Shown here: positions 1 through 64,000 of the stretch, in pieces | Layout of the letters: the number at the start of each line of letters is the position of its first letter | How positions within the stretch are numbered: position 1 is the first letter of the stretch | Source of the DNA: an uncultured Thermoplasmatales archaeon | Lineage (GTDB): Archaea > Thermoplasmatota > E2 > DHVEG-1 | Reading direction: 5' to 3' | Length of the DNA: 64,000 bases | Assembly (NCBI GenBank): GCA_964636235.1 | Contig: CAZWQV010000004.1 | Coordinates: 3,257 to 67,256 of the forward strand | Program-made: the position numbers and the translations under genes | Notes under the pieces: model-generated | Databases searched by the model: none | What the model saw: the letters and a program-made list of their open reading frames with translations, nothing else | Told to the model about the DNA's origin: nothing

Positions 1-158
1 CATTAGCTGAGAAGTATACTTCCAAACCAATCGCTTTTCAACGAATGGGAATTCATGATCAATTTTGTGAAAGTGGAACGCCTGATGATCTTTTTGAAAA
101 ATATAAACTAAATGAAAAATATATTGTAAAAAATATTCAACAACTATTGAAACATTAA
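1..158 (+). CDS. Transketolase, C-terminal section (3' end only; the gene begins upstream of the window)
   Basis: Frame 3 reads ...RMGIHDQFCESGTPDDLFEKYKLNEKYIVKNIQQLLKH*. This matches the conserved transketolase C-terminal tail (FGESG...L). Stop codon at 156-158. Confidence 0.55.
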   Translation, partial: LAEKYTSKPIAFQRMGIHDQFCESGTPDDLFEKYKLNEKYIVKNIQQLLKH

Positions 159-1267
159 CGATTTATAATAACAGTAAGGACATCTTGATCACATAGTTTA
201 TGATCTAATCCTACTTTTTGTCCAGGATATTTTGCAGAGGGTCCCCAGACTTGAGCATATCGAAATTTTGTTTTAAACTCTCGATGGATTTTTTTGCAAA
301 CTGATGCCACTGTTTGATTTTTCTTCAGAATCATTGGGACATCATAATCAGGTTTCTTTCCTTGTGGTTTCATATAGATCCGTATCAATTCAAGGGAATC
401 ATAAATAAAATCCTTTAAGGTGTTTAATCCCGTTCCCTTTTTTGCTGATATTGCATGTACTTTCCACCCTTCATTATGTAATATTGATTTTAATTGTTGC
501 ACGCTCTTTTTATCACTTAGATCAATTTTATTAATAACTGCAATGGCAGGAATATATGTACGATTTTTAACAAATGCATCAATCAATTGATTTTCATCAA
601 TATCTTCTCTGATAATGATGTCTGCATTTGTTACATATTCTGATGCAATTGAATACATCGTTTTTTCTTGCATTTTTGTCATTTTTATCGGAGTATGAAT
701 AGAGATACCGCCTTGTTTGGAAGGTGTTATTACCACATCAGGTGGTTTTTGATTCAATCGTATCCCTGCAATTTGAAGTTCATCAGTCATTTGTTTAATA
801 TGACTTTTATGAGTTATATCAATCAATAAAATAATAAGATCAACTGTTCGGATGGCTGCAAGGATTTCTCTACCTCTTCCTTTTCCTTTTGCTGCACCAA
901 TGATAAGTCCTGGAAGATCAAGGATTTGAATATTAGCTCCTTTATGCTTCATCATTCCTGGGATAACATCAAGAGTTGTGAATTCATAAGAGGCAACATG
1001 ACTATCAGCCTCTGTTAATTGATTTAATAATGTACTTTTTCCAATGCTTGGAAATCCGATAAGCCCAACCGTTGCATCCCCGGATTTTTTTATAGAAAAA
1101 CCTTTCCCTTTCACTCCAGATGAGCTTTGTTTTTCTATTTGTTCTCTTAATCGAGCTATTTTTGCTTTTAATTTACCGATATGGTGTTCAGTAGCCTTGT
1201 TTTTTTGTGTATCGAAAATTTCATCTTCAATATCCTTGATTTGTTTTTCAATTGATGCTGTATCCAT
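155..1267 (-). CDS. Developmentally regulated GTP-binding protein (DRG/Obg-like GTPase with TGS domain)
   Basis: G1 motif GLIGFPSIGKST, DLPG motif, and a C-terminal TGS-like region. Collinear with the DRG family. Confidence 0.8.
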   Translation of the reverse strand: MDTASIEKQIKDIEDEIFDTQKNKATEHHIGKLKAKIARLREQIEKQSSSGVKGKGFSIKKSGDATVGLIGFPSIGKSTLLNQLTEADSHVASYEFTTLDVIPGMMKHKGANIQILDLPGLIIGAAKGKGRGREILAAIRTVDLIILLIDITHKSHIKQMTDELQIAGIRLNQKPPDVVITPSKQGGISIHTPIKMTKMQEKTMYSIASEYVTNADIIIREDIDENQLIDAFVKNRTYIPAIAVINKIDLSDKKSVQQLKSILHNEGWKVHAISAKKGTGLNTLKDFIYDSLELIRIYMKPQGKKPDYDVPMILKKNQTVASVCKKIHREFKTKFRYAQVWGPSAKYPGQKVGLDHKLCDQDVLTVIINR

Positions 1268-1312
1268 ATGAGTTGAAAGTGAAATACTAGATGGGGTTTA
1301 TAAAAAGTAGGA

Positions 1313-2257
1313 TTACTTATTGGTAATATGGGTTCCTGTTTTTCCCTTTAATGCATAATACCCATTATTAATATCGGTTATGATCACTTTTTTTCCACCA
1401 GTTTGAAGAAATCGGATGGCAGATAGTATTTTAGGCCCCATACTTCCTGGCGGGAAATGACCTTGCTCATAATATTTTTTTATCTCGGATAGAGAACAAT
1501 CATCAAGATCCTTTTGTTTATTAGTATTATAAAATAAAGATACTTTTTCAACGTTTGTAAGAATCATAAAAAGATCTGCATGAATTGCTTCCGCGAGTCT
1601 CTCAGATGCTAAATCTTTATCCACTACTGCTTCAACACCATCTAAACCCCAGTTTTCTTTTTTAATAACTGGTAAACCTCCGCCACCTGCAGCAATAACA
1701 AATATATCATTTTCCATGAGCGATTTAATTATATCCCCCTCAATTATTTTAATTGGATCTGGTGAAGGAACAACTATCCTCCATCCTTGAGGTTGTTTTG
1801 TAATTTGATATCCCTGTTTTAATAAATGCTGAGATTCATCTTCTGTATAATAAGGTCCGATTGGTTTTGTAGGGTTTTTCATGGTAGGGTCACGTTCATC
1901 AACAAGGACTTGGGTTATTAATGAAATGACAGGTTTAGTGATATGTGCTTTTGTAAATGCATTATATAAGCATTGTTGGATCATATATCCTATCAAACCT
2001 TGACTTTCGGCCACACAAATACCCAACGGCATGGATGGTACGATATCTCTTGCTTTATTATTTTGCAAGAGGATTGCTCCAACTTGTGGGCCGTTTCCAT
2101 GAGTTAAAACGATTTTCATATTTTCTTGTATCATCTTGACAAGAGTTTCTGAAAATTCTCTAGTATTTGCAAATTGCTCATAAATGGTTCCTTTTTGATT
2201 ATTCTTTATGAGGGCATTTCCACCAAGTGCAACTATTGCTCTTTGCATAATTAACAT
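1313..2257 (-). CDS. arcC: Carbamate kinase
   Basis: N-terminus RAIVALGGNAL and the HGNGPQVG motif. Length about 310 aa, typical of carbamate kinase. Confidence 0.8.
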   Translation of the reverse strand: MLIMQRAIVALGGNALIKNNQKGTIYEQFANTREFSETLVKMIQENMKIVLTHGNGPQVGAILLQNNKARDIVPSMPLGICVAESQGLIGYMIQQCLYNAFTKAHITKPVISLITQVLVDERDPTMKNPTKPIGPYYTEDESQHLLKQGYQITKQPQGWRIVVPSPDPIKIIEGDIIKSLMENDIFVIAAGGGGLPVIKKENWGLDGVEAVVDKDLASERLAEAIHADLFMILTNVEKVSLFYNTNKQKDLDDCSLSEIKKYYEQGHFPPGSMGPKILSAIRFLQTGGKKVIITDINNGYYALKGKTGTHITNK

Positions 2258-2348
2258 ATGGGCATTATTATATTGTTTTTAAATGTTTAGAAGGAAAACC
2301 GATTCAAAAAGATAAATTTTAATATTTCTTCAATTATTAAATCTTGCA

Positions 2349-2990
2349 ATGGACCTAAATGATAAAAGAATGTTATTGGTTAGACAATTACAGAAAGAAG
2401 GAAGGATTAATTCAGAAAGGGTTGCTCATGCTTTTTTGAATATATCAAGAGAATTATTTATTCCCAGTCATTTAGCGCCAGCTGCATACGCTGATACTCC
2501 ATTGCATATTGGCCATGATCAAACCATTTCGGCACCTCATATGGTTGCAATTATGGTAGAAGAGTTAGATATCCATAAAAATCAAAGGATTTTGGAGATT
2601 GGAACTGGATCAGGTTATCATGCTGCAATTGTCTCTTATCTTGTTGGAAAAGAAGGCCATATATATTCAATAGAGAGAATACCTGCATTAGCTGAGACAA
2701 GCAAACAAAATCTATCAAAAGCAGGTATTACTAATGTAACTGTTATTTGTACAGATGGTTCAAAAGGATATGAGAAAGAAGCACCATATGATCGAATTTA
2801 TGTAACTTGCGCATCGCCAGGAATACCAGATCCACTTATAAAACAATTAAAGGCAAATGGGAAATTATTGATTCCAGTAGGCGATCGTTTTTGTGATCTT
2901 CAAAGATTAATAAAAAAAGATGATAAAATACATATCGACCACTTGGGAGGATGCTCATTTGTTCCTCTCATTGGTAAGTATGGATATTGA
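2349..2990 (+). CDS. pcm: Protein-L-isoaspartate O-methyltransferase
   Basis: SAM-binding motif LEIGTGSGY and PIMT-like flanking sequence. About 213 aa. Confidence 0.8.
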   Translation: MDLNDKRMLLVRQLQKEGRINSERVAHAFLNISRELFIPSHLAPAAYADTPLHIGHDQTISAPHMVAIMVEELDIHKNQRILEIGTGSGYHAAIVSYLVGKEGHIYSIERIPALAETSKQNLSKAGITNVTVICTDGSKGYEKEAPYDRIYVTCASPGIPDPLIKQLKANGKLLIPVGDRFCDLQRLIKKDDKIHIDHLGGCSFVPLIGKYGY

Positions 2991-3110
2991 ATATGTTATA
3001 ATAAAAACCAATTGATATTTAGTAATTATTTTATATAAAGCGAAATATTTTTATTATCTTTGCATATTTGTTATTGAACATACTTTCCTGTTTTTCGGGA
3101 GGCTGGAAAA

Positions 3111-6100
3111 ATGGTGATGGAATATCATAGTGAATATAAGATTTTAAAAATTACAACCGTTTTAATAATTGTTTGTCTTATACTTCTCAGTTCTTTTCAA
3201 ATACAAATTATTGATAATGCACATGCAACTCGATATATTTCAACTGATAACTCAGGGAGAAATGCTGTAATTCTTACTAATAATGGATTTGGCGGTAAAT
3301 CGAATCTATTGACCTGTGGAGAAGTGATAAGTTTATTAGTGGTAAACAATAGTTTACAACCCTACCAGAATTATACCGTTAAAGTATGGAATGGGACTGA
3401 ATGGATTTCCTGTTATATTATTCAAAATACTTCAACATCTGATAAATATGGTGATTTATCTATCCAATTTCATGTTCCAGGGTTCCAAGAACTACATAAG
3501 CATCCAATGAAAGATAATGGGTTTGGTAATGAAAAGTATCATGGATTATGGAATATTTCATTATGGAACTCTGGGTCTAATGGTTCCCAGATATGGAATG
3601 GATTGAATATTACAATTGCTATTGGGAACTTATATCAAGTTTATCTTACTTGGGAAGAAGATGATCCATATAAGAATCATTTTGACTCTCTATTATATAA
3701 TCATCAAGAATCTTTTTACGTACATGTAAGAAATTGGACTGGGAACTTAGGTTGGCAAAATATCTACAATGATGAACATGGAATAGGGGCTTGGAATTTA
3801 TCTGTTTTTTCACCAGTTGGAGGAAATCCGATTCAGTTCATATCAAATATTCATGCAAATAATCAATTTATAACTCTTACTACAAATAATAGTTATCTTC
3901 CGTCCAATCCAGATCAATTTGAATATATGTATACTGTTAATGTGAGCAAATATAATTCAGGCTCTTCTTTTCATTCCAATATTACTCTTCCTATAAAATT
4001 AAATGTAACTGCTTCATATCCAAGTAATGCAACTTGGGGTGATACACTTGATATAAATGGTTATGTGTTTGATGGTAACGATACTGGGATAAGCGGATAT
4101 ATGATTCAATTATATGCGCCTACAGCAAGGGGGGTGAATGGTGGATATGTAACTGCTTTCTCCATTGAGACCAATTCTACAGGGGGATATTCTATGGTCA
4201 TAGAAACAGGGCCTGATACTGGATATGCAGCGGGTATCTGGTATCTTGGAACATATAATAGTGGAGCAATTCCACCTAGAATCAACGAATCAGATCACCC
4301 TCCGTACATCTCTAGTTTTATCCCTTATCATTCTTTTACCTTGAACACAAAAGATGACGTTAACCTTTCAATCATAAATACAGATAATATCATATCAAAT
4401 TTTACGCAAACCATTAATGTATCAGTTTATAACTCTTCTTGGATGTGGAGTGGATTAAATGATTCATATAACGAGTATAAACATATGATATTTCAGGTAA
4501 CAGGTTTGGAAAGTTGGGATGGTAACCAGCGATATAATAGAGAAGATATTGTTCCCGTGAATGCAAAACGTACAAAAGTTGATACCAATGAAGAATATGC
4601 GTATTATGAATTCAACTGGACATTTAATGAAACTGGCAATGTTACATTATGGGCAAGTTGGCCAGGTAATTTAACAGATTATCAAGGTGAGGACTCATCA
4701 TATAGTAATACCTATAATGAATCCGTACAAATGTTGGCAAATATTACTGGATTTACATCTTTTATTGTTGTTACACCAAATGAGATGAATTTAGAAGTTT
4801 CTGATAATTTCTTACCAAGAGTGCTGGTCTCTGAATCAGAAGAAAATTGGAAAAATACAAGTCAGATAATTACACTGAATGTATATGGTAATTCATCTGA
4901 AAGAAAGATGAATGCAACAATTACTATTTCTGGTTGTGGTCTTGATATGATAATTAAAGAGGATGATACTGTTGCCAGCAATGAATATCTAATCGCAAGA
5001 AGTACTGGCCAATATACTCTTAAGGTCCAACCAAAAATAGCTGGAACTTTAACGATTACTGCGACAAATAAAACTAAGGGAACAAGTGTTACCAAGGATT
5101 TTTCCATAAAAGGTTTAGTTGGTAGTGTTACAACATCAAAAGGAGATGATATTAGTATTACGGTTGGAACTACTGAGACTATTACAGTAACGATAACAAA
5201 TGGTAACTTTGCTGCGGTACATCTAACGTATTATGATTTATCATGGTCAAATCCAAATAGTTTGAATATTACAATTGGTGATGGTACATCTGGTGCAGGT
5301 GCAAATGGCCGATTTACATTTGTCCCAAATCTGGGTGAATTAGGAAATGTTGGCTTTATAGTAGTTGCGGCAAAAGCCGGTTTAAATTATTATATGTATG
5401 AAATAATAAAAATTGAACCGATTTATGATCTAACAATTGAGATGATTAGTCCCATTTCGGTAAATGAATCATTTACGGTTGGTATGCAAGTAGATATCAT
5501 GCTTCAACTTCTCGATGATGAAGGCAATCCAGTGATTGAAGATATGCCACATGTAATTGGTAAATATGTAGATAACAGACACAATGAACACTATCCTCTT
5601 CAAACTATTACATTTAGTCAAATGGGGCCATATTGGGTTGCATCAGATGTGTTTTTTTGGAAGTCAGGTACATTTATTGTTCGTGGTTATAATGCAAGTA
5701 TGGGAATGAGACATGAGGGACTGCATTCTATAAAAGTTACACAAGCAAGAATTACTTATGATCCTCCTACTACCACTGCGGGTATTGGATTAAAAAATCT
5801 TACCATATCGGTTTCAGGTAACGATGCCAATGGAAATCCATTACCTGAAGGTACTCAGTTATATTTTTGGTGTAAGGATTCAGAAGATGCCGCAGTTGGA
5901 GGGAACAGTTCTAATACAAATGCAGTAAATTTTAAACAAGGATATGAACAAATAAGTTTAGATGCCGATGGGAAAGGATTTTTTATTTTAGAGGAGGTTG
6001 GAGATAATAGAACTGTCATTAATGCAAGCATACAAGATAATAATCCATCTGAAGGAAATGATACGTTTGGGTATTTTACTATTGATTATCCTGATTTTAT

Positions 6101-6983
6101 CATTGATCCTGAGGTAATTTATGTTGGTCAACCCAATGTTGTCAATATTACTGCAAAAGATGTAAATAATCAACCAATTGAAGGAATCAATCTGACCTTT
6201 TATTCCTCTATTTCGGGAATAATTCCAGAACAACCCAATCCAATAGAAACTGATGAGAATGGTACCGTAACATTTACGATAAATCCAGTTGGAATAGGAG
6301 TATTAAATGTAACCATTGTAAGAAATATTACTATTCATAATGGACAAATAAACTGGACAAATGCAATAATTACAGATCAGGTCCTTTCAATTGATATATT
6401 AAAACCTATGAAAATGTCGCTATCTCAAGGAAAAATATATGAATCAGATACTTTGATTGTTACCATAACATCTGAAGGTAAGGCATTATCAGATGTTACT
6501 GTAAAGTTTGCACAATCAAAAAAACAAACTAACGCTCAAGGTCAAACTAGCTTTACTGCACCTAATCCTATTTCCAATTCAGCAGTATATACTGTGTCTG
6601 CAGAAAAAAGAGGGTATATGACAACTGAAAAAAGTGTAACTGTATTAAAAGATATTTATGAACCTTTCATTGAGTTTATTAAACCGATGAAAGGATTATA
6701 TTTTTTTAATGTTAAAAGAATTCCATTTCCTTTTTATAATCCAATAATATTAGGTGATGTTGATATTATTGTAAGGGGGTATGATAAAGGATCTGGAATT
6801 GAACGGGTTGAGTTTTATATTGATGGGGAATTTAAACATACTTCATATGAGAGCCCATATACATATACATGGTCGTTTGATACATTAATACAATTTGGTT
6901 TTCGATATCAAATTAAAGCAATTGGTTATGATAATGCAAATAATTCAAATGAAATTGACCTTACAGCATGGCGATTATTATAA
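3111..6983 (+). CDS. Large secreted/surface glycoprotein (S-layer or adhesin-like, Ig-like repeats)
   Basis: 1290 aa. N-terminal signal/TM segment; GGAGG SD 8 nt before the ATG; very many N-x-S/T sequons; Ser/Thr/Asn/Gly-rich beta-rich repeats. No C-terminal anchor. Confidence 0.6.
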   Translation: MVMEYHSEYKILKITTVLIIVCLILLSSFQIQIIDNAHATRYISTDNSGRNAVILTNNGFGGKSNLLTCGEVISLLVVNNSLQPYQNYTVKVWNGTEWISCYIIQNTSTSDKYGDLSIQFHVPGFQELHKHPMKDNGFGNEKYHGLWNISLWNSGSNGSQIWNGLNITIAIGNLYQVYLTWEEDDPYKNHFDSLLYNHQESFYVHVRNWTGNLGWQNIYNDEHGIGAWNLSVFSPVGGNPIQFISNIHANNQFITLTTNNSYLPSNPDQFEYMYTVNVSKYNSGSSFHSNITLPIKLNVTASYPSNATWGDTLDINGYVFDGNDTGISGYMIQLYAPTARGVNGGYVTAFSIETNSTGGYSMVIETGPDTGYAAGIWYLGTYNSGAIPPRINESDHPPYISSFIPYHSFTLNTKDDVNLSIINTDNIISNFTQTINVSVYNSSWMWSGLNDSYNEYKHMIFQVTGLESWDGNQRYNREDIVPVNAKRTKVDTNEEYAYYEFNWTFNETGNVTLWASWPGNLTDYQGEDSSYSNTYNESVQMLANITGFTSFIVVTPNEMNLEVSDNFLPRVLVSESEENWKNTSQIITLNVYGNSSERKMNATITISGCGLDMIIKEDDTVASNEYLIARSTGQYTLKVQPKIAGTLTITATNKTKGTSVTKDFSIKGLVGSVTTSKGDDISITVGTTETITVTITNGNFAAVHLTYYDLSWSNPNSLNITIGDGTSGAGANGRFTFVPNLGELGNVGFIVVAAKAGLNYYMYEIIKIEPIYDLTIEMISPISVNESFTVGMQVDIMLQLLDDEGNPVIEDMPHVIGKYVDNRHNEHYPLQTITFSQMGPYWVASDVFFWKSGTFIVRGYNASMGMRHEGLHSIKVTQARITYDPPTTTAGIGLKNLTISVSGNDANGNPLPEGTQLYFWCKDSEDAAVGGNSSNTNAVNFKQGYEQISLDADGKGFFILEEVGDNRTVINASIQDNNPSEGNDTFGYFTIDYPDFIIDPEVIYVGQPNVVNITAKDVNNQPIEGINLTFYSSISGIIPEQPNPIETDENGTVTFTINPVGIGVLNVTIVRNITIHNGQINWTNAIITDQVLSIDILKPMKMSLSQGKIYESDTLIVTITSEGKALSDVTVKFAQSKKQTNAQGQTSFTAPNPISNSAVYTVSAEKRGYMTTEKSVTVLKDIYEPFIEFIKPMKGLYFFNVKRIPFPFYNPIILGDVDIIVRGYDKGSGIERVEFYIDGEFKHTSYESPYTYTWSFDTLIQFGFRYQIKAIGYDNANNSNEIDLTAWRLL

Positions 6984-7042
6984 TATATTGTTTGTAAATG
7001 AGTAAAGAAAAAGACATATTAAAATATATATTAATATGTATT

Positions 7043-7546
7043 TTATAGCTTATAGCCAATATCCCGTAGTAATTTTTTTCTATGGACAATATCATCTTTA
7101 TTTTCTATGCCAACCGGGCTATGTCCATCAATAACCCCAAGAATACCACGCCCGGGTTGATCTTTATTTGGAGCACTTGCAATAATCACACGTGTGGGAT
7201 TTGCTGTTGCACAGAAAATACTGCAGACTTCTGGAACTTGTTTAATATTTCGTAATATGTGGAGTGGAAAACATCCTTCCATAAATATGATGAATGAATG
7301 GCCGGCTCCAATGTTCATTGCATTTTTTTCAGCAAGTTTTTTTAGTTTATCATCGTTTCCAATACTTCTTACTTTTCGGGCAATACTAGCTTCACAGAAT
7401 GCAATTCCAAATTTCGCGTTAGGTACACTATTCATAATAGCTTCATATAAATCTTCAATTGTTTTAACAAAGTGAGATTGACCCAAAATAAAATTCATAT
7501 CCTCAGGTTTCTCAATGTCAATAAGTTCCAATGTCATCTCATTCAT
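7043..7546 (-). CDS. Adenosine-specific kinase-like protein (PF04008-like), function tentative
   Basis: About 167 aa conserved archaeal small protein. The family assignment is made from memory of the family pattern, so it is low confidence. Confidence 0.4.
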   Translation of the reverse strand: MNEMTLELIDIEKPEDMNFILGQSHFVKTIEDLYEAIMNSVPNAKFGIAFCEASIARKVRSIGNDDKLKKLAEKNAMNIGAGHSFIIFMEGCFPLHILRNIKQVPEVCSIFCATANPTRVIIASAPNKDQPGRGILGVIDGHSPVGIENKDDIVHRKKLLRDIGYKL

Positions 7547-7627
7547 AGCATGTTCACCTCTTTATAAAAACCATATTAAAAATGATTATACTATATCCTT
7601 ATTTAAATGTCATGGAAAACATTACAA

Positions 7628-7903
7628 TTAAAAAACTGGTCTTTTGGTTAATACTGATATCATTTTCAAAGCAGTAAAAAATGCAATAATGAGAGCCATT
7701 GAAAGTACAATCAACTCAATATGTGCTTCACCATAACCATTAATATTTGCTATGAACATGAAATTGTTATAAAAATATGCATGTAGAAAACTAAGATATA
7801 AAACAATCGAATTAGCAAGTAAAATAAGTATGCCAAGAATACAAATGCTTAATTTTACATGTTCTTTCGTATTGTCACCAATATAATTGGTAACATTCCT
7901 CAT
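7628..7903 (-). CDS. Hypothetical small membrane protein
   Basis: 91 aa with two predicted TM helices. No recognizable family. Confidence 0.3.
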   Translation of the reverse strand: MRNVTNYIGDNTKEHVKLSICILGILILLANSIVLYLSFLHAYFYNNFMFIANINGYGEAHIELIVLSMALIIAFFTALKMISVLTKRPVF

Positions 7904-7966
7904 TAATTACCGTTCTTGAACAATTATTATCTAAAAAAATAAAAAAGAGAGAAAATGGTGGTTGGT

Positions 7967-8594
7967 TTATTCTTCTTCATGGTCAAAATATAGATATCCC
8001 ATCTTAAAAAGAATAATAAAAGCGATAATTGCTGCTGCGATGATACCTGCAATGATTATAATCCATGGTATTTCACCTACGTTTTCTGTACCAGATGATA
8101 CTCCAATAGCAAATGTTGAAAGTCCGGGAGTTATTGCATCATAGTAGGTATATGTTTCATCCTTACTGGTAGCGGTTGTGGATAATGTTTGCCAGTTATT
8201 ATTATGATATCTTAGAAGAACAATATTTTTTTGATCAATATTATGATTTTCTAACCATTCATTTTCTACTTTTTATGAAAGAGTAAGACTCTTTAAATCT
8301 TCATCCGCGACATTTGTTGATATATCTATGTACATGTATACTGTGTTTGTTGGTTCTGAAATTCCCCCTGGTTTGGTATCATAGTTTTCATAATGATAAT
8401 ATTTGTCATCAACATCCTACGTTGGACTTCCATGTGCATATGCGGTCATTTTTATTGCAGTCGTTCCATCATCTTCTGCACTAACTGAAGGTAAAAAACG
8501 GCAGAAAATATTAAAATTGTTATCATAATCGCTAGAAAGAATGATATCAGCTTCCTTTTAATTTTAGAGATGTATTTGATTGAATTCCCATCAT
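7967..8594 (-). pseudogene. Decayed surface protein gene (signal peptide + PGF-pre-PGF-like domain + C-terminal TM/acidic tail)
   Basis: Minus strand: AGGAGG then ATGATG start. A conceptual translation needs two frameshifts at A- and T-homopolymers, and contains in-frame TAG (8417-8419) and TAA stops. The reconstructed protein has a signal peptide (…AVFLPSVSA|EDD), a …YTYYDAITPGLSTFAIGV motif and a C-terminal TM. Confidence 0.5.
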
Positions 8595-8745
8595 CCTCGC
8601 CTCCTATTACAGATATAAAAATTCTTATATATATCTATCAGTTTTTAAGGCATAAAAAACAATATAGAATTACTTAAATATATTTCGATATTATGGGAAA
8701 TTTTTAATATAATATAGATAATATTAATAAATTAATCCTATAAAT

Positions 8746-10005
8746 TTATTTTTTACATTCAAAATATGATGTTGATCCTCTAGGGGAGACAAGAATAGAT
8801 GCGTTTTTTCCCGTAATACTGTATGCTTTCCTCAATGCATCCTCTGGAGTTTTAGCTGGAATAAAACCAAGTTTATCCTTAACAAAACCATCTTGTAATT
8901 CAGATACGAGGATGACGGTATTTTTTTCAATTGCTTGTCTATGATAAAATGCCTTATGAGCACCTAATTTGAAATTCTTTTCAAGTAATACTTGGATTTC
9001 AGCAGCTGAAGAATGATTTTCAAGCCAGGTTGCATAGAGATCATTTCCTATTCCTTCGGGGCATTCTGCTATAAGGATAACCACGCCCTTTTCTCTTACT
9101 ATTTGAGATGCGGTATAGAGTGCTTTTAATGATTGATATAAATTTATGTCATGGGGGCTTCCATCTGCTGCAGAAATTACAATATCTGGTTTCTGACACA
9201 GATTCATTTTAAACATCTCATCAACAAGGGCAATTCCTTTTTCCATCACAAGTTTTGGATCACCGGCCCATAAACCAACGATATCATGATGTGAATTCAA
9301 TACCGCACTTAATGCAAAATCGCATCCAGCCATATCCATGGCCTCAATCATTTCCTTACTTATTGGATTGGTATCATATATGCCCATGACTGCATCTGAG
9401 TGAAACATCATTGCATGATTTGTTTGAATACTTTCTGCTGAAGAAACGCCAGGTAACACACTTTTCCGTGTTCCTCCATACCCCGCATAATAATGATATT
9501 CAATATCTCCAACAAGAATTTTAATATCTGCTTGGATATATTCCTTCAATACACAAATTTTGTTTCCATATGATGAAGTTCCTAAAGAAAGATATGCTCC
9601 ATTTTTTACATCATTACTGATAACCGCATAATCATTTACAATTTCTTTACCAAGGATTTGAATCATCTTTTCATAATCTGGTGGTGTATGAGTTCCAGTT
9701 GCAATGATAATGGTAATATCAGTTTTGTTGATACCACATTCAATTAATTCATTCAACAAAGGTGGGAGTAACTGTTTTGTTGGTGCTGGTCGAGTATAAT
9801 CATCAACCACAATAACGACTTTCTGACCTTTAGAAACAACTGTTGATAATGGACCAACCCCCAGTGGATTTTTTATAACAGAGGTGATAAATTTATTTAT
9901 ATTTTCTATTGCTGGAGATTCTTTTGGATGTGCAACAATAACACTATCATTATCATTTAAAAAAAGCGGAAGATGCGATTTTCCATAGGGAAGTGCAATT
10001 TCCAT
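8746..10005 (-). CDS. LarA-family protein (lactate racemase-like, nickel-pincer cofactor-dependent racemase/epimerase superfamily)
   Basis: Collinear with LarA: DDYTRPAP, ATGTHTPP, HYYAGYGGTRKSVLPG (Lys for NPN attachment), and the GCDF motif. Confidence 0.65.
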   Translation of the reverse strand: MEIALPYGKSHLPLFLNDNDSVIVAHPKESPAIENINKFITSVIKNPLGVGPLSTVVSKGQKVVIVVDDYTRPAPTKQLLPPLLNELIECGINKTDITIIIATGTHTPPDYEKMIQILGKEIVNDYAVISNDVKNGAYLSLGTSSYGNKICVLKEYIQADIKILVGDIEYHYYAGYGGTRKSVLPGVSSAESIQTNHAMMFHSDAVMGIYDTNPISKEMIEAMDMAGCDFALSAVLNSHHDIVGLWAGDPKLVMEKGIALVDEMFKMNLCQKPDIVISAADGSPHDINLYQSLKALYTASQIVREKGVVILIAECPEGIGNDLYATWLENHSSAAEIQVLLEKNFKLGAHKAFYHRQAIEKNTVILVSELQDGFVKDKLGFIPAKTPEDALRKAYSITGKNASILVSPRGSTSYFECKK

Positions 10006-10032
10006 AATAAAAGAGAATAAAAGAAGGATTAC

Positions 10033-10215
10033 TTAGTGTTTTGCGTAGAATTTGCTCCAACGTACTCTTCGAGGAACTCGATTTAATTTCAGCATGTTTT
10101 TTTGACATTTGCTTGTACAAAAATGAAAAACACTTCCATCTCTTTTACAATATAGTTTTCCAGTACCAGGTTCTATTTCATTTCCACAAAATGAACAAGT
10201 TCTTCTTTCAACCAT
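10033..10215 (-). CDS. rpl24e: 50S ribosomal protein L24e
   Basis: C4 zinc ribbon: CSFCG...C...C, KFYAKH tail. 60 aa. Confidence 0.85.
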   Translation of the reverse strand: MVERRTCSFCGNEIEPGTGKLYCKRDGSVFHFCTSKCQKNMLKLNRVPRRVRWSKFYAKH

Positions 10216-10235
10216 GCATTATTACCTTCTTTATT

Positions 10236-10445
10236 TTATCTTGGACCACCAAGACTTTTAGCTTCACGTTGGGTTTCACTGAGCATCAATATGTCGCCTA
10301 ATTGAACTGGACCCATAACGTTTCTTGTAATTATCTTCCCTTTGTCCATTCCATCGAGAACACGCAGTTTTACTTGTTGGGCTTCGCCAGCCATACCCGT
10401 GCGATGGATGATCTCGACTACTTCACAGGGTGTTCCTTCAACCAT
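10236..10445 (-). CDS. rps28e: 30S ribosomal protein S28e
   Basis: Contains AEVVEIIHRTGMAGEAQQVKLRVLDG, a near-invariant S28e sequence. Confidence 0.85.
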   Translation of the reverse strand: MVEGTPCEVVEIIHRTGMAGEAQQVKLRVLDGMDKGKIITRNVMGPVQLGDILMLSETQREAKSLGGPR

Positions 10446-10454
10446 GGTATATCA

Positions 10455-10823
10455 CTATTTTCCTTTCAATTCAGCTGTTTTTTTAACCAGTGTTTCAAGT
10501 GTGTTTTTATCTTTTCCAGGATTTAGAATTGCGATAGCTGCAGTGCTCACGTGTAAACCTGCGGCAGATCCTAACTCATCTTTACTTGGGACGTAAGCAT
10601 AGGGAATGTTTTTTTCTTCACATAATATTGGCATATGAGCAAGGATTTCCTCTGGTGAAATATCTTCTGCCATGATGACAAGTTTTGCTTGTCCTCGTTC
10701 TACTTGTTTAGTTACTTCATTTGCTCCTTTGCTTATTTTGCCTGTATCTCTAGCTTTTTCGACAAGATCATAGGCTAAATCCTGTACTTCTTTTGGGGTT
10801 TGAAATTTTACATACATTGCCAT
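10455..10823 (-). CDS. rpl7ae: 50S ribosomal protein L7Ae (K-turn binding)
   Basis: Contains [30 protein letters not shown]...[13 protein letters not shown], the L7Ae/L30e signature. Operon with S28e and L24e. Confidence 0.85.
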
Positions 10824-10947
10824 TCTTTTATTAGCCTCCTTTTGAAGCCGTCATTGATAATATCCTCTAAAGGATTTAATTAGGGGTGAATAGAGGAGCT
10901 ATATAAATATCTTTTTCAGTGAAATGAGGCATAACGCCCTCTGTTTA

Positions 10948-12063
10948 TTAATTTAATGGAATACGTTCCACTTCTAGATTATCAGCTGTGGGGTACTGTT
11001 CTGAGATGTAACAATCATATAATTCCTTTGAAAATCTATCCGCATATTTTTTTAAAAATGAGAGGGAAACTTGTATTATCTGACGTTCTTCATTAATGGT
11101 ATAATCTTGTTTCGATAAATGATATAAGGTGTGTAAATTTGCGATAGTATGAGAAATATTGTGAGGTTTTTTTACATAAATTATCGCTTTTAGCATTGTT
11201 CCTTCATCTGTTATAATATCAAGATGATTTGCGATACTTTCTGCTCTTCGTTTTAATCTATTGGTAAGTTGTATACCATCCTTAAAGGATGATGAACAAT
11301 AATGAACTCCTATCGATAATGAATCATTAACAATTTTATTAATGATTTTATATGCATCTTCTTGACTTTGAAATACAGCTGAAGAAGCATCATTTTTTGG
11401 AGTAAATCCTCTTTCATATAACGCTTGTTCATTTTGTTCTGAAAACTCTAATTCATTTAAATTAATCCAATCTAAATGATTGTTATTTGCCCATCTTATG
11501 AGATGGATTATTTCTTTTATTTTATGTGGTATCATTGGAATTTCAATAGTTGTTTCAACGTTATTTTCCTGGGCGATGTTTATAGCAGCTCTTATTTTAC
11601 TTTTTTCAATAATGGACCATTGTTTAGGTGATGGATGAAATCTTATTTCATCAAGCCCTACATCAATAAGTTGTGGAACTACATGTGCATTTTCTAATCC
11701 TGATGTATAGAGATGAATATGAAAAGAAGGTCCAAATGTTTCCTTGAGTAATTTAATATAATTCATAGTTCTATCCCAGACATGTAAAGGATCTCCCCCG
11801 GTGATACCAGCTCCTTTTGCTTTGATCAACTCAGCTTCTTTTAACAAAATGTTTGTATCTTCTTCATTTGATAATTTCCATTCATTTGCATAAATGACAT
11901 CTTTGTTTATTTTTTTTATACTTAAGGGACAATAAAAGCAATGTGCTGGGCATAAACCAGTTATAAGGATCACCATCTTTGCCCCTTCTGCACATAATTT
12001 GCATCCAGTTGATAAGGAATTTATATAAATACTATCATTTAACCAATGTTTTATTTTTGTCAT
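10948..12063 (-). CDS. Radical SAM domain protein (unknown specificity)
   Basis: CPAHCFYCP (CxxxCxxC), preceded by a second Cys pair. Lies 20 nt downstream of radB on the same strand. Confidence 0.6.
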   Translation of the reverse strand: MTKIKHWLNDSIYINSLSTGCKLCAEGAKMVILITGLCPAHCFYCPLSIKKINKDVIYANEWKLSNEEDTNILLKEAELIKAKGAGITGGDPLHVWDRTMNYIKLLKETFGPSFHIHLYTSGLENAHVVPQLIDVGLDEIRFHPSPKQWSIIEKSKIRAAINIAQENNVETTIEIPMIPHKIKEIIHLIRWANNNHLDWINLNELEFSEQNEQALYERGFTPKNDASSAVFQSQEDAYKIINKIVNDSLSIGVHYCSSSFKDGIQLTNRLKRRAESIANHLDIITDEGTMLKAIIYVKKPHNISHTIANLHTLYHLSKQDYTINEERQIIQVSLSFLKKYADRFSKELYDCYISEQYPTADNLEVERIPLN

Positions 12064-12082
12064 AAATAATCCATGATTTATT

Positions 12083-12736
12083 CTATTGAAGTCCTGTTTT
12101 GGTTATGGTAAAACCACATGTTTTTCCTTCAGGCTCAGAACGATGTTTAATAATGGTTGCTTTTCTAATGCCAGTTCCAGTTTTTTCTAATTTAATGATA
12201 CTTTTCACTAAATGTTCAACGTCTCGGCTGGTAAAGGGTTTTATATCTCCATTTTTATCGGTATATACTTGCTCTGCAATGATAACATATAAATTATGTT
12301 CACGAGCTGCTTTTTGTAAAAGAGCTGTCTGACGGGAAAATGATCGAAGACTTCCTTCTTTATCCTCTTCGCAAGTCAACCTGTAAAACATATTTAATGT
12401 GTCAACAATAATTAATTGAAGATTTTTTATTTTGAGTGCATTTTGAATCATTGTTTCCTGATCTTCAGTAGATGTTGGTGAGAAAATGAGAATCTTAGAT
12501 AATATTTTTTCTTTTTCATAATCCTGACAGATTTGATCAAGTCGTTTTATTGAAACTCCTTCTGAATCAATGTATGCTACCTTTCTTCCATTATTTGCGC
12601 ATTCTCTTGCAGCTTGCAGACAAATATTAGTTTTTCCTGTTCCAGCTTCTCCAAAAATTTCAGAAATTACCTTTGGTTCAAAACCTCCTCCAAGAAGTTT
12701 GTCTAAAGGATTACATTTTATCGGTAAATAATTCAT
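12083..12736 (-). CDS. radB: DNA repair and recombination protein RadB
   Basis: 217 aa RecA-fold protein with Walker A (GEAGTGKTNICLQ) and KaiC/RadB-like layout. No N-terminal HhH domain, so RadB rather than RadA. Confidence 0.75.
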   Translation of the reverse strand: MNYLPIKCNPLDKLLGGGFEPKVISEIFGEAGTGKTNICLQAARECANNGRKVAYIDSEGVSIKRLDQICQDYEKEKILSKILIFSPTSTEDQETMIQNALKIKNLQLIIVDTLNMFYRLTCEEDKEGSLRSFSRQTALLQKAAREHNLYVIIAEQVYTDKNGDIKPFTSRDVEHLVKSIIKLEKTGTGIRKATIIKHRSEPEGKTCGFTITKTGLQ

Positions 12737-12822
12737 TATAATAACAGGTTAGCTGTAATTCATTAAAAACCTTTTTCATTGGATAATATATTTTTTAATT
12801 CATAGAAAACGTTTATTAACAA

Positions 12823-13383
12823 TTGATTGATACAATGGCCGCCTTTGGTGGTTTTATTATGGCAAAAAGAAGCAAAGAACAAGTAGAAAAGGACGAAAAG
12901 AAAGTTATTATTAAACTTCAATCACAAGCAAAAGAAAGTATTGATGTACTTGCTGATGAATGTGGTTTTTCTGGTCCAAAATTACGAAGAATTATCAGTA
13001 ATCTAGAAGAAAAAGGAATTATCTGGGGATACCACGCGGTAACAGATTTTGATAAAATTGACCTAAATGAATATATTTTATTAGTGAAAAAGACCAATAA
13101 ACCACTGGATGAACTAGCAGAAAAAATTATTAATAGAGATATTGAAAAATTATCTGAGAAAATGGGAATTATCATTGGTTCTAGTTACTACCTACATGGT
13201 ATTTTTGACTGGATCGTCTGTTTTGCAGCTGAAGATTTACGTCATGCAAAGAAGTTTGATAGTGAATTTTTAAAGTACTTTAAACCCTGGGTACAAGAAA
13301 CTCAACTGTTGGAAAATATTTTCCCAGTTAAACGAAGTGGCATTTCTAATCCAAATATTGAACGATTAAGAGAATTTATTTAA
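12823..13383 (+). CDS. Lrp/AsnC-family transcriptional regulator (HTH + RAM domain)
   Basis: N-terminal HTH (SQAKESIDVLADECGFSGPKLRRIISNLEEKGII) and a C-terminal RAM-like domain. Confidence 0.5.
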   Translation: MIDTMAAFGGFIMAKRSKEQVEKDEKKVIIKLQSQAKESIDVLADECGFSGPKLRRIISNLEEKGIIWGYHAVTDFDKIDLNEYILLVKKTNKPLDELAEKIINRDIEKLSEKMGIIIGSSYYLHGIFDWIVCFAAEDLRHAKKFDSEFLKYFKPWVQETQLLENIFPVKRSGISNPNIERLREFI

Positions 13384-13571
13384 TCTCTTTCTTCTTTTTT
13401 CATTGTAGTTTTTTGCGGAATTTCTTCTGGATTTGTTGTTGATGTTGGTGTTTTTTCTATTAGATTATGAAAGCATGGAAAGAATTTTTCGAGTGAATCC
13501 ATTCGTTGCAAAATGAATCCAATATCTGTTTCATTTATTTGTTTTTGATTTTTAGAATTTTGATCTTCCAT
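13380..13571 (-). CDS. Hypothetical small protein downstream of ttuA
   Basis: 63 aa ORF co-oriented with the upstream TtuA gene. No family match. Confidence 0.2.
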   Translation of the reverse strand: MEDQNSKNQKQINETDIGFILQRMDSLEKFFPCFHNLIEKTPTSTTNPEEIPQKTTMKKEERD

Positions 13572-13644
13572 GAGTATTATTTTACCATCAATAATACTTA
13601 TATCTTTTGTTTTTTTTTATTTAAGTTGCTTTTAAAAAACAACT

Positions 13645-14568
13645 TTATATCAATGATAATTGACTTTTTAAAATACAGGTTTTACAGAGCTGTTGTATAG
13701 TAGGTTCCTGGCATTTCTGACAAGCATGAAGGGAAGCGGCAGGATATTTTTCGATTAATAACTCTTTTATTGCATCATAACTTTTAATAATACTGTGTCT
13801 TGTACCAGGATTTCTTTCTTCAAGCTCATAAATAATCTCTTTGATATACTGTCGAGATGCTTCAACAGCGTATGGGCATTCTGCATCATGAACTTGGTAG
13901 CCTTGAATAAATGCATATAAAGCATTTTCTTTTTCAGGAATAACCCTTAATGGAATGATTCTTGGTACCAATCCAGGTTGTATTTTAATATGGGGTCCAA
14001 GACGAGCTAATTTTTCCATATCTGCATTTACAAAATTCATTAAAATAGATTGGGCCATATCATCTAAGTTATGGCCTGTGACTAAGCGCTGTAAAGAAAG
14101 TTCTTTTGATATCGTGTTTAAACAAAATCGACGAAAAACCCCGCAGTAACTGCAGGCACCAAGTTCTCTATGTGGCAGGTTCATGATCTCATCCATAGTT
14201 TTCCCAATTTTCTCTTTGAAGGAAATGATTTGATGACTGACATTTAATTTTTTACACTGGTCCTGGGCTATCCTGAGACTGTCATCCCGATAGCCTTTTA
14301 TCCCTTCGTCAATACTAATCCCGATAAGTTCTATATCTTTTCTTTGCCCATATAATTCAACCATGATATGCAATGCAACGATACTATCCTTGCCTCCAGA
14401 TATAGCAACACCGATTTTGCTATTTGAAGGAATATTGCCCTGCTTTCTTATTTCCTTTTTAACCCTTCTTTGATAATATAAGATAAAATGATCTTTACAT
14501 AGGTGAGTTCCATTATATCGAATAAACGTAATGGCAGGTTTTGAACATTTACTACAGATGGCAGACAT
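13645..14568 (-). CDS. ttuA: tRNA thiolation protein, TtuA/NcsA (TtcA) family PP-loop ATPase
   Basis: PP-loop SGGKDS, plus N- and C-terminal CxxC zinc fingers (CSKCSK...CKDH; CQKCQ...CKTC). Confidence 0.7.
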   Translation of the reverse strand: MSAICSKCSKPAITFIRYNGTHLCKDHFILYYQRRVKKEIRKQGNIPSNSKIGVAISGGKDSIVALHIMVELYGQRKDIELIGISIDEGIKGYRDDSLRIAQDQCKKLNVSHQIISFKEKIGKTMDEIMNLPHRELGACSYCGVFRRFCLNTISKELSLQRLVTGHNLDDMAQSILMNFVNADMEKLARLGPHIKIQPGLVPRIIPLRVIPEKENALYAFIQGYQVHDAECPYAVEASRQYIKEIIYELEERNPGTRHSIIKSYDAIKELLIEKYPAASLHACQKCQEPTIQQLCKTCILKSQLSLI

Positions 14569-14708
14569 AATCCCATGACATAAATCGATAAAACAAAAAC
14601 TTTGTTGTTACAAACATTTTTACGAAGGCAACATTTTTAGAATAGAAGAAGATATGTGTGAAAACAGTTCATACAAAAAATAAATGACTTTGATAGGGGA
14701 GATTTCTC

Positions 14709-16232
14709 ATGACGGTTATATTAAACGGATCTGGACTAACTATTGAAAAACTTGTAAAAATAGCTCGTTTTAAAGAAAAAGTTAAACTTGATGATCAAGC
14801 CATAAAAAGAATAATTAAATGTCGGAAACTAGTTGAAAAAAAGATAGCTGATAAAGAAATAATGTACGGAATCAATACAGGTATAGGAGAATTTTCCGAG
14901 ATTGTATTAAACGATGATCAGATTAAACAATTTCAAAAATATCTTATTTATAACCATGCAGCGGGTATTGGTGATCCAGCACCTATTGAATACATTCGTG
15001 GAGCGATGGCTGCTCGAATAAATGTACATGCACATGGTCAATCAGGAAATCGTATTGAAATCACCAAAACATTAGTAGAAATGTTGAATAAAGATGTCGT
15101 TCCATATGTTTGTCAAAAAGGAAGTGTGGGTGCTTGTGGCGATCTTGCACCTATGTCCCAGATAGCACTTTTACTGCTTGGTGAAGGAAAAGCGTATTAT
15201 GACGGTGAATTACTACCCGGAAAAAAAGCCATGGAGAAGGCGGGCATTATGATTCCCGGCCTTCATGCACGGGATGGTCTTGCAGTAATAAATGGATGTA
15301 ATGTATTAACAGCGATGAGTGCAATTTTTTTATATGATGCAAATCGATTTTTAAAACAGGCTGAAATCGCCGCTGCTATGAGTCTTGAAGCGTTAAAAGC
15401 GAATATGAAGCCATATACCCCAAAACTTCATGAGGCTCGAGGATTTCCAGGGGCTATTCGAAGTGCAAATGCTATCTGTAAATTAATAACAGGTGGAGAT
15501 TTACAGAAAGAAAAGATACAATGTAAGGTGCAGGATGCCTATAGCATGCGTTCTACTCCGCAAGTTATTGGTGCTGCTCATGATGGCATTCGATGGGCAA
15601 AAGAGCAAATAGAAATTGAACTAAATGGCGTAGGTGATAATCCTGTTTTTTTCCCGGAAGAGAAGTTACAATTATCTGGTGCTAATTTCCAAGGAACTCC
15701 AGTTGGTTTACCGATGGATATGGCAGGCACAGCGATTACCATGGTTTGTATATTAAGTGAAAGACGGATGAATCGGTTGAATAATCCAGCCTTAAATGTT
15801 GGATTGCCTGCCTTTTTAACTAAAGGGGCTGGAATGTTTTCAGGTTTAATGCTTAGCCAATATACTGCTGATCATCTTATTGTTGAACAAAAACTTCTCT
15901 CGTCACCTGCATCAATTCAGTCCATTCCGGCTGCTGCAGATCAAGAGGATTTTGTATCAATGGCTATGAATACTGCCATTAAAAATATGCAGATATTGGA
16001 AAATGCTTATGGAATATTAGGAATTGAATTTATGGCAGCAGCTCAAGCATTAGATTTTAGAGAGTATCATTTCGGCAAAGGTGTACATACCGCGAAAGAA
16101 ATTGTCAGGTCCTATGTAGATTTTCTTGATGAGGATCGTCCATTATATCCTGATCATACAAAAATGAGAGAACTTGTAAAATCATGCGAGATCCTAGAAG
16201 CCGTAGAGAAAAAAATCGGCCCATTAGAATGA
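14709..16232 (+). CDS. hutH: Histidine ammonia-lyase (MIO-dependent aromatic amino acid ammonia-lyase family)
   Basis: Collinear with HAL (GSVGAxGDLAP, NGCN, etc.). GGGGAG SD. 507 aa. The MIO triad reads Ala142-Cys143-Gly144. Confidence 0.8.
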   Translation: MTVILNGSGLTIEKLVKIARFKEKVKLDDQAIKRIIKCRKLVEKKIADKEIMYGINTGIGEFSEIVLNDDQIKQFQKYLIYNHAAGIGDPAPIEYIRGAMAARINVHAHGQSGNRIEITKTLVEMLNKDVVPYVCQKGSVGACGDLAPMSQIALLLLGEGKAYYDGELLPGKKAMEKAGIMIPGLHARDGLAVINGCNVLTAMSAIFLYDANRFLKQAEIAAAMSLEALKANMKPYTPKLHEARGFPGAIRSANAICKLITGGDLQKEKIQCKVQDAYSMRSTPQVIGAAHDGIRWAKEQIEIELNGVGDNPVFFPEEKLQLSGANFQGTPVGLPMDMAGTAITMVCILSERRMNRLNNPALNVGLPAFLTKGAGMFSGLMLSQYTADHLIVEQKLLSSPASIQSIPAAADQEDFVSMAMNTAIKNMQILENAYGILGIEFMAAAQALDFREYHFGKGVHTAKEIVRSYVDFLDEDRPLYPDHTKMRELVKSCEILEAVEKKIGPLE

Positions 16233-16240
16233 TACAATGT

Positions 16241-17887
16241 TTAAAGGATGCTTTTAAGAATTTCGATATTCATCTCGATTGCAATAATCGGATGTTCCAG
16301 TTCAAAATTGATGATTGTTTGTGGATGTAATTCACCAAAAAATCCAATTTCTTTCTCATGTACTTTCACTGATGCACAGCGTCCTTTTACAAATGCATTA
16401 TGATCTTTTTCAGTGATAATATATGGTTGGATGCCTAATTCCCTTAGAATGCCTTCAACATATGATTTACATTCTGTGAAATGTGATTTTGCACTTGTTT
16501 TTAAAACACCTAAATGGTATATATTCTTATATGTTTCATTAACTATGATGCCCACTTCGAAAATTTTTTGTGGTAAGGGATGATGTTTATTTTCTGCTAG
16601 TATTTTTAATAGAGAGGGAAGTAATGTGGTTCTGATACAAGAATAATCTTCACTTATAGGATTTTTCAGTTCGACTTTTTTTCCCGATTCTATACCAAGT
16701 TTATGATACTCATCTCTCTCATTTGTGATAGTAAAGGTAGTAACTTCATTGAATCCAAATCCTATCATAATCATTCGTAAATTATCAAAAAGATTCTGGT
16801 CTGGAAGATGTTTTCCAAAGGTAAATACTCTAGGTAGTTTTCTATTGAATTGTTCAAAACCATATCCTATTGCAACATCTTCAACTAAGTCAATTTCGTG
16901 TAGTATATCTGATCGCCAAGCAGGAATGGAAATTGAGAGTGTTTTATCATCTTTAATTTCACAATTATATCCCATTTTTTCAAGGGATTGAATAATTTGA
17001 TCAGAACTAAATTTTGGCCCAAGGATTTTTCGGACATAATCTAAGGTAAGAGTTCTTTTTTGAGGAGATAGGTTTGGTGAAATAATTGTTTCATTTCCAT
17101 CTTTTATAGTTGTTGAATATATTGTGCCGCCACGCTCTGCAAGAGCAGTTGTAACAATATTTAGCGCGACATTAACCGCTTTCACATCCGAGCCGGTAAC
17201 ATCAATGAATAAATCCTTTGTATAAGGAGTTACCTCTGTGAGAATACCATTAATTATCGGTGGAAACGATAGTACATTATTATATGCATCTGTAATTAAT
17301 GGATAAGTGTCGTAATCTTTTAAAAGATGTGCATATGCAATTCCTTTTTCATGTTTTTCTAAGATTTCTTGTAAATCCATTGAATCAACTTTTGCTAATG
17401 GTACAAATTGATGGGATCTTGGATCAACTGCTTTATAAATAAATGGTGATTGCACTGGTTCATAATTGTGAACCCCGATAGCTACTTTTTTTCTATTTCT
17501 TCCGATACCAAAATGAAGCTTTTCTTGAAGATCCATTAAAGATGCGATTAATTCATCGCTCATCGTGACATTTTTCACCATTGCGCATCGAATGACTGGT
17601 CGAACTTTTTTTACTGAAGGATCAACATCAATAATAATATCTGATTGATTTATAGGATATGTCGTTAAACCAGTCATATAGGAAAAAAATGCTCTTGACG
17701 CTCTTACTATCCCTTCAACAGATAGAAGATCTGGTCTGTCTGGAAAAAACTCTATACTAATCGTATTATCTTCAACCTTATCTAAATCAGCACCGATCAT
17801 TGGAAGTTTTTCCAGGAACTTTTCTTTTGATAATGGTTGTTTGAGCAATTGAATAAAATCATTGAAATCAAATGTTACTAATGGCAT
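16241..17887 (-). CDS. pheT: Phenylalanine--tRNA ligase beta subunit, archaeal type
   Basis: N-terminal MPLVTFDFNDF...FFPDRPDLLS, typical of archaeal PheT. About 548 aa. Confidence 0.8.
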   Translation of the reverse strand: MPLVTFDFNDFIQLLKQPLSKEKFLEKLPMIGADLDKVEDNTISIEFFPDRPDLLSVEGIVRASRAFFSYMTGLTTYPINQSDIIIDVDPSVKKVRPVIRCAMVKNVTMSDELIASLMDLQEKLHFGIGRNRKKVAIGVHNYEPVQSPFIYKAVDPRSHQFVPLAKVDSMDLQEILEKHEKGIAYAHLLKDYDTYPLITDAYNNVLSFPPIINGILTEVTPYTKDLFIDVTGSDVKAVNVALNIVTTALAERGGTIYSTTIKDGNETIISPNLSPQKRTLTLDYVRKILGPKFSSDQIIQSLEKMGYNCEIKDDKTLSISIPAWRSDILHEIDLVEDVAIGYGFEQFNRKLPRVFTFGKHLPDQNLFDNLRMIMIGFGFNEVTTFTITNERDEYHKLGIESGKKVELKNPISEDYSCIRTTLLPSLLKILAENKHHPLPQKIFEVGIIVNETYKNIYHLGVLKTSAKSHFTECKSYVEGILRELGIQPYIITEKDHNAFVKGRCASVKVHEKEIGFFGELHPQTIINFELEHPIIAIEMNIEILKSIL

Positions 17888-18182
17888 AATAGTCGTTGTG
17901 AATAAATTTGTAGTATATTTGATTTTGGACCGATCACTTTACTATCGTAATTCAAGTTTTTTTATTATTGAGGATAAAATGATTTTAGGATAAACCAAAG
18001 TTTAAAAAAATGGGTAAAGAATAAATAATATTATGTTATGGAATGATACGAGAGGTGCTCATTTCATTGGAAATATTTCCATATGGACATTAAATCTTAT
18101 AAAATATTTCATTATACTGATATTTACTTTCGAAGATTAATGATTATAAATTGTATGTTTACGATAGGAAGATTGTGATACA

Positions 18183-19385
18183 ATGGATTTGAAACAGGAA
18201 AGAATTACTACCTTACATCAGTTTAATGTCAATAAAAAAACATTATTTAAAACAGTTAGCGATTGTACTATAGAGCGTCCTGTATCTGTTGTTATGCCTA
18301 TGTTATATAGAGAAATAACAAGTGACGCTCTAATTAACATAAAAAAAGGATTAAATAAATGTACCTTCTTAAATGAGATAATTATTCCTTTAGCTGCACA
18401 AAATAATAAAGAATTCAACCATGTTAAAAAATTTTTCTCAGATTTACAAATCCCTCATTTAATCATGTGGTGTAATGGTCCAAAAATAGATCAACTCCTG
18501 TATGATTTACAAAATGAGGGTATTAATCTTCAAAAATATAGGGGAAAAGGAAGAGATGTTTGGCTTGCATTGGGAATTGCTGCATTACGTTCATATGCTG
18601 TCGCATTGCACGATGCAGATATTATGTTATATGATGAAACGATTCCAGCCAAATTAGTTTATCCCCTTGTTGAACCTGAGTTAGAATTCAAATTTAATAA
18701 AGGATATTATGCTCGAGTAAATACGGAAAAGGGAATTATGTATGGTCGAGTTGTTCGGTTATTTTTATATCCCTTACTTGAAGCATTTGTAACAAAACAA
18801 CAATGTCAATTACATTTTGTTGAATTTTTACAATCATTTCGATATCCATTATCCGGAGAGTTTGCCTTAACAAGTGACCTGGCTCGAGATGTTGATATTC
18901 CTGGAAATTGGGGTCTTGAGATTGGTATCATGGCAGAAATGTTTCGAAATGTCATTACAAAACGAATATGTCAGACGGATTTAGGCTTTTATGATCATAA
19001 ACATCAGTCAATTGGCAATGAAGACCAAGGTCTGGTTAAAATGGCAGGTGATATCCTTGAAACTCTTTTACGGGTTCTCATTGAAGAAGATCAAGTTGAA
19101 ATATCATCTGAGTATCTTATTGCAATAAGAGTGCTCTATCAACGATTTGCACAGGATTATATTAGAAAATATCATGCTGATGCTCATTTCAATAATCTCA
19201 ATTATGATCGACATATTGAGGAGCAAATGGTAGAAGAATTCAGTAAGCAAATCGTTATTTCAGGTGAACATTATTTGAAAAATCCTGTTGGAGCACGAAT
19301 CCCTGATTGGCTTCGAACGATATCAGCCCGAAAAAAAATACGAGAACAATTATTAGATATTGTGATGATTGATAATGAAAAATAG
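18183..19385 (+). CDS. GT-A retaining glycosyltransferase, glucosyl-/mannosyl-3-phosphoglycerate synthase-like (GT81/GT55-like), paralog 1
   Basis: RGKGRDVWLALGIA resembles the GpgS GKGEALWRGL motif. Also a DAD (DxD) motif and PLSGEFALTSDL resembling GpgS PLSGEYAASRELL. Confidence 0.55.
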   Translation: MDLKQERITTLHQFNVNKKTLFKTVSDCTIERPVSVVMPMLYREITSDALINIKKGLNKCTFLNEIIIPLAAQNNKEFNHVKKFFSDLQIPHLIMWCNGPKIDQLLYDLQNEGINLQKYRGKGRDVWLALGIAALRSYAVALHDADIMLYDETIPAKLVYPLVEPELEFKFNKGYYARVNTEKGIMYGRVVRLFLYPLLEAFVTKQQCQLHFVEFLQSFRYPLSGEFALTSDLARDVDIPGNWGLEIGIMAEMFRNVITKRICQTDLGFYDHKHQSIGNEDQGLVKMAGDILETLLRVLIEEDQVEISSEYLIAIRVLYQRFAQDYIRKYHADAHFNNLNYDRHIEEQMVEEFSKQIVISGEHYLKNPVGARIPDWLRTISARKKIREQLLDIVMIDNEK

Positions 19386-19409
19386 TATGAGGAAAGGTGG
19401 GATGAAGAA

Positions 19410-20690
19410 ATGAATCAAGAATGGAATAAAGATGTATGTTTACAACAAGATACTGCAGAAAAAGCAAAACAGATGAGAGATATTGATATAATGGTTGGCG
19501 TCTTATGTAAAGATGTTGAAACCACCGTGTTGAATGTATTAAATGTTGTCAACGAAGGCTTATATAAATATTTTCCAGATTATAACATGGCGATAGTAGT
19601 ATCAAAAGCAAAATCAACAGATAATACTGATGGGGCGATTAATTTATTTCATCCTTATAGTAATATACAATTTCTGGTAGCAGATGATATCACTTCTGGT
19701 GGAAAAGGAGCGGGGGTTATGACTATCTTTGAAATAGCAAATCAAGCCAATGCAAAATGTGTATTGCTCATGGATGGTGATTTACTTAGTATTAAACCAG
19801 AATGGATTCAAATGATGGCAAATCCAATTGTCTATGGGCGATCTGATCTTACAGTCCCTTATTATATTAGAGATAAAAACGATGGAGTGATTACCAATAA
19901 TCTGGTATATCCATTTACTCGAACACTTTATGGGGTAGATATTAGACAGCCTATTGCAGGTGAATTTGCATTATCTAAAAATCTTTATGAACTACTGAGA
20001 AATCATCCATTGTTTCCTCCTGATTTCGGTATTGATATTTTTATTGTGACCTGTGCAGCTGCTGAAGGTTTTTATGTAAAAGAAGGACTTTTTTCATTAA
20101 AAATCCATGAATCCACTATGCACTATCTGAAACCTGAAAAATTTTTAATACCTATGTTTCGCAAAGTTACGAAAAGCATGTTTGAACTTGCAAAATATTA
20201 TGAAGCATATTGGAAAAAAAAGCCAAATCGATGGTTTTCCAAACATCCACGTGATAATTTCAGTAAACAACCAATTCCCGTCAAGGTAAACATCTATGAA
20301 ATGCATAATTCATTCAATAATGAATATCTAGCTTCAAAAGAGGTCATGAATCGATTTTTACCTAATGAGATCATGGATTTGGTTGAAAATGTTGTTCATC
20401 ATGATGCGGATTTTAATGCTGAATTATGGACAAAAGTCGTGTTTCATTATGCTGCATCATACCGAAATTTAACGAATGATGCTGAAATTTATTCACTATT
20501 GGATACCTTGAAAACATTATGGCTTGGCCGATTTGTCAGTTATGCAAAACAAGTGGAACATATGGATATTAGTCAAGCGGAAAAAGTTATTCAATCTCAA
20601 GCTGATGTCTTTGAGAATAATTTTGAGTATTTAAAAAATATATATGCTGATGAATCTCAACTTACTATGCTAGATTCGAACAATGAGTAA
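19410..20690 (+). CDS. GT-A retaining glycosyltransferase, GpgS-like (GT81-like), paralog 2
   Basis: SGGKGAGV, a DGD motif, and PIAGEFALSKNL. Paralogous to the upstream gene. GGTGG SD. Confidence 0.5.
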   Translation: MNQEWNKDVCLQQDTAEKAKQMRDIDIMVGVLCKDVETTVLNVLNVVNEGLYKYFPDYNMAIVVSKAKSTDNTDGAINLFHPYSNIQFLVADDITSGGKGAGVMTIFEIANQANAKCVLLMDGDLLSIKPEWIQMMANPIVYGRSDLTVPYYIRDKNDGVITNNLVYPFTRTLYGVDIRQPIAGEFALSKNLYELLRNHPLFPPDFGIDIFIVTCAAAEGFYVKEGLFSLKIHESTMHYLKPEKFLIPMFRKVTKSMFELAKYYEAYWKKKPNRWFSKHPRDNFSKQPIPVKVNIYEMHNSFNNEYLASKEVMNRFLPNEIMDLVENVVHHDADFNAELWTKVVFHYAASYRNLTNDAEIYSLLDTLKTLWLGRFVSYAKQVEHMDISQAEKVIQSQADVFENNFEYLKNIYADESQLTMLDSNNE

Positions 20691-20702
20691 CGTAGGATTA
20701 AT

Positions 20703-21320
20703 ATGAAGATTTATGCCGCTGCGGATATTCATGGAGCTCAGTTCCGAGTTAATGAAATGATAGATGCCATAACTGCCAATAAACCGGATATTACTGTAAT
20801 TTGTGGTGATATCACCCAGTTTGGCCCGGGGGATATGGCATATTATATTCTTAATCAACTACCAGAACCCATCCTTGTTGTGCCTGGAAATATTGATACC
20901 GAAGATGTAAACCAAGGAATACAACGCAGCAAGGCAATTAATATTCAATTTCAAAGATATGACTTAAAAGGTATTTCGTTTTTAGGTTTGAACGGAGTAT
21001 CGGAACGACAAACAAATGCTTTTTATGATTATGAAGATAATAAAAAATTATTTTCTCATTTGGATGTCCTGGTCACTCATGTTCCCCCATATGGTTTTCA
21101 AGATACTATCTTTCTTGGAAAACATGGGGGAAGTAAAGCATTGCTTACAATTATAAATGAGATCCACCCGAGATTAGTTCTCTGTGGCCATATTCATGAA
21201 AATCCAGGATTCATGAAAAAGAATGATCTTACGGTTATTAATTGCAGTATGGGTAAAAGAGGTAAGGGTGCTATTGTGACCATAGAAAAAGATGATATAT
21301 CTGTTGAGATGATTAGTTAG
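20703..21320 (+). CDS. Metallophosphoesterase (calcineurin-like, YfcE/MJ0936-like)
   Basis: Motifs DIHG, GDITQ, GNID, THVPP, GHIHE. 12 nt after the preceding GT gene, so probably the same operon. Confidence 0.7.
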
Positions 21321-23004
21321 CTTTTTTGGTTTGTTGTTGAATCTTTTTCCAAGTATCTTTTAATGATACTGTTCGATTGATGATGAGATGGGTGGCTGTC
21401 GAGTCAGGGTCAATACAGAAATATCCTTTCCGTTCGAATTGAAATCGGTCAAATGCTTGTAATGATTTGATTGCTGGCTCTACTTTACAATTTTTTAGAA
21501 TTTTTAATGATTCTGGGTTTAAAAATGTTTTAAAGTCTTTTTGTTTATCCGCAGTTGGTTCAGGCACTGTAAATAACCGATCGTATAATCTAATTTCAGC
21601 ATCACAAGCATGGGCAGCTGAAACCCAATGAATGGTTGCTTTGACTTTTCGACCATCCGGTGCATATCCCCCTTTCGTTTCAGGATCAATGGTACAATGA
21701 AGTTCGGTTATTTTATCTTCAGTTTTTTTAACATCATTGCAGGTGAGATAATATGCATAACGTAACCTAATTTCTCTCCCAGGGGCTAGTCGATAGAATT
21801 TTTTAGGGGGATTTTCCATAAAGTCTTCTTGGTCGATGAAAATTTCTTTTGAAAATGGGATATTGCGTGTTCCCGCATTCGTATCTTCTGGATTATTTAT
21901 TGCCTCTAATTCTTCAAAACCAGCCTCTTCATAATTATCAATAATCACTTTTAATGGGTGAAGAACTCCCATAAAGCGAGATGCTGTTTTATTAAGATCT
22001 TCTCTAACACAATGTTCAAGAAAATCAATATCAATAGTACTATTAACTTTTGCAACCCCAATTCGTTTGGAAAAATTTCGTATTGATGATGGGGAATATC
22101 CTCTTCTTTTCATTCCACTTATAGTTGGCATTCGGGGGTCATCCCAACCATTGACATAACTACCATCAACCAATTCTTTTAACATTCTTTTACTCATAAT
22201 AGTAAACGACAGATTCAACCTTGCAAATTCAATTTGTTGCGGATGGTAAACTTCTAATTGATCAAGAAACCAATCGTATAAGGGTCGATGATTTTCAAAT
22301 TCTAAGGTACAGATAGAATGTGTTATTTTCTCAATCGAGTCTTCTAAACCATGAGCCCAATCATACATTGGATAAATACACCATGAATCCTTAGTGTTAT
22401 GATGAGACTCATGAAGAATTCTATAAATGATTGGATCTCTCATATTAATATTAGGATGAGCCATATCGATTTTAGCTCTAAGTACTTTCTCACCATTTTC
22501 AAATTCCCCCTGTTTCATCCGTACAAAAAGATCTAGATTTTCTTCAATTGAACGATTTCTATAGGGGCTGTTTATACCTGGTTGAGTAAGACTTCCCCTT
22601 GTTTTACTTATTTCATCTGGTTGTTGATCATCAACATAGGCTTTACCTTTTTTAATTAAATCAATAGCATAGGTGTACATCTGATTAAAATAATCTGAAG
22701 CAAAATAGAGTCTATCCCCCCAATCAAATCCTAGCCATCTTACGTCATTAATAATTGATTGAACGTATTCATCTGTTTCCTTCACGGGGTTTGTGTCATC
22801 AAACCGAAGATTACAGAAACCATTATAATCTTCTGCAATACCAAAATTCAAACAGATTGATTTTGCATGACCGATATGCAAATAACCATTTGGTTCAGGA
22901 GGAAATCTCGTATGAACTCTCCGATTATATTTATTTGTTTTAATGTCTTCATCAATGATATCACGAATGAAATCTTTTTGTTTTTCTGAATCATCCATAC
23001 TCAA
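21313..23004 (-). CDS. glnS: Glutamine--tRNA ligase (bacterial/eukaryotic-type GlnRS)
   Basis: Long collinear stretches match E. coli GlnRS as I recall it: [57 protein letters not shown], and the C-terminal anticodon-binding barrels. HIGH and MSK class I motifs are present. Confidence 0.85.
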
Positions 23005-23437
23005 TCACCATATAATTTCTCACATTTTTTAAATGGTTTAAATGATAAAGTTGTAGAATCATGGTACAACTTTAATAATTAACATTTCGTAATGAAAAAT
23101 GCAACACATAAGGTTTTTGTTTGAAAAAGAGAATATTTCATCATTATTTAGAAAAAAATTGAAGGGAGGGGAAAAACTAAAAATGAGAATATATAGGGGA
23201 CAAATAAAATTCAACTATTGTTTTTCCCAGTTGCATATCCTTCGACCTTCTTCTCCCTTTATTATATATTTTGTTTCTTCTATTATTTAATATTTCTTGT
23301 TATTTTATAACACGATTATATAAAGGTTTTGCTTATCAATTAAATTGACAATATTTTGTTTAGAGTATTTTCAAAAAGCAAAGTATTTGATTACATCCAA
23401 TCGATAATGAACTATTAATATTTTTTAATAAAAAGAA

Positions 23438-24778
23438 ATGATAAAAAAGAAATTGAGTATCTTAGATATTTTTATTAACTATTGTTACTTATTACTATAT
23501 AAAAAGGGGATAATCGTGAACGGTTTAAATAGAAAGAAAGCTTTTATTATTTTATTATTTACAATTTTTATTATTCCAAGTGTTCCAAGCTATGCCTCTG
23601 ATTCAGCTGATCAATCTTCATTAAGTACACATACTGTACTTGTTGAAGTGGCATCATCTCAGGGATGCTCTGGTTGTAGTAGTTGGAATGCGATAATTAA
23701 TAATGAATTTTTAAATGGCATTTATGATTTTGAATTTGTGGAAATGATTGTATATGATCATTTATGGGATGTATTGAATAATGTAACCTATGATTGGAAT
23801 GAAATGTTTGGAATATCAAGCTACCCCACATCAGTTTTTGATGGTGGATTTGATTTTCTTATAGGTAGTAATCCCACGAATTTACCTGAAGTTTTAGAAA
23901 ACAGTCAGAATAGAACAGTATCGGATATTGATGCGCAAATTCAAGTATTATGGTATCACCCTGCTACATTGAAAGTCAGTATCAACATTACCAACAATGA
24001 ACCTTATACATATGATGGTTCCATCCGTTCTCATATAGCAGAAATAGAATCTCGATATTCTACATCACAAGGCCATTTCTATCATAATGGTTTCCTGGAT
24101 TTTGCGTTTAATAAAAATATCTCTATTCCTCCCTATGGATCATATACTGATACAAAAAGTTGGGACGCAACGTTACATAAAGATGCCCATGGAGATTCAT
24201 TTGGTGATATTGAAAAAGATAATATCAAAGTTTACTTAACAGCTTTTGATAAGAATGGATTATGTGATGAGGTTGTTATCACTCAACCGGTCTACGCTCC
24301 TCAGTATGAAGAAATAAACCAATCTGTACATAATAGAGGATTTCCAATCCGTCATGCTGCTGATGGTGATTGGGGTGCTGCTCAGAATTTTACATCAACA
24401 CAGGATTCGCTAAGTAGTATGCAGATTTATCTTCGTAAATTTGGAACTCCTGAATTCAATTTAAGTATTGAATTACATGAAGATGCGATTACTGGACCAA
24501 TTGTGGAAACCTTTACATTTACGCCAAGTGAAATTCCCAGTTCTTGGAAATGGCTCTCATTAAATATGACCAATGATACAGTTGTGAATGGAAAAAAGTA
24601 TTTTATCACCATTCCACCAGCAACATCTGGAATATCTACCTCATTTGGTTATGAATGGGGTTATGCATTTGGAAACCAATACGACAACGGTGCATTCTGG
24701 TTCACTCGTGACGGAGGAAACTTATGGAGAGATCTTCCGACCATGTATGAATTTACCTTTAAAACTTTTAGATATTAA
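23438..24778 (+). CDS. Secreted hypothetical protein (signal peptide; CxxC pair near the N-terminus)
   Basis: 446 aa ORF. A more likely start is GTG at 23516 (AGGGG SD 6 nt upstream), which gives MNGLNRKKAFIILLFTIFIIPSVPSYA. No family recognised. Confidence 0.45.
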   Translation: MIKKKLSILDIFINYCYLLLYKKGIIVNGLNRKKAFIILLFTIFIIPSVPSYASDSADQSSLSTHTVLVEVASSQGCSGCSSWNAIINNEFLNGIYDFEFVEMIVYDHLWDVLNNVTYDWNEMFGISSYPTSVFDGGFDFLIGSNPTNLPEVLENSQNRTVSDIDAQIQVLWYHPATLKVSINITNNEPYTYDGSIRSHIAEIESRYSTSQGHFYHNGFLDFAFNKNISIPPYGSYTDTKSWDATLHKDAHGDSFGDIEKDNIKVYLTAFDKNGLCDEVVITQPVYAPQYEEINQSVHNRGFPIRHAADGDWGAAQNFTSTQDSLSSMQIYLRKFGTPEFNLSIELHEDAITGPIVETFTFTPSEIPSSWKWLSLNMTNDTVVNGKKYFITIPPATSGISTSFGYEWGYAFGNQYDNGAFWFTRDGGNLWRDLPTMYEFTFKTFRY

Positions 24779-24785
24779 AAAAAAA

Positions 24786-24857
24786 CAGCCCTGACCAGAT
24801 TTGAACTGGTGTCTAGAGATCCAGAGTCTCTGATGCTAACCACTACACCACAGGGCC
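24786..24857 (-). tRNA. tRNA-Gln (anticodon CUG)
   Basis: Manual cloverleaf: acceptor GGCCCTG/CAGGGCT, D-arm with GG, anticodon stem AGAGA/TCTCT, loop CTCTGGA (U33, CUG), T-arm ACCAG-TTCAAAT-CTGGT, discriminator G. No encoded CCA. A T-tract follows. Confidence 0.75.
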
Positions 24858-24878
24858 AATTTTTTATATCTTTTGACA

Positions 24879-24892
24879 TTTATTTTTAATGA
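24879..24892 (-). promoter_or_regulatory. Putative BRE/TATA promoter element for tRNA-Gln
   Basis: Minus strand TTAAAAATAAATG is centred about 28 nt upstream of the tRNA 5' end. Archaeal TATA-like. Confidence 0.3.
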
Positions 24893-24899
24893 ATACAGA

Positions 24900-25991
24900 C
24901 TATTTTTCAAGGAAAATCGTTTGAGTTGGAAATGCCATCTCAATTCCTTCCTTTTCAAACGCTGCTTTCATATCAAGGTTAATCTGCTGTTGAATATCCA
25001 TATATTTTGCGTAATCTTGACTATTGATATAATAGACGATTTCAAATTTAAGACTGAAATCACCAAATTCTTTAAAATGTATCCGGTCAACTTTTGTAAG
25101 TTCGATATTTTCTATTATTTTTCTTACCATCTCGGGTATCTTCTTTAGTTTTTCAGAAGGTGTTCCGTATACAACACCAAAACCGAAACTAATTCGTCTT
25201 TTTCTCATTTTTTTGAAATTCCGAACATTTGTTGTAGTCAAAACGGAATTAGCTAAAACCAGTTCTTCACCCTGTAATAATTGAACCCGGGTCGATTTCA
25301 TACCAATTTTTTTTACAGTTCCAGAATAATCTCCGACAACAATGAAATCTCCTATTTCAAACGGTTTATCAAAATAGATAGAAAAAGCGCTAAATAGATC
25401 ACTTAAAACATTTTGTAAGGCAAATGCAATTGCAATCCCGCCAACTCCAAATCCGACAACTATTCCAGATAAATTAACATTGAATATATATAAAATTACA
25501 AAAAATGCGATTAGATAGATAAAGGCATTTATAATTTTCTTTAGAACAAATAAGATATGTTCACTCATACTTTTTTTTGCACTTTTTTTAGAATACCATG
25601 CAAAAAGAACATTAACAACTCTCGTAATAACAAATGTAATCAGTAAAATTTCAGCAATGGTAAATATTATTCGAATGTATTCTTGATAATTATTAAGTAT
25701 TTCAAAGGCACTTATTCCAAAATAAATACCGACTAAAATAACAAAAAAATAAATCGGTTTTTTGATGTTTTTTAATATTTCATCATCCAGTGTGGTTTTT
25801 GTTTTTTCTGCCCATCTACAAAAATATCGTTCGAAGATATGATAGACAATCCATCCTAGTATAATAAATGATACAAAAATACTAATCGCAGTTATAGATT
25901 GAATTATTATGGGGTCCGCATTTATACCAATACTTCTGAAAAAAGATTCAACGATTTCTAATGTATTTGTACTAATATTCATATGAATCAT
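24900..25991 (-). CDS. Small-conductance mechanosensitive channel (MscS family)
   Basis: N-terminal TM helices plus the MscS beta-domain signature ...GTVKKIGMKSTRVQLLQGEELVLANSVLTTTNVRNF. Confidence 0.75.
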   Translation of the reverse strand: MIHMNISTNTLEIVESFFRSIGINADPIIIQSITAISIFVSFIILGWIVYHIFERYFCRWAEKTKTTLDDEILKNIKKPIYFFVILVGIYFGISAFEILNNYQEYIRIIFTIAEILLITFVITRVVNVLFAWYSKKSAKKSMSEHILFVLKKIINAFIYLIAFFVILYIFNVNLSGIVVGFGVGGIAIAFALQNVLSDLFSAFSIYFDKPFEIGDFIVVGDYSGTVKKIGMKSTRVQLLQGEELVLANSVLTTTNVRNFKKMRKRRISFGFGVVYGTPSEKLKKIPEMVRKIIENIELTKVDRIHFKEFGDFSLKFEIVYYINSQDYAKYMDIQQQINLDMKAAFEKEGIEMAFPTQTIFLEK

Positions 25992-26050
25992 CTTCCCCCT
26001 AAAAAAATAACCCTACTTTAATGTTTCATTTTCTCAATCAACTTCATTTA

Positions 26051-27697
26051 TTATAACATAGGCATATGTAGATCTGATTTTTTCACTACATCAATAGCTT
26101 CTTTATATCCTGCATCCGCATGTCTAATAACACCTATTCCAGGGTCTGTCTTAAATACTCTTTTTATACGTTCATCTGTTTCTTTCGTTCCATCACAAAC
26201 TACTACCATCCCTGCATGAGTAGACAGGCCAATACCAACTCCTCCACCATTGTGGATTTGGACATTATCAGCGCCTGCTGCACAATTTAATAAGGCATTT
26301 AATAACGGCCAATCAGCAATAGTATCGCTTCCATCCTTCATCCGTTCGGTTTCTCTATAGGGGGATGCAACACTGCCAGTATCTAAATGATCCCTTGTAA
26401 TAGCAATTGGGCCAATTTCACCATGCCTAATCAATTTATTAATTCCAAGCGCAAATTTTTCTCGTTCCTCATATCCAAGCCAACAAACTCGTGCAGGCAG
26501 CCCCTCCCATGGAAGATGTTTTTCGGCCAAATTAATCCAATTTGATAAAATAGTATCCATTGGAAACATATTCATTACTAGTCTATCTGTTTTCAGGATA
26601 TCCTCTGGATTTCCAGTTAATGAAAGCCATCTAAAAGGTCCGCGCCCGACACAAAGCATGGGGCGTACATAAGCGGGAACAAAACCGGGGTAATTAAAAG
26701 CATTTTTAAGTCCTGCTTTTTGTGCTTGGCCTCTTAAATTATTACCATAATCAAATACAATACTTCCCTTTTTCTGAAAATCAATCATTGCTTGACAGTG
26801 GATTTTCATACTTTTCAGTGATTCTTTCTTATATGCTTTTGGATCAGATGTACGTAATGCTATTGCTTTATCAAGACTATTGCCATAATATCCTGCAGGA
26901 ACATAACCGTTTAGTTCGTCATGAGCAGAGGTTTGATCAGTTACAATATCAGGCTGGAATCCTTCCTTAACCAATTGTGGAAGCACATCTGCACAATTTC
27001 CTAACAGTCCAATTGCTATTGCATTTCCACGTTGTTTTTCTTTTTCAGCCATATCAATTGCTTCATGAATATCTGCTATCTTTTTATCACAAAATCCTGC
27101 TTTTATTCTCCTATCTATCCGTTTTTCATCACATTCAACATCGATACAAATACCACCGGCCATTTTCACTGCTAATGGTTGAGCACCTCCCATACCACCC
27201 ATACCACCAGTTAAAACAATTTTTCCTTTCAGGTTCTTATTAAAATGTTTTTTTGCTAGAGCTGAAAATGTCTCATATGTTCCTTGAATTATGCCCTGTG
27301 TTCCAATATAACACCATGAACCTGCAGTCATCTGACCGTACATAGTTAGCCCTAATTTTTCCAGCTCATTAAACTTATCCCAATTACTCCAATGAGGAAC
27401 AATATTTGCATTTGCCATTAGTACTCTTGGCGAATTTTCCCACGTTCTAAAAACACCAACTGGCTTGCCTGATTGAATAATAAGCGTTTCATCATTTTCT
27501 AATGACTGTAATGTTTGAACAATTTTATCATAACATTTCCAATTTCTTGCTGCCTTTCCCGTTCCACCATATATAATTAAATCTTCTGGTAATTCAGCAT
27601 TTTCTAGATTATTTTCAAGCATTCGAAGAATCGCTTCTTGTTTCCAACCTTTACAGCGTAATGTTGTTCCTCTTGCAGCTTTTATTTGTTTCCCCAT
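26051..27697 (-). CDS. hutU: Urocanate hydratase
   Basis: 548 aa. Urocanase N-terminus (RGTTLRCKGWKQEA...) and a GGMGGMGGAQP NAD-binding glycine-rich loop. Confidence 0.8.
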   Translation of the reverse strand: MGKQIKAARGTTLRCKGWKQEAILRMLENNLENAELPEDLIIYGGTGKAARNWKCYDKIVQTLQSLENDETLIIQSGKPVGVFRTWENSPRVLMANANIVPHWSNWDKFNELEKLGLTMYGQMTAGSWCYIGTQGIIQGTYETFSALAKKHFNKNLKGKIVLTGGMGGMGGAQPLAVKMAGGICIDVECDEKRIDRRIKAGFCDKKIADIHEAIDMAEKEKQRGNAIAIGLLGNCADVLPQLVKEGFQPDIVTDQTSAHDELNGYVPAGYYGNSLDKAIALRTSDPKAYKKESLKSMKIHCQAMIDFQKKGSIVFDYGNNLRGQAQKAGLKNAFNYPGFVPAYVRPMLCVGRGPFRWLSLTGNPEDILKTDRLVMNMFPMDTILSNWINLAEKHLPWEGLPARVCWLGYEEREKFALGINKLIRHGEIGPIAITRDHLDTGSVASPYRETERMKDGSDTIADWPLLNALLNCAAGADNVQIHNGGGVGIGLSTHAGMVVVCDGTKETDERIKRVFKTDPGIGVIRHADAGYKEAIDVVKKSDLHMPML

Positions 27698-27981
27698 AAA
27701 AATCGGAAGATGTTATTTAGGAATCGCTACTTAAATCTTTGTTCTAATCTAAAAAACCAACCAACTATTCAACCATTGGAAAAGGAAGGTAGGCTGGCCT
27801 CACTAGGAGGGGATGGGATGCACTCTAACAAAAAACTACCAGCCCGATTCCTTCCATCACCACATACGATATTGTGGTATATATGCTTTTCGAATCATTT
27901 ATAAATACATGTAAAAAGGTTCATTGTTTTTGCATTTAATGAAATAATAGAAAAGTATTAATTGCTCATAAATAGAATAAT

Positions 27982-28197
27982 TTATGCAACTGAAATACTA
28001 ACAACATTGTTTCCTCTAAGAATGATTGTCCCAAGCCGACGTTTGTTTTCATCATTCGTTTCTTCAACGTCATTTAAAACCATGTTCATATACTCATCAT
28101 AACCGGAAAGAGTGCCTTCAATCACACGGCCATCTTTTAAGAGAAGAGCAAGTTTTTGATTGACAGATTTTTCAAGAACATCTAATGGTAAAGCCAT
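27982..28197 (-). CDS. Archaeal Sm-like protein (LSm/SmAP)
   Basis: 71 aa. Sm1/Sm2 motifs ([22 protein letters not shown]...[11 protein letters not shown]). Confidence 0.8.
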
Positions 28198-28328
28198 AGA
28201 GAGGGTGAAACATATCCTCCTTTTTAAATCATTCCCCCGAAAATTGATATTTCTTAACTCATGAAAGCATAATAATTATAAAGATGGGATTGATTACACA
28301 ATCGCTCTGAATTGGGGAGGAGTATCAT

Positions 28329-29396
28329 ATGACCGATGGAAAAATTATACATGTCGTGGGAACAGGAACAATAGGGGAACCTTTAATTGGATTATTATGT
28401 GATGCCAAAAAAGATCTTGGCATTGATGAAATAACTTTTTATAAACATTCAGCAAAAGAAATTGATAGACCTAAAATAAAAGGGTTAGTCAATCGAGGAG
28501 CTGAGTTATGTGTAAGTGAAGGAAAAATTAAAGATTTCCAAGAGCTTGGCGTAGAACCAGTTTATAATTCTGAAGAGGCAATTAAAAGAGCAGATGTAGT
28601 TATTGATTGCACTCCAAAAGGAACTGGCTTAATGAATAAAGAAAAATATTATAATAAATTTAAAAAAAAGGGAAAAGGATACATTGCTCAGGGTTCTGAA
28701 TTTGGTTTTGGAAAAATGTATGCAGTTGGAATTAATGATGAAGTTATAGATCCTAAAGATCAATTTATTCATGTTGTTAGCTGCAATACACATAATATTG
28801 CGGTATTGATTCATACACTTGCTATGGAAAATAAAAAAAATCATCTTAAAGAAGGAAAATTCCTTTGTATTCGTCGAGCAAATGATATCAGTCAGGTAAA
28901 AAGCTTTGTTCCTTCACCTGAGGTTGGTACACATAAAGACCCGCAAATGGGCACTCACCATGCTGTTGATGTTTATCATCTTTATAAAACGCTTAATATT
29001 GATCTTAATGTGTTCTCAAGTGCATTAAAACTGAATACACAATATATGCATTGCATATGGTATAATTTAAAGTTGGATAAAAAAACTTCTAAAGAAAAAG
29101 TAATTGAAAAATTTATTGAAAATCCACGAGTGGCTGTCACTCAGAAACAAGCTGCTAATCTTGTTTTTTCATATGGTCGAGACCATGGCCATTATGGTAG
29201 AATTCTTAATCAGACTGTAGCGGTTCTTCCCTCTGTTCACGTGATAAATGATAATGAAATATTTGGATTTTGTTTCACTCCTCAAGATGGTAATTCCATT
29301 ATGAGCAGTATTACTATGGCGATGCGTTTTCTTTATCCTGATTCATATACGGATTATATGCAGTGTCTTGATGTATTCTTATTGCAGGAAGTATAA
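28329..29396 (+). CDS. gap: Glyceraldehyde-3-phosphate dehydrogenase, archaeal type II
   Basis: N-terminal GTGTIGEPL Rossmann motif, catalytic VVSCNT, plus RRAND and THHAVDV motifs. GGGGAGG SD 8 nt upstream. Confidence 0.75.
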   Translation: MTDGKIIHVVGTGTIGEPLIGLLCDAKKDLGIDEITFYKHSAKEIDRPKIKGLVNRGAELCVSEGKIKDFQELGVEPVYNSEEAIKRADVVIDCTPKGTGLMNKEKYYNKFKKKGKGYIAQGSEFGFGKMYAVGINDEVIDPKDQFIHVVSCNTHNIAVLIHTLAMENKKNHLKEGKFLCIRRANDISQVKSFVPSPEVGTHKDPQMGTHHAVDVYHLYKTLNIDLNVFSSALKLNTQYMHCIWYNLKLDKKTSKEKVIEKFIENPRVAVTQKQAANLVFSYGRDHGHYGRILNQTVAVLPSVHVINDNEIFGFCFTPQDGNSIMSSITMAMRFLYPDSYTDYMQCLDVFLLQEV

Positions 29397-29447
29397 ATAC
29401 ATTTGGCGATGTGATATTGAATTAAATAAATCAATAAATTTATTCTC

Positions 29448-30710
29448 ATGAGAAAGAAACACAAAATTATTCGTGATTCCATCTATGGTGATATTCGATT
29501 AGATGGAATATTTCAAGAGTTACTGGATAGCCCAGAGATTCAACGACTAAGTTCTATTAAACAGCTAGGTCTTGCACATCTTATTTTTCCTGGAGCTCAT
29601 CATACTCGATTAGAGCATTCGCTGGGGGCATTTTATATGGCTTCAACAATGTCAAATAATCTTTCGATACCATATGATGAAAGATTACATGTTCTTGTTG
29701 CAGCGTTACTTCATGATATAGGTCATGGGCCATTTTCTCATACATTAGAATCATTATTACGGGAACAATTCAATGTAGATCATGTTGACTTAACCCTTCA
29801 ACTTATTAATGGTGATTCTGAGATATTCCAAGATAATGAAAGGTTATCATTAGCCTCTTGTGAAACAGTGGCAGATTTATTAACATCACATCATATTGAT
29901 AAGACTCAAGTTTCTAAAATTATCAAAGGAAAACATAATGAAAAGCCGTATCTTGGTGAATTATTAAACAGTGTTATTGATGCTGACCAAATCGATTATC
30001 TTCTCAGAGATTCTTACTATACGGGTGTTGCTTATGGCATGATTGATAGTCAACGTTTTGTTCAAACATTAGAAATATATAACGATCATCTAGCCCTTAA
30101 AAGGAAAGGGGTTGGCGTTATTGAAAATGTTCTTATGGCTCGGGCTTTAATGTATTCATCAGTTTATTTTCATAAAACAGTTCGGATTGCAGAATTAATG
30201 TTGTCAAAAGCATTTGAACTTATTGCAGAAGTTAAACCATTTGAGTTTTATTTCATGACTGATGGCGAATTAATTGAAGTGTTAAAAACTAAAGGTTCTT
30301 TTCAAAGAGATATTGTAACTCGCCTGAAATACAGGCAGTTGTTCAAACAAGCATATCATTATCGATGTATTCAACATTCAGATGATGAAAAAGCCATAAT
30401 TATTAAAAAGTTGGAAGATTCAGCATATAGACGCAAAATTGAACAATGTTTTGAAGAAACATTAGATATTCCACAAGGTCATATTATAATTGATGCTCCA
30501 TCATTTGATTTACATCAAGCAGAACCGAGAATTCAAGAAATTGACATGCCAATAATTGAAAATGGAACTACCAATACATTAACTTATTATACTCCAGTTG
30601 CAGAAGCAATAAGTATGCGATCGATTCCTGATTGGGATATTATGATAATTACTGATGAGCCATACCGAAAAAAAGTAGAAAAATATGTTGAAGAGATTTT
30701 ATATCAATAA
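29448..30710 (+). CDS. HD-domain phosphohydrolase (dGTPase/SAMHD1-like, COG1078-type)
   Basis: HD motif (RLEHSLG...LLHDIGHGPFSH), a second DxxD motif, and about 420 aa. Confidence 0.65.
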   Translation: MRKKHKIIRDSIYGDIRLDGIFQELLDSPEIQRLSSIKQLGLAHLIFPGAHHTRLEHSLGAFYMASTMSNNLSIPYDERLHVLVAALLHDIGHGPFSHTLESLLREQFNVDHVDLTLQLINGDSEIFQDNERLSLASCETVADLLTSHHIDKTQVSKIIKGKHNEKPYLGELLNSVIDADQIDYLLRDSYYTGVAYGMIDSQRFVQTLEIYNDHLALKRKGVGVIENVLMARALMYSSVYFHKTVRIAELMLSKAFELIAEVKPFEFYFMTDGELIEVLKTKGSFQRDIVTRLKYRQLFKQAYHYRCIQHSDDEKAIIIKKLEDSAYRRKIEQCFEETLDIPQGHIIIDAPSFDLHQAEPRIQEIDMPIIENGTTNTLTYYTPVAEAISMRSIPDWDIMIITDEPYRKKVEKYVEEILYQ

Positions 30711-30808
30711 CGATTTTAACATACCTTACAATGAATGTCATTTTTATAGAATGAAAATATTAACCTTGTGAATAAACGATATGTGATATATGAGGTGAAA
30801 CAGAAACC

Positions 30809-32119
30809 ATGTCTGATGTTCCAATTGTGACAATAAGGGAAATATTACAAGGATCTTTTACAGATAAAGAAGTTATAATCAGAGGATGGATTTATCGAAC
30901 GAGAAGTAGTGGAAATATCGTTTTTACGGTGATAAGGGATGCATCTGGCACGATTCAAGCGACAATGAAACGAGGAAATTTACCTGATGATGCATTTGAA
31001 GACATAAAGAAAGCCTTGGTTGAATCCTCTGTAATTATTAAAGGAAAAGTAGTAGAGGATAATAGAGCTCCTAATGGATTTGAAATCAGGGTTTTTGATT
31101 GTGAGATCGTGCAATTTGCTGATGTGTTTCCCATCGTTGAAGATCAAAGTGCTGAGTTTTTATTAGATCAAAGGCATTTATGGATCCGATCTCAAAAACT
31201 GAATGCAATTTTGAAGATAAGATCAACAGTTACCGGTGCAATTCATGAATTCTTTAGAAACAAAGGATTTTTTGAATTTACTGCACCAGTGTTGCAGCCT
31301 AACCAATGTGAAGGAGGATCCACATTATTTGAAGTTAAATATTATAATCAAAAAACCTATCTTTCACAAAGTTGGCAATTATATGCGGAAGCTGCTATTT
31401 TTTCTCTTGAAAAAATTTACAATATTGGTCCTACCTTTCGAGCTGAGAAATCGAAAACATCCCGTCATTTATCTGAATTCTGGATGGCGGAAATGGAAGC
31501 TGCATGGATAGGGCTTGAAGAATTAATAACCATTGCAAAAGAAGAAATTCATTTTATTATTAAAAAAGTACTTGAAAACAATCAATTTGAATTAAACGTA
31601 TTAAAGCAGGATATTGAAAAATTACAAACACTTTCAATTAAACCAATTCCAACTATTACCTATGATGAGGCTATCGATATTTTAAACGAAAAAGAACACA
31701 TGAATGTGGAATGGGGAAAAGATTTACGTACGATTGAAGAAAATAAATTAATGAATCATTTTAGCACTCCAGTTGTTGTTACAAATTATCCATTAGAGAT
31801 TATGGCTTTTTATAAACCAGTTGATCCAGGAAAACCAAATACTGCATTATGTTTTGACATGATTGCCCCCAAAGGATATGGTGAAATTATTGGAGGCTCC
31901 CAACGAAGTACTGATATTGCATATATGAAACAACGTTTATTAGATCAAGGAGAAAAAATTGAAAATTATGAGTGGTATTTCGATTTACGAAGATATGGAT
32001 CAGTACCACATGCAGGATATGGTCTAGGTGTGGAACGATTGCTTGCTTGGATCTGCAATCTTGATAATATTAAAGATGCCATTCCTTTTCCACGTACACT
32101 AACTCGTTTTGCTCCATAG
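30809..32119 (+). CDS. asnS: Asparagine--tRNA ligase
   Basis: N-terminal OB fold; class II motifs; FRAEKSKTSRHLSEFWMAEME (AsnRS-type motif 2); C-terminal GYGLGVERL. Confidence 0.75.
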   Translation: MSDVPIVTIREILQGSFTDKEVIIRGWIYRTRSSGNIVFTVIRDASGTIQATMKRGNLPDDAFEDIKKALVESSVIIKGKVVEDNRAPNGFEIRVFDCEIVQFADVFPIVEDQSAEFLLDQRHLWIRSQKLNAILKIRSTVTGAIHEFFRNKGFFEFTAPVLQPNQCEGGSTLFEVKYYNQKTYLSQSWQLYAEAAIFSLEKIYNIGPTFRAEKSKTSRHLSEFWMAEMEAAWIGLEELITIAKEEIHFIIKKVLENNQFELNVLKQDIEKLQTLSIKPIPTITYDEAIDILNEKEHMNVEWGKDLRTIEENKLMNHFSTPVVVTNYPLEIMAFYKPVDPGKPNTALCFDMIAPKGYGEIIGGSQRSTDIAYMKQRLLDQGEKIENYEWYFDLRRYGSVPHAGYGLGVERLLAWICNLDNIKDAIPFPRTLTRFAP

Positions 32120-32130
32120 GTGAAATTTGA

Positions 32131-32406
32131 ATGAAAAAAACGGTTCATGTATTAATATCAGGAAAGGTGCAAGGAGTTTGGTTTCGAGCAACCATGAAAC
32201 AAGAAGCAGAGAAACGATCTATTGTTGGTTGGGTTCGAAATACTGTTGATGGGAAGGTTGAAGCAGTTATTCAAGGTGATGATTATCATGTTGAGGATAT
32301 GATTAAATGGTGTTATGACGGTTCTTCGTTAAGTAGAGTAGATGATGTTCAAGTCTCTTCTTTAGATAATACGGAACATTACCAGGGATTTAAGGTTCGC
32401 TATTAA
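32131..32406 (+). CDS. acyP: Acylphosphatase
   Basis: 91 aa with the VxGxVQGVxFR signature (ISGKVQGVWFRA). Confidence 0.8.
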   Translation: MKKTVHVLISGKVQGVWFRATMKQEAEKRSIVGWVRNTVDGKVEAVIQGDDYHVEDMIKWCYDGSSLSRVDDVQVSSLDNTEHYQGFKVRY

Positions 32407-32407
32407 A

Positions 32408-32659
32408 TCATATTTTTTTTCTATCAAAAAGAATGGTGTTGTTAAGTTTAATTTTAAAAATTCGATGATGTGGTATGGTTGCATCATTGGTTTGTAAAAA
32501 AGTTTTGTCAATTGAAATAATTTCTTTTCCAGTTATTATTTTTGTATTGTTTTGTGCTCCTCGATGAATATACCAGATTTCAACATCCTCTAGGTTTTTT
32601 TGATTCCATTTTAATTCATTAAGTATCTCTCTTATTTTATTCATGTCAGATTCAGCCAT
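32408..32659 (-). CDS. Small conserved hypothetical protein (possibly MJ1316/DUF504-like)
   Basis: 83 aa with IWYIHRG and IPHHRIFKI motifs. Overlaps the start of the downstream MBL gene by 8 nt (coupled). Family assignment tentative. Confidence 0.3.
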   Translation of the reverse strand: MAESDMNKIREILNELKWNQKNLEDVEIWYIHRGAQNNTKIITGKEIISIDKTFLQTNDATIPHHRIFKIKLNNTILFDRKKI

Positions 32660-33386
32660 ACATTTTAATATTTTGATAGGATGATCTTATATGTAAATTA
32701 CCTTCTCCTTCAACGATATTTTCATGGCCAGGATATAAATTCTGGATATCATATGTTGTTAATTTTTTAATTGAGTTGATTAATTGCTGAGTACTTCCTC
32801 CTGGAAAATCAGTTCGTCCAAAGGATCCATTTGAAAAGACCGTATCGCCTGAAAATAATGTTTTATTTTCCTTGTTATATAAACAAATGCAACCTGGCGT
32901 GTGACCTGGGGTATGAATGCAAAGATATGAATCATCTCCAATAATTAATTGTTCTTCACCTTTGAGTTTTTGATCAACAGAAATTTTTGGCATTTTCCCA
33001 CCAAGCATGTGAGCAAAAATACTTACGCCGCGCTCTATTTTTTCTGATGCTAATTGATGGGCAAAAATTTCTGGTCGGGAACCAATCATTTCAATCATTT
33101 TTTTTCCCCCTCCACAATGATCGTAATGTTCATGAGTTAGAATAATTTGTTGAATGGTTGAAGGATCAACAATCTTTCTAATTTGTGATTCAATACGTTG
33201 ATGAAAAAGCCCTGTTCCACAATCAATAATTGTAGATTTCCTTCCTGTTACCAAATAAACATTTGAGTCATATTTATATCCTTGAATTACATAGATGGTC
33301 ATATAATTGAGACTGATAATTTCACCACTACATAAGAATATCGGAACAATAGATATTTTATTTTTTAATATTAAGCATACTGGCAC
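32652..33386 (-). CDS. Metallo-beta-lactamase fold hydrolase
   Basis: THEHYDHCGG (HxHxDH) motif and a downstream His/Asp pattern. Confidence 0.65.
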   Translation of the reverse strand: MPVCLILKNKISIVPIFLCSGEIISLNYMTIYVIQGYKYDSNVYLVTGRKSTIIDCGTGLFHQRIESQIRKIVDPSTIQQIILTHEHYDHCGGGKKMIEMIGSRPEIFAHQLASEKIERGVSIFAHMLGGKMPKISVDQKLKGEEQLIIGDDSYLCIHTPGHTPGCICLYNKENKTLFSGDTVFSNGSFGRTDFPGGSTQQLINSIKKLTTYDIQNLYPGHENIVEGEGNLHIRSSYQNIKMYG

Positions 33387-33452
33387 CGTTTATTTTATTA
33401 TATTTCGCTACATTTATATTCTATTATCTAATAATGATTTTGGGATGATGGG

Positions 33453-33725
33453 ATGCAGGAAAATAAGTTAATATTTGGCAGAAGGATAAAAGTTAGATTG
33501 TTTTTTGCCTTGTGTTCAATTATTATTGTATTATTTGTACCAACATATGAGGTATTTGTTTTTGAACATGCAGGTTCATTTATTAAAATGACAATTTCAA
33601 TGATTTCTTTTATCTTATTTTGGATAATTTCATTTAATGTTCTTTCACGATGGTATTTAACAGATGATGAATTTGAAAAAACTCTTATCAATTCTCTGGA
33701 TAAAGAGACAATTACAAGATCCTGA
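33453..33725 (+). CDS. Hypothetical small membrane protein
   Basis: 90 aa with two predicted TM helices. The overlapping antisense ORF is less plausible. Confidence 0.25.
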   Translation: MQENKLIFGRRIKVRLFFALCSIIIVLFVPTYEVFVFEHAGSFIKMTISMISFILFWIISFNVLSRWYLTDDEFEKTLINSLDKETITRS

Positions 33726-33859
33726 TCTATTGGTAAATTGATTAAATTAAATATAATGTCAAAATTTGAATATAAATAATTATATAGATTAATTTTATTT
33801 TTTCCAAAAGTTATTTATTTCATTTTGCTATATGTTTTTCTATTGGGGAGGCCCAAAAG

Positions 33860-35452
33860 ATGGAAAGAAGATGGATTATTCCGCTCATATGTTTAGGTTT
33901 GACGATAGCGTTATTTCAGGCAATAGCTGCTGAAGAGTATTCTGTTACATGTTCCCCAGAGGTTAATTTACCTGGGGAAATTATTCAATTTATGGTAGTT
34001 GAGGGAGTAGATAGCTACTTTGATATAACCATTAATACACCCGAAGGTGATCTAACAAATGGACCATATAATGGATGGTGCGTAGAAAAAAATGAACAAA
34101 TGTCTCGAAATGTAAATCACACTGCCCATGTCTATTCAAGCTATGATATAAACATGCCAGCTTTTTTCAAAGATGTTGGTGGGATTGAACGTTGGCATAA
34201 AATAAATTATCTTCTCAATAATATTGATTATATTCTTGCTCAAATAGATAATCAAGCAGGTAATGAGACCTGTGATGTAAATAAACATGATATTCAGGAT
34301 ACAATATGGAATATCTGTTGTGGAATATCTTATGAAGATGTAACACCCTGCGCTCAATTAATCATTGATTATTTATCAAATGAATCAAATCAGGAAGAAA
34401 TTTATGCATATTGCCCTCAAATTGGAGATGTACTTGTTGTATTAATTGATACTCAATCTGATGAAGTTCAGGTGCAACATACAATTTTTGAGCTACCCAT
34501 TGTGGAACATGAAGATGACGACGATAATGATGAACCACCAACAAATTTAGGAAGACCTGGGGGAATAGTCCTTAGTGGCAATGCACCACCAACTGCAGAT
34601 GGTTCAAAGGGATCTCCCTACCAAGGTGTTGTTGATGAAACAATAACCTTTGATGGTTCATTAAGTTATGATAGTGATGGAGATGTTGTTGAATGGTACT
34701 GGGATTTCGGTGATGATTCAACTAAGGTTGGAGAAATAGTTACACATGTTTATGATCAGCCAGGTATTTATACGGTTATATTACGGGTAACTGATAATGA
34801 CGGTTCAACAGATTCCTATGCAACATCTGCTGAGATATTACAACCAAATAGGGCTCCCAATATGCCAAATGTTACAGGAAAAACGAATTGTGATCTATCA
34901 AAAAATTATATATATAAAGCAGTATCAACTGATCCTGATAATGATACCATTCGATATATTTTTGAATGGGGTGATGGGGGAAGTAATACGATTTCAAGTT
35001 TCGTTGAAAATAATTCTACAGTTACTATCAATAAAATTTGGAATAAGGCAGGATTATTTTTACTGAAGGTGCTTGCGGAGGATGAATTTAATGTTCCTTC
35101 AGATACTTTTCAGACCTATGTTTTTGTGGATGTTGATGTTGTGTTTCTTGATGAACAACTCAATGGATATCTTCTTGATTTTGGGCGGGATGGTAACTAT
35201 GAGTCTTTTCATAATAATGAAACAGGGGAAGATATTTCATTAGGCAAAAATGATAAAGGTTTGATACTAATAGATAGTGATGATGATGGAGAATGGAATT
35301 GGTTTTATGGTGAAACAGCGGGTCTGCAAGTCTATTCATCTTCCTCTGAAAATCAACAACAATCTGAACTTCCAGTTCAATATTTGGCAATTATAGGTAT
35401 TATGGTAATTATAGCAATTATCTTCCTTGTGTTTATGATTAAAAGAAGATAA
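33860..35452 (+). CDS. Surface protein, PKD-domain family member A (signal peptide, Cys-containing N-domain, 2 PKD domains, DxDG-rich C-module, TM + basic tail)
   Basis: GGGGAGG SD 8 nt upstream. PKD signatures WYWDFGDDS, DNDTIRYIFEWGDG; C-terminal LLDFGRDG...IDSDDDGEWN; ends ...IIAIIFLVFMIKRR. Paralogous to 57436..58947. Confidence 0.7.
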   Translation: MERRWIIPLICLGLTIALFQAIAAEEYSVTCSPEVNLPGEIIQFMVVEGVDSYFDITINTPEGDLTNGPYNGWCVEKNEQMSRNVNHTAHVYSSYDINMPAFFKDVGGIERWHKINYLLNNIDYILAQIDNQAGNETCDVNKHDIQDTIWNICCGISYEDVTPCAQLIIDYLSNESNQEEIYAYCPQIGDVLVVLIDTQSDEVQVQHTIFELPIVEHEDDDDNDEPPTNLGRPGGIVLSGNAPPTADGSKGSPYQGVVDETITFDGSLSYDSDGDVVEWYWDFGDDSTKVGEIVTHVYDQPGIYTVILRVTDNDGSTDSYATSAEILQPNRAPNMPNVTGKTNCDLSKNYIYKAVSTDPDNDTIRYIFEWGDGGSNTISSFVENNSTVTINKIWNKAGLFLLKVLAEDEFNVPSDTFQTYVFVDVDVVFLDEQLNGYLLDFGRDGNYESFHNNETGEDISLGKNDKGLILIDSDDDGEWNWFYGETAGLQVYSSSSENQQQSELPVQYLAIIGIMVIIAIIFLVFMIKRR

Positions 35453-35538
35453 TCAATCTTTTTCTTTATAATAAAAAAAGCTATTTATGTAAAAGAATGA
35501 TGTCACTTATACAGTTTAAAATATTATAATGAAATTAA

Positions 35539-35934
35539 TTGGAGACCCACTATACTATGCCTGGATTTCTTCCACACTTTATCATGGGAAATGTTTTCTT
35601 TTTTATTGGTTGGCAATATCTGAAAAATTTTTCTAATGAAACATATTATGGAAGAGATTATTTATTACTTTATATCGTATGTATTTTCGGAAGTATAATA
35701 CCAGATTTTCCTTTAGGTTTGTATTATCTTTTTGGTATTAGTTCATTCACAACATTGTTGAGATATCATGTTATTTTGCATTTAATAATAAGCCCTTTGG
35801 CTGTAATTTCTTTCATTATCTTAAATAGTGTTAGTAATAGTCGATCAAAGCCAATCTGGCTCTTTGGTGTGATATGCGTCATTGTCCATGTGTTGATGGA
35901 TGCAACTATTGAAGAAATGGGGGTTTGGATTTAG
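35539..35934 (+). CDS. Membrane-bound metal-dependent hydrolase-like protein (DUF457/YdjM-like), tentative
   Basis: Four TM helices with conserved His/Asp (HVLMD). Confidence 0.3.
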   Translation: METHYTMPGFLPHFIMGNVFFFIGWQYLKNFSNETYYGRDYLLLYIVCIFGSIIPDFPLGLYYLFGISSFTTLLRYHVILHLIISPLAVISFIILNSVSNSRSKPIWLFGVICVIVHVLMDATIEEMGVWI

Positions 35935-36101
35935 CGATTAAATGAATCAATAATTTAGTTCTAAATGGATATAATTAATATATATTTTTGATAAAATATC
36001 ATTTCATCTTTTTTTCACCATCTTTTTAAATACTTTTTTTCAAAAAATATTGGTAGAAGATGGTCTAATAATTGCTCTTCCATCTATATGGAGAAATCAC
36101 C

Positions 36102-36329
36102 ATGATTGAATCGAAAAGAAGAAATGAAAAGGCGGGTTTTATAATTAAGCTATTAATTGGTATTAGTACAATTGGAATAATCTACTTATTGCAATATGCT
36201 TCCTTTTCTCAGTTCTCATATGATTCCTCCCTTTTTCAAAGTGCATTTTACTCGTTATTAATGTTATTATTTTGGATTGGCGCAGGTTGGATATTAAGAA
36301 AACCATCACATTCAATAAAAACTGAATAA
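36102..36329 (+). CDS. Hypothetical small membrane protein
   Basis: GGAG SD 8 nt before the ATG at 36102. Two TM helices. Confidence 0.3.
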   Translation: MIESKRRNEKAGFIIKLLIGISTIGIIYLLQYASFSQFSYDSSLFQSAFYSLLMLLFWIGAGWILRKPSHSIKTE

Positions 36330-36455
36330 GATTTGTAAATCAGTACAAAATAATAAATATGTTAGGTTTTTTGTAGGTAAGTAATTTTTCTTCTATTCTA
36401 ATTGGAGGGTAATATTTTTATACATATGTTGCTTCCCTTCTTCAGGAGGCAATTG

Positions 36456-37403
36456 ATGAAAGATTCTCATATTCTTGTTACTGGGGGAGCAGGTTTTATT
36501 GGTTCAAATTTAGTTCAAAGACTTGTTGAACAACAAAACAAAGTTGTGGTTATTGATAATCTTTCCACTGGAAAATTGCATAATATTAAACCTTTCATAG
36601 ATGATCAATCCATTCAATTTATAAAAGGAGATATTACCAATTATTCAAGGGTATTAGAAACAATAGAAAAATATAATATAACGCATATTTTTCATTTGGC
36701 TGCGCAGGTAAGTGTTCCATTAAGTGTGGAAAGGCCAAGAGACACACATGAGATTAATGTGAATGGAACCGTTAACGTGTTGCAAGCAGCAAAAAATCAA
36801 CATGTCCAAAAAGTAGTATTTAGTAGTTCATGTGCAGTTTATGGAAATAACAACCAGGAAAATGCAATAAAAGAAACTGATGTAACTCAACCATTAAATC
36901 CCTATTCATTAAGTAAACTTATAGGTGAACAATATTGCTCTCTTTATTCTTATTGTTTCAATCTACCTTGTGTATCATTACGATATTTTAATGTCTATGG
37001 TCCTAAACAAGATCCAGATGGAGAATACGCTGCAGTCATTCCGAAATTTATAGATAGGTTACAATCTAAACATGCACCAATTATTTATGGCAATGGGGAT
37101 CAAACAAGGGATTTTGTCTATATTGATGATGTTGTAAATGCAAATTTATTAGCTGCAGAGAAAGATATACAAGGAATTTTTAATATCGCAACAGGCAAAC
37201 AAACTTCTATTAGAGAACTTGCCCTAACAATCATGAGAGAAATGGATGATTTTTACGATCCTGTTTACATGAATCCTCGATTATGTGAGATATATCATTC
37301 TATTGCAAACATTTCAAAGGCATCAATAGAGATTTCATATGAGATTACCCATCCTCTGGATAAAGGGATAAGGAAGACAATTGAATGGTTTAATAAAAAT
37401 TAA
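36456..37403 (+). CDS. NAD-dependent nucleotide-sugar epimerase/dehydratase (UDP-sugar 4-epimerase-like SDR)
   Basis: GGAGG SD 6 nt before the ATG at 36456. TGGAGFIGS Rossmann motif and a YxxxK catalytic dyad (YSLSK). Confidence 0.75.
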   Translation: MKDSHILVTGGAGFIGSNLVQRLVEQQNKVVVIDNLSTGKLHNIKPFIDDQSIQFIKGDITNYSRVLETIEKYNITHIFHLAAQVSVPLSVERPRDTHEINVNGTVNVLQAAKNQHVQKVVFSSSCAVYGNNNQENAIKETDVTQPLNPYSLSKLIGEQYCSLYSYCFNLPCVSLRYFNVYGPKQDPDGEYAAVIPKFIDRLQSKHAPIIYGNGDQTRDFVYIDDVVNANLLAAEKDIQGIFNIATGKQTSIRELALTIMREMDDFYDPVYMNPRLCEIYHSIANISKASIEISYEITHPLDKGIRKTIEWFNKN

Positions 37404-37487
37404 TTACAAATAAATTATAATAAAGTATATATTCATATAATGAATTGATAGCTTATCCGGTATCATCAATAATAATTCAGATTACTA

Positions 37488-38306
37488 ATGAATCCCTGGT
37501 GGGGGATAAAAAAGGTGTGGAATCAATCAAATAAAATTCAACGACATTTACCCATCCAAATTCTTGGAATTATTCTTACCTGCGTTGGAATTATGCTTCT
37601 AATAAATCCCACAAATTTACTGGTGAAAATAAGTTTCGGTCTGATTATAATTGGAACATTTATGATAGTTATGACTGCGGGAAATTACATTCCAAAACAA
37701 ACAAGCGATTCAAAGATTAAAGGAAATATGATTCCTATTTATAAATTAATTATTCAATTGAAATTAAAAGGCAATGCCGTCTTTATCCCAATCTCAAAAA
37801 AGCTCAATGAAGAAAGGATTTTTATTTCCCCTAATGAAAAAGGTAACATTCGCATTCCTGATATTAAAAATGATAAGGTCATTTTATATGACAAAAATGG
37901 GGAAATTTTAGGCATTGCTCTTCCTCCATCAGGTTTATCCTTATTAGATGAAATAGATAAAGAAAAGGATTTTGATAAAAATAATTTAAAACATATTGAA
38001 ATGAACCTAAAAAAATTCGTTGGTATTGATTTAATCAAATCTGTTTCCCTAATGAAAACAATAGTTGGATACAAACTTGAAATTATCCTAAATAATCCTG
38101 AATTTTGTTTTAAAAATCAGCGTTTATGCAGACAATATCCCTGTCCAACATGTAGTGCTGTTTTAACTGCAATATCCCGGTCAACTGTATCAACAAAAAA
38201 AAGATTATGGATAAAAAATATTCAACGAAGGGGTAATTCAGTAGTTTATTATCTTAATTTTATCGATCAAAATACTGGAAATGAGGGAGAATATGTTGAT
38301 AACTGA
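37488..38306 (+). CDS. Hypothetical membrane protein with C-terminal Cys cluster
   Basis: Two N-terminal TM helices, a soluble domain, and CRQYPCPTC near the C-terminus. Confidence 0.35.
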   Translation: MNPWWGIKKVWNQSNKIQRHLPIQILGIILTCVGIMLLINPTNLLVKISFGLIIIGTFMIVMTAGNYIPKQTSDSKIKGNMIPIYKLIIQLKLKGNAVFIPISKKLNEERIFISPNEKGNIRIPDIKNDKVILYDKNGEILGIALPPSGLSLLDEIDKEKDFDKNNLKHIEMNLKKFVGIDLIKSVSLMKTIVGYKLEIILNNPEFCFKNQRLCRQYPCPTCSAVLTAISRSTVSTKKRLWIKNIQRRGNSVVYYLNFIDQNTGNEGEYVDN

Positions 38307-38541
38307 GAAAATCATTTTATTTATGTGCATATGGATTTCGGTAAGTTTGTTGATTACAAATGAATTACAATTTGAAATTTTCTTAATCCTTATTCTTATT
38401 GGTTTTGTAATTATTAAAGAAATTACTAATCCTTTTATTGTAGGAAAAATAAAATTTAAATTAAATTTCTTTATTTTGATTTTTTTAATAGTATTCAGTC
38501 TCGTTATATTTAATAGAATTATTGGCTACGTAACAAGTTAA
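38281..38541 (+). CDS. Hypothetical small membrane protein
   Basis: 86 aa, three hydrophobic segments. Confidence 0.25.
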   Translation: MRENMLITEKIILFMCIWISVSLLITNELQFEIFLILILIGFVIIKEITNPFIVGKIKFKLNFFILIFLIVFSLVIFNRIIGYVTS

Positions 38542-38558
38542 AAGGATTTAGATCAATT

Positions 38559-39560
38559 ATGACAGAACATCGATTACTTCCATGGCATATTATTCTTTGT
38601 TTTGGATGGTGCATCTTCTATTATATTTTATACCTATTCAATGGAAGCACTCTTCGGATCCTTTTTGGAATACCCTTTCTTTTTTTCATTCCTGGTTTTC
38701 TATTTATATTAAGTTTATTTCCTTCATCCCGCATTGATAAAAAAATAAATTTGTTTGAAAGGTTGGTACTAAGCATTGTTTTTTCTTTGGCCATTGTTTC
38801 TCTTATTGGTATTGGTCTAAATTTTACTCAATTAACCCTATCTCTTTTTTGGTTTGCAACGTTTCTCCTTGGGTTTAATATCTCTTTTAGTATTATTTCA
38901 TTATTGAGATGGTATCAACAAAAACCTACTGAAAGATTTATCATAATTTTACCGAAAAAAATTAAAAAAGTACGAAAACCGTTTGAATCTGTGTTAAATA
39001 TTATTCTTTTCCTAGTTGCTCTTTCTACCTTTATCGTGATAATTTATGTTACTATTTCTTCGTTTGTATTGTTATCTGAAAGAGGCGAATTTTTTACTGA
39101 ATTTTATATACTTGGAGAAGGAAAAAATGCAAACAACTATCCTAAAAATATTACCGTTGGAATCCCTCAGTCATTAACAATTGGTATTACAAATTATGAA
39201 AAGGAAGCGATGGATTATACTATTGAAGTATGGTTAATTAATCAAAGTACAGATTCTGATCAAAATCAAAACAATACTCATTCTATATATTATGAGATGT
39301 ATTTTCTTAAAAAAATAGAAGTATTTTTGCCTGTATACACACTAGAAGTTGAAAACTTATCAAATCCACAGTGGCAATATCAATATCAATTCAATATCAG
39401 CAATTTATCTGGTCGATATAAAATGCAATTTCTCCTATATGATCATTCCACGGATGATTATTATAAGGATAAAAACTATTATTATATAGCAGATGAAAAG
39501 ATTGGTACTGCCTATCGATCTTTACATCTATGGATGAATATTATTGATGATTCATTATAA
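38559..39560 (+). CDS. Membrane protein of archaeal glycosylation clusters (DUF1616-like), tentative
   Basis: N-terminal multi-TM region then an extracytoplasmic domain with several N-x-S/T sequons. Confidence 0.35.
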   Translation: MTEHRLLPWHIILCFGWCIFYYILYLFNGSTLRILFGIPFLFFIPGFLFILSLFPSSRIDKKINLFERLVLSIVFSLAIVSLIGIGLNFTQLTLSLFWFATFLLGFNISFSIISLLRWYQQKPTERFIIILPKKIKKVRKPFESVLNIILFLVALSTFIVIIYVTISSFVLLSERGEFFTEFYILGEGKNANNYPKNITVGIPQSLTIGITNYEKEAMDYTIEVWLINQSTDSDQNQNNTHSIYYEMYFLKKIEVFLPVYTLEVENLSNPQWQYQYQFNISNLSGRYKMQFLLYDHSTDDYYKDKNYYYIADEKIGTAYRSLHLWMNIIDDSL

Positions 39561-39584
39561 TTTAATTAGAAAGAGGATTAAGAC

Positions 39585-40562
39585 GTGAATAAAAATATTG
39601 TTTTTTTAGCAAAATTACCTGACACTTTATTGTCTTGGTTATCTCTTCAAATTTTTCGTGAAAAACCGTCCTTGATTATTTTCACCCTACATGGATTATT
39701 TCAAAATGAAAAAGAGATGCTTTTAAATCATGTTGATCCACAATTGGGTATTACTTTACATCATTTCGAACAATTTATTCGCTATTTTTTACAATCGGAT
39801 TATCAATTTATTTCACCAATTGATCTTAATAATGGTTTAGATCCAGAAAAATATTATATCATGCTTACCTTCGACGATGGCTATTATAATAATACTTATG
39901 CTCTAAAATATCTTAAAAAATATCAAATTCCTGCTTCATTTTTTATATCTATGGATCATATATTAAATCAAAAATGTTTCTGGTGGGATGTTCATTATAG
40001 ACGGAGAAAACAACAAGGATTTTCTACCTCTCAGATTCTTATTGAGCAAGATCAATTGAAATCATTATCAAATGCATCTATTGAAAAAAAGCTTATCAGT
40101 TGGTTTGGCAAAGATGCTTTTCATTCATTTGGGAATATTGATAGACCTTTTTCAATAGAAGAATTAAAATCTTTCGCTGCAGAACCTTTGGTTCATATTG
40201 GAAATCATACCAAAGACCATTCGATTTTGACGAATTTAACTGAACAGGAAATTAAAAATCAAATAGTAATAACTCAAGATTTCCTAAAAGAAATAACAGG
40301 TGGTTATCCAATAATGATTTCCTATCCAAATGGTAATTATTCTGAAAAAATAATATCAATTTCAAATAAGGCAGGGTTGAAAATAGCTTTTACAACAGAT
40401 GAAAGGAAAAACTATATGCCTTTCCAGAATATTTCATCAACAAAGTTACTGCATCGATTTGATTTAACAGAGAATGATATAATACTTCGTCAATGTATGT
40501 TATCTAGATCTGACATAGTACTTTATAGACTGTTGATTAAATTAATAAAAAGAAAATATTAA
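39585..40562 (+). CDS. Polysaccharide deacetylase (NodB homology domain)
   Basis: NodB motifs TFDDGY and ...H... Typical of glycan clusters. Confidence 0.6.
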   Translation: MNKNIVFLAKLPDTLLSWLSLQIFREKPSLIIFTLHGLFQNEKEMLLNHVDPQLGITLHHFEQFIRYFLQSDYQFISPIDLNNGLDPEKYYIMLTFDDGYYNNTYALKYLKKYQIPASFFISMDHILNQKCFWWDVHYRRRKQQGFSTSQILIEQDQLKSLSNASIEKKLISWFGKDAFHSFGNIDRPFSIEELKSFAAEPLVHIGNHTKDHSILTNLTEQEIKNQIVITQDFLKEITGGYPIMISYPNGNYSEKIISISNKAGLKIAFTTDERKNYMPFQNISSTKLLHRFDLTENDIILRQCMLSRSDIVLYRLLIKLIKRKY

Positions 40563-40789
40563 TTTAATATTATATTAAATTATTAAAAATCATATAAAAA
40601 AATAATTCTAATTTATATAGTAATTTGCTATATTTTTACTTCATATGATTAAAATATTATTTTTGGAAATAGGGTTTTTTTGTGAAATGAAAAGGGTATT
40701 GTATATAAATTAGAATAAATCTCAATTACTTCTCTGTTTATTAACATAAAAATTTAAATATTTAATACTGTTTTACAGTAGTAGATGGC

Positions 40790-41713
40790 ATGGAATTGGG
40801 GGAGAATTTAGATATTTCTACCAACAACAAGCGCACATTGGCTGCTATTCCTTGCTTCAATGAGGCAACCTCAATTGGGAGTGTTATACTTAAGGCAAAA
40901 CGCTATGTCGATGAAGTGCTTGTTGTTGATGATGGAAGTACAGACGACTCATCAGAAATTGCCCTTTATGCAGGTGCAAGTGTTTTAAAACACGAAAAAA
41001 ATAGAGGTTATGGAGCAGTTATTCAGAGTTGTTTTAAATATGCTCGTGAACATAATTTTGATGTAATGGCAATTATTGATGGTGATGGACAACATGAAGC
41101 TGATGAATTACGAACGGTTATGAAACCGGTACTTGATAACAATATTGATATATCCATTGGGTCTCGATTTGTTGAAAATAATGGGAAAAATATCCCTAAA
41201 TATAGGCGTTTTGGAATAAATGTATTAACCAAAATAACCAATGCAGGTTCGAGTGCTTCTCATAAAATATCCGATGGGCAGAGTGGATTCCGGGCATATT
41301 CAAAAAGAGCGATTGGTACTCTAAATCCGAAGGATAATGATATGGGAGTTTCTGCTGAAATTATTATGCAAGGAAGAAAAAAACAATTATCATATGCAGA
41401 GGTACCAATTTCATGTCGGTATGATCTTAATGGTTCAACCAAAAATCCCGTTGGTCATGGGATTGGAGTCATATTGTCAATCGTAAAATATATGGAAGTA
41501 GAACATTCATTGTTATTTTTTGGTGTTCCTGGATTAATATTGTTTGCTCTTGGTTTGCTTGTGGGTTTCAATGTATATTCGAGCTATTATGGAACCGGTG
41601 AACTTGCTATTGGAAATGCTTTGATTACTATTGTTCTTATTATCGTGGGATCTCTTTCAGGAATGACAGGATTGGTTTTACATGCTGTTATTAATGCAAA
41701 CCGCAGATCATAA
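40790..41713 (+). CDS. Dolichyl-phosphate hexose synthase-like GT2 glycosyltransferase (AglD/AglJ/DPM1-like) with C-terminal TM anchor
   Basis: AIPCFNEATSIG...VVDDGSTDDS, a DGDGQH (DxD) motif, and a C-terminal TM hairpin. Confidence 0.7.
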   Translation: MELGENLDISTNNKRTLAAIPCFNEATSIGSVILKAKRYVDEVLVVDDGSTDDSSEIALYAGASVLKHEKNRGYGAVIQSCFKYAREHNFDVMAIIDGDGQHEADELRTVMKPVLDNNIDISIGSRFVENNGKNIPKYRRFGINVLTKITNAGSSASHKISDGQSGFRAYSKRAIGTLNPKDNDMGVSAEIIMQGRKKQLSYAEVPISCRYDLNGSTKNPVGHGIGVILSIVKYMEVEHSLLFFGVPGLILFALGLLVGFNVYSSYYGTGELAIGNALITIVLIIVGSLSGMTGLVLHAVINANRRS

Positions 41714-42728
41714 GAATAATAACTGTTCCAGTTTTATTTCAGTTATCGTGGCGATTAAAAATGAAGAAGATTATATTGAAAAATGTTTAGATTCATTGGT
41801 CAATCAAACAATATCAAAAGACGTGTATAGAATAATGATTGTTGATGGTGGATCAACAGACAATACGATAAACCTTATTACACCTTATATTAAAAAATAT
41901 CCTGATTTCATTACTCTTTTTCATAACCCAAAACAATGGCAATCTTGTGGAAGAAATATTGCTATTGCTCATGATGATAAGAGCAATCTCATTGCTTATA
42001 TTGATGGTCATTGTATTGCTGATGCTTATTGGCTTGAAAATTTATATCATAGTTATATGGAAAGCAAATCTGATAGTCTAGCTGGTATTGGATCGATTCA
42101 TTGCAGCCCAGATGATGAAACAAAAATTGGAAAAGCAATAGATCAAGTATTCTTAACTCCTCTTGGGGGAATGGGTACCTCTTATCAACCTCAAAAAGAA
42201 AAAAAATCTGTTATGACTGCACCTTTTGTATTATATTCAAAAAAAGCTGTTCAACAAGTTGGCGGCTATGATGAAGATATGAAAATAGGTGAAGATTTTA
42301 CATTAAATTATAAATTAAAGGAAAAGAAATTTTCATTATTCATTGAACCAAAAGCTATTGTTTATTATTATAAAAAACAATCATTTATCGCCTTTTTTAA
42401 ACAAATGTTAAATTATGGATATGCAAAGGCAATTATTGCAAAAAAATATCCATCGTCGATTTCTATATTTCAATATATTCCTAGTTTATTTTTATTAGGT
42501 TTATTTGTAAATGTCCTGTTAGTATTATTTTTACCAATAGTAATTTTTTTTATTGGTGCTGTAGTACTATGTTATCTTATTCTTATTTTATCATTCACTC
42601 TCCTAACAACTCTTAGAAAGCAAGAAGTATTCTATTGTTATTTTATGCCGATTATTTTTCTGTTACAACATATTGGTTTTAGTATTGGATTTCTCATTGG
42701 CCTATTTAAAAAAGGGTGGGCTCAATGA
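41682..42728 (+). CDS. GT2 family glycosyltransferase with C-terminal TM domain
   Basis: ISVIVAIKNEEDYIEKCLDSLVNQT, a DGGSTDNT motif, and C-terminal hydrophobic helices. Confidence 0.6.
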   Translation: MLLLMQTADHKNNNCSSFISVIVAIKNEEDYIEKCLDSLVNQTISKDVYRIMIVDGGSTDNTINLITPYIKKYPDFITLFHNPKQWQSCGRNIAIAHDDKSNLIAYIDGHCIADAYWLENLYHSYMESKSDSLAGIGSIHCSPDDETKIGKAIDQVFLTPLGGMGTSYQPQKEKKSVMTAPFVLYSKKAVQQVGGYDEDMKIGEDFTLNYKLKEKKFSLFIEPKAIVYYYKKQSFIAFFKQMLNYGYAKAIIAKKYPSSISIFQYIPSLFLLGLFVNVLLVLFLPIVIFFIGAVVLCYLILILSFTLLTTLRKQEVFYCYFMPIIFLLQHIGFSIGFLIGLFKKGWAQ

Positions 42729-43858
42729 ACATCTGTATAGTCTCGTTTATAATTTCAAAAGCATTTCAGTCACCACTTTCTAATCTTTTATCTATTATAG
42801 ATCAAAAGGAAAATCATATCACTCTCATTTGTAGTTCAATTGAGAAAATTAATCAAACTGAGCATATGCAAGATATAAAATGGATTGAAAAACCATTTCA
42901 AAAACCTACAAATGTACTTCTATATGGATTCCGTTATATGTTATTACAAATACAAATATGTCTTTATCTTTTAAAACAGGCAAAAAACAATGACTGTTTC
43001 CTTTTCTTTATGGAGGGAGTGGGCGTTCTTCCAATGATACTTGTTAAAATATTACATAAACCTCTGATTTGGATGCTTCCTTCAAGTATTCTTATGGTGC
43101 AGTCTTCAAAAAAAACGATTATTTATCAGGTTATGAAAAATTTACAATCGTTCTGTGCTGGTTTATCAACCGTTCTGATTTTATATTCCCGTAATTTAAT
43201 TCGGCAATGGAATCTTGAAAAATTTGAAAAAAAAGTACATATTGCCCATGAACATTTCCTTGATTTCTCTCATTTCAAAAATTTGAAACCCTATGAATCC
43301 CGTTCACAAGTTATTGGTCATATCGGTCGATTAAGTGATGAAAAAGGAACATTGCAATTTCTAAATGCTATCCCTTCTATTATTAAAAATGATGCAGATT
43401 GTACTTTTTTTATTGGAGGCGACGGAGTATTATCTGAGACTGTAAAACAATTTATTGAACAAAATAGATTACAAGATAAAATAAGGTACGGTGGATGGAT
43501 TTCACGTAAAGACCTACCTGAGATATTAAGTAGTCTTAAACTTCTTGTAATACCATCAAAGACCGAAGGACTTCCCAATATGATGATTGAGGCAATGGCT
43601 TGTGGAACCCCTGTTTTAGCTACATCTGTTGGATCGATTCCAGATATAATCAAAGATGAAGATACAGGATTTATCCTTTCAGATATATCCCCTGATAGAA
43701 TAAAAAGTGATATTAAACGTGCTTTATCCCATTCAAAAATAAATCAGATATCAAAAAAGTCCTCTGATATCATTCAACAACAATTTAATCGAAACCAAAC
43801 AGTTTACACGTTTCAACAGATATTGTCAATTATAAAAAATTCATATTGTCAAGATTAG
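42716..43858 (+). CDS. GT4 family glycosyltransferase (GT-B)
   Basis: C-terminal EGLPNMMIEAMACGTPVLATSVGSIPDII, the GT4/GT1 E-x7-E region. Confidence 0.7.
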   Translation: MGSMNICIVSFIISKAFQSPLSNLLSIIDQKENHITLICSSIEKINQTEHMQDIKWIEKPFQKPTNVLLYGFRYMLLQIQICLYLLKQAKNNDCFLFFMEGVGVLPMILVKILHKPLIWMLPSSILMVQSSKKTIIYQVMKNLQSFCAGLSTVLILYSRNLIRQWNLEKFEKKVHIAHEHFLDFSHFKNLKPYESRSQVIGHIGRLSDEKGTLQFLNAIPSIIKNDADCTFFIGGDGVLSETVKQFIEQNRLQDKIRYGGWISRKDLPEILSSLKLLVIPSKTEGLPNMMIEAMACGTPVLATSVGSIPDIIKDEDTGFILSDISPDRIKSDIKRALSHSKINQISKKSSDIIQQQFNRNQTVYTFQQILSIIKNSYCQD

Positions 43859-43870
43859 GAGGCTATCAAT

Positions 43871-44998
43871 ATTAGAATAATACTCGGTACTCAGTTTCCA
43901 GATGTTAACGAGCAAATTTGGGGCGGTGTACAAGCAGTAAGTGTAAATTTATATCATGGATTTAACCAATTTAAAAATGATGATGATTTTCTTGTTGTTA
44001 GTGGTAGTAAAAAGAATCAGGGATATTCCAAATCGTTAAATGATGTGTATTTTATAAAAAAACCATGGTTTAAATTTGGAAGCATTTTTTTGTCAACCTA
44101 TCCTTATCGAATTAATAATTTTCTTAAAACAAATTCTTTTGATATAATAAATGCTCATACCTTAGATTTTGCCTCTGTTCATAAACAGTATAAAAAAAAG
44201 TTAATTTTCACACCACATGGTTTTAATTGGATAGAACAGAAATATATTCATCCACTGAAAAAGCCATTTTGGAACTTATTCTATGTAAGAAGATTCTTTT
44301 CCATTCTAAGACATGTTCAGTATTTGATTTCAATTAACCCATGTAGCACTGAAGAATTCGAACAATTTACTAATGCTACAATTTTTGATATTCCAAATCC
44401 AGTTTCTGATTCATTTTTTGATATTTCCCAAAAACCTTCTGTAAATTCATTTCTATGGATGGGTGTTATTTCAAAAATGAAAAATTTATATACTTTACTT
44501 AAAGCTCTAGTGATTATAAAAGAAAAGAAAAAAGATTTTACCTTGTATGTTGCAGGAAAAATCGATGATATTGAATATTACCGGCAATTAACATTATTTA
44601 TAGCGCAAAAGGGACTACAAGACCATGTGGTATTTCTAGGCGTTATTAACAATCATAGAAAAATTGAATATTTTTCAAAAATGTCCTTTTTTATTTTAAC
44701 ATCTTTTAACGAGCATGCTCCAATGGTTATATCAGAATCATTTGCAGCTTCTCGACCAGTGATCGCATCTAATGTTGGAGGCATTCCTTATATGATAGAG
44801 GAAAATAAAACTGGTTTTCTTGTTGACCCCAATAATGAACAGCAGATTGCTGATAAAATATTATTTTTATTAGAAAATACCTCAATAGCAGAAAAAATGG
44901 GATTTAATGCAAGGCAAGTTGCTTTAAAACAAAATGTATTATCACTTGTTATTGAAAGATATAGACGAGCTTATAGTTATGTTTATGAAAATCTATAG
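43871..44998 (+). CDS. GT4 family glycosyltransferase (GT-B); start inferred at a non-canonical ATT
   Basis: The conserved GT4 N-domain (RIILGTQFPDVNEQIWGGVQ...) lies upstream of the first in-frame ATG/GTG/TTG (44045). GGAGG at 43858-43862 sits exactly 8 nt before ATT 43871. C-domain has EHAPMVISESFAASRPVIASNVGGIPYMI. Confidence 0.55.
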   Translation: MRIILGTQFPDVNEQIWGGVQAVSVNLYHGFNQFKNDDDFLVVSGSKKNQGYSKSLNDVYFIKKPWFKFGSIFLSTYPYRINNFLKTNSFDIINAHTLDFASVHKQYKKKLIFTPHGFNWIEQKYIHPLKKPFWNLFYVRRFFSILRHVQYLISINPCSTEEFEQFTNATIFDIPNPVSDSFFDISQKPSVNSFLWMGVISKMKNLYTLLKALVIIKEKKKDFTLYVAGKIDDIEYYRQLTLFIAQKGLQDHVVFLGVINNHRKIEYFSKMSFFILTSFNEHAPMVISESFAASRPVIASNVGGIPYMIEENKTGFLVDPNNEQQIADKILFLLENTSIAEKMGFNARQVALKQNVLSLVIERYRRAYSYVYENL

Positions 44999-45032
44999 AT
45001 GAATGTGTATTAATTGAACTAAGGTAATTAGA

Positions 45033-46868
45033 ATGGAATTCATTCAATGGCAACAAGTAAGAAAAATCCAGCTGATTATAGGCTATCTGTTATTACTTTT
45101 TGCTAGTATTATTATTTTTGAAACTTCCAAGGCGGCGGGATATGAAATATCAATTTATGCTGCTTTCCCGTTATCATTCTGGTTTTGCTTTATTATAAGT
45201 TTGGGGATTGGTTTTTTAACTATCTTTCAGGAATTAATTTTGAAAAGAAGAACAAAATTATGGATCTATGGGTTCTTGATTGTTTTTTTTGGCAATTTTC
45301 TTTTTCTTTTTCTCCCATTATTTCGTGGTTATTGTTTTGCTGGTGGAGCAAATACAGATTTATTTTCACATGTAGGTTTTATTAGAGAAATCATTCAAAC
45401 AGGGCATTTCTCTTCTATGAATTTTTATCCCTCGATTCATATTATGTCATATGTTTCATCTGGACTTTTGAATTTTTCATTTATTGAAACTCTCTGGTTT
45501 TTTCCTGTTTTTTTTTCAATGCTTTATACTATTGGAATGGTATTGCTTGCGTTTGTTTTTTCAGAGAAAAGAAAACAATTCCTTTTAATTTCACTTTTAT
45601 CTTTGATATTAATTTTTGATGGGTTTCATTTTTCATTTCAACCTTCATTTTTTTCTTTCATACTTCTTCCCGTATTGATGTATCTTTATCAAAAAAGAAG
45701 ATTTTTCCATGGTAAGATTGAGATGACAGTGCTCATTGTTGTCATGAGCTTTTTCATCGTCTTTTTTCATCCTATGACCACAATATTTGCCATTATAATA
45801 TTTTTAATTTTTTATTTAGCAGAAGTTATATTGAAATTATTGAAGCCTTATTTACATAATTATGTTGATGTTATCACATGGGATAAAACCACTAATATTG
45901 TTATCATATTAGTAGTGGCATTCGCGACTTGGTATACCTCATTTGGAGAAGGATTATCAGATATAAAAACAATCATTCAACTCCTCTTAAATAAACCTGA
46001 ATGGGAGATAACAAAAGAATTCATTATGCCGCTTATTAATGCTCAATTGTCAACAGTTCAAACAGTACAATTATTTATTCTTCGGTATGGTACTATATTG
46101 ATATATGGTTTTATTTCTCTATTGGGCTTTTTATATGTAATAAAGAAATTTATTTTCTCTCGGGAGATAAAAGAACTTGAATTTTCTTATAGTCTTGAAT
46201 TAGTGGTGCTATTTATCATTGGCCTTGGTATGATGACGGGTTATTTTTTAGTAAATGATCCGATTAGAATATTACGTTATTTTTTAATGATTGCAACGGT
46301 TTTCAATGGAATTGTGTTATATCTCATTTTTAGAAGAAATATTGCTGCTAATATTCACTCGATTAGACATTCGATACTAGTGGTTCTATCTATTATTCTT
46401 ATTTTATTTTCCAGTTTTGTATGCATTGGTAATGTTTATCCTTCTCCTATGATTTGGCAGCCAAATTATGAATTTACATATATGAACTATGCTGGTTCTG
46501 AATGGATGGTAAATTATAGAGATTTAAATGTACCTATTGGTCAGGATGTTGGAAGTAATATTCTTAGAATGGAATATTATTTTTATGGTGTCGAAGAGGG
46601 AAATATGCGAATGTTTTTTCCACAAAGAGGTATTCCTGCTCACTTTGGTTATAATTCGAATATATCGTTGGAATCTTATTATAATTACAATGATACTTAC
46701 ATGGTTATTACAGAAAATGGTAAACAAGCCTTTAAGGCCTTTCCATCTTCGGTTCAAGAAATGGTTCATCAATATTCATTAAGCGATTTTGATCTGTTGA
46801 ATAGAAATACTATTGTTGATAAGTTATATGAAAATGGGGAAGTAGAATGCTGGTTATTAAATATATGA
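45033..46868 (+). CDS. Polytopic membrane protein, possible GT-C-type glycosyltransferase/polymerase
   Basis: About 12-13 TM helices followed by a soluble C-terminal domain of about 150 aa. Sits inside the glycan cluster. No WWDYG (AglB) motif. Confidence 0.35.
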   Translation: MEFIQWQQVRKIQLIIGYLLLLFASIIIFETSKAAGYEISIYAAFPLSFWFCFIISLGIGFLTIFQELILKRRTKLWIYGFLIVFFGNFLFLFLPLFRGYCFAGGANTDLFSHVGFIREIIQTGHFSSMNFYPSIHIMSYVSSGLLNFSFIETLWFFPVFFSMLYTIGMVLLAFVFSEKRKQFLLISLLSLILIFDGFHFSFQPSFFSFILLPVLMYLYQKRRFFHGKIEMTVLIVVMSFFIVFFHPMTTIFAIIIFLIFYLAEVILKLLKPYLHNYVDVITWDKTTNIVIILVVAFATWYTSFGEGLSDIKTIIQLLLNKPEWEITKEFIMPLINAQLSTVQTVQLFILRYGTILIYGFISLLGFLYVIKKFIFSREIKELEFSYSLELVVLFIIGLGMMTGYFLVNDPIRILRYFLMIATVFNGIVLYLIFRRNIAANIHSIRHSILVVLSIILILFSSFVCIGNVYPSPMIWQPNYEFTYMNYAGSEWMVNYRDLNVPIGQDVGSNILRMEYYFYGVEEGNMRMFFPQRGIPAHFGYNSNISLESYYNYNDTYMVITENGKQAFKAFPSSVQEMVHQYSLSDFDLLNRNTIVDKLYENGEVECWLLNI

Positions 46869-46950
46869 AATGGTATATTAATAAGTATTTAGAAATATAT
46901 ATTAATGATATTATGTATGAATATAAAAAAGGATATAAATAAATATATTT

Positions 46951-48141
46951 TTGATGATCTTTATGAATAAAAGGTATGTTATTAAAGAAATTAATTCATG
47001 GGGGGAATTCATAAAATTAGAATCCGCATGGGACCATCTCATTCAATTACAATCAAAACATGCATTATTTTTGTCTTTTCCGATAATGAAACATTTTTTT
47101 AAAGTAATATATGATTCATATGAAGATATAAAAATTAAAATTATTCTCATAAATAATGATAAAAATGAGCTGAAAGGAATTATCCCATTTACAATTGAAA
47201 AAAAACGATTTGCACGAATCATTCCTTTCTATAAATTAGGTATTAAGGATAATATTATCGGTCTGTTTACTTTCCTTTTAGACCCAGCTGAGAATATTTC
47301 ACAAATGATGGATGAATTGTTTAGATATCTACGAACACACAAAAGCAAATGGGATATTCTTTCTTTACATCATGTTCCTTCTGATATGAATGGTATTGAT
47401 GATTTTTTATCTCTTGGTTCAAAAAATTTTAACATTAAAATAAATGAAACAAAAACACTTGTTGTTGCTAAACCTGTAGAATTTGCTGACATTCTTTCTC
47501 AAATGAATGGCAAAAAAAGAAGGGAAATGAAACGCAAGATACGGCGACTTTCTGAGGATGGTGACCTGGAATTGGTTTCCATAAATGATCATACCAAGAT
47601 AGAACAATATCTTCCAACTTTTTTTGATATTGAAAATAACAATTGGAAGGGTAAAATGGGCACGTCTATTCTGAAATCACCCTATTTACCATTTTTTGAA
47701 CAAATGGCTTTGTATCTCTCAGAAAGAAAAAAGTTTCATTTATATCTATTAAAGATTAAAAAAGTGTTCGTCTCAGGAATTTATGCTGTTATCGATAATG
47801 ATACATTATATTTTGTAAAGATTGGTTATGATGAAAATTATGCAAAATATTCTCCCTCGCTGGTATTATTTTATTTAGTATTTGAACAATTAACGAAACA
47901 ATACCAGATTCAATATATTGATTTTTTTGGCCCTATTGATTCCTATCAAACTATATTTGGTAAAACCACCAGAACATCCTATGACCTTACAATATTTAAT
48001 AGAAAACTTGTACCATCTTTTTATCATTTCACTTTAATGTTATTTAATAAAATACAGAATTATTCATTTGGGAAAAGGGTTATTAATACACTTTTAAAAA
48101 TTCCACTTCTTAAAGAAAAAATAAATAATATATATGAATAA
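46951..48141 (+). CDS. FemAB/CelD-like GNAT (Acetyltransf_6 family) protein
   Basis: C-terminal pattern ...LYFVKIGYDENYAKYSPSLVLFYLVFEQLTKQYQIQYIDFFGP, typical of BioF2-like/FemX-like GNATs. Confidence 0.45.
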   Translation: MMIFMNKRYVIKEINSWGEFIKLESAWDHLIQLQSKHALFLSFPIMKHFFKVIYDSYEDIKIKIILINNDKNELKGIIPFTIEKKRFARIIPFYKLGIKDNIIGLFTFLLDPAENISQMMDELFRYLRTHKSKWDILSLHHVPSDMNGIDDFLSLGSKNFNIKINETKTLVVAKPVEFADILSQMNGKKRREMKRKIRRLSEDGDLELVSINDHTKIEQYLPTFFDIENNNWKGKMGTSILKSPYLPFFEQMALYLSERKKFHLYLLKIKKVFVSGIYAVIDNDTLYFVKIGYDENYAKYSPSLVLFYLVFEQLTKQYQIQYIDFFGPIDSYQTIFGKTTRTSYDLTIFNRKLVPSFYHFTLMLFNKIQNYSFGKRVINTLLKIPLLKEKINNIYE

Positions 48142-48164
48142 ATGTATATTTTTATATATCATTA

Positions 48165-48698
48165 CTATTCTATTTTTTCCAACCATGCTTCTTTCCAAAA
48201 CAGATAACATGATCGGTTACATATTGGTCCAGCAACTGATAATTTCCCAGAACATGTAATCCCATCTAATAGCACAATTCCTTTTGCTTTGAAAAACTTG
48301 CACATCCGTTCATCAAAAAAATTATCTATTCTCTTATAGACAATTTGTTCGGTGTCGCAATATTGTATCATTTCATCCATAAAAGCACATCCTTCATAAC
48401 GATGGTTATTATCGAGAGTAGCAAATATTTCTTTCTTTGATTTTACTTTAACATGGTCGCCTGGTCTTAACTGTATTGGCTTGATTTCGGTCATTTCATT
48501 TTTTGTAGCAGATATAAAATTTCTTGTCTCTACATGTTTTATAAGTTGTTCAAGGGAATTGATAAAACCTTTTTTTAAAACATATATTATTAATTTTATC
48601 AAAGAAATTATTTTGCTTTGTATTTTAGCTGTTAACTCTTGCTGTTGAGCCATTGAATCAATATGATTTATCTGACATATTTTATCCATTTCATTCAC
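48165..48698 (-). CDS. Hypothetical protein with Cys-rich C-terminal half
   Basis: 177 aa with several Cys (C...C...CSG...C), possibly metal-binding. Divergent from neighbours. Confidence 0.3.
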   Translation of the reverse strand: MNEMDKICQINHIDSMAQQQELTAKIQSKIISLIKLIIYVLKKGFINSLEQLIKHVETRNFISATKNEMTEIKPIQLRPGDHVKVKSKKEIFATLDNNHRYEGCAFMDEMIQYCDTEQIVYKRIDNFFDERMCKFFKAKGIVLLDGITCSGKLSVAGPICNRSCYLFWKEAWLEKIE

Positions 48699-48935
48699 AT
48701 TTTTTCCAATCTTTGAATAAATCGTTAGATTGGATATAAAGTGGAATCTATTATGCTTTACTCCTTTTAATATAAATGCAAAATAAAAAAATATATGTTT
48801 AAGGATTTGATTTAAAAAAATTTGTAAAAATTATTTCAATAAATATTATAATATATCAAGTATTTCAGGTATAAATAATAAAAAAATTAATTGAGGGAAC
48901 TAAAGGTTAACAATATGCATTTGGGGGAACTATGA

Positions 48936-49961
48936 TTGACGAATCTTTCTGTTTCTATCCTTGAATCGATTCATGATGCTGATAAAAATCAATGGAATAA
49001 TCTTATCAATCAATCAAATGTAGGTTCAATATTTCAAAGATACGAATGGTTAAACGTTTTGGAGAAAGGATTACAATTAAAACCAAAACATATCTTGATA
49101 TCGAAAGATAATAATCCATTAGGTATTTTCCCCCATTTTATTATCAATGAACAAAAAGAACCATTTCAAAAATTATGTTCTGTTTCCCCCGGATTTGGAG
49201 GTCCAGTTATTGGAAAAGGCGAGGATGCGATTCTACCTTTAATGTTCCAACAAATCCCTAAAATATGTAAAGGTAAAATAGCACTTCACACCATGATTTT
49301 AAACAATTTGAATTATGTAAAATATGGTAAATTTCTTTTCAAATCTGGTTATCAGATGTCGCTTGATGGCCTTCGTTTTTATATAAATCTAAAAAATTCT
49401 TATGATGAACTTCTTAGCAATATGGATCATCATAAAAGAAAGGAGTTTAAAAAAATAAAGAAAACATTATATTCTGTAATTGAGCAAAAAAATAGTATAG
49501 ATTTTATTTCCAATTTCTATAAGGATTATACTGATTCATTAGAAAAAAATAATGTCTCTTCTTATCCATTTATCTTCTTTGAAACACTGTTAAAAGAAAT
49601 GAAAGATAATGTAAAAATATTTACTGCAATTGTCGATGATGTTGCCATTGGATCTGTTCTATGTATTCTTGATAATGAAAAAAATGTGATTCATGGATTT
49701 TTTTCAGCGATTCCTAGTAAATATTTGCATTTAAAACCATGGATTATGCTTCATGATTTTATTGTCCAATGGGGAAAAGATAAATCATTTCAATTCTATG
49801 ATCTCGGTGAAACACCTGCAGATTTTCTTGATTCAATATTCAAATATAAACAGGGGTTTGGCGGTTCCATCCATCCAATAATGTTGTGGGAAAAAAATTA
49901 CTCATTTATAAGATGGAATATATTTAAATCAGGTAGATATATATATCGTAAGTTATCTTGA
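48936..49961 (+). CDS. FemAB/CelD-like GNAT (Acetyltransf_6 family) protein; TTG start
   Basis: TTG at 48936 preceded by a GGGGGA SD. N-terminus SILESIHDADKNQWNNL...IFQRYEWLNV, typical of this family. Confidence 0.45.
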   Translation: MTNLSVSILESIHDADKNQWNNLINQSNVGSIFQRYEWLNVLEKGLQLKPKHILISKDNNPLGIFPHFIINEQKEPFQKLCSVSPGFGGPVIGKGEDAILPLMFQQIPKICKGKIALHTMILNNLNYVKYGKFLFKSGYQMSLDGLRFYINLKNSYDELLSNMDHHKRKEFKKIKKTLYSVIEQKNSIDFISNFYKDYTDSLEKNNVSSYPFIFFETLLKEMKDNVKIFTAIVDDVAIGSVLCILDNEKNVIHGFFSAIPSKYLHLKPWIMLHDFIVQWGKDKSFQFYDLGETPADFLDSIFKYKQGFGGSIHPIMLWEKNYSFIRWNIFKSGRYIYRKLS

Positions 49962-50042
49962 TCCTTGGATAAGATACTAAAGGATACCTAAAACAAATGG
50001 TGATATGTAATATAATACTATAAGGAAACGGGAGTATTTGAT

Positions 50043-51644
50043 ATGAGGGCAATTATTTTTGGTATTGATGGTGCAACATTCAACATTCTTCTTCCCATGA
50101 TAAAAAAGGGGCTCGTACCCAATATTAGTACTTCTTTTCATCATGGAGTCCATGGAAAATTACGTAGTGTATTTCCTCCTATAACGTTTCCAGCATGGAC
50201 TTCTTTTAAAACTGGAAAAAATCCTGCAAAACATGGAGTTTTTGATTTTTTAAAAGACGTTCCATATATGGATGATAAACCCTCAAAAGTATCTATTGCT
50301 GATAAAAAAGAACGATCATTTTTTTCATTATTAAGTGATTATGGGTATAAGCTTGGAGTACAAAATGTTCCTGCCACGTATCCGCCTGAAAAAATAAATG
50401 GAGTCTTTATATCTGGATTTAGTACGCCCAGCCTGCAACATTCTTTCACTTATCCGGAGAGTTTAAAACAGATACTGATGGATCAATTTGACTATGAATT
50501 TGATATTATCGAAAAAAGAATTGTTGGAAGGGAAGAAGAATTTCTACAACGATTAAAGGATACGACAGAAAAAATTGCAAAGACTGCTTGTTATCTTCTT
50601 AAACAAGATAACTATGATTTTTTTATGGTAAATTTTATGGCAGTTGACCAAATCCAGCATTTTTTCTATGGTTATAGAGATGCCAACCATCCGTTATATA
50701 CTCCTGAAAAAAAGAAATATGGATTAAAAATTGAGGAAATGTATCAACTCATTGATGAACAGATTGGAATAATCCAAAATCAGAACCCTGATCCCATTAA
50801 CATATTCTTTGTTTCTGATCATGGGTTTGGTCCATTAGAAAAAGTAGTTTATTTAAATGAATGGCTGCGAATGCAAGGGTTATTAACATTAAAAAATCAA
50901 CAGCAACCTCATCATAAAATAAACGCGGCAATTACTCAATTTCTTAATTCAATTGTTGAACATTTTCCAGATAGTCTTATTCGATTTGTTCCCCAATCAA
51001 TGAAAAATAAAGCAAATACGATTGTCTCCTGGACACAAGTGATAGATTGGAACAATACCAAAGCATATTCTGGAGGATATCCTGGAAAGATTTTTATTAA
51101 TATTAAAGGAAGAGAAAAAGAAGGAATTATTGAAAGGGGAAAAGAATATGATCAGCTGATATCAGAGATAAAAGAAAAAGCATGGCAGATGAAAGATCCT
51201 GAGACTGGAGAACTCATTGTCAGTGCTATCTATCAAAACCATGAAATGTATAATGGTAAATACTTTGATATTGCTCCTGATTTAATTATCATTATGAAAG
51301 ACATGGCCTATTTAAATAAACCTGGTTTTAATCATGGCAATATGATAGTGCCACCACCACAAGGAGGAGATCATAGGTTACATGGGATTTTTATTGCCAG
51401 TGGACCAGACATTGGTTATCAAAAAGAACCTTTGCATGATATTCACATCTGTGATATTGCACCAACAATACTACATATGTATAATGTTCCATTACTTTCA
51501 GATTTTGATGGAAAGGTATTAACTCAAATATTTAAAGAAAGTTCGCATTTCTTGGAACCATTAATATCAACAAAAAAGAATGATACTGAGAAAATCCTAT
51601 TAGATGATACAATTCAATTATTAAAACAAAAAAAGAAATTATAA
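50043..51644 (+). CDS. Alkaline phosphatase-family protein (type I phosphodiesterase/nucleotide pyrophosphatase-like)
   Basis: N-terminal IIFGIDGATFN metal-site motif and a downstream DHGF. Confidence 0.5.
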   Translation: MRAIIFGIDGATFNILLPMIKKGLVPNISTSFHHGVHGKLRSVFPPITFPAWTSFKTGKNPAKHGVFDFLKDVPYMDDKPSKVSIADKKERSFFSLLSDYGYKLGVQNVPATYPPEKINGVFISGFSTPSLQHSFTYPESLKQILMDQFDYEFDIIEKRIVGREEEFLQRLKDTTEKIAKTACYLLKQDNYDFFMVNFMAVDQIQHFFYGYRDANHPLYTPEKKKYGLKIEEMYQLIDEQIGIIQNQNPDPINIFFVSDHGFGPLEKVVYLNEWLRMQGLLTLKNQQQPHHKINAAITQFLNSIVEHFPDSLIRFVPQSMKNKANTIVSWTQVIDWNNTKAYSGGYPGKIFINIKGREKEGIIERGKEYDQLISEIKEKAWQMKDPETGELIVSAIYQNHEMYNGKYFDIAPDLIIIMKDMAYLNKPGFNHGNMIVPPPQGGDHRLHGIFIASGPDIGYQKEPLHDIHICDIAPTILHMYNVPLLSDFDGKVLTQIFKESSHFLEPLISTKKNDTEKILLDDTIQLLKQKKKL

Positions 51645-51875
51645 GTATACTACAAAAATAAACTATATTTTATTATATAATTATCAAGTGCGATATCAAT
51701 CTTATTGATCATTCTCATATCTATTAGTTTTTTATAAACTAATTAAAAAAATATTTAAATAAATATTAAAATGTTTAGAAAAATTGATAATAGAAGGAAT
51801 GATTACTAATATCATCAATTAAACTTTGATATTAATACGAATGAAATTGATTGGTATAATACTAATGATTCATGG

Positions 51876-52793
51876 ATGGTTAATGGTGTGGAAAAAGTAA
51901 CCGTAATACTGGCGACCTATAATAGAAAACAATTTTTAAAGACTGCTTTAAATAGTATTTTACAACAGAGCTATCCAGTACATGAAATAATTGTTGTTGA
52001 TGATCATTCAGATTATGATATTATCTCATTTCTCAAGGAATATGAAAAGAAGATAACAATAATTATTAATTCCAGTCGAAAAGGCTCAGCATACACATAT
52101 AATAAAGGAATTAGACAAAGTCATTCTGAGTATATTACAATTCTTAATGATGATGATATTTTTCATCCTACTAAAATTGAAAAACAATTAACCATTTTAC
52201 AACAAAATACTAACCTAGGTTTAGTCTATTGTCCGATTGGTTCCTTTTATAACAATAATATATTGTACGAACCAATAACAAAGCAAAAAAATAGATGGAT
52301 TGGCCTTCGTCATCTCAATAATATCGGTATAACACCGCTTATTAAAAAAGAATGTTTTGATAGGTGTGGATTATTTGATACTGATTTATCTTATAATGAA
52401 GATCGAGACCTTTGGTATCGAATAGGTAAACAGTATGCTTTTGGTTTTCATCCAGATCCATTATACATCGAATATAATCATAATATCCCTCGTCTCTCTT
52501 CCTCATTGAAAGATATTTGTGATGGAAGAATTGCACTATATAGAAAACATGCACATGATTTCGATTTAAAAAGTGAGTATTATTCCAATCTATTTTTTGA
52601 ATTAGCTCAAGAACATCAATTATTTGGCGATTATACCAATTATTTATCATATCTGATAAAATCATTACAATATAAACCTTCTCAATTAATTGAATATTTA
52701 CAGGTTCCGATTGAAAAAGTAATAGCGAAAAAATATTATAGTTCTGATGAAAGCATCATAAAATTATTAAATAATGGGGGGAAATTATATTAG
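51876..52793 (+). CDS. GT2 family glycosyltransferase
   Basis: VTVILATYNRKQFLKTALNSILQQSYPVHEIIVVDDHS, with a DDD motif. Confidence 0.7.
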   Translation: MVNGVEKVTVILATYNRKQFLKTALNSILQQSYPVHEIIVVDDHSDYDIISFLKEYEKKITIIINSSRKGSAYTYNKGIRQSHSEYITILNDDDIFHPTKIEKQLTILQQNTNLGLVYCPIGSFYNNNILYEPITKQKNRWIGLRHLNNIGITPLIKKECFDRCGLFDTDLSYNEDRDLWYRIGKQYAFGFHPDPLYIEYNHNIPRLSSSLKDICDGRIALYRKHAHDFDLKSEYYSNLFFELAQEHQLFGDYTNYLSYLIKSLQYKPSQLIEYLQVPIEKVIAKKYYSSDESIIKLLNNGGKLY

Positions 52794-54210
52794 TACTGGT
52801 TTTAAGAGTAAAAATTGGTTAGTTCTTAATTTACCGGATACTCCAACAAATGTTATTAGTAGGAGTTGGGCCGGTACTTTTGGAACAGCTGAGATAAAAA
52901 CACAACAAAAAGTACGAAGATTTCTACCAATTTGGATGCTCTATACAATTTCAGCATTAATCAATGATAGCGCATCGTTTCGGGTAATGGATGCTCAAGC
53001 TGAAGGCCTTGATAATAATCAAACGTATGAAGCAATCAAGAAAATGAACCCAGATGCTATCATAACCCTCATCTGTCTTCCATCTTATCATAATGATTGT
53101 GCATTGATAAAAAAGATAAAACAATCCTTTCCAGAAACAATTATTGTTATCCTTGGAGGTCTTGTATATATTGATCCACAAAAAATGTTAGAACAATCAG
53201 ATGCTGATATTCTTTTACACGCAAGATTTCCATTTTATAACTCTGTTAAAGCATTTCTTTCAAAGGGATTTGATGCAGATGGGATCATATATAAGAAAAG
53301 AAATAGTATTGAAATTAACCCTGCGATTGCAGATTCAAATGATCTTGATTATATTAATATACAAGCGTATGATTATTTACCACTTAATAAGTACATTCTC
53401 AGTGCAACAGATCGGGAGGGAAACACTATTTCATGGCTTCCTATTCTTACTGGTGTAGGATGCCCTTATTCCTGTACTTATTGTGCCTACCCGATTGCAT
53501 ATGGAAAAAAAATTCATTATAAGACTATTGATAAGATCATTGATGAGATACAACATATAGTAAAAACATATCATATTTCTGGATATTGTTTGCGAGATGT
53601 TGTTTTTACCAAAGATCGGGATAGAGTCATTAGTTTTTGTAAGAAATTAGAAGAAAAAAATCTTAAGATAAAATTTTTCTTTGAAACAAGAATTGGATTG
53701 CTAGATAAAAAACTTATTGATATCTTAAAAAAAGCGGGCTGCTTTCAAATGAATATAGGTGTAGAATCTGGAAGTCCTGATATTCTCAAAAAAGTAGGAA
53801 AACCAGGGATAAATATTAATCTGTTAAAAGAAACATTTCATTTATTAGACCAGGCTGGAATTAACACTATGGCTCATATTATTATTGGTCTACCTGGTGA
53901 AAATAAACACACTATAAAACAAACCTATAATCTATTGAAAAAAATACATGCGACAGAAGTAAATGTAAATTTTATTACTCCCTATCCTGGTACGAAATTT
54001 TATGATTATGCAACAAAGAATGATTTGATTTTAGATTATAATTGGGATAATTATACCAGCCATAATCTTGTAATGAAATCAGAGTATTTATCCGGAGAAA
54101 AATTGAAAAAACAAGGTATGAGACTTGAAAGAAAGCTATTTTTTTATAAATTACTTCATAATAAGCAATTTAGAATACAATGGATAAAAAATAGAAGAAA
54201 CCATGACTAA
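52774..54210 (+). CDS. B12-binding domain radical SAM protein
   Basis: N-terminal cobalamin-binding-like domain; CPYSCTYC (CxxxCxxC). The start may lie upstream, overlapping the previous gene. Confidence 0.65.
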   Translation: MGGNYISTGFKSKNWLVLNLPDTPTNVISRSWAGTFGTAEIKTQQKVRRFLPIWMLYTISALINDSASFRVMDAQAEGLDNNQTYEAIKKMNPDAIITLICLPSYHNDCALIKKIKQSFPETIIVILGGLVYIDPQKMLEQSDADILLHARFPFYNSVKAFLSKGFDADGIIYKKRNSIEINPAIADSNDLDYINIQAYDYLPLNKYILSATDREGNTISWLPILTGVGCPYSCTYCAYPIAYGKKIHYKTIDKIIDEIQHIVKTYHISGYCLRDVVFTKDRDRVISFCKKLEEKNLKIKFFFETRIGLLDKKLIDILKKAGCFQMNIGVESGSPDILKKVGKPGININLLKETFHLLDQAGINTMAHIIIGLPGENKHTIKQTYNLLKKIHATEVNVNFITPYPGTKFYDYATKNDLILDYNWDNYTSHNLVMKSEYLSGEKLKKQGMRLERKLFFYKLLHNKQFRIQWIKNRRNHD

Positions 54211-54228
54211 TAATTTTTATTTCTCTTT

Positions 54229-55728
54229 TTATCTTTGCTTAAGTAGCGAAATCATAAATTTCATTTCTTCTTTTTTCAATCCTTTTATAAGATATAAAAT
54301 AATGAAATATGCAATCATACTTAAAAAAATACAGGCTATAAGACTAAAAAATGATGCTGGTTGCCATACATAACAAATAATTCCAACAATGGCTGAAGCA
54401 AATAGGGTTTTGAATAATGTTGTTGGTTTTATTCCAAACCGCATCTCTTTCATAGAAAAGATTATGATAATTATAGCTGAAAAACAATAGGATAGTAGAG
54501 TGGCAACAGCAGCACCTAAAATACCATAATAGGGGATAAGACCAAAATTTAAGATGAGATTTAAGAGAGCAGTAATTGTAACAATAATACCAATTTTTGA
54601 TGTTTTTTTACTCATGCGCAAGGTCTTATCATAGATTACGAAGAGACCTGAGAAAAGTGAACTTATTGCAATGAGGGGTGTGATAAACCAGCCGTTTTCT
54701 GCTATGTTAGAAGTTGTAAAAAAAGATAATATTTGCTTTGATAAAAAAGAGAGACCTACAATTGCAGGCAGGGCTAATAATAAATAAATTTTAAGAATAA
54801 AACGAAGGTACATTTTCACTTTTGAAATATCTCCCTCATCAAAAAATTTTGCAATTGTGGGCATTAAAACAAAATCAAATAATTCAACAACCATAAAAAA
54901 AAGAAAACCAACATTATATGCAGCTGCATAAATACCAACATTTGAAAATTCCATATAAAAACTTATTACATAACGATCACTAAACATGATTATCCATAGG
55001 GAAATTCCGGTTGGAATCAGTGGAAGACCATATTTTAAATATGTTTTTAAATCATGAAATCGGGGGAGTGAAATCCCAATTTCTGAAAAAATAATTACTA
55101 CATAAATAAAAACAAAACATATTTCTACAAATAAATAACCCTGAAGTGCACCAAAGATGCCGTTACCTAAATAGATCATATAAAATGCAAGGGCGATTTT
55201 TGCATAGTTATCAATAATTCTAAAGAAGGAATATAATTTAATTTTCCGTAATGAACGAAAATAAAATTGGCAAAGAATATTTGTTCCACCAATGAGAAAG
55301 ATAAATCCGGTTATAAACACAATATTTGTCTTATTATCGAAAAAATAATATGCAATTGTATCAGAAAAAATTATAAACAATAATAAGATAATAATTGAAA
55401 CAATAAATTTAAAAACTAAAATAGATAAAAAAAGTTGCTGTTTTTCACGTATTTTCTTTTTTGCTGGCAGAAAACGAACAAGAGCATTGTTTAATCCAAA
55501 GGATGCAATAGGACTTAAAATACCAATAGTTACCATAGCCTGTTGCCACAATCCATAACCATAGGCACCAAGTGTTTTTGTGATGAGTGGAATAAGAATG
55601 ATGCCACCAAGGGCAACTAAAATTTCAGCGATACCAACAAAACCAATATCCTTGATAAAGGTACCAATTTCAGAATGAGAAGAGTTATTATTTTTTGAAG
55701 ATGGAATCGTTTCGTTTTTTTGTTTCAT
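54229..55728 (-). CDS. Oligosaccharide flippase (Wzx/MOP superfamily polysaccharide biosynthesis protein)
   Basis: 499 aa with about 12-14 TM helices, of typical Wzx length, inside the glycan cluster. Confidence 0.55.
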   Translation of the reverse strand: MKQKNETIPSSKNNNSSHSEIGTFIKDIGFVGIAEILVALGGIILIPLITKTLGAYGYGLWQQAMVTIGILSPIASFGLNNALVRFLPAKKKIREKQQLFLSILVFKFIVSIIILLLFIIFSDTIAYYFFDNKTNIVFITGFIFLIGGTNILCQFYFRSLRKIKLYSFFRIIDNYAKIALAFYMIYLGNGIFGALQGYLFVEICFVFIYVVIIFSEIGISLPRFHDLKTYLKYGLPLIPTGISLWIIMFSDRYVISFYMEFSNVGIYAAAYNVGFLFFMVVELFDFVLMPTIAKFFDEGDISKVKMYLRFILKIYLLLALPAIVGLSFLSKQILSFFTTSNIAENGWFITPLIAISSLFSGLFVIYDKTLRMSKKTSKIGIIVTITALLNLILNFGLIPYYGILGAAVATLLSYCFSAIIIIIFSMKEMRFGIKPTTLFKTLFASAIVGIICYVWQPASFFSLIACIFLSMIAYFIILYLIKGLKKEEMKFMISLLKQR

Positions 55729-56017
55729 ATTTCCCTACGTTTTTTATTTGAATAGTTTTATTCTATTATTTGTTAGCCCAGAGAATGGAATGGATGAGAA
55801 CCGTTATCTTGTGGTTATTCAAATGCTTTTTTATTGATATCTAACCGGATATGGAAACATTTCTATTTTTCCACTTGTTTTAATTATTTTCTTTTAAATT
55901 TAAATTCAAATATATACTAATAATGATTTTATTCTATTAATTTTTATAATTTAATTAAAAAATTATTATCCATCGTAATTTTTATAAATTATTTTAGCAT
56001 ACTTTTTAATTAGGATT

Positions 56018-57295
56018 ATGAGGAATAAATTTTACTACTTTATGGTTAGTTTTTGTCTCTTATATATTATTATAAATAGTTCATTTGTTCTTGGATCTAC
56101 TCAGATTGAACCTGATAGTTTGGATAGTCCGATAAGAAAATATTTCAACAAACAAAAAATTTTATGGACATTTGATGATTATTATATATGTTATGATTTT
56201 CCACCCCATAGAGGTTTTTCTAATCTCACTAAAAGAATTATATCCTATGGCGGGCATGTGAATATAATGACAATTTTATTTCATGTTAATGAAGCAAAGG
56301 ATATTAAAAACTATTCCGTTATTGATGACTTAGGATGGGAACCACAGGAAATAAATAGAAGCTTAACATTTTTTTCACAGGAACATGTATATCCTGCATG
56401 TCATGGATGGGATGCAAGATCTGAACTATTAAACAATGCTTCTTTGGAAGAGGCATATGAAATTATAAACCATACACTTTGGAACTGGGAAAATAATTTT
56501 CATATACAACCAACGTTTTTCCTTGGTGATAGCACAAGTGGAAATTATAATATTACCCTTGCGTTAAAAAAATTTAGTGAAATATATTGGCCGGTTTATG
56601 GTGAAAATTTCCGCTGGGATCAAGAGGAACTTTTTTCTCCTCCAACAAGAGATACCCCTGCAATATCATACATAGGTAAAGAACCATATATAGCAATGTT
56701 TGATCCTTTATTTGGACTGCCTTGGGGCAATCCATGTGAATCGCTGGAAGATGCGCAAAATTTATTCATTAATCAAACTGAGAATAAGGAGATAATATTT
56801 ATCCGTGGACATCCATCTTCATTAAATAAGTCTGAAACAACTCCATACTATAGCCTTTGGATTGAATGGATCGATTGGATTTATCAAAACCACGAATTAA
56901 CTAACATTAATCATACCGAAGCAATTTATTATATTGCTGATAGAGAGGCATTTAAAATAGAACGGCAATCTCCTGACAAATTTATTATAAATTTATCTTC
57001 ATGTTCTTTTGATCATGATATTTTATTTTCACAACCTTATGATGGGTATTATTATAATTGGACATTGTATAGGGGGCAAAAGGAAGTTGCATCGTTTTAT
57101 GACGATTACACTATTCATTTATCTGCTGGTCAATCATACACAATGGAGACAAATGATAAAGTTGAGATTCCTTTAGAGAAAAATGCACAATATAAGAATA
57201 TTTATGAAAGAATACCTGGTTTGAATCTTATATTTTTGCTTCTTTGTTTTATTGTTATAAGCATTTTCATTAAAAAAATTCGAAACAAATCATAA
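56018..57295 (+). CDS. Secreted/anchored hypothetical protein (signal peptide, C-terminal TM + basic tail; possible deacetylase-like fold)
   Basis: N-terminal signal peptide; WTFDDYY motif; ends ...IPGLNLIFLLLCFIVISIFIKKIRNKS. Confidence 0.4.
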   Translation: MRNKFYYFMVSFCLLYIIINSSFVLGSTQIEPDSLDSPIRKYFNKQKILWTFDDYYICYDFPPHRGFSNLTKRIISYGGHVNIMTILFHVNEAKDIKNYSVIDDLGWEPQEINRSLTFFSQEHVYPACHGWDARSELLNNASLEEAYEIINHTLWNWENNFHIQPTFFLGDSTSGNYNITLALKKFSEIYWPVYGENFRWDQEELFSPPTRDTPAISYIGKEPYIAMFDPLFGLPWGNPCESLEDAQNLFINQTENKEIIFIRGHPSSLNKSETTPYYSLWIEWIDWIYQNHELTNINHTEAIYYIADREAFKIERQSPDKFIINLSSCSFDHDILFSQPYDGYYYNWTLYRGQKEVASFYDDYTIHLSAGQSYTMETNDKVEIPLEKNAQYKNIYERIPGLNLIFLLLCFIVISIFIKKIRNKS

Positions 57296-57435
57296 AAAAA
57301 TTATTTATACAAATTATTTATTCCAAATGTTAATAATTTAATAATAAATATATTTTAAAAAGAATTCAATTTAGAAATATTTATTAAGAGCCGCTTGCTA
57401 ATATGCTGGGATATAGAAAATAGTGGTGAAGAGAG

Positions 57436-58947
57436 ATGAAATTGCCTAATTTACTCGTGTTCTCGAGTATAATGCTATTAGTATTGAGTAGCGTATCATT
57501 TATTAATTTAGTTTCTGCTGAAACAGAATGTTCAATTACCATTAATTTACCAAATAATCCAGTTACGTTAATCGTTAACAATGGAATTAGTAGTTATTTT
57601 CAAATGAATCTTACTGGGTTTCATTCTGAAAATGATATTACAAATGGGTCTTATCTTGGTTGGTGTGCCCAAAGAACTACGAAAATCAGCAGGGGCGTAT
57701 CCCATGGGGTATGGGTTTGTTCTAGTTATGATTTAACTTCGTCTTTTTCATCTTTTGAATATGTATCATGGGATAAAATCAATTACATAATTAATCATAA
57801 GGACTATTTTGATAATGATCCAATAATAATTCAACAATTAATTTGGAATTTGACAGATAACATTTCGTATTCTGATCCAATCATAAATGGTTATTTGCAG
57901 GATATTAATATTAATGGATCTGGTTATTGCCCATCTGATGGTGACATTATTGCTATTCTTGTTAAAAGTGGGGATAATATAATAAATCCTCAAAGAACTT
58001 TTTTTGAAACAAATGTTCCTGATCAAAACGAGGATGAGCCATCTGAAGATGATGATGAAGGTGGTGTGGTCTATGGCAACCATCCACCAACGGCGGATGC
58101 CACTGCTGGAGAACCTTATCAAGGTTTTGTTGGGGAATCAATTCTCTTTGATGGTTCATTAAGTTATGATGTTGATGGATGGATTAGAGCCTACTATTGG
58201 CAATTTGGTGATGGTCAAACAGGGACAGGTAGGACGTATTCCCAAGTTTTCAATGATGAAGGTATTTACTCAGTTTTATTAACAGTTGAGGATAATGATG
58301 GTGCAACAAATGGGTATTCTACTTCAGTTGAAATTCTAAGTGCAAATCAACCTCCAAGAAGTCCCACTCTTACCGGGCAAAGAGATATAGAAATTGATAC
58401 GATTACGCCCTTCACGGTAGTAGCAATTGATGAAGATAACGATACGATTCGATATATTATTGATTGGGGTGATGGAACAAATACTACTACTACAGATTTT
58501 TATGAAAATAACACCCCTGTTACTGTTTATCATTCCTGGTCTTCATCTAATTTATATTTAGTAAAGGTATTTGCAGAAGATGATTTAGGTAGTCCTTCTG
58601 ATACAACTCAACAATTTGTTTTTGTGAATGTAACTGTAATATTCATTGATGATGACATAGAGGGATATTTAATTGATTTTGGAAAAGATGGGCTCTTTGA
58701 CTCATTTCATAATAATGGAACTGGCATGGATACAGATGTTGAAAAGAATTCTGACGGATGGTATTTAATCGATAGTAACAATGATGGAGAATGGAATTAT
58801 CAGTATAGAGCAGATATAGGATTATTACCATATCAAATAGAACAACAAAAATTCAATTACACCTATATTATCCTCATTCTGGCTGCGATCATAATAATAA
58901 TCATTATAGCTTTCTTATATAAAAAAAGAAATATTCTAATCAAATAA
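57436..58947 (+). CDS. Surface protein, PKD-domain family member B (paralog of 33860..35452)
   Basis: Signal peptide; GWC N-domain; PKD signatures (YYWQFGDGQ, DNDTIRYIIDWGDG); C-module YLIDFGKDG...IDSNNDGEWN; ends TM + KKRNILIK. Confidence 0.7.
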   Translation: MKLPNLLVFSSIMLLVLSSVSFINLVSAETECSITINLPNNPVTLIVNNGISSYFQMNLTGFHSENDITNGSYLGWCAQRTTKISRGVSHGVWVCSSYDLTSSFSSFEYVSWDKINYIINHKDYFDNDPIIIQQLIWNLTDNISYSDPIINGYLQDININGSGYCPSDGDIIAILVKSGDNIINPQRTFFETNVPDQNEDEPSEDDDEGGVVYGNHPPTADATAGEPYQGFVGESILFDGSLSYDVDGWIRAYYWQFGDGQTGTGRTYSQVFNDEGIYSVLLTVEDNDGATNGYSTSVEILSANQPPRSPTLTGQRDIEIDTITPFTVVAIDEDNDTIRYIIDWGDGTNTTTTDFYENNTPVTVYHSWSSSNLYLVKVFAEDDLGSPSDTTQQFVFVNVTVIFIDDDIEGYLIDFGKDGLFDSFHNNGTGMDTDVEKNSDGWYLIDSNNDGEWNYQYRADIGLLPYQIEQQKFNYTYIILILAAIIIIIIIAFLYKKRNILIK

Positions 58948-59083
58948 TCATAAAATTTTCTTTTTTAAATTTCGTAAAATCTATATAAAAATATTTTATT
59001 CAAATATTGCCACAAAGCCTAATATAATTGATCCTATGCTGAGGAATATTAGTAATCAATTGTTGGGAGGTAATTGAATTCAT

Positions 59084-61942
59084 ATGAAGAAACAATGGAT
59101 TATATTATTAATTGTAATGATAATAATTTTTCTTCTTTTTATACAATATTTTCAAATGAATTGTAATATTCCGCTAAAACCTAATGAGTCTTTAAATCCT
59201 GATGAATGTGGTGGTTTTATTGCAACAGGTTCAGTCTGTATAAATAATAGAAGTATGCTATTAAAGAATAGACATAGTGATAAACCAGGAACCATGAAAC
59301 CTTTTTATTATCAGGGAACTAATTACTCATTTATTGCTTTTGGAACATATAGCAAAGAGGTTGGAAGACCATATTGTCGCATGGGCATAAATGAAAAAGG
59401 TCTTTCTATAGGAAATTTTGATCAATCCGAACTTATCTCCGATGGGAATTGGAACTATATTTCAGATCATATTAGCGAAAATGAAGATTATGATATGTGG
59501 TACATATTAGGAAATTTTGATACAGTTAAAACTGCTGCAACATGGCTTGTTCATCATGCCTCTTATCCTTGCCAATGGGCAATTGTAAGTAAAGAAAAAG
59601 GGGTGGGGGCTATTGTTGCAATGGATAAAGAGTATCATGGGAATATTTCTTGGATAAATAATACATATATGGCTCTTGGAAATCGATTGTATTGTGAGCA
59701 ACAATTTAATGCTCAAATGAGGAGAACTCAGTATCTAGCGGATCAGATATATTATCATGGGATTGGCATAGAATCAACCATACCATATGCATTTTCGATA
59801 AAAGATATTGCCCTCATTTTAGCAAAAGATATCAATGCAAGTAATAACCAGTATCCTTGGTTACAAGAACCAGCATCAGGTATATATTCAGGTTACTATA
59901 TCATTGGCCAAACCGGCTCAATATGCCCGACTAGTTCCACATCATGTATGCTTGCAGTTTCAGGTGATGACAAATATAATGACTCAACAAATCTTGTTTT
60001 TTTTACTTCAGGTTATAATCCACATATAGGTCTTTTTGTTCCTATTAGTGCATCATATTTAAAAGATCAAGATGATATTCCTTTAGTATTCAGAACTGAA
60101 ATTGGTATACAACAATTTACTAATGTAGCTCAATCATATGCAGAGAATATCCCGGGTTACTATAATCGATCAAGAACGCACTATATTCATAATACAACTG
60201 ATAAATTAGAAAGTGAAATGATAGAATCATATGAGGCCATTGTTAACTTAATCCCTATCAATGAATCATATACAAATGTTCAGCATATAATACAATCATA
60301 TTGTTATAATCAGACATATAATGCTTTATCTCAATATAGAGATCTTTTTATTAAATCAATCACCCTTATTATACCCAATGAATCATATGTTTGTGGCAAT
60401 GTACAATATGTGTTTAATAAAACGTTACCATTTTATCCTTTTGAGCATACATCAGATGTCTTGATTTTAAATTCTACTGTTTGTAAAATTGATGCATTTG
60501 AACCATTGAATATTACTATAACTTATCTTAATGAGAATACACAGATAACTAAAGATGATGAATTATTAATGGAATGGTATTCAACTCCTGCAGGACGACA
60601 TGTTATTTTCAATTATTCAGGATTTAAACCATATTGCTTCTATAAAATAATTCATAATAATCAAACCACTATTATTCAATCAACATCAAAAGGTCATATA
60701 CTATATTTTTCAGTATTAGAAAAAGAAAATCATTTTCAAATACAAACAGTAAATTACACTGATAAATCTCCGACAGCCGATTTCACATTTACACCATCGA
60801 ATCCAATTGAAGGGGAGAGAGTTAGCTTTAATGCATCAATGTCATATGATGATGGAAATGATATTCAATATTACTGGGATTTAAATGATGATCATATTGT
60901 GGATCAGCAGGGTAAAAAAATTCATCATGAATTCACAACGGCAGGGACTTACTATGTTAACTTAACCATAAAAGATACCTCAAATCAATCTGATTGGATA
61001 GTAAGAGCTATCGTTATTCAAAAACCATCAAATTCAAAAAAATCTGGATCTGATAGTTCAAATCTACCAGAGTATAATATTAATACTCCTCCCAAATGCA
61101 TCTGTTCGATGGAACCGTTGCACGTATCAATCAATGAAACAATTCTTTTTAATGCCTCAGAAAGTTATGATCCCGATGGAACAATTGTCAGTTATTATTG
61201 GGATTTCGGTGATTCACATAATGAAGAAGGAAAAATCTGTAACCATACCTTCATGAAAGATGGAAGATATATGGTCATTTTAACAGTAATTGACGATGAT
61301 GGAGCAATGGATACAAATACAACATATATAATGGTACATCAACAAAACTTACCCCCCTCTCAATTAATCATTCAAGGTGAAACTTGTCTAGAAATAAATG
61401 TATCTTATCCTTTTTTCTTTCATGCAATAGATGTTGATGATGATTTTCTCAATCTTACTGTTGATTGGGGCGATGGAACACGAGATTCTACATGTATTTT
61501 GAATAATATTACATTTCCTCTTAATCATAGCTGGCAAAAAAGTGGAGAATATATCATTAAAGCACACGTTTCAGATGAATTCAAGTCTTTATCAGAATCA
61601 GTTGAATATAAATTAATTGCTGGAGAAATTGTATGTAAAATAGATGCTGAGATAAAGGGATATATTCTAAAACTAACATCGGAACCCAGATCGTTAATCT
61701 TTTATGATAACGAAACAAAAATTCATTATGATGTAAAGGAAAAAAATAATGGAACATACATAATTGATTATGAAAATGATGACTCATGGAAATATGGTAT
61801 TGCCTCAAATGGAATAGTTTATCTCAATATTCAATTTGAACAAAAAGAGACATCAGCAATAGAATTCAAATGGGTGATACTATGTGGGTTGATTGCTAGT
61901 CTTTGTTATTTTTTTATGATAAAAAAAATGATTAAAAAATAA
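59084..61942 (+). CDS. Large surface protein: N-terminal Cys-containing domain (possible Ntn-hydrolase-like) + 3 PKD domains + shared C-module + TM/basic tail
   Basis: 952 aa with signal peptide. PKD signatures (YYWDLNDDH, SYYWDFGDSH, NLTVDWGDGT). C-terminal IIDYENDDSWKYG module, then TM and MIKKMIKK. Confidence 0.65.
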   Translation: MKKQWIILLIVMIIIFLLFIQYFQMNCNIPLKPNESLNPDECGGFIATGSVCINNRSMLLKNRHSDKPGTMKPFYYQGTNYSFIAFGTYSKEVGRPYCRMGINEKGLSIGNFDQSELISDGNWNYISDHISENEDYDMWYILGNFDTVKTAATWLVHHASYPCQWAIVSKEKGVGAIVAMDKEYHGNISWINNTYMALGNRLYCEQQFNAQMRRTQYLADQIYYHGIGIESTIPYAFSIKDIALILAKDINASNNQYPWLQEPASGIYSGYYIIGQTGSICPTSSTSCMLAVSGDDKYNDSTNLVFFTSGYNPHIGLFVPISASYLKDQDDIPLVFRTEIGIQQFTNVAQSYAENIPGYYNRSRTHYIHNTTDKLESEMIESYEAIVNLIPINESYTNVQHIIQSYCYNQTYNALSQYRDLFIKSITLIIPNESYVCGNVQYVFNKTLPFYPFEHTSDVLILNSTVCKIDAFEPLNITITYLNENTQITKDDELLMEWYSTPAGRHVIFNYSGFKPYCFYKIIHNNQTTIIQSTSKGHILYFSVLEKENHFQIQTVNYTDKSPTADFTFTPSNPIEGERVSFNASMSYDDGNDIQYYWDLNDDHIVDQQGKKIHHEFTTAGTYYVNLTIKDTSNQSDWIVRAIVIQKPSNSKKSGSDSSNLPEYNINTPPKCICSMEPLHVSINETILFNASESYDPDGTIVSYYWDFGDSHNEEGKICNHTFMKDGRYMVILTVIDDDGAMDTNTTYIMVHQQNLPPSQLIIQGETCLEINVSYPFFFHAIDVDDDFLNLTVDWGDGTRDSTCILNNITFPLNHSWQKSGEYIIKAHVSDEFKSLSESVEYKLIAGEIVCKIDAEIKGYILKLTSEPRSLIFYDNETKIHYDVKEKNNGTYIIDYENDDSWKYGIASNGIVYLNIQFEQKETSAIEFKWVILCGLIASLCYFFMIKKMIKK

Positions 61943-62072
61943 GGGTTAATTAATATAATAAAAATATTAAATTATACAAAATATATTTATATTATTTTTT
62001 ATTTAGTTATCTTGAATTTAATCTAAAGAACTCAAAAATAGAAAAGTTACTTTTCAAAAAGATGGATAAAAA

Positions 62073-62615
62073 ATGCTGAATAAAAAAAATGATAATTTTA
62101 TTTCAAAAAACATTAAAACAATAAGAAATATGATAGAAACTAATAAAGAAGCGGTTCATTTCCTCCTAAAATTTTGTATTATTACTATACTTTTTTTTGC
62201 TGTTTTTTATGTAACAATTGGTTATTTTGAAGGATTATTAATTGGTACTGCATGGCTTGCAGGAACCCTTGCAAATCTCTTTGGTATGTCAGTTACTATC
62301 AATGGATCTTTGATAAATATAGGGTCAATGAATCTTGAGATAATCCCTGAATGCACAGGAATTTTCGCACTCTTTGTAACCATTGCTTGTATTCTATCTT
62401 ATCCTGCAGATATTAAAAAAAAAGTAGTTGGAATACTTCTTATCATTCCATTTATTTTCCTCCTCAATCTTTTTCGTCTTCTTATTTTGATTCTTGTTGG
62501 AAAATACTATATTGATATATTTGAATATGTTCATTCTTATCTTTGGCAAGCAACATTCCTTATTTTTATTATTTTAGGATGGTTCCTATGGATTGAGTTG
62601 GTGGTAAAGAAATGA
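62073..62615 (+). CDS. Archaeosortase/exosortase-family protein (short form)
   Basis: Polytopic, with conserved Cys in IIPECTGIFALF and Arg in LNLFRLL, as in exosortase/archaeosortase catalytic motifs. 180 aa. Confidence 0.55.
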   Translation: MLNKKNDNFISKNIKTIRNMIETNKEAVHFLLKFCIITILFFAVFYVTIGYFEGLLIGTAWLAGTLANLFGMSVTINGSLINIGSMNLEIIPECTGIFALFVTIACILSYPADIKKKVVGILLIIPFIFLLNLFRLLILILVGKYYIDIFEYVHSYLWQATFLIFIILGWFLWIELVVKK

Positions 62616-63304
62616 AAGATAAAATTTATTTTATTGGAAAATTTCTTATCCTTTCTTTTTTTCTTTTTCTTGTTTGGATAGTAGTTGGAAGATATTATCT
62701 TATATTATTATCCTACATCTCACAATTTATTTTATCACTTATGGGCTATAATGTTTCAATTGTAATAAATGAAAATATCATTTTTTCCTATTTGGGTTCT
62801 GAGATTAATCTAACCCACGCGGAGCTAACTAATTTTAATATTATTCCTTTTATTGCATTAGTACTTGCATCACCAATAACTTGGTTTAAACAACAAAGAT
62901 CCTTAATGATTGGCATTCCAATCATTTTTGTTTTTCATTTACTAAATCTCATTGCTCATTTTCCATATTATTATGAAGGAAATATGATCGCAGGTTTTAT
63001 CATTAATTTTTCATCAATCACTAGGTTAATCATACCATTTTTGTTGTGGTTTGCATTAACATATGATTCCATCCTTCCTTTATTTCGCATGAAAAAAAAG
63101 GAATATATCTGTCCAATTTGCTCGGAGAAAAAAACTGGAATTATTGATCATATCAATAAGAACCATAAAAATCTTAATGCGGAACAGAAAAAGAAAATTC
63201 ATCTATGGTATAAAAAACATCCTGAATTAATTCAATCTGATCAGAATAATAATGGCCATTCTTTTTATTTATATATGAGAAATTTATTTGATAAAAGTAG
63301 ATAA
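62612..63304 (+). CDS. Multi-TM membrane protein with C-terminal C2H2-like zinc finger (archaeosortase partner?)
   Basis: Start overlaps the archaeosortase stop (coupled). Five or six TM helices. CPICSEKKTGIIDHINKNH (C-x2-C-x9-H-x4-H). Confidence 0.4.
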   Translation: MKDKIYFIGKFLILSFFLFLVWIVVGRYYLILLSYISQFILSLMGYNVSIVINENIIFSYLGSEINLTHAELTNFNIIPFIALVLASPITWFKQQRSLMIGIPIIFVFHLLNLIAHFPYYYEGNMIAGFIINFSSITRLIIPFLLWFALTYDSILPLFRMKKKEYICPICSEKKTGIIDHINKNHKNLNAEQKKKIHLWYKKHPELIQSDQNNNGHSFYLYMRNLFDKSR

Positions 63305-63412
63305 AATTATTCTTAAAATATTATCATCAAAACAATTATATAATAAAATTTGTATCACAATTCATAGAAGAGCAGAATTCCTATTTGTCTGGGTGAGTTG
63401 GAGGAATTGAAA

Positions 63413-64000
63413 ATAAAGTATATTATCCTAATTCTACTGGTATGTATCCTATTGAATGGAGTATTGTTACAACCTTTAATAAAAGCAGATGACGTAGAAG
63501 TAAATTCAGTAAGAGAATATATACATAATAAAACAAAAGGAATATATAATTCAGAAGGCTTTTTTTCAAGTGATCTAACCAGCAATACGGTTCAAATAGC
63601 TATTGATAACTTGAAATCAAATAGTGGAACAGTATGGGTTACGGGAAATATTCATCTTGTATCAACAATTCATCCTCGATCATATGTATCGATAAATTTT
63701 TTAGGTAATACAATTGAAGTTGAAGCTAATGTTCCCGTTATTTCTTATGCTCAAAATACATTATTTTCCAATGTTAAAAATGCAGTCATTCTGTTGCCAA
63801 GTTTTTATGACCGTCCAGTTTTTTTGATGGATAATAATGGGATGGATGGCGGAAATGATGCAATTGATTTCAATAATATTGAAAATATCATTATCAACTG
63901 TGAAAAATCATACCAATATACCGGCATTCATATGAAACTTGATGGAATAAATGAAATGTGGAATAATGTATTTAAAAATATAATAATGAATGGTCCAAAA
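63413..64000 (+). CDS. Secreted right-handed beta-helix (pectin-lyase fold-like) protein, 5' part; start inferred at ATA (or upstream TTG)
   Basis: GGAGG at 63400-63404 sits 8 nt before ATA 63413, giving MKYIILILLVCILLNGVLLQPLIKA|DD. NxxG/beta-helix-like repeats follow. The ORF runs off the window end. Confidence 0.4.
   Translation, partial: MKYIILILLVCILLNGVLLQPLIKADDVEVNSVREYIHNKTKGIYNSEGFFSSDLTSNTVQIAIDNLKSNSGTVWVTGNIHLVSTIHPRSYVSINFLGNTIEVEANVPVISYAQNTLFSNVKNAVILLPSFYDRPVFLMDNNGMDGGNDAIDFNNIENIIINCEKSYQYTGIHMKLDGINEMWNNVFKNIIMNGPK

Follow-up and report, generated by a model that had tools for sequence, protein, structure and literature searches.

The MIO-dependent histidine ammonia-lyases (HAL) are well known as a kind, and so is, from mutagenesis, the tolerance of their cofactor-forming triad for cysteine. 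Among the known systems closest to the gene studied here is HutH of Pseudomonas putida (PpHAL; 1B8F, 1GKM). Langer, Lieber and Retey (Biochemistry 1994) are said to have found that its engineered S143C variant matures into fully active enzyme. Among natural enzymes, the Ser in the middle of the MIO triad is presented in reviews as strictly conserved, with variation given for the first position only (PMC3903478, PMC9002059). The Thr/Ser/Cys-Ser-Gly enzymes (PMC9002059; AdmH/PaPAM 3UNV) are natural triad variants of this sort that still give MIO: they differ in the first residue, with the central Ser unchanged. The family also contains MIO-less lyases of the ergothionase type, which act on trimethylammonium betaines and have lost the triad (GSVGY---L), so that the ergothionase of Treponema denticola (6S7J) illustrates how the triad can change. 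A natural Ala-Cys-Gly triad is another matter: our literature search found no paper linking Ala-Cys-Gly or ACG to MIO or to an ammonia-lyase.

Here, we analyse such a triad in a gene carried by a 64,000-nucleotide stretch of DNA (hereafter, the window) from an uncultured Thermoplasmatales archaeon, whose genome is a 164-contig MAG. In contrast to the known natural variants, its product (P0001) changes the central residue, the one whose side chain is eliminated. What is new is that a large, very conserved and uncharacterised branch of the family, here called type-2, would naturally use cysteine as its main precursor, in this case for an archaeal Hut pathway; the cysteine of PpHAL was engineered, whereas that of type-2 occurs in nature and is the prevailing residue of the branch as a whole. 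No solved structure of the branch is among the PDB matches, of which the best is ~35-40% identical to P0001. The best sequence match among solved structures (8.5e-95) is the HAL of Thermoplasma acidophilum (7TQR), archaeal and from the same phylum. It is, however, of the ordinary HAL type (SH pair, NFHG, QEDH), and the gene of the window groups with bacterial type-2 genes, not with the ordinary archaeal HALs.

The gene, its triad and its active site

The features on which the analysis rests are the following, with positions in the window.

14709..16232, plus strand: type-2 histidine ammonia-lyase gene (P0001, 507 aa, PF00221), from the ORF and its translation, profile matches and an AF2 model
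15132..15140, plus strand: presumed MIO-forming triad Ala142-Cys143-Gly144 (GCT TGT GGC), from the sequence and its alignment to 1gkm
15135..15137, plus strand: Cys143 codon, TGT; orthologues have TGT or TGC, and the nearest relative (L023) has AGT (Ser)
26051..27697, minus strand: hutU (urocanate hydratase), with Urocanase N, Rossmann-like and C-terminal domains; TIGR01228

The peptide around the triad is KGSVGACGDLAPM, a GSVG-ACG-DLAP frame in which the GSVG and DLAP flanks and the first and third triad residues are kept, and Ala-Cys-Gly stands in place of the Ala-Ser-Gly of MIO-dependent lyases. The original prediction placed the MIO precursor at residue 143, and this is borne out by a HMMER alignment that puts Cys143 opposite Ser143 of the P. 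putida enzyme (1gkm), the two proteins sharing their numbering up to residue 215. The reading frame is unbroken and of full length, with a conserved start, and the protein matches PF00221 from end to end (1.1e-157, profile positions 1-465 of 466). The AF2 model (pLDDT 95) has the HAL fold (1b8f, 1eb4 and 1gkj at TM 0.93-0.95, rmsd 1.7-2.4). There are no Rfam matches around the gene (13000-18500), and the sole tRNA gene of the window is a tRNA-Gln (24785-24858).

P0001 thus resembles PpHAL in its fold (TM 0.94-0.95), its catalytic residues and its GSVG-x-x-G-DLAP frame. It differs in overall sequence (~35% identity), in having N82, Q328 and F415 where PpHAL has Ser, His and His, and in the Tyr-loop, which reads GIGEF (I59-G-E61-F62) in type-2 and GFG-L in PpHAL. 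The ergothionase has the same fold as well (TM 0.94), but the loss of the triad that defines ergothionase-type lyases does not apply to P0001, which keeps Ala-x-Gly.

The active site is intact throughout the branch. Y53, H83, A142, G144, F327 and E413 are identical in 100/100 type-2 orthologues, and N195, Q275, Y278 and R281 in 99/100, the remaining row having a gap or X; D145 is invariant in a 47-sequence alignment. The PpHAL counterparts are Y53, H83, N195, Q277, Y280, R283, F329 and E414. All the residues that support cyclisation or hold the MIO (D145, N195, Y280 and F329 in PpHAL) are therefore kept, and the catalytic Tyr53 and the HAL-type substrate residues (His83, Glu414 in PpHAL) are present in every orthologue. 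We take H83 and E413 to be the residues that set HAL apart from TAL and PAL. With the triad frame and all MIO-supporting residues retained, we rejected an identity as MIO-less lyase.

Our preferred reading, to which we give a probability of about 75%, is that P0001 is a working histidine ammonia-lyase whose MIO forms from Ala-Cys-Gly, with H2S lost where the serine enzymes lose water. The Gly144 amide would attack the Ala142 carbonyl in an autocatalytic cyclisation, with the loss of one water, and the Cys143 side chain would then undergo beta-elimination of H2S, not water, to give the same exocyclic methylidene (methylidene-imidazolone). The mature enzyme would be chemically identical whether encoded with Cys or with Ser. 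It would carry out the usual HAL reaction on L-histidine, and the resulting urocanate would be fed into the archaeal Hut pathway (hutU, hutI and glutamate formimidoyltransferase).

The type-2 branch and its probable place in histidine degradation

The original prediction described the gene as an otherwise canonical HAL, a description that has to be given up because P0001 falls under the hutH equivalog cut-off (TIGR01225, 507.6 bits for a cut-off of 539.15) and carries an invariant branch signature. It does pass the broader 'histidine ammonia-lyase' subfamily (NF006871, 534.5 bits for a cut-off of 524). In related genomes, PF00221 scores are bimodal, at ~620-680 bits for canonical Ala-Ser-Gly genes and ~516-539 bits for type-2. 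On a tree of PF00221 representatives, type-2 forms a well-supported clade (98), and other, separate lineages with Ala-Cys-Gly are found elsewhere (P0215; P0195 with P0202). Two deeper relatives (P0143, P0122) have stretches that look frameshifted or erroneous in the alignment, and their triad states need care. The signature consists of N82, Q328, F415, I59, E61 and C135. N82 replaces a Ser present in 133/139 other representatives, Q328 (in the motif NFQGTP) a His present in 135/139, and F415 the usual His, while I59 and E61 sit in the Tyr-loop. NFQGTP is the form seen in plant PAL. The differences at N82, Q328, F415 and the Tyr-loop count against our preferred reading to the extent that substrate range or kinetics may differ.

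The branch is widespread and very conserved. A scan for relatives, with one genome per species, gave at least 590 stretches, from which 80 loci were kept, all 75-82% identical to P0001. Among the matches listed, carriers are found in Thermoplasmatota, Bacteroidota, Zixibacteria, Ignavibacteriota, Bacillota, Lentisphaerota, Fidelibacterota, Bdellovibrionota, Delongbacteria, Myxococcota and one Aminicenantes MAG, i.e., besides the archaeal phylum, in at least ten bacterial ones, as read from MAG names that are perhaps unreliable in some cases. Pairwise identity between 100 type-2 proteins has a median of 79% and a minimum of 71%. Archaeal and bacterial proteins are 76-78% identical, which is nearly the value within a genus (83-84%), and the hutU products of the same archaea and bacteria are only 53-59% identical. 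We considered recent horizontal transfer as the cause of this likeness across phyla and rejected it: third codon positions are only 32-51% identical, i.e., saturated even within the genus, for proteins that are 76-84% identical. High identity with saturated synonymous sites points to unusually strong constraint, not to recent transfer. On the tree, most of the sequences from Thermoplasmatota fall into a single clade (95) surrounded by bacterial sequences and, among 40 relatives, type-2 is confined to the window's own family. Hence, a single old acquisition by this archaeal family is likely.

The genomic context associates type-2 genes with the Hut pathway. In the window, the gene of the next enzyme, hutU (TIGR01228, 881 bits for a cut-off of 375), stands in convergent orientation to the HAL gene, at a distance of 9.8 kb. 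The interval between them (16241-25991) holds pheT, two GpgS-like genes, a metallophosphoesterase, GlnRS, a 446-aa ORF, the tRNA-Gln and MscS. The two genes are 7-15 kb apart in the window's genus and immediate convergent neighbours in sister genera, and an insertion seems to have driven the pair apart in the former. In six sister genera (G012, G013, G014, G016, G019, G024), the Ala-Cys-Gly gene is the sole PF00221 match and lies tail-to-tail directly beside hutU; a further genome (G021) has the same adjacency on a contig-end fragment. Two of the sister-genus genomes with this adjacency are single contigs, and the type-2 protein of a closed chromosome (CP070724.1, L047) has exactly the same sequence as that of G019 (L030). 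The window's genome also encodes hutI (457 bits), with an FTCD_N formimidoyltransferase gene at a distance of 2.3 kb; together with hutU, these complete an anaerobic-type route from histidine to glutamate. All 40 sampled bacterial type-2 genomes have a hutU match, 37 of them above the family cut-off. In 26 of the 40, type-2 is the only PF00221 gene, although such absences are provisional because the genomes are MAGs. In one genome (that of L109; G075:C3:203291-204923), the hutU match is fragmented, with 6 TGA and 1 TAA inside, which probably reflects a pseudogene or a fault of the assembly.

One genome fits the pathway less well, and this counts against our preferred reading. The closed genome G019 has its Ala-Cys-Gly gene beside hutU and no convincing hutI (best TIGR01224 match of 36.6 bits); its pathway may stop at imidazolone propionate, or may use another amidohydrolase.

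Type-2 and canonical genes can also occur together. Several genomes of the window's genus (G001, G002, G006 and others) have a hutU-hutH operon of the canonical type plus a type-2 gene ~11 kb away and, in 14/80 loci among the matches listed, a canonical PF00221 gene directly precedes type-2 and is read in the same direction. In many Bacteroidota, the arrangement is hisS-(PF00221)-(thioredoxin)-type-2-SusC/SusD. Taken together, these arrangements hint that the two types of genes may not be fully redundant, which again counts against the preferred reading. The complete synteny in Bacteroidota reads GT1-GT1-(ABC-F/DUF6016)-hisS-(canonical PF00221)-(thioredoxin, on the opposite strand)-type-2 HAL-(147-aa ORF)-SusC-SusD (L051, L058, L059, L075, L081, L087, L101, L104, L113, L115 and other Bacteroidota). 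The gene most often found next to type-2 is that of histidyl-tRNA synthetase (23/79 loci, among the matches listed). We do not count the linkage with hisS as strong functional evidence, as it is mainly conserved synteny within Bacteroidota.

The assembly from which the window comes contains a canonical Ala-Ser-Gly hutH (L001; G000 contig C158, 1335-2624, plus strand; TIGR01225, 641 bits). It is truncated by the end of this 2.6-kb contig, is preceded by an unrelated 204-aa ORF instead of hutU, and shares only ~52% identity with the canonical hutH found in other genomes of the genus. This low identity and the lack of an adjacent hutU make it doubtful that the gene belongs to the window's organism: it may have been mis-binned or acquired separately.

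These observations bear on the alternative that type-2 enzymes do form MIO and yet are not simply HutH, either because their substrate is a different one (a derivative of histidine or some other aromatic amino acid) or because they have a distinct housekeeping role, e.g., the trimming of free histidine in step with histidyl-tRNA charging. The score below the equivalog cut-off and the invariant N82, Q328, F415 and E61 are what one would expect of such enzymes, as are the canonical genes in tandem or in the same genus, and the extreme conservation over two domains of life. The position of the window's gene amid translation genes (TtuA, pheT, GlnRS) and the conserved hisS arrangement likewise speak for this alternative, but the hisS linkage is largely the synteny of one lineage and does not represent many independent events. 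Moreover, the HAL-specific substrate residues H83 and E413 are invariant, and several archaeal genera have type-2 beside hutU and no further family member; most of the hutU-carrying bacterial genomes likewise have type-2 alone. We thus regard this alternative as unlikely, though it deserves to be kept in mind.

Cysteine and serine at the centre of the triad

The cysteine is natural and, as the original prediction had proposed to check, shared by related archaea: the orthologue is present in 22/40 related genomes, 20 times with Cys (TGT or TGC) and twice with Ser (AGT). The motif GSVGACGDLAP is found in 113/120 database homologues (at least 80% identity), from many independent metagenomes, and GSVGASGDLAP in the other 7. 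Among the matches listed, 57/79 orthologues from genomes of other species have Cys (29 TGC, 28 TGT), and the remaining 22 have Ser (TCG 6, TCC 6, AGC 5, AGT 4, TCA 1). Overall, 76 of 100 type-2 orthologues have Cys at position 143 and the other 24 have Ser, whereas the triad centre of PF00221 representatives outside type-2 is Ser in 131/139 and Cys in 3/139. Cysteine is strongly enriched in type-2 relative to the rest of the family. The expectation that a natural cysteine is unusual consequently stands for the family at large and fails within the branch, where it is the majority state.

The cysteine persists although the surrounding DNA has changed. The codons that flank that of Cys143 show synonymous variation nearly everywhere among orthologues and, given the saturation of third codon positions, the retention of the residue indicates that it is maintained by selection. 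A few residues upstream, Ser139 of GSVGA (15123-15125) is encoded by AGT in some closely related archaeal orthologues and by TCA/TCT in others, a switch that needs two base changes, and no intermediate residue was seen.

Within the branch, Cys and Ser replace one another repeatedly. We count at least 16 changes on the FastTree topology of 100 orthologues, an approximate number since many branches are weak. The window (Cys, TGT) and its nearest relative L023 (Ser, AGT) are a sister pair (96), as are L076 (Cys) and L090 (Ser) (100), and L074 (Cys) groups with L054 and L066 (Ser) (97). Orthologues use both Ser codon families (AGY and TCN), each one base away from TGY. The original prediction had seen TCT and TGT as the two ends of a single-base change; this route exists, but it is not the only one, as TGT and AGT are also one base apart and the nearest relatives use AGT. 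We looked for compensating substitutions that track the residue and rejected them: no column of the 100-orthologue alignment co-varies with the Cys/Ser state (best frequency difference 0.41). The original prediction had suggested that the cysteine could alter cofactor maturation or redox sensitivity. The swap without compensating changes argues for functional equivalence of the two residues. As far as comparison of sequences can tell, this is what one expects if the heteroatom of the side chain is discarded during cofactor formation; under our proposal, the interchange is free because the mature enzyme would be the same either way. Strict neutrality, in turn, leaves unexplained why Cys makes up 76% here and ~2% elsewhere, and this too counts against the preferred reading.

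One way to account for this bias is that MIO maturation from Cys is gated by the redox state of the thiol, coupling activation to anoxia or sulfide chemistry. If so, type-2 would be a regulated and distinct partner of HutH, sometimes encoded in tandem with the canonical gene or next to hisS, and the excess of Cys over the rest of the family would be explained. We consider this idea speculative and rather improbable.

A more radical departure would be that Cys143 is not eliminated at all: the enzyme would lack MIO, or keep the thiol in a cyclised precursor with other chemistry, or use it as a redox switch on maturation. MIO-less relatives do exist (the GSVGY---L clade and the ergothionase, 6s7j), and carriers of type-2 appear to be mostly anaerobes, as deduced from organism names among the matches listed. 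Yet, the MIO-less lineages are without any triad, whereas type-2 conserves A142, G144, N195, Y278, F327 and D145. A catalytic or regulatory thiol would not yield to Ser some 16 times without any compensating change, and the engineered S143C enzyme reportedly matures normally. This makes retention of the thiol very unlikely. Finally, that TGT is a sequencing or assembly error, as the original prediction had allowed, or that the gene is decaying, has a practically negligible chance of being true: the source is indeed a MAG of 164 contigs, but ~190 independent sequences share the Cys with both of its codons in use, the frame and start are intact, and purifying selection on the protein is strong.

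Implications for the MIO cofactor and the family

For annotation, the cysteine is no ground to flag type-2 genes as defective or MIO-less. The branch also raises questions of its own: what keeps its evolution so slow in archaea and in at least ten bacterial phyla, and what leads genomes to retain it so frequently beside a canonical HutH. It would offer a natural system in which to compare dehydration with H2S elimination in the maturation of the cofactor. With Cys as the usual residue of a large natural branch, the MIO cofactor would have two natural precursors.

Follow-up and report, generated by a model that had tools for sequence, protein, structure and literature searches.

A probable dual-route glucosylglycerate-type gene cluster beside a metallophosphoesterase gene in an uncultured Thermoplasmatales archaeon

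The window analysed here, a 64,000-nucleotide stretch of one contig from an uncultured Thermoplasmatales archaeon, contains a cassette of three ORFs whose sizes and order are as an earlier note on this DNA had described them (Table 1). ORF1 and ORF2 are separated by 24 nt, and ORF2 and ORF3 by 12 nt. At its 3' end, ORF3 overlaps by 8 nt with a convergent aminoacyl-tRNA synthetase gene. An assignment of the latter as GlnRS was dropped; it encodes a class-Ic Glu/Gln-type enzyme (PF00749), which we take to be most likely the archaeal GluRS. A TTATAAAT box is present at 18144-18151, 32 nt ahead of the ORF1 ATG, but as the genome is only 32% GC this box tells little.

Table 1. Features of the cassette and its surroundings, in window coordinates.
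Feature	Position	Strand	Size	Remark
PheT-ORF1 intergenic gap	17888-18182		295 bp	PheT gene on - strand
ORF1	18183-19385	+	400 aa	From ORF listing
ORF2	19410-20690	+	426 aa	From ORF listing
ORF3	20703-21320	+	205 aa	From ORF listing
Class-Ic aminoacyl-tRNA synthetase gene	21313-23004	-		Convergent with ORF3
MscS-family mechanosensitive channel gene	24900-25991	-		Recurrent cassette neighbour

ORF1 matched the NCBIfam model GpgS_Meth (NF040724) from end to end (E 9e-169, 561.5 bits; residues 1-399 of 400 on model positions 1-400 of 402). Its score falls below the curated cut-off of 700; ORF1 is clearly homologous over its full length but does not reach the range trusted for equivalogs, and for this reason the identity of its exact substrate is not guaranteed. 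The same match makes the length of ORF1 normal for its family, and the long C-terminal extensions that the earlier note had singled out in both glycosyltransferases are no oddity, as Rhodothermus mannosylglycerate synthase (MGS), with its helical C-domain, is 382-397 aa long. Of the GpgS/MPGS hallmarks ascribed to both proteins, ORF1 has the complete set (G121-K-G-R-D-V-W127, D144-A-D146 and P222-L-S-G-E-F-A228), whereas those of ORF2 are weaker (G98-K-G-A-G-V-M, which lacks the Trp, D122-G-D124 and P181-I-A-G-E-F-A187). Mycobacterial GpgS structures matched ORF1 at 1e-7 with the GKG, DxD, PLSGE and His272 regions aligned, such that K122, D144-A-D146, P222-L-S-G-E226 and H272 line up with the corresponding mycobacterial residues; K122, D144/D146, PLSGE and H272 are invariant among 17 family members. 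ORF1 is also 43% identical to a bacterial 402-aa GpgS-like protein encoded next to an MpgP-type phosphatase. By these criteria ORF1 is a Methanococcoides-type GpgS homologue, predicted to carry out the first step of a two-step route.

The relationship of ORF2 to ORF1 is more distant than the word 'paralogous' in the earlier note implies. A profile-profile comparison did relate the two (97.5% probability, E 6e-12), with the alignment confined to the GT-A domain and an identity of 19%, and BLASTP aligned nothing more than the PxxGEFA stretch (E 0.003); judged from sequence, ORF2 is only a remote relative of ORF1. The GpgS model PRK13915 matched ORF2 at E 4e-7, which, like the matches of the other two ORFs to their families, is far beyond chance. 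A Pfam scan of ORF2 gave nothing above threshold and Pfam MGS_GT (PF21969) was not matched, its relatives scoring 23.6-25.3 bits against that model, under the gathering score of 27. An AF2 model built with 20 close homologues had a pLDDT of 61 and left residues 139-249 unmodelled, and an 80-sequence alignment, which gave a pLDDT of 93.5, was used instead. With this model the best PDB match in Foldseek was Rhodothermus MGS (E 6e-14, 403-408 aligned columns, TMq 0.68-0.71, TMt 0.76-0.80), whereas just ~260 columns were aligned with GpgS. The ORF2 family profile likewise matched MGS at 2e-20, over MGS residues 36-365, versus GpgS at 5e-15. Both AF2 and Foldseek give ORF2 two domains, a GT-A domain followed by a C-terminal helical domain. 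Residues K99, D122/D124, R154, I161/T162 and H233 align with MGS K76, D100/D102, R131, I138/T139 and H217, and all of these except K99 were at least 90% conserved among 80 ORF2-family members. Thr139 and Ile138 of MGS are carboxylate contacts (PMC2581804). The family comprises 1248 MGS-like representative clusters at E <= 0.001; JGI labels four members (P0002, P0047, P0488 and P0513) 'glucosylglycerate synthase', although such source-given names are automatic labels at most. Collectively these data point to ORF2 as a one-step NDP-hexose:D-glycerate glycosyltransferase of the MGS/Ggs type.

Scanning genome contigs by very specific peptide patterns returned the same archaeal clade only, and more distant relatives were obtained by a representative search together with a profile search. 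Among 74 related loci that could be assessed, 70 have ORF1 5' of ORF2, and the pair occurs in three flanking contexts (PheT, PriL-Tmk and CTP synthase); this part of the arrangement is thus conserved, and extends to distant bacteria. Four loci have ORF2 but no ORF1, which is consistent with a self-sufficient one-step enzyme. Eight relatives carry a GT4 gene between ORF1 and ORF2, with none there in the window. Distant bacterial loci (L167-L172) combine GpgS-like, MpgP-family HAD and ORF2-like genes with MscS genes that adjoin the ORF2-family gene, the HAD proteins scoring 225-259 bits against TIGR01486 (cut-off 164.75), and one bacterial locus also has OsmC and glycerate 2-kinase-like genes. 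Most archaeal loci have an MscS-type gene within a few kb of the cassette; in L054 it is immediately 3' of ORF2 (by Pfam), and L053, L056 and L072 have convergent genes of MscS size in that same position. A gpgS/ggs/phosphatase/MscS module is widespread in bacteria, and this locus corresponds to it in archaea; MscS is not an enzymatic part, but its recurrence as a neighbour supports an osmolyte role.

That ORF3 is a calcineurin-like phosphoesterase was borne out. It matched Pfam PF00149 (Metallophos) at 2e-17 (64.7 bits, cut-off 21.5) as well as PF12850 and PF14582, and its motifs are intact (D8-x-H10, G35-D36, G62-N63, H126 and G162-H-x-H165), with D8, H10, D36, N63, H126, H163 and H165 invariant in 21 orthologues. 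Only metallophosphoesterase (MPE) models were matched, and there was no match to the MpgP-family HMM, to HAD DxD motifs or to the RHG motif of histidine phosphatases; JGI names this type 'Icc-related predicted phosphoesterase'. ORF3 is probably co-transcribed with ORF2 in the window species. Conservation of the full three-gene arrangement does not go beyond one clade, as the MPE gene, which entered the locus once, adjoins ORF2 in a single archaeal clade (34 loci). An opposite-strand VIT1-like gene separates ORF2 from the MPE in L017 and L029, and does so in 9 of 50 metagenome loci with ORF2 upstream. The MPE is also retained where both glycosyltransferases are absent, either next to PheT (L082/L105 and L096) or beside a HAD gene (L109 and L124), and about a dozen orthologues (50-54% identity) have unrelated upstream neighbours, TopoVI, UbiA-like and LeuRS-like genes among them. 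Bacterial versions of the cluster lack an MPE and have a canonical MpgP-type HAD instead. ORF3 is thus most likely a resident or bystander of this neighbourhood rather than a dedicated member of the pathway.

Of the loci with ORF1, 59 could be assessed on both flanks, and 39 of these have a HAD-IB gene that either lies 7-29 nt 5' of ORF1 or overlaps it. The order in L076, the closest distinct relative of the window species, is PheT(-), HAD (212 aa), ORF1, ORF2 and MPE, and 17 of the 34 MPE-bearing loci, this one included, have the HAD gene directly 5' of ORF1. Linkage of ORF1 to a putative HAD-type GPG/MPG phosphatase, present in relatives, is absent in the window: neither a HAD-IB match across its 64 kb nor a decayed HAD remnant in the PheT-ORF1 gap was found, and five independent metagenome contigs of the species all lack the gene. 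The window species therefore has a clean deletion of a HAD gene found in most relatives. ORF1 is nonetheless under strong purifying selection, with a dN/dS of 0.04 (versus L076), compared to 0.10 for ORF2 and 0.12 for ORF3. The gene is missing from 17 of 34 MPE-bearing loci versus 3 of 25 without an MPE, with at least four separate losses inside the MPE-bearing clade against about two outside, and as locus counts are not phylogenetically independent this tracking of HAD loss with MPE presence is suggestive but not decisive. L050 and L070 keep ORF1 with no HAD or MPE gene linked to it, and L047 has only a divergent HAD-like stretch. The archaeal HAD-IB protein, which is SerB-like (110-140 bits versus a cut-off of 144), would be the GPG phosphatase partner of ORF1 in these relatives; because of that score, and because it survives beside the MPE where the glycosyltransferases have been lost, it might instead be a housekeeping phosphoserine phosphatase and not a GpgP.

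The cassette finds its closest parallels among known glucosylglycerate systems. A Persephonella marina cluster, ggs-gpgS-gpgP, was reportedly described by Fernandes et al. in 2007, and Methanococcoides burtonii is said to use a two-step glucosylglycerate pathway (attributed to Costa et al., 2006). By gene types the window resembles the former in having, alongside a ~400-aa GpgS of the Methanococcoides/Persephonella type, another GT-A enzyme that is of the one-step synthase type, and relatives of the window species likewise encode a HAD phosphatase alongside. Unlike in P. marina and M. burtonii, the phosphatase linked in the archaeal clade is a SerB-like HAD-IB rather than an MpgP-type HAD-IIB, the window species has no linked HAD gene, and window ORF1 is under the NCBIfam equivalog cut-off. 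ORF2 shares with MGS from Rhodothermus marinus (GT78; PDB 2BO4 and 2Y4J-M) the whole two-domain architecture, a metal site formed by DxD and a His, and the glycerate-carboxylate contacts (Arg and Ile-Thr), but at just 15-16% identity. Both ORFs have the GT-A core and the GKG, DxD and PLSGE-like motifs of mycobacterial GpgS (GT81; PDB 4Y6N and 7P5L), which unlike them is ~325 aa long and lacks C-terminal domains; its partner is the histidine-phosphatase GpgP (Rv2419c), and the window locus has no histidine-phosphatase gene. The MGG pathway of Petrotoga mobilis and Rhodopirellula baltica (GpgS, MggA and MggB) also joins GpgS to an adjoining second glycosyltransferase gene. There, however, MggA and MggS are GT4 (GT-B) enzymes and R. 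baltica MggB is a HAD-like hydrolase (PMC3736172), in contrast to the MGS-like GT-A enzyme ORF2 and the metallophosphoesterase ORF3.

With moderate confidence, we read the locus as a dual-route glucosylglycerate-type cluster of known kind, with one route served by an unlinked phosphatase, one single-step route, and the MPE as a bystander. ORF1 would convert NDP-glucose and 3-phosphoglycerate to glucosyl-3-phosphoglycerate, which a phosphatase would then dephosphorylate, whereas ORF2, acting on free D-glycerate in a single glycosylation step, would need no phosphatase. Either glucose or mannose could be the donor. GgS is described as joining ADP-glucose directly to D-glycerate (PMC3736172). The phosphatase partner would be the SerB-like HAD-IB in archaeal relatives and the canonical MpgP-type HAD-IIB in bacteria. 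In the window species, where the HAD gene is deleted while ORF1 remains strongly selected, dephosphorylation would fall to an unlinked phosphatase or, with lower probability, to the adjacent MPE, which holds its chromosomal place with or without the glycosyltransferases. A glycosyl-glycerate solute function for both glycosyltransferases, as the earlier note had suggested, is well supported.

The proposal in that note of the MPE as the pathway phosphatase did not fare well. In its strongest form the MPE would have displaced the lost HAD gene as GPG phosphatase, becoming a third, evolutionarily unrelated GpgP class after the HAD and histidine types, and there is precedent in that GpgP function arose more than once (PMC3240985). 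The close spacing behind ORF2, intact active-site motifs in a gene under selection, the persistence of ORF1 after HAD loss and the excess of HAD losses within the MPE clade all fit such a replacement, and a search for a hidden phosphatase in the 20 other window ORFs found none. Still, we regard it as quite unlikely given that a single entry of the MPE into one clade was followed by retention of the HAD gene in half of its loci, that ORF1 persists in loci with neither phosphatase, and that the MPE is interrupted from ORF2 by an opposite-strand gene in several lineages, outlives both glycosyltransferases, occurs beside unrelated genes and is missing from the bacterial clusters. The other departure from the dual-route reading is a two-sugar product, whereby ORF2 would attach another hexose to GPG or GG, forming a glucosylglucosyl- or mannosylglucosyl-glycerate that the MPE or HAD dephosphorylates. 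In Persephonella no genes are known for glucosylglucosylglycerate synthesis, making an unassigned GT-A enzyme conceivable; ORF1 and ORF2 are tightly linked in archaea and bacteria alike, and the intervening GT4 gene of eight relatives means that this type of locus can host extra sugar transferases. We nevertheless consider this product unlikely. ORF2 is of the wrong fold class to be MggA, a GT4/GT-B enzyme as is the other known second-sugar enzyme, MggS (PMC3736172), and its nearest full-length structure is that of the one-step MGS. It matches MGS across both domains, keeps the glycerate-carboxylate residues of MGS/GpgS (R154, I161/T162), stands without ORF1 in four loci and belongs to a family with the automatic JGI name cited above.

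A final possibility is that the product is not an osmolyte at all, and that a glycosylglycerate primes a polysaccharide or glycoconjugate, or that another hydroxy acid is the acceptor. MGS also accepts lactate and glycolate, and a large glycan cluster occupies 36-63 kb of the window. In mycobacteria GG is the primer of MGLP (PMC3240985, PMC2581804). The glycan cluster, however, lies over 15 kb from the cassette and shows no synteny with it in relatives, and the MscS genes found repeatedly next to the cassette in both archaea and bacteria, together with the OsmC and glycerate-kinase-like genes of one bacterial locus, speak for osmoadaptation. So does the habitat of the host organisms, presumably marine or saline sediment archaea, and we judge a non-osmolyte role very unlikely.

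The dual-route reading suggests osmoadaptation by means of a glucosylglycerate-type solute in these uncultured Thermoplasmatota of sediments; a literature search on compatible solutes of Thermoprofundales found nothing relevant. An apparently unusual cassette is thereby explained by a known, widespread cluster, and the understanding of these pathways is unchanged. Of modest interest is that the linked phosphatase of this clade is of the SerB-like HAD-IB and not the classical MpgP type, and has been lost repeatedly. Separately, a metallo-beta-lactamase-fold protein was met at 32652-33386 in the scan of the 20 other window ORFs.

The cassette belongs to an already known kind of system. Its three open reading frames lie where the earlier note had placed them, with 24 nt between the glycosyltransferases ORF1 and ORF2, and the 3' end of ORF3, a metallophosphoesterase (MPE), overlaps a convergent class-Ic aminoacyl-tRNA synthetase (aaRS) gene by 8 nt. 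The general idea of a glycosyl-glycerate solute pathway holds, given a GpgS_Meth-like ORF1, an ORF2 resembling mannosylglycerate synthase (MGS) and neighboring MscS channel genes; none of the features proposed as non-canonical (long C-termini, a second-sugar transferase, an MPE phosphatase) was upheld. Of remaining interest are the clade's HAD-IB type phosphatase with its repeated loss, and the large, little-characterized MGS-like family of ORF2. The window has a GC content of ~32%. Every one of its nearest relatives is an uncultured Thermoplasmatota MAG; among them are 'Thermoplasmatales archaeon SG8-52-3' and 'SM1-50', which belong to Marine Benthic Group D.

Coordinates of features in the window and in related loci (L-numbers)
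Feature	Locus	Position	Strand	Remark
Histidine ammonia-lyase	window	14709-16232	+
ORF1	window	18183-19385	+	400 aa
ORF2	window	19410-20690	+	426 aa
ORF3 (MPE)	window	20703-21320	+	205 aa
446-aa ORF	window	23438-24778	+	hydrophobic N-terminus, Cys-rich segment
MscS	window	24900-25991
Urocanase	window	26051-27697	-
355-aa ORF	window	28329-29396	+
Surface-glycan cluster	window	36402-63304
NAD-dependent epimerase/dehydratase	window	36402-37403		glycan cluster
DUF1616	window	38559-39560		glycan cluster
Polysaccharide deacetylase	window	39585-40562		glycan cluster
Three GT2 genes	window	40790-41713, 41682-42728, 51876-52793		glycan cluster
Two GT4 genes	window	42716-43858, 44045-44998		glycan cluster
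Two FemAB-like/GNAT genes	window	46951-48141, 48936-49961		glycan cluster
Exosortase-family (archaeosortase-like)	window	62073-62615		glycan cluster
HAD-IB upstream of GpgS-like gene	L076; L040; L014	5966-6604; 8125-8778; 5812-6540		also about 36 other loci
GT4 between GpgS-like and ORF2-like genes	L014	7860-9047		~395 aa, opposite strand
GT4, likewise	L035	8508-9704	-	~395 aa, opposite strand; also L039, L042, L043, L049, L051, L063, L033, L125
VIT1/CCC1-like between ORF2 and MPE	L017; L029; L081	4487-4975; 11245-11733; 1576-2064	-	162 aa, membrane protein
Helicase-like between PheT and ORF1	L032; L048	1470-3566; 2978-5035		~690 aa, superfamily 1
Two ORF2-like copies	L058; L073	8718-11862; 8727-11860		same MAG (CAZWZY01)
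Two ORF2-family genes flanking MscS	L167	1-370 and 5001-6290
Glycerate 2-kinase-like next to MpgP-type gene	L172	135-2329		DUF4147/MOFRL

The NCBIfam model NF040724 (GpgS_Meth, the Methanococcoides-type glucosyl-3-phosphoglycerate synthase) spans ORF1 end to end (E 9e-169, 561.5 bits, residues 1-399 against 1-400 of 402), so that the supposed C-terminal extension of ORF1 is simply the ~400-aa family norm; mycobacterial GpgS, by comparison, has ~325 aa and matches ORF1 over the catalytic core at 1e-7. Because the score does not reach 700, the curated cut-off for an equivalog, we regard ORF1, judging from its sequence, as a clear homologue over the full length and probably an orthologue, rather than a certified equivalog. 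The GpgS/MPGS motifs that had been ascribed to both transferases are present in ORF1 (GKGRDVW, DAD, PLSGEFA), but ORF2 carries only degenerate versions (GKGAGVM, DGD, PIAGEFA).

Sequence comparison indicates that the kinship of ORF2 with ORF1 is remote only: BLASTP recovers a 55-residue stretch (E 0.003), and hhalign aligns the GT-A domain alone (97.5% probability, E 6e-12, 19% identity). AlphaFold, given an alignment of 80 diverse members of the family, models ORF2 with high confidence (pLDDT 93.5, pTM 0.92). In the PDB the model comes closest to Rhodothermus marinus MGS, over essentially the full length (403-408 columns, TM 0.68-0.80, E 6e-14), the C-terminus being normal for its own family. 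With GpgS structures the match is restricted to the catalytic domain of ~260 columns (TMq 0.45), and the ORF2-family profile gives the same ranking (MGS 2e-20 over MGS residues 36-365, GpgS 5e-15). MGS works in one step, with free D-glycerate as acceptor. In the profile alignment K99, D122/D124, R154, I161/T162 and H233 of ORF2, all at least 90% conserved within the family, correspond to K76, D100/D102, R131, I138/T139 and H217 of MGS, and I182 to L163; Ile138 and Thr139 contact the glycerate carboxylate in MGS (PMC2581804). Glucosylglycerate synthase (GgS) likewise joins ADP-glucose and D-glycerate in a single step (PMC3736172), and several family members carry the JGI label 'glucosylglycerate synthase'. 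From the MGS-like fold, profile and residues, the one-step reactions of MGS and GgS, and these labels, we infer that ORF2 is a predicted one-step glycosyl-glycerate synthase. A second-sugar role for it, as had been suggested, is ruled out for the MggA type, whose members are GT4 enzymes (PMC3736172), as ORF2 is not.

Two routes can be proposed for the cassette. ORF1 would make glucosyl-3-phosphoglycerate (GPG), from which a phosphatase would yield glucosylglycerate, this being the HAD-IB enzyme in relatives and, in the window species, either an enzyme encoded elsewhere or, with lower probability, the MPE; in a one-step route, ORF2 would glycosylate free D-glycerate. What the analysis shows is the families, the fold, the conserved residues, the gene order, the selection and the loss of the HAD gene; the substrates, the product and the part played by the HAD enzyme are inferred.

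A scan of species-representative genomes gave 72 loci with ORF2 identities of 52-74% over full-length matches, 71 of them from Thermoplasmatota or related uncultured archaeal MAGs and one a 34-residue fragment in a MAG labelled 'bacterium'; seven more were added by exact-protein look-up, and gene order was tabulated with tblastn. ORF1 precedes ORF2 in 70 of the 74 assessable loci and is lacking in 4. Since the pair is found in no fewer than three flanking contexts (PheT(-), PriL-Tmk or CTP synthase upstream), it is conserved in itself, beyond the surrounding synteny; of the three-gene arrangement put forward earlier, this pair stands, but an MPE after ORF2 is confined to one clade. In 8 tabulated loci an opposite-strand GT4 gene separates the pair, recalling the GT4 MggA of the mannosylglucosylglycerate pathway, and is absent from the window cassette. 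One MAG has two ORF2-like copies with no accompanying GpgS-like gene; each copy has a GAPDH gene on its 5' side and a HAD-IA (phosphoglycolate phosphatase/PpaX-like) gene on its 3' side, an arrangement that may constitute a self-contained, glycerate-supplying one-step module.

At E <= 0.001 the ORF2 family comprises 1248 representative clusters, of which 160 remain at E <= 1e-30; many of its members are full-length (~400-430 aa, 27-40% identity), and the profile search found it in MAGs of Deltaproteobacteria, Nitrospirota, Planctomycetota, Acidobacteriota and Aminicenantes. Some members are much longer (P0245, 1179 aa; P0268, 1061 aa; P0358, 1067 aa; P0404/P0407/P0409, 773-777 aa), and P0245 aligns with the query in three places, which suggests that the MGS-like unit has been tandemly duplicated or fused to other domains. 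Three bacterial gene contexts were read: L167-L169 (GpgS-like of 402 aa, MpgP-family HAD, isochorismatase-family gene and ORF2-like, with adjacent MscS and a second ORF2-like gene), L170-L171 (GpgS-like and MpgP-family HAD, divergent from ORF2-like and an MscS-like gene) and L172 (MpgP-family HAD, glycerate 2-kinase-like, GpgS-like, MscS, ORF2-like, MscS-like, then OsmC), where the kinase-like gene connects this cluster with the metabolism of free glycerate. On NF040724 the GpgS-like proteins reach 332-383 bits (that of L167 is 43% identical to ORF1); the HADs reach 225-259 bits on TIGR01486 (cut-off 164.75), and one of them, with 260, passes the osmo_MPG_phos equivalog cut-off of 244.35. The ORF1-ORF2 pairing is therefore old and widespread, with HAD phosphatases and mechanosensitive channels as usual companions. 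With a HAD phosphatase it matches the ggs-gpgS-gpgP arrangement of Persephonella marina, as reportedly described by Fernandes et al. in 2007. MscS genes recur near the archaeal cassette, in the window and immediately 3' of ORF2 in L054, which together with the bacterial clusters supports a compatible-solute role.

In 39 archaeal loci, covering all three contexts, ORF1 is preceded at 7-29 nt, or overlapped, by a HAD gene of ~215 aa. This gene is SerB-like HAD-IB (TIGR00338 at 110-140 bits, just below the cut-off of 144), sitting where a classical MpgP-type HAD-IIB would. The closest distinct relative of the window, L076 (90% identity for ORF1, 81% for ORF2, 72% for the MPE), reads PheT(-), HAD, ORF1, ORF2, MPE, aaRS(-). 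No HAD remnant was found in the 295-bp gap at window 17888-18182, and no HAD-IB match anywhere in the 64 kb; the gene is cleanly deleted in the window species, and since five independent metagenome contigs repeat the HAD-less arrangement, its absence is no assembly artefact. Being SerB-like, and remaining next to the MPE in L109 and L124, which have lost the glycosyltransferases, it could be simply SerB (phosphoserine phosphatase) or a glycerate-supplying 3-PGA phosphatase rather than a new GpgP subtype, which it could also be. In L032 and L048 a helicase-like gene (Walker A GPPGTGKT) fills its usual place.

That the MPE serves as GpgP, dephosphorylating GPG, strikes us as improbable. It is a bona fide calcineurin-like phosphoesterase, as first read (PF00149 at 2e-17, every metal-binding motif intact), with an intact active site, with purifying selection on the gene (dN/dS 0.12) and only 12 nt from ORF2 in the window species, where ORF1 remains tightly constrained (dN/dS 0.04) despite the lost HAD gene; HAD losses, at least six in all, number at least four within the MPE-bearing clade against about two outside, a weak asymmetry. 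However, the ORF2-MPE adjacency had one origin, its 34 loci forming a single clade on the ORF1+ORF2 tree that shares the window's wider synteny; half of them (17 of 34, including L076) also carry the HAD gene, and in L050 and L070 ORF1 is retained with neither phosphatase linked to it. ORF2 and the MPE stand ~600 nt apart in L017, L029, L081 and 8 further metagenome loci, and in the three examined (L017, L029, L081) an opposite-strand VIT1-like gene lies between, so the two are not co-transcribed there.

Among 72 loci with adequate upstream sequence in an MPE-seeded metagenome scan, ORF2 lies upstream in 50. In the other 22 the MPE follows PheT(-) directly, with no glycosyltransferase (L082/L105, L096), a HAD gene (L109, L124), ORF1 (L147, L161) or, in about a dozen others, unrelated genes (TopoVI-like A/B, UbiA-like prenyltransferases and a LeuRS-like gene, assigned from sequence without family search), often keeping the convergent aaRS gene 3' of the MPE as in the window. 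No MPE accompanies the ORF1-like and ORF2-like genes of the distant bacterial loci.

The cassette lies between genes for histidine ammonia-lyase and urocanase, a synteny kept in relatives, several of which (L001, L005, L007, L009, L010) have a second aromatic-lyase paralogue (37-40% identical) adjoining the urocanase gene. Neither the 446-aa nor the 355-aa ORF has a Pfam match; tblastn finds a homologue of the former in L004 only, and the position of the latter beside LSM and HD-domain genes is kept in L001, L076 and L082. Further downstream the window holds a large surface-glycan cluster.

Follow-up and report, generated by a model that had tools for sequence, protein, structure and literature searches.

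Glutaminyl-tRNA synthetase (GlnRS) is, to our knowledge and according to reviews, absent from archaea, and incompatibility of tRNA-Gln reportedly kept the enzyme out of them. The locus analysed here raises the question of how a gene for such an enzyme came to stand in an archaeal genome and with which tRNA it could work. It lies in a window of 64 kb, the whole stretch of DNA that was analysed, from an uncultured sediment archaeon of the Thermoplasmatota (Marine Benthic Group D), and this archaeon is confirmed to carry GlnRS. Probably, the answer is an old transfer of glnS from bacteria to archaea, made workable by retuning of native tRNA-Gln genes. We found no paper in the literature describing an archaeal GlnRS with retuned tRNA-Gln genes. 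Features of the window are collected in Table 1.

Table 1. Positions of glnS, its tRNA-Gln and other features in the window, with the evidence for each.
Feature	Position	Strand	Evidence or remark
glnS, bacterial-type glutaminyl-tRNA synthetase	21313..23004	-	maximal ORF of 563 aa, TTG start
tRNA-Gln(CUG)	24786..24857	-	72 nt, no encoded CCA; Rfam RF00005, 60.8 bits; ARAGORN anticodon CTG
T run (nine T) directly after G73	24777..24785	-	read from sequence
446-aa ORF	23438..24778	+	no Pfam match; between tRNA-Gln(CUG) and glnS, on the opposite strand
AsnRS, direct route to Asn-tRNA	30809..32119	+	NF003037, 498 bits (cut-off 414); TIGR00457, 442.6 bits
PheRS beta subunit, archaeal (host marker)	16241..17887	-	TIGR00471 pheT_arch, 599.6 bits
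RadB, archaea-specific RecA-family paralogue (host marker)	12083..12736	-	TIGR02237, 211.4 bits (cut-off 172.4)

The first-pass annotation of this DNA had described the 563-aa ORF as collinear with E. coli GlnRS including the anticodon-binding domains, and this description held. E. coli GlnRS structures match the protein at 712 bits and 57% identity (residues 8–555 against 6–551), and Pfam assigns three domains: the catalytic domain of class I E/Q synthetases and the two barrels at the C terminus that bind the anticodon (PF03950 and PF20974). The score against the NCBIfam glnS model TIGR00440 is 736.9 bits, above the equivalog cut-off of 425.8. The class I signatures HIGH (residues 43–46) and MSK (270–272) are invariant across 122 archaeal GlnRS sequences, and so are, in E. 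coli numbering, the anticodon contacts R341, R402, R410, R412, Q517 and R520. Moreover, Arg30 and Tyr211, together with Cys229 and Gln255, which we take to be the glutamine-selecting active-site residues of the E. coli enzyme, are conserved in the window GlnRS and in 122/122 archaeal sequences; the window protein also keeps D66. Its acceptor-binding loop (E. coli 133–137) reads RGSLT with Leu136 kept; the loop is RGTLT in most archaeal and bacterial GlnRS and gapped in 34–36 of 43 N-terminally extended, eukaryote-like sequences. Position 235 is Asn in the window protein, and Asn rather than the Asp of E. coli in 121 of the 122 archaeal sequences. An N-terminal extension of the eukaryotic type is absent from the window protein (its match to E. 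coli GlnRS begins at residue 8 of the 563), and a YqeY tail is absent as well. Because two relatives (P0001 and P0002) are called at 561 aa, translation probably begins at ATG 22998 rather than at the TTG, with a product of 561 aa. At the level of sequence, a full-length bacterial-type GlnRS in an archaeal genome is confirmed. The best NCBIfam score of the protein is to the Deinococcus-type GlnRS/YqeY fusion NF011291 (850 bits), which is also the PGAP name for the archaeal proteins; since these have no YqeY tail, the match ending at model position 564 of 769, this database name is misleading.

The tRNA-Gln(CUG) is the sole tRNA within the window and lies on the same strand as glnS, 1781 nt from its start. 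The ARAGORN coordinates (24785–24858) contain one spurious base at each end, and the Infernal register is the right one because relatives then give seven standard acceptor pairs. The Infernal alignment gives G1·U72, G2-C71, C3-G70, G10·U25 and G12-C23 with discriminator G73, bearing out the G73, weak G1·U72 and G10 read earlier from the sequence; the fold has neither A73 nor G1-C72. The run of nine T is likely the transcription stop of this tRNA gene, a termination of the archaeal kind predicted from the letters. The E. coli identity set comprises the acceptor pairs 1-72 and 3-70, the discriminator, the pair 10-25 and the anticodon (PMC9976931). The window tRNA agrees with E. coli tRNA-Gln in its discriminator (G73), its weak first pair, G2-C71, G10 and its anticodon (CUG); at 3-70 it has C-G in place of the G3-C70 of E. 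coli. Canonical archaeal tRNA-Gln, the substrate of GatDE, has A73, A1:U72 and C12:G23 (PMC9499178), all three of which are replaced in the window tRNA (G73, G1·U72 and G12-C23). The likeness to E. coli identity elements claimed in the first-pass annotation therefore stands for G73, the weak first pair and G10, but it extends neither to the body of the tRNA, which is archaeal, nor to the pair 3-70.

The wide gap between the tRNA and the enzyme gene is a feature of the sublineage to which the window belongs. The 446-aa ORF between them is present in locus L001 and missing from the syntenic locus L086, in which 384 nt separate glnS from the tRNA upstream of it, and the ORF appears to be an insertion that splits the tRNA–glnS cassette. 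The window tRNA is the upstream part of a cassette of the lineage, tRNA-Gln(CUG)–glnS–tRNA-Gln(UUG), displaced by the inserted gene.

Across 40 archaeal-clade glnS loci, 56 tRNA-Gln genes (45 unique sequences) were found at 37, and their counts describe homologous cassettes, not independent events. All 56 share the strand of glnS. Every CUG copy (28/28) lies upstream of the gene (median 50 nt), and 20 of 23 UUG copies lie downstream (median 73 nt). The cassette with G73 tRNA-Gln flanking glnS occurs across the whole lineage sampled, and G73 is near-fixed (51 of 56 genes, 40 of 45 unique sequences). The pair 1-72 is A-U in 41, G·U in 15 and never G-C; G10 is present in 53 of 56, and G2-C71 and a C-G pair at 3-70 in every one. 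G1·U72 is seen in the window and its sublineage, most other clade members keep A1-U72, and A1-to-G1 changes are spread over at least seven GlnRS subclusters. Position 37 is G, not A, in the archaeal tRNAs, and G37 is common to some bacterial neighbours. In contrast to E. coli, both the host and the tRNA body are archaeal and CCA is not encoded; the tRNA begins with A1 or G1 where E. coli has U1, has C3-G70 where E. coli has G3-C70, and carries G37/A38 in place of A37/U38. Residue 235 of the enzyme is Asn in place of Asp, and both tRNA-Gln isoacceptors flank glnS on its own strand.

Relatives of the window GlnRS number in the hundreds at 73–83% identity, and the named ones come from Thermoplasmatota MAGs. 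In neighbour-joining trees, the backbone of which is unresolved, the archaeal sequences form a monophyletic clade (bootstrap 100 in one tree; 68 in a second, 88 with L129) that sits among bacterial GlnRS, not with the eukaryotic enzymes. The mean archaeal–bacterial distance (0.46) is about the spread within bacteria (0.44); archaeal GlnRS lie at mean distances of 0.63 from E. coli and 0.94 from eukaryote-like sequences, and most N-terminally extended sequences split from the prokaryote-type set with bootstrap 80. Eukaryotic cytosolic GlnRS has the catalytic core and the anticodon barrels in common with it (449 bits for human structures) but differs in an N-terminal extension of ~200–300 residues and in the lack of the 133–137 loop; eukaryotic tRNA-Gln has U73 and G1:C72 (PMC9499178). 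The nearest group in the tree contains Pirellulales, Anaerohalosphaeraceae and planctomycete MAGs, with a sister bootstrap of 34. These Planctomycetota-type enzymes (L002 Pirellulales, L003 Anaerohalosphaeraceae, the planctomycete MAGs L008 and L012, and L126) are the closest sampled: their identity to the window protein is 64–67%, and that of related metagenome sequences to other members of the archaeal clade goes up to ~79%. L002, L003, L008 and L012 have Asn235 as the archaeal clade does; their type of locus differs in its bacterial context (genes for bacterial AlaRS and GluRS and for sulfatases surround L126), with no tRNA-Gln cassette seen. GlnRS divergence tracks that of the host marker PheT. 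A transfer of glnS from bacteria to archaea that is old, lineage-wide and not private to the source genome appears to be the best explanation. The horizontal acquisition proposed at first agrees with a bacterial-type enzyme that groups with bacteria; the hundreds of relatives and the assimilated composition of the gene speak for an old event shared by the lineage. We infer direction and donor from the distance patterns and from the far greater diversity of bacterial GlnRS.

According to our model, the ancestor of a Thermoplasmatota lineage (Marine Benthic Group D / Thermoprofundales-like) would have gained a bacterial glnS, which became fixed beside the host's own tRNA-Gln genes. The discriminator of these tRNAs would then have changed from A73 to G73, with a weak first pair (A1-U72 or G1·U72) and G10 retained. 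By analogy with E. coli GlnRS, the C-terminal beta-barrels would read C34, U35 and G36, the loop carrying Leu136, a residue of documented role in that enzyme (PMC9976931), would open the weak 1-72 pair, and G73 would stabilise the 3′ end as it folds back into the active site, so that glutamine is ligated directly with no Glu-tRNA-Gln intermediate. The collinear enzyme, its HIGH and MSK signatures, R30, Y211, the Leu136 loop and the contacts 341, 402, 410, 517 and 520 follow the GlnRS:tRNA-Gln complexes of the PDB 1GTR/1QTQ family, and we infer the actual charging and the role of each tRNA nucleotide from this likeness. Asn235, which the nearest bacterial relatives have as well, may relax reading of the pair 3-70, C-G in the archaeal tRNAs. 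In bacteria, enzyme and tRNA covary: P136 and V/I235 of Bacteroidota go with A73 and a non-G3:C70 pair. The ND-GluRS and GatDE pathway would lead to the same end product, Gln-tRNA-Gln, and its archaeal tRNA stock is ancestral to the tRNAs here; the predicted direct route differs from it, as do G73 and, in the window, the change from A1 to G1 that removes A1:U72. GatDE reportedly recognises A1:U72 together with the D-loop (PMC9499178), and G1·U72 therefore suggests release from the GatDE constraint on A1:U72.

How far the indirect route has been given up is a separate question. GlnRS may coexist with this route rather than replace it, because gatE is expressed in one Thermoprofundales MAG, a member of the same order (PMC6461988, supplement file 6), and five A73 tRNA-Gln copies adjoin archaeal glnS. 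Extra A73 copies with a distinct D-arm and always A1-U72 stand directly beside glnS in L083, L088, L095 and L110, and the deep-branching locus L101 pairs glnS with an A73 tRNA. An acquired GlnRS could thus work beside the ancestral ND-GluRS and GatDE, G73/G10 tRNAs serving GlnRS and A73 tRNAs with a U10·U25 mismatched D-stem serving GatDE. We regard such coexistence as possible but doubtful: no A73 copy was found within 10 kb in the window sublineage (the window, L001, L086 and L118), and gatD and gatE were seen neither among the scanned ORFs of the 64-kb window nor among the Pfam-assigned called genes of six fetched archaeal loci. In the haloarchaeon HMET1, paired PylRS/tRNA-Pyl systems are kept apart largely by G73 versus A73 (PMC9499178). 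The same discriminator-based logic is proposed for the two tRNA-Gln classes, with another amino acid and another enzyme family, and the split demonstrated in HMET1 is hypothesised here. A cell with two separate routes of glutamine charging, one for G73/G10 tRNAs via GlnRS and one for A73 tRNAs via ND-GluRS and GatDE, is likewise a tentative proposal. The coexistence reading refines the explanation by transfer and retuning and does not exclude it.

Returning to transfer with retuned native tRNAs, a second alternative is that glnS and the tRNA-Gln genes came jointly from a bacterium as a ready-made cassette, the G73 tRNAs being bacterial genes. Bacterial relatives often have a tRNA-Gln(CUG) with G73 and G10 some ~60–1000 nt from glnS (L010, L011, L017, L036, L039, L042, L048, L061 and L075), but in several of these loci it lies on the opposite strand. 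The archaeal G73 tRNAs are 74–78% identical to A73 archaeal copies against 56–61% to bacterial tRNA-Gln, to which they are no closer than the A73 copies are. Their acceptor stem, AGCCCCG/CGGGGCU (A1-U72, C3-G70), is common to the A73 archaeal copies and is not the bacterial UGGGGGU/ACCCCCA (U1-A72, G3-C70), and CCA is not encoded in 55 of the 56 tRNA-Gln genes. Joint import is hence very unlikely; with their archaeal body, and with C-G at 3-70 where bacteria have G-C, these genes are, as read from their sequences, native tRNA-Gln genes retuned and not imported bacterial ones.

Class Ib enzymes have paralogues of other roles, and the window protein gives weak partial matches to GluQRS models (35–60 bits). 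A GlnRS-like paralogue, either a tRNA-modifying GluQRS-like protein or a glutamyl-tRNA synthetase, that does not supply Gln-tRNA-Gln is nevertheless extremely improbable. Both anticodon barrels are present in a full-length GlnRS architecture; the glnS score is far above its cut-off, but those for GluQRS, for the archaeal gltX model gltX_arch (340.9 bits, cut-off 401.75) and for gltX_bact (69.5 bits) are low, the GluQRS and gltX matches falling below their cut-offs. In addition, the glutamine-selecting R30 and Y211 are invariant, and the gene is tightly linked to both tRNA-Gln isoacceptors.

The setting of the gene is archaeal, as had been said of its flanks. Besides PheT and RadB, L7Ae is encoded in the window and LSM in the syntenic locus L001, and the AsnRS noted before, from which the first-pass annotation had suggested that both amides may take direct pathways, is also present (Table 1). 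The closest named relatives of PheT are from Thermoplasmatales archaeon ex4572_165 (70%) and from SG8-52-1/-4 and Thermoplasmata archaeon M9B1D (64–65%). A check for chimerism found no compositional break around glnS, which has z-scores of 0.79 for GC and 0.82 for GC3 against its neighbours and the sixth closest codon usage to the mean among 38 genes. The junctions on both sides recur with identical gene order in L001, L086 and L118 from other assemblies, and archaeal glnS is also found on single archaeal contigs of 1.82, 4.23 and 5.16 Mb, with class I LysRS, aIF-2B, PurP and archaeal phosphopantothenate synthetase as neighbours. An error of binning or assembly that fused bacterial to archaeal DNA could be suspected from the closest non-archaeal relatives, which are bacterial and reach about 68% identity with the window protein, and from the sources, all uncultured and metagenomic. 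It has next to no probability with continuous composition and hundreds of clade members, and a chimera is excluded by the presence of this glnS in independent assemblies and on three archaeal contigs of megabase scale.

An archaeal GlnRS with retuned tRNA-Gln bears on the idea of tRNA-Gln incompatibility as the barrier to this enzyme in archaea. If two charging routes do operate side by side, the lineage would represent a present-day intermediate stage in the replacement of one pathway by the other and would hold an orthogonal pair of natural origin, kept apart mainly by the discriminator base; the window sublineage, with G1·U72 and no nearby A73 copy, would then be further towards loss of the indirect route.

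The enzyme encoded in the window is an ordinary member of the bacterial-type GlnRS family; what is unusual is its host domain and the arrangement of its tRNAs. Pfam models place in it the catalytic domain of class I Glu/Gln synthetases and, C-terminal to it, the two anticodon-binding barrels. The NCBIfam glnS equivalog scores 736.9 bits (cut-off 425.8), and the NCBIfam archaeal GluRS model scores 340.9, under its own cut-off. The GlnRS/YqeY fusion model scores above glnS (850 bits) with a match to model positions 10-564 of 769 only, and the YqeY tail is absent. Among solved structures, chains of E. coli GlnRS match best (712 bits, residues 8-555 on chain positions 6-551; 57% identity to E. coli GlnRS by BLASTP), and human GlnRS scores 449 bits. 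The first-pass annotation of a GlnRS-type ORF of 563 aa collinear with the E. coli enzyme is thus borne out. Since close relatives are annotated with 561 aa, translation probably begins at the ATG at 22998; with either start the protein has no exact match in the databases. Six archaeal relatives (P0052, P0062, P0072, P0073, P0080 and P0100) are named 'glutamine--tRNA ligase/YqeY domain fusion protein' by NCBI; these are of about 560 aa without the YqeY tail, and the model match ends at 564 of 769.

Residues of the active site and of the tRNA contacts are intact. An alignment of 122 archaeal sequences shows no variation (E. coli numbering) at R30, H40-H43, D66, Y211, C229, Q255, M268-K270, R341, R402, R410, R412, Q517 and R520; the roles of Arg30 and Tyr211 we take from the E. 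coli literature. The acceptor-end loop 133-137 reads RGTLT in archaeal and bacterial sequences and RGSLT in the window, and is gapped in most eukaryote-like sequences. Leu136, cited as critical for specificity (PMC9976931), is retained in 103 of the archaeal sequences. Position 235 is Asn in 121/122 archaeal sequences and Asp in 45/80 bacteria. In the E. coli complex Asp235 contacts the G3-C70 pair, and D235N is a mischarging mutant. Change of Asp235 to Asn as an archaeal adaptation to C3-G70 was considered and rejected, since the nearest bacterial relatives also carry Asn235, some of them together with G3-C70 tRNAs. Asn235 was therefore probably inherited, and less likely an archaeal innovation. 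Overall, the protein appears to be a functional GlnRS of bacterial kind.

Coordinates of the glnS locus, its tRNA genes and neighbouring features in the window and in comparison loci (L numbers, from other assemblies and metagenomes)
Feature	Sequence	Position	Strand	Remark
glnS ORF	window	21313-23004	-	563 aa from TTG
tRNA-Gln(CUG)	window	24786-24857	-	Infernal alignment
tRNA-glnS spacer	window	23005-24785		1781 nt
tRNA-glnS spacer	L086	9618-10000		384 nt, no gene between
tRNA-glnS spacer	L001	5024-10000		about 5 kb; added DDE_Tnp_1 transposase and two small ORFs
A73 tRNA-Gln beside glnS	L083	11872-11945		
A73 tRNA-Gln beside glnS	L088	11779-11854		
A73 tRNA-Gln beside glnS	L095	3524-3596		
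A73 tRNA-Gln beside glnS	L110			UUG copy, 65 nt downstream of glnS
A73 tRNA-Gln beside glnS	L101			CUG copy, upstream of glnS
Bacterial-type GluRS gene and glnS	L126	7178-8836 and 9038-10777		GluRS gene immediately upstream of glnS, opposite strand
Lyase_aromatic (histidine ammonia-lyase type) and urocanase genes	window	14709-16232 and 26051-27697		
FTCD	L083	2802-4317		
FTCD	L088	2965-4480		
Low-GC stretch	window	~36000-58000		GC 0.27-0.30 vs 0.32-0.36 elsewhere
Two Acetyltransf_6 proteins	window	46951-48141 and 48936-49961		

The window contig is not a chimera. The flanking genes had been read as archaeal and an AsnRS as present, and both readings hold: PheRS beta scores 599.6 bits on pheT_arch versus 185.8 on pheT_bact, RadB 211.4 bits and AsnRS 498 bits, and L7Ae is also among the flanking genes. 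GC, proposed as a check for chimerism, is flat along the glnS region without a break. For glnS, GC is 0.343 (window mean 0.321 ± 0.028), GC3 is 0.230 (mean 0.212 ± 0.023), and by closeness of its codon usage to the mean it ranks sixth among 38 genes compared. Moreover, the same junctions recur in three independent assemblies: L001, an 82.7 kb JGI contig with a 99% identical protein (P0002); L086, whose GlnRS is 83% identical and whose gene order is conserved on both sides; and L118. Members of the clade also lie on long single contigs (1.82, 4.23 and 5.16 Mb) whose labels read Thermoplasmata or Thermoplasmatales archaeon, and their neighbours there are archaeal (class I LysRS, aIF-2B, PurP and archaeal phosphopantothenate synthetase). 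The gene is stably inherited in an archaeal order, all sequences being metagenomic. The nearest relatives of the window PheT are Thermoplasmatales archaeon ex4572_165 (70%) and SG8-52-1/-4 and Thermoplasmata archaeon M9B1D (64-65%). M-prefixed MAG names occur in the study of Thermoprofundales, or Marine Benthic Group D (PMC6461988), and we take the host to belong to this order from the names of related MAGs, not from a phylogeny.

Some features of the window and its relatives bear on the host itself. Two of the single-contig Thermoplasmata archaeon assemblies, L083 (CP070751.1, 5.16 Mb) and L087 (CP070672.1, 4.23 Mb), have archaeal genes around glnS; sizes of 4.2 and 5.2 Mb are large for the phylum Thermoplasmatota. 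Histidine-degradation genes surround glnS in the window, and FTCD lies near glnS in relatives, in keeping with proposals that the host group lives by degrading proteins and amino acids. The low-GC stretch is dense in surface-glycan genes (an epimerase, several family 1 and 2 glycosyltransferases, a polysaccharide deacetylase, a flippase, a radical SAM protein and a phosphodiesterase) and is probably a variable cell-surface island. The two Acetyltransf_6 proteins lie inside this glycosyltransferase and polysaccharide island, and one of them gives weak FemAB/FemAB-like Pfam matches; in bacterial cell-wall synthesis the FemAB family uses aminoacyl-tRNA as amino-acid donor.

Horizontal acquisition of glnS, as first proposed, is supported by the position of the archaeal clade amid bacterial sequences. 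The best 120 of at least 8000 protein matches are 73-100% identical, and every named protein among them comes from a Thermoplasmatota MAG. In a scan of species-representative genomes, the bacterial loci among the matches listed are 59-68% identical and belong to Pirellulales, Anaerohalosphaeraceae, Nitrospiraceae, Chloroflexota, Bacteroidota, Acidobacteriota and others; a search of 50%-identity representatives gave distant outgroups only. In a neighbour-joining tree (227 sequences, 540 columns, 100 bootstraps) the archaeal GlnRS are monophyletic with bootstrap 100 and are placed among bacterial sequences, and a bootstrap of 80 supports the split between N-terminally extended sequences and the prokaryote-type set. 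The mean corrected archaeal-bacterial distance (0.46) is about the within-bacterial spread (0.44); archaeal GlnRS lie at a mean distance of 0.63 from E. coli and of 0.94 from N-terminally extended, eukaryote-like representatives. A second tree with metagenome loci added, which like the first is neighbour-joining with weak backbone support, gives the archaeal clade bootstrap 68, or 88 with L129 (an ambiguous short contig). The group nearest to this clade, at bootstrap 34 only, comprises Pirellulales, Anaerohalosphaeraceae, planctomycete MAGs and 31 metagenome sequences. One member, L126, has bacterial flanks (AlaRS 934 bits, GluRS 482 bits, sulfatases); its GluRS gene adjoins glnS. Because the archaeal distribution is restricted and nested within a bacterial radiation of far greater diversity, we infer that transfer went from bacteria to archaea. 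Identities of GlnRS and PheT from the same contigs or MAGs (83 vs 79%, 81 vs 73% and 76 vs 70%) show that GlnRS divergence tracks that of PheT, which fits one old acquisition followed by vertical descent.

The sole tRNA in the window by ARAGORN and Rfam is the tRNA-Gln(CUG). Its Infernal alignment gives G1·U72, G2-C71, C3-G70, G73, G10·U25 and G12-C23, so that a manual fold with G73, a weak G1-U72 pair and G10 was correct, as was its distance of about 1.8 kb from glnS. A run of nine T directly follows G73, and CCA is not encoded. ARAGORN boundaries (24785-24858) were rejected, because the Infernal register gives the relatives seven standard acceptor pairs; ARAGORN shifts nearly all tRNA-Gln of the clade one base 5', reading the preceding U as position 1, so that the discriminator (U) and the first pair would both come out wrong.

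A metagenome scan with an alignment of a clade-specific 48-residue fragment found 33 archaeal-clade, 37 bacterial and 10 ambiguous loci, and with the addition of loci obtained through exact protein look-up, 40 archaeal loci were collected. Fifty-six tRNA-Gln genes are present in 37 of these 40, all on the glnS strand; these counts are of homologous loci and are not independent. G73 copies with anticodon CUG lie upstream of glnS in 28/28 cases (median gap 50 nt), and those with UUG lie downstream in 20/23 (median gap 73 nt), hence glnS is tightly linked to both isoacceptors. The discriminator is G in 51/56 genes (40/45 unique sequences), pair 1-72 is A-U in 41, G·U in 15 and G-C in none, pairs 2-71 and 3-70 are G-C and C-G throughout, and position 10 is G in 53. 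Contigs without one of the two tRNAs are often truncated, which indicates that the cassette tRNA-Gln(CUG)-glnS-tRNA-Gln(UUG) is the ancestral arrangement. In the window the cassette is broken by an opposite-strand 446-aa gene of no recognised family between tRNA and glnS, and no tRNA-Gln(UUG) copy was found within the 64 kb. Spacer polymorphism among the window, L086 and L001 points to recent insertions into a tight ancestral cassette.

The archaeal G73 tRNAs appear to be retuned natives, not imports. Beside related bacterial glnS, tRNA-Gln has U1-A72, G2-C71, G3-C70 and mostly G73. The acceptor stem AGCCCCG/CGGGGCU is common to archaeal G73 tRNAs and the five A73 copies beside archaeal glnS, all of which retain A1-U72. 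G73 tRNAs are 74-78% identical to A73 copies and 56-61% to bacterial tRNA-Gln, from which the A73 copies are equally distant, and 55/56 genes lack an encoded CCA. G73 is nearly fixed on archaeal tRNA bodies. The change from A1 to G1 seen in the window is found in seven or more distinct GlnRS subclusters, as would be expected if a weak first pair were selected for and A1 itself were dispensable. By Infernal alignment, the A73 copies of L083 and L095 have U10·U25 and U13·U22 mismatches and a longer D-loop; two positions important for E. coli GlnRS, 73 and 10, thus set them apart from the G73 class. Reviews describe A73 with A1:U72 as the archaeal norm and report that GatDE reads A1:U72 and the D-loop (PMC9499178). 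A73 copies beside glnS may be substrates of a retained GatDE route. Among bacteria, Bacteroidota GlnRS with Pro136 and Val/Ile235 pair with A73, non-G3:C70 tRNA-Gln (L024, L042, L048, L073), and Leu136 enzymes pair with G73 and G3, as G3-C70 or G3·U70 (L010, L011, L017, L039, L061); this enzyme-tRNA covariation parallels the archaeal case.

According to our model, a bacterial glnS would have been taken up, and the host tRNA-Gln genes on either side would have switched to G73 while keeping the weak first pair. Cassette tRNAs would then be charged directly with glutamine in E. coli mode: the anticodon pockets would read the tRNA, Leu136 would open the weak 1-72 pair, G73 would stabilise the hairpinned 3' end, and C3-G70 would be tolerated via Asn235. 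The change from A73 to G73 would be the key adaptation letting bacterial GlnRS use archaeal tRNA-Gln. No gatD or gatE was found among the window ORFs scanned or in fetched flanks, and a GatDE-type search with an HMM from YqeY tails over 3337 ORFs of all loci found one bacterial GatB-like ORF (L013) only. One Thermoprofundales MAG expresses gatE, and the supplement of the same study has no glnS entry (PMC6461988).

A survey of >2500 prokaryotic genomes reported no GlnRS in archaea (PMC5388404), a 2022 review stated its absence from all archaeal species (PMC9499178), and another review assigned the indirect route to "almost all archaea" (PMC8762117). In the searchable literature we found no description of Thermoplasmatota GlnRS or archaeal G73 tRNA-Gln; the only related report found there is a passing mention of GlnRS genes in Heimdallarchaeia (Hodarchaeales, Kariarchaeaceae) in a 2024 preprint (bioRxiv 10.1101/2024.07.04.601786). 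The NCBI annotation pipeline already names these archaeal proteins. We regard the system as a known enzyme family at work in a domain new to it, with a set of tRNAs that is co-adapted and organised as a cassette.

Synthetase-tRNA co-evolution after inter-domain transfer is documented here, and such cassettes could be a source of synthetase-tRNA pairs for genetic-code engineering. Tumbula et al. (2000) hypothesised that archaeal tRNA-Gln, with A73 and A1:U72, blocked GlnRS transfer (repeated in PMC9499178). This hypothesis becomes directly testable with a few tRNA variants. The locus and its lineage-wide cassette are a natural case in which the barrier to GlnRS transfer was crossed, and the cassette shows a plausible route across it.

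Follow-up and report, generated by a model that had tools for sequence, protein, structure and literature searches.

Gram-positive TIE adhesins are composed of a thioester domain, stalk domains and an LPXTG anchor (Walden et al., 2015; PMC4450167). In archaea, every archaeosortase subfamily that has been studied to date has a motif of its own, and ArtA processing is blocked when PGF is permuted (PMC6098224). The PGF-pre-PGF domain (TIGR04213) is usually found immediately ahead of the C-terminal anchor in surface proteins of archaea. We analyzed a 64-kb stretch of DNA (here called the window) that encodes an archaeosortase and three paralogous surface proteins. Like PGF-, Heimdall- and Loki-CTERM proteins (TIGR04126, NF045529, NF033507), the paralogues are secreted and PKD-rich and finish with a transmembrane (TM) helix and a basic cluster. 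Unlike them, the three lack a common motif and stay short of every CTERM cut-off. In contrast to the PGF-/Heimdall-CTERM systems, the sortase beside them is neither ArtA nor heimdallarchaeosortase.

A family of PKD-domain surface proteins

The paralogues are encoded on the forward strand at 33860..35452 (530 aa), 57436..58947 (503 aa) and 59084..61942 (952 aa) and were delineated by translation, Pfam searches, alignment and module-versus-module BLAST. Relative to the 33860 protein, identity is 43% for the 57436 protein and 27% for the 59084 protein. PKD_4/PKD domains (PF18911/PF00801) score well above the Pfam gathering threshold in all three, with 90.6 bits for the 33860 protein against PKD_4. 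Identities and PKD scores thus bear out the initial annotation, which had described a paralogous family of PKD surface proteins. In the 33860 protein, a signal peptide (33860-33931) and a TED-like N-domain (33932-34501) are followed by a PKD domain (34580-34825), a PKD-like domain (34847-35116) and a C-terminal block (35117-35341), hereafter the C-module. The 57436 protein repeats this order with a signal peptide (57436-57519), a TED-like N-domain (57514-58017), a PKD domain (58078-58323), a PKD-like domain (58333-58614) and the C-module (58615-58839). The 59084 protein starts with a Cys-rich region to which no family is given (59084-60766) and continues with three PKD/PKD-like domains (60767-61606) and a degenerate C-module (61607-61831). 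A single hydrophobic helix and then K/R close all three translations, as had been proposed. Full-length homologues (36-45% identity) have the same architecture with differing tails, that of P0014 being NTPGFEF.

The N-domain carries thioester-domain motifs

The N-domain comprises about 170-190 aa, and alignment agrees with the earlier description of a domain with GWC...SSYD common to the 33860 and 57436 proteins. Its proposed novelty also held, as profile searches against Pfam and NCBIfam gave no model at cut-off. We found that the domain carries the motifs of TIE adhesin thioester domains (Pfam TED, PF08341) in the right order of Cys, T and Gln: a WC-phi-zeta motif (GWC[VA][QE]), the helix motif [IV]QxxIWx[LF]TD and the C-terminal strand motif [IV]Q[RK]TFxE, with Trp replacing the Y/F/L that precedes the Cys in the TED motif. 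Invariant residues in an alignment of 15 sequences are C54 and Q110, and at least 90% of these sequences keep Q163. Like TIE adhesins, the 33860 and 57436 proteins are laid out as head, stalk and anchor; unlike them, their stalk consists of PKD domains rather than isopeptide domains. The TED scores of N-domain homologues also differ from those of TIE adhesins in being sub-threshold: three of the 15 match TED, at the T-motif, with 13-15.1 bits against a gathering threshold of 22. Neither the two window N-domains in the Pfam search nor the consensus sequence matched TED, and hhalign against the one class II TED compared, that of pLS20, was negative. An AlphaFold2 model built from only three sequences had a pLDDT of 31. 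The TED identity of the N-domain, suggested by its motifs, is therefore a lead and not a result.

The C-module is an uncatalogued stalk domain

The initial annotation had placed a conserved block in the C-terminus of all three paralogues, and module BLAST confirmed this with E values of 5e-25 to 4e-8. The C-module has 75 residues and is built of a duplicated YLIDxDxDGx[YW]D unit, the two halves being homologous by hhalign (96.6%). Twice per module the family consensus reads D-x-D-x-D-G-x-[YW]-D, which conforms to the DxDxDG loop pattern (Gly at position 6; Asp/Asn at 1, 3, 5 and 9). Compared with this consensus the window loops are partly degenerate: they read DFGRDGNYE and DSDDDGEWN in the 33860 protein, DFGKDGLFD and DSNNDGEWN in the 57436 protein and KLTSEPRSL and DYENDDSWK in the 59084 protein, where every acidic position of the first loop is gone. 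DxDxDG calcium-binding loops occur in FG-GAP repeats, thrombospondin type 3 repeats and dockerins, and the C-module consensus likewise has D-x-D-x-D-G-x-x-D twice. Structure prediction, which had been proposed as a check on these loops, gave a confident AlphaFold2 model for residues ~300-472 of the 57436 protein (pLDDT 96.2, pTM 0.85) that consists of strands only. Unlike the helix pair of EF-hands and dockerins or a propeller blade, the C-module is predicted to be a small beta-hairpin meander packed on a PKD domain. We therefore rejected a dockerin/EF-hand assignment, as the model has no helix-loop-helix; of the tandem calcium-binding loops originally proposed, the two DxDxDG-type loops stand and the dockerin/EF-hand likeness does not. 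The consensus loops suggest that the C-module may form a calcium-stabilised base of the stalk.

Pfam and NCBIfam have no model for the C-module, so that the searches returned no already described domain at cut-off, and no sequence relative was found in the PDB. Among 1.84e9 representatives, however, the C-module profile retrieved 483 clusters at E<=1e-3, 59 of them at E<=1e-10. The C-module is a domain of its own, previously uncatalogued and widespread. Between the end of its match and the C-terminus there are nearly always 30-60 residues, and a TM helix follows in 145 of the 150 best homologues. The tails of these 150 comprise 48 of PGF type, 6 PGF-like, 20 with D[YN]T and 5 with a TM helix and KxGxxYF, the remainder being motif-less. 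About a third have the C-module before PGF/Heimdall-CTERM tails and resemble PGF-/Heimdall-CTERM proteins in their (T/I)PGFE(L/F) ends; in other homologues motif-less TM helices follow, often with Lys-rich cytoplasmic tails of 20-60 residues. Heimdall-CTERM matched 21 of 77 module homologues and Loki-CTERM six of the same 77, and one tail that was tested scored 29.8 against a cut-off of 24. Module proteins of 28 metagenomic loci mostly end in a TM helix plus Lys-rich sequence, and no flanking ORF there matched the ArtB/XrtH-clade sortase profile. Since the C-module almost always lies near the C-terminus, whatever anchor follows, it is a membrane-proximal stalk module that does not belong to a sorting signal. 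The proposal that module, TM helix and basic tail act as one sorting unit is not supported, because homologues put the module before varied anchors. This comes near to the second finding that the initial annotation would have taken as a refutation, ordinary stop-transfer anchors, since an ordinary anchor often comes next across C-module homologues.

The window tails share no motif

A fourth gene, at 56018..57295 on the forward strand, encodes a secreted protein of 425 aa that matches no family. It had been said to end like the paralogues; it does have the TM helix and basic tail, but module BLAST found no C-module. The tails read ELPVQY-TM-KRR in the 33860 protein (helix and basic end at 35384-35449), RIPGLNL-TM-KKIRNKS in the 56018 protein (PGF-like tail from IPGL onwards at 57212-57292), FNYTY-TM-KKRNILIK in the 57436 protein (58867-58944) and SAIEFKW-TM-KKMIKK in the 59084 protein (61874-61939). 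With 3-9 residues, their cytoplasmic parts are as short as those of sortase signals. The four have no common motif, and orthologues keep each tail separately. An aromatic residue precedes the TM helix in three of the four; the earlier remark on this residue is therefore correct for these, but the pattern is the ordinary interfacial one.

None of the window tails reached the cut-off of a curated CTERM model (PGF, PEF, VPXXXP, Loki, Heimdall and others). The only archaeal/exosortase-type CTERM match was that of the 56018 tail to Loki-CTERM (12.9 bits, below 19.9). Sub-threshold scores were also obtained for the 33860 and 57436 tails with the LPXTG anchor (14.1, below 15.9) and for the 33860 tail with PVV-CTERM (11.2, below 27), and the 59084 tail had no CTERM match at all. 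The statement that none of the proteins has PGF is true only in the literal sense. However, the 56018 protein has PGL where its orthologue ends MIPGFEL, and the 59084 protein carries a decayed GFEF (AIEF) where its orthologue in locus L006 ends TSGFEF, PGF-like remnants that recall PGF-CTERM. The Pro of the 56018 PGL is Ser (ISGL) in a 99.3%-identical conspecific strain.

A decayed gene with two in-frame stops at 7967..8594 on the reverse strand had also been listed as ending like the paralogues. It does not: it encodes a PGF-pre-PGF domain, which scores 75.7 bits with TIGR04213 (cut-off 28), and then EIPW-TM-KMGYLYFDHEEE, whose acidic end belongs to another tail class, and module BLAST found no C-module, which places it outside the C-module family. 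Like the PGF-pre-PGF domain, the C-module precedes the anchor; in contrast to it, the C-module, the shorter of the two, consists of two DxDxDG units, and no C-module protein matched TIGR04213.

An archaeosortase and its partner lie next to the cluster

The presence of an archaeosortase gene was verified: 62073..62615 (forward strand) encodes a small protein of 180 aa that scores 64 bits against TIGR04178 (cut-off 23). Its Cys (ECTG, C94), Arg (NxxR, R135) and His (H154) are invariant in eight homologues, and its nearest relatives are found in Thermoplasmatota MAGs. The best subfamily matches are ArtB and XrtH (models for these systems, including the XrtH-associated membrane protein, are TIGR04144, TIGR04177 and NF041730), which places the enzyme in an ArtB/XrtH-like clade, although it falls below the curated cut-offs of both (87.4 against 150 and 69.5 against 86) as well as those of ArtE (60.8 against 95), ArtA (32.8 against 75) and heimdallarchaeosortase (19 against 130). 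Directly downstream, 62612..63304 (forward strand), whose first 4 nt overlap the end of the sortase gene, encodes an archaeosortase paralogue with a C-terminal CPIC...H...H zinc ribbon (hhalign against sortases: probability 92%, E 6.6e-7). With ECTG changed to AELT and NxxR to HLIxL, this paralogue is predicted to be catalytically inactive. In both archaeal and bacterial loci, a homologue follows the sortase gene directly. XrtH systems similarly have a sortase-like membrane protein as downstream partner, but the zinc ribbon is an addition of the archaeal one.

In the 62073 clade, a C-terminal signal is normally encoded by the gene that immediately precedes the sortase, and the 59084 gene occupies this substrate position. 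In more distant relatives the adjacent gene ends in VPxxxP, as in ArtB/VPXXXP-CTERM systems. Unlike those, the cluster of this species has no VPxxxP protein; near the sortase we found a single canonical VPxxxP candidate, a remnant that lies just beyond the window. The intact sortase next to a decayed VPxxxP neighbor argues that the enzyme has other substrates. A second lineage keeps the order of 425-aa protein, ~500-aa protein, ~950-aa protein, sortase (59% identical) and dead paralogue, so that the synteny is seen in two lineages. All four proteins of the window with a TM helix and basic tail lie in the sortase neighborhood.

Plain anchors or sortase substrates

We consider it probable that the locus encodes modular, adhesin-type surface proteins with a membrane-proximal stalk module and tails that look like plain anchors, with sortase cleavage possible. 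In this low-GC archaeon each protein would be exported by its N-terminal signal peptide. The distal head would be the Cys/Gln-containing TED-like domain in the 33860 and 57436 proteins and the different Cys-rich region in the 59084 protein, carried on a stalk of PKD domains. The all-beta module with its two tandem units would form the calcium-stabilised stalk base, and the single TM helix with its short basic cytoplasmic tail would keep the protein in the membrane. Across archaea the C-module is joined to the host's own anchor, either PGF/Heimdall-type archaeosortase signals or plain TM helices, and some tails here may descend from PGF-type signals (PGL in the 56018 protein, GFEF to AIEF in the 59084 protein). 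We infer both the adhesin role and the plain-anchor status of the window tails.

Alternatively, the PKD paralogues and the 56018 protein could be dedicated substrates of the adjacent archaeosortase, cleaved and lipid-attached by means of a motif-loose signal made of an aromatic residue, TM helix and basic tail, perhaps with the C-module. The conserved synteny, the substrate position of the 59084 gene, the concentration of the window's tail-bearing genes near the sortase, the intact Cys/Arg/His beside a decayed VPxxxP gene and a loose resemblance of ELPVQY in the 33860 protein to [VI]Pxxx[PS] all favor this idea. Against it, the archaeosortase subfamilies studied to date have motifs of their own, and ArtA does not process a permuted PGF (PMC6098224); the four tails have no motif in common, none reaches a curated CTERM cut-off, and strains of the species differ at the proline of PGL. 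Moreover, closer relatives of the sortase have clear VPxxxP neighbors, and some anchors that follow the C-module cannot be sortase signals; in the 28 metagenomic loci no matching sortase gene lies near the module. We therefore regard dedicated substrates as rather unlikely. It is more doubtful still, and in our view improbable, that the PGF-like tails (that of the 56018 protein and the ancestors of the 59084 tail) are processed by an ArtA- or Heimdall-like sortase elsewhere while the small sortase serves only VPxxxP. The orthologue ends IPGFEL and SGFEF do fit the (T/I)PGFE(L/F) consensus of module homologues passing Heimdall-CTERM, and a PGF-type heritage of the lineage is evident from the PGF-pre-PGF pseudogene of the window. 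The window versions, however, are PGL/SGL and AIEF and lie below cut-offs, and no ArtA-like gene is present within the 64 kb, the sole sortase falling short of the ArtA cut-off. Processing by 62073 is possible, above all of the 59084 protein, given its synteny with the sortase.

A glycan-biosynthesis island within the locus

The 33860 gene is separated from the sortase cluster by a glycan-biosynthesis island (36402..55728) in which Pfam identified an epimerase, GT2 and GT4 transferases, a deacetylase, a FemAB-like protein, a phosphodiesterase, a radical SAM protein and a Wzx-like flippase. Downstream of 33860, 35539..35934 (forward strand) encodes a membrane protein of 131 aa without a family match in domain searches. 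Homologues of it, recognized by C-terminal sequence similarity in ORF lists, lie beside the sortase cassette in loci L009 and L013, which ties 33860 to the same ancestral neighborhood. The surface proteins flanking the island are enriched in N-x-S/T sequons and are probably N-glycosylated.

A paralogous family of PKD surface proteins with a widespread pre-anchor module

The proteins encoded at 33860-35452 (530 aa), 57436-58947 (503 aa) and 59084-61942 (952 aa) had been proposed in the initial annotation to form a paralogous family of PKD-domain surface proteins. Indeed, we find a real family of archaeal surface proteins that carries an uncatalogued, widespread pre-anchor module. The C-terminal ~300 residues of the three proteins align, with the 57436 and 59084 proteins being 43% and 27% identical to the 33860 protein, and in each of them the PKD domains clear the Pfam thresholds by a wide margin. 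A further element common to the three is the block GYL(I/L)DFGxDG...FHNNxTG...LIDSxxDGEWN (pairwise BLAST against a small database, E between 5e-25 and 4e-8), which is part of a 75-residue ‘C-module’ ahead of the transmembrane (TM) helix and is degenerate in the 59084 protein. Alignment also confirmed the claimed Cys-containing N-terminal domain (‘N-domain’) of ~170-190 aa as common to the 33860 and 57436 proteins. No identical entry was retrieved for the 57436 protein by exact look-up. The N-terminal 560 residues of the 59084 protein (59084-60766, + strand), which contains 20 Cys over its whole length, have no match in Pfam or in the PDB, the latter by sequence and profile search. After the signal peptide this region begins ECGGF...LLKNRH, a start that brings N-terminal-nucleophile hydrolases to mind, which we take to be a putative resemblance.

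Each paralogue terminates in one hydrophobic helix followed by a short K/R tail. Within the 64-kb window such ends are confined to the three paralogues and the 56018 protein, a 425-aa secreted protein encoded upstream of 57436. The 56018 protein and a pseudogene had both been said to end like the family. For the 56018 protein this holds for the TM helix and basic tail but not for the C-module, as judged by BLAST. The pseudogene (7967-8594, - strand, two in-frame stops) was rejected as a family member, as it lacks the C-module, encodes a PGF-pre-PGF domain (75.7 bits, cut-off 28) and has a different tail, EIPW-TM-KMGYLYFDHEEE.

The C-module is a duplicated domain that precedes varied anchors

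No Pfam or NCBIfam model matched the C-module in the window proteins or in 77 homologues scanned one by one, confirming that it is uncatalogued there; as NCBIfam gives no match, the possibility that the module is itself a PGF-pre-PGF domain was rejected. A PDB sequence/profile search was negative and a word-indexed homology search was without match; homologues were reached only by exhaustive HMMER search. A profile built from the three copies detected 483 proteins among 1.84 billion cluster representatives at E<=1e-3, of which 59 reached E<=1e-10, and the match nearly always ended 30-60 residues ahead of the C-terminus (median 43.5). The consensus (VxIDVxVxFIDDxIxGYLIDxDxDGxYDxFHNNxTGxETxVExQxDGTYLIDSDGDGxWDYxYNxxTGxLxxY) is built from a YLIDxDxDGx[YW]Dx[FY] unit that occurs twice (half versus half, hhalign probability 96.6%, E 5e-10), each time with a canonical D-x-D-x-D-G-x-x-D loop. 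An AlphaFold2 model of the second PKD-like domain and the C-module of the 57436 protein, built on a 42-sequence alignment, consists of beta-strands only (pLDDT 96.2, pTM 0.85). The duplicated loops make a calcium-loop reading reasonable at the motif level; the earlier comparison with dockerin or EF-hand loops is not borne out by a model holding strands only. These data define a recurrent cassette of PKD domain, PKD-like domain, double-DxDxDG module and anchor that occurs in hundreds of protein clusters and is absent from Pfam and NCBIfam.

C-module, TM helix and basic tail had been put forward as one new tripartite sorting signal. A TM helix follows the module in 145 of the top 150 homologues, and the sequences around this helix are diverse. 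PGF is found in 48 and a PGF-like motif in 6 of the 150, typically as (T/I)PGFE(L/F)-TM-KRKRK; 20 have D[YN]T ahead of the helix, some tails read [FIV]PW-TM-K[KT]G[IY][LI]Y[FI]E, and many continue after the helix with 20-60 Lys-rich residues, unlike a sortase signal. With Heimdall-CTERM (cut-off 24), one PGF-type tail reached 29.8 bits; this model matched 21/77 homologues and Loki-CTERM 6/77. The 27 module proteins of 28 metagenomic loci showed the same range of tails, and in none of these loci did any gene within the sequence examined match the ArtB/XrtH-clade sortase profile. Even full-length homologues with the same N-domain/PKD/PKD-like/module layout (36-45% identity) end differently, P0014 in NTPGFEF and P0021 in ESPNW. 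Given this variety, also among proteins of the same architecture, the C-module is a membrane-proximal stalk domain independent of the anchoring mode, and the tripartite signal is unsupported as stated. Ordinary stop-transfer anchors, on unrelated proteins across the genome, had been named beforehand as the observation that would speak against such a signal, and the Lys-rich and motif-less TM tails behind the C-module come close to it. The tail class of the pseudogene, [FIV]PW-TM-KxGxxY[FI]E, is met again behind the C-module of proteins unrelated to it (P0018, P0122, P0130, P0150, L038) and looks like a conserved, undescribed type of C-terminal anchor with an acidic end.

As one protein family alternates between archaeosortase-type tails and plain TM anchors, it should be useful for studying the evolution of anchoring modes. 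Archaeal surface proteins have been poorly annotated so far, and annotators can now tell the C-module apart from true sorting signals. Literature searches on Heimdall-CTERM or Loki-CTERM and on archaeosortases in Thermoplasmatota found nothing.

The tails in the window are ELPVQY-TM-KRR (33860), RIPGLNL-TM-KKIRNKS (56018), KFNYTY-TM-KKRNILIK (57436) and SAIEFKW-TM-KKMIKK (59084), and no motif is common to the four. So far, each known archaeosortase subfamily has proved to have a motif of its own, and ArtA no longer processes proteins whose PGF is permuted (reviewed in PMC6098224). All CTERM matches of the window tails are sub-threshold: the 56018 tail reached 12.9 bits with Loki-CTERM (cut-off 19.9), the 33860 and 57436 tails 14.1 bits with the LPXTG anchor model (cut-off 15.9), and the 59084 tail matched none of the CTERM models. 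The supposed lack of a PGF motif holds only to the letter: the 56018 protein has IPGL, and its orthologue IPGFEL. Orthologues in the sister-lineage cluster L006 keep each tail individually (IPGFEL for 56018, FDYT, SGFEF). RIPGLNL at 57212-57223 is replaced by RISGLNL in the conspecific assembly L025 (gene at 3946-5223; proteins 99.3% identical). The PGF-like motif thus lacks a fixed proline, and this strain difference suggests that the motif is under relaxed constraint.

An archaeosortase with a conserved inactive partner

The archaeosortase encoded at 62073-62615 scores 64 bits with the family signature (cut-off 23) and misses all subfamily cut-offs, the best matches being ArtB (87.4, cut-off 150) and XrtH (69.5, cut-off 86). 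Cys, Arg and His are invariant in its alignment, and its nearest relatives in species-representative genomes (48-49% identity) come from MAGs labelled Thermoplasmatales or Thermoplasmatota. The adjoining gene (62612-63304, + strand) encodes a paralogue of the sortase (hhalign 92%, E 6.6e-7) that has lost the sortase Cys and Arg and is fused to a C2H2-like CPIC...H...H zinc ribbon. A homologue of this partner lies directly 3' of the sortase in every archaeal locus inspected and in six XrtH-like loci from bacteria. This points to the paralogue, catalytically dead as judged by sequence, as a probable conserved accessory subunit of the sortase. To this sortase/inactive-paralogue pair we draw attention here.

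The gene directly upstream of sortases of this clade usually has a sorting-type tail at its end, for example GVPVFSP (L012), SVPIFSP (L009), GVPVLSP (L013) or, at the bacterial loci, [IVLM]PxxSxWG. In L006, a vWA-like 410-aa protein encoded 3 kb downstream (13580-14833), past the sortase cluster, ends GVPVITP-TM-KKRHN. Given these tails on neighbouring genes, the cognate signal of the clade looks VPxxxP-like. The window proteins lack VPxxxP, and processing of the PKD paralogues by the adjacent archaeosortase is unlikely in our view. Speaking for it, 59084 occupies the substrate position directly upstream of the sortase, two lineages share the synteny of the cluster (gene order retained in L005-L008, sortase 59% identical), and an intact sortase persists even though the one VPxxxP candidate detected next to it, the vWA-like gene, has decayed in the window's species to a 40-residue remnant just past the window end (L025 13685-13804). 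The link between family and neighbouring archaeosortase rests on synteny as its one basis.

The N-domain has thioester-like motifs

The N-domain copies of the window had no match in Pfam, NCBIfam or the PDB by sequence and profile searches, in line with their description as novel, and a word-indexed homology search returned one fragment only. Further copies were found among the module homologues, with two in tandem in P0037, and the same Cys/Gln N-domain forms residues 531-689 of an 814-aa protein that has a C39-like peptidase domain and is encoded downstream of the sister cluster (L006 15027-17471). An alignment of 15 sequences showed W53, C54, H67, N93, N97, Q110, I113, P143 and E168 to be invariant and Q163 nearly so, with conserved segments GWC[VA][QE], WxKINYIxNH...[IV]QxxIWx[LF]TD and [IV]Q[RK]TFxE. 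Gram-positive thioester domains (TEDs) are defined by three motifs, which these segments match in kind and order (Walden et al., PMC4450167). TED is also the only Pfam family matched by more than one N-domain member (3/15), at sub-threshold scores (E 0.03-0.14, 13-15 bits, cut-off 22) that align exactly on the NYIINH...IQNAIWNFTD segment.

On the other side, the N-domain consensus did not match Pfam TED, and comparison of the N-domain profile with the class II TED adhesin of pLS20, which has no PDB relatives, was negative (hhalign probability 0.2). An AlphaFold2 model of the N-domain, from 3 sequences, had a pLDDT of 31. Homology to TED is a tentative lead, and the head of the family is possibly TED-like. 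It appears doubtful that the N-domain is a highly divergent true TED with a Cys54-Gln163 bond and that the ~500-aa proteins are an archaeal counterpart of TIE adhesins. If the N-domain is a TED, the 33860 and 57436 proteins would be comparable to Gram-positive TIE adhesins in layout: a covalent-binding head on a PKD stalk with a calcium-loop module at its base, and an anchor at the C-terminus, with a sortase-like enzyme adjoining. To judge by our literature search, such a head would be the first thioester domain of adhesin type reported from archaea, and we bring this possible thioester-type head to notice.

Genomic surroundings

The window has a G+C content of about 30%, and its 3' part has near-identical copies in several metagenome assemblies (L001-L004, L025). 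Both its housekeeping genes and the archaeosortase relatives indicate that the source is an archaeon not yet cultured. A ~20-kb glycan-biosynthesis island (36402-55728; epimerase, GT2/GT4, deacetylase, FemAB-like, phosphodiesterase, radical SAM and flippase genes) separates 33860 from the sortase cluster. Directly after 33860, a gene at 35539-35934 (+ strand) encodes a membrane protein of ~125-131 aa without family match, whose homologues adjoin the sortase cassette in distant relatives (L009 5162-5539, L013 10223-10600). This suggests that 33860 once lay in the sortase neighbourhood and that the island came between them later. N-x-S/T sequons number 1.5-3.6 per 100 residues in the surface proteins versus mostly 0-1.5 in other ORFs (median about 0.6), an enrichment that fits putatively N-glycosylated exoproteins.

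A 1290-aa protein encoded at 3111-6983 (+ strand) has Ig-like Big_7/Big_1 matches (Big_1 below the Pfam cut-off), 47 N-glycosylation sequons and no C-terminal TM helix, and is probably a further secreted surface protein with different anchoring. The sole Rfam match of the window is a tRNA gene at 24786-24857 (- strand).
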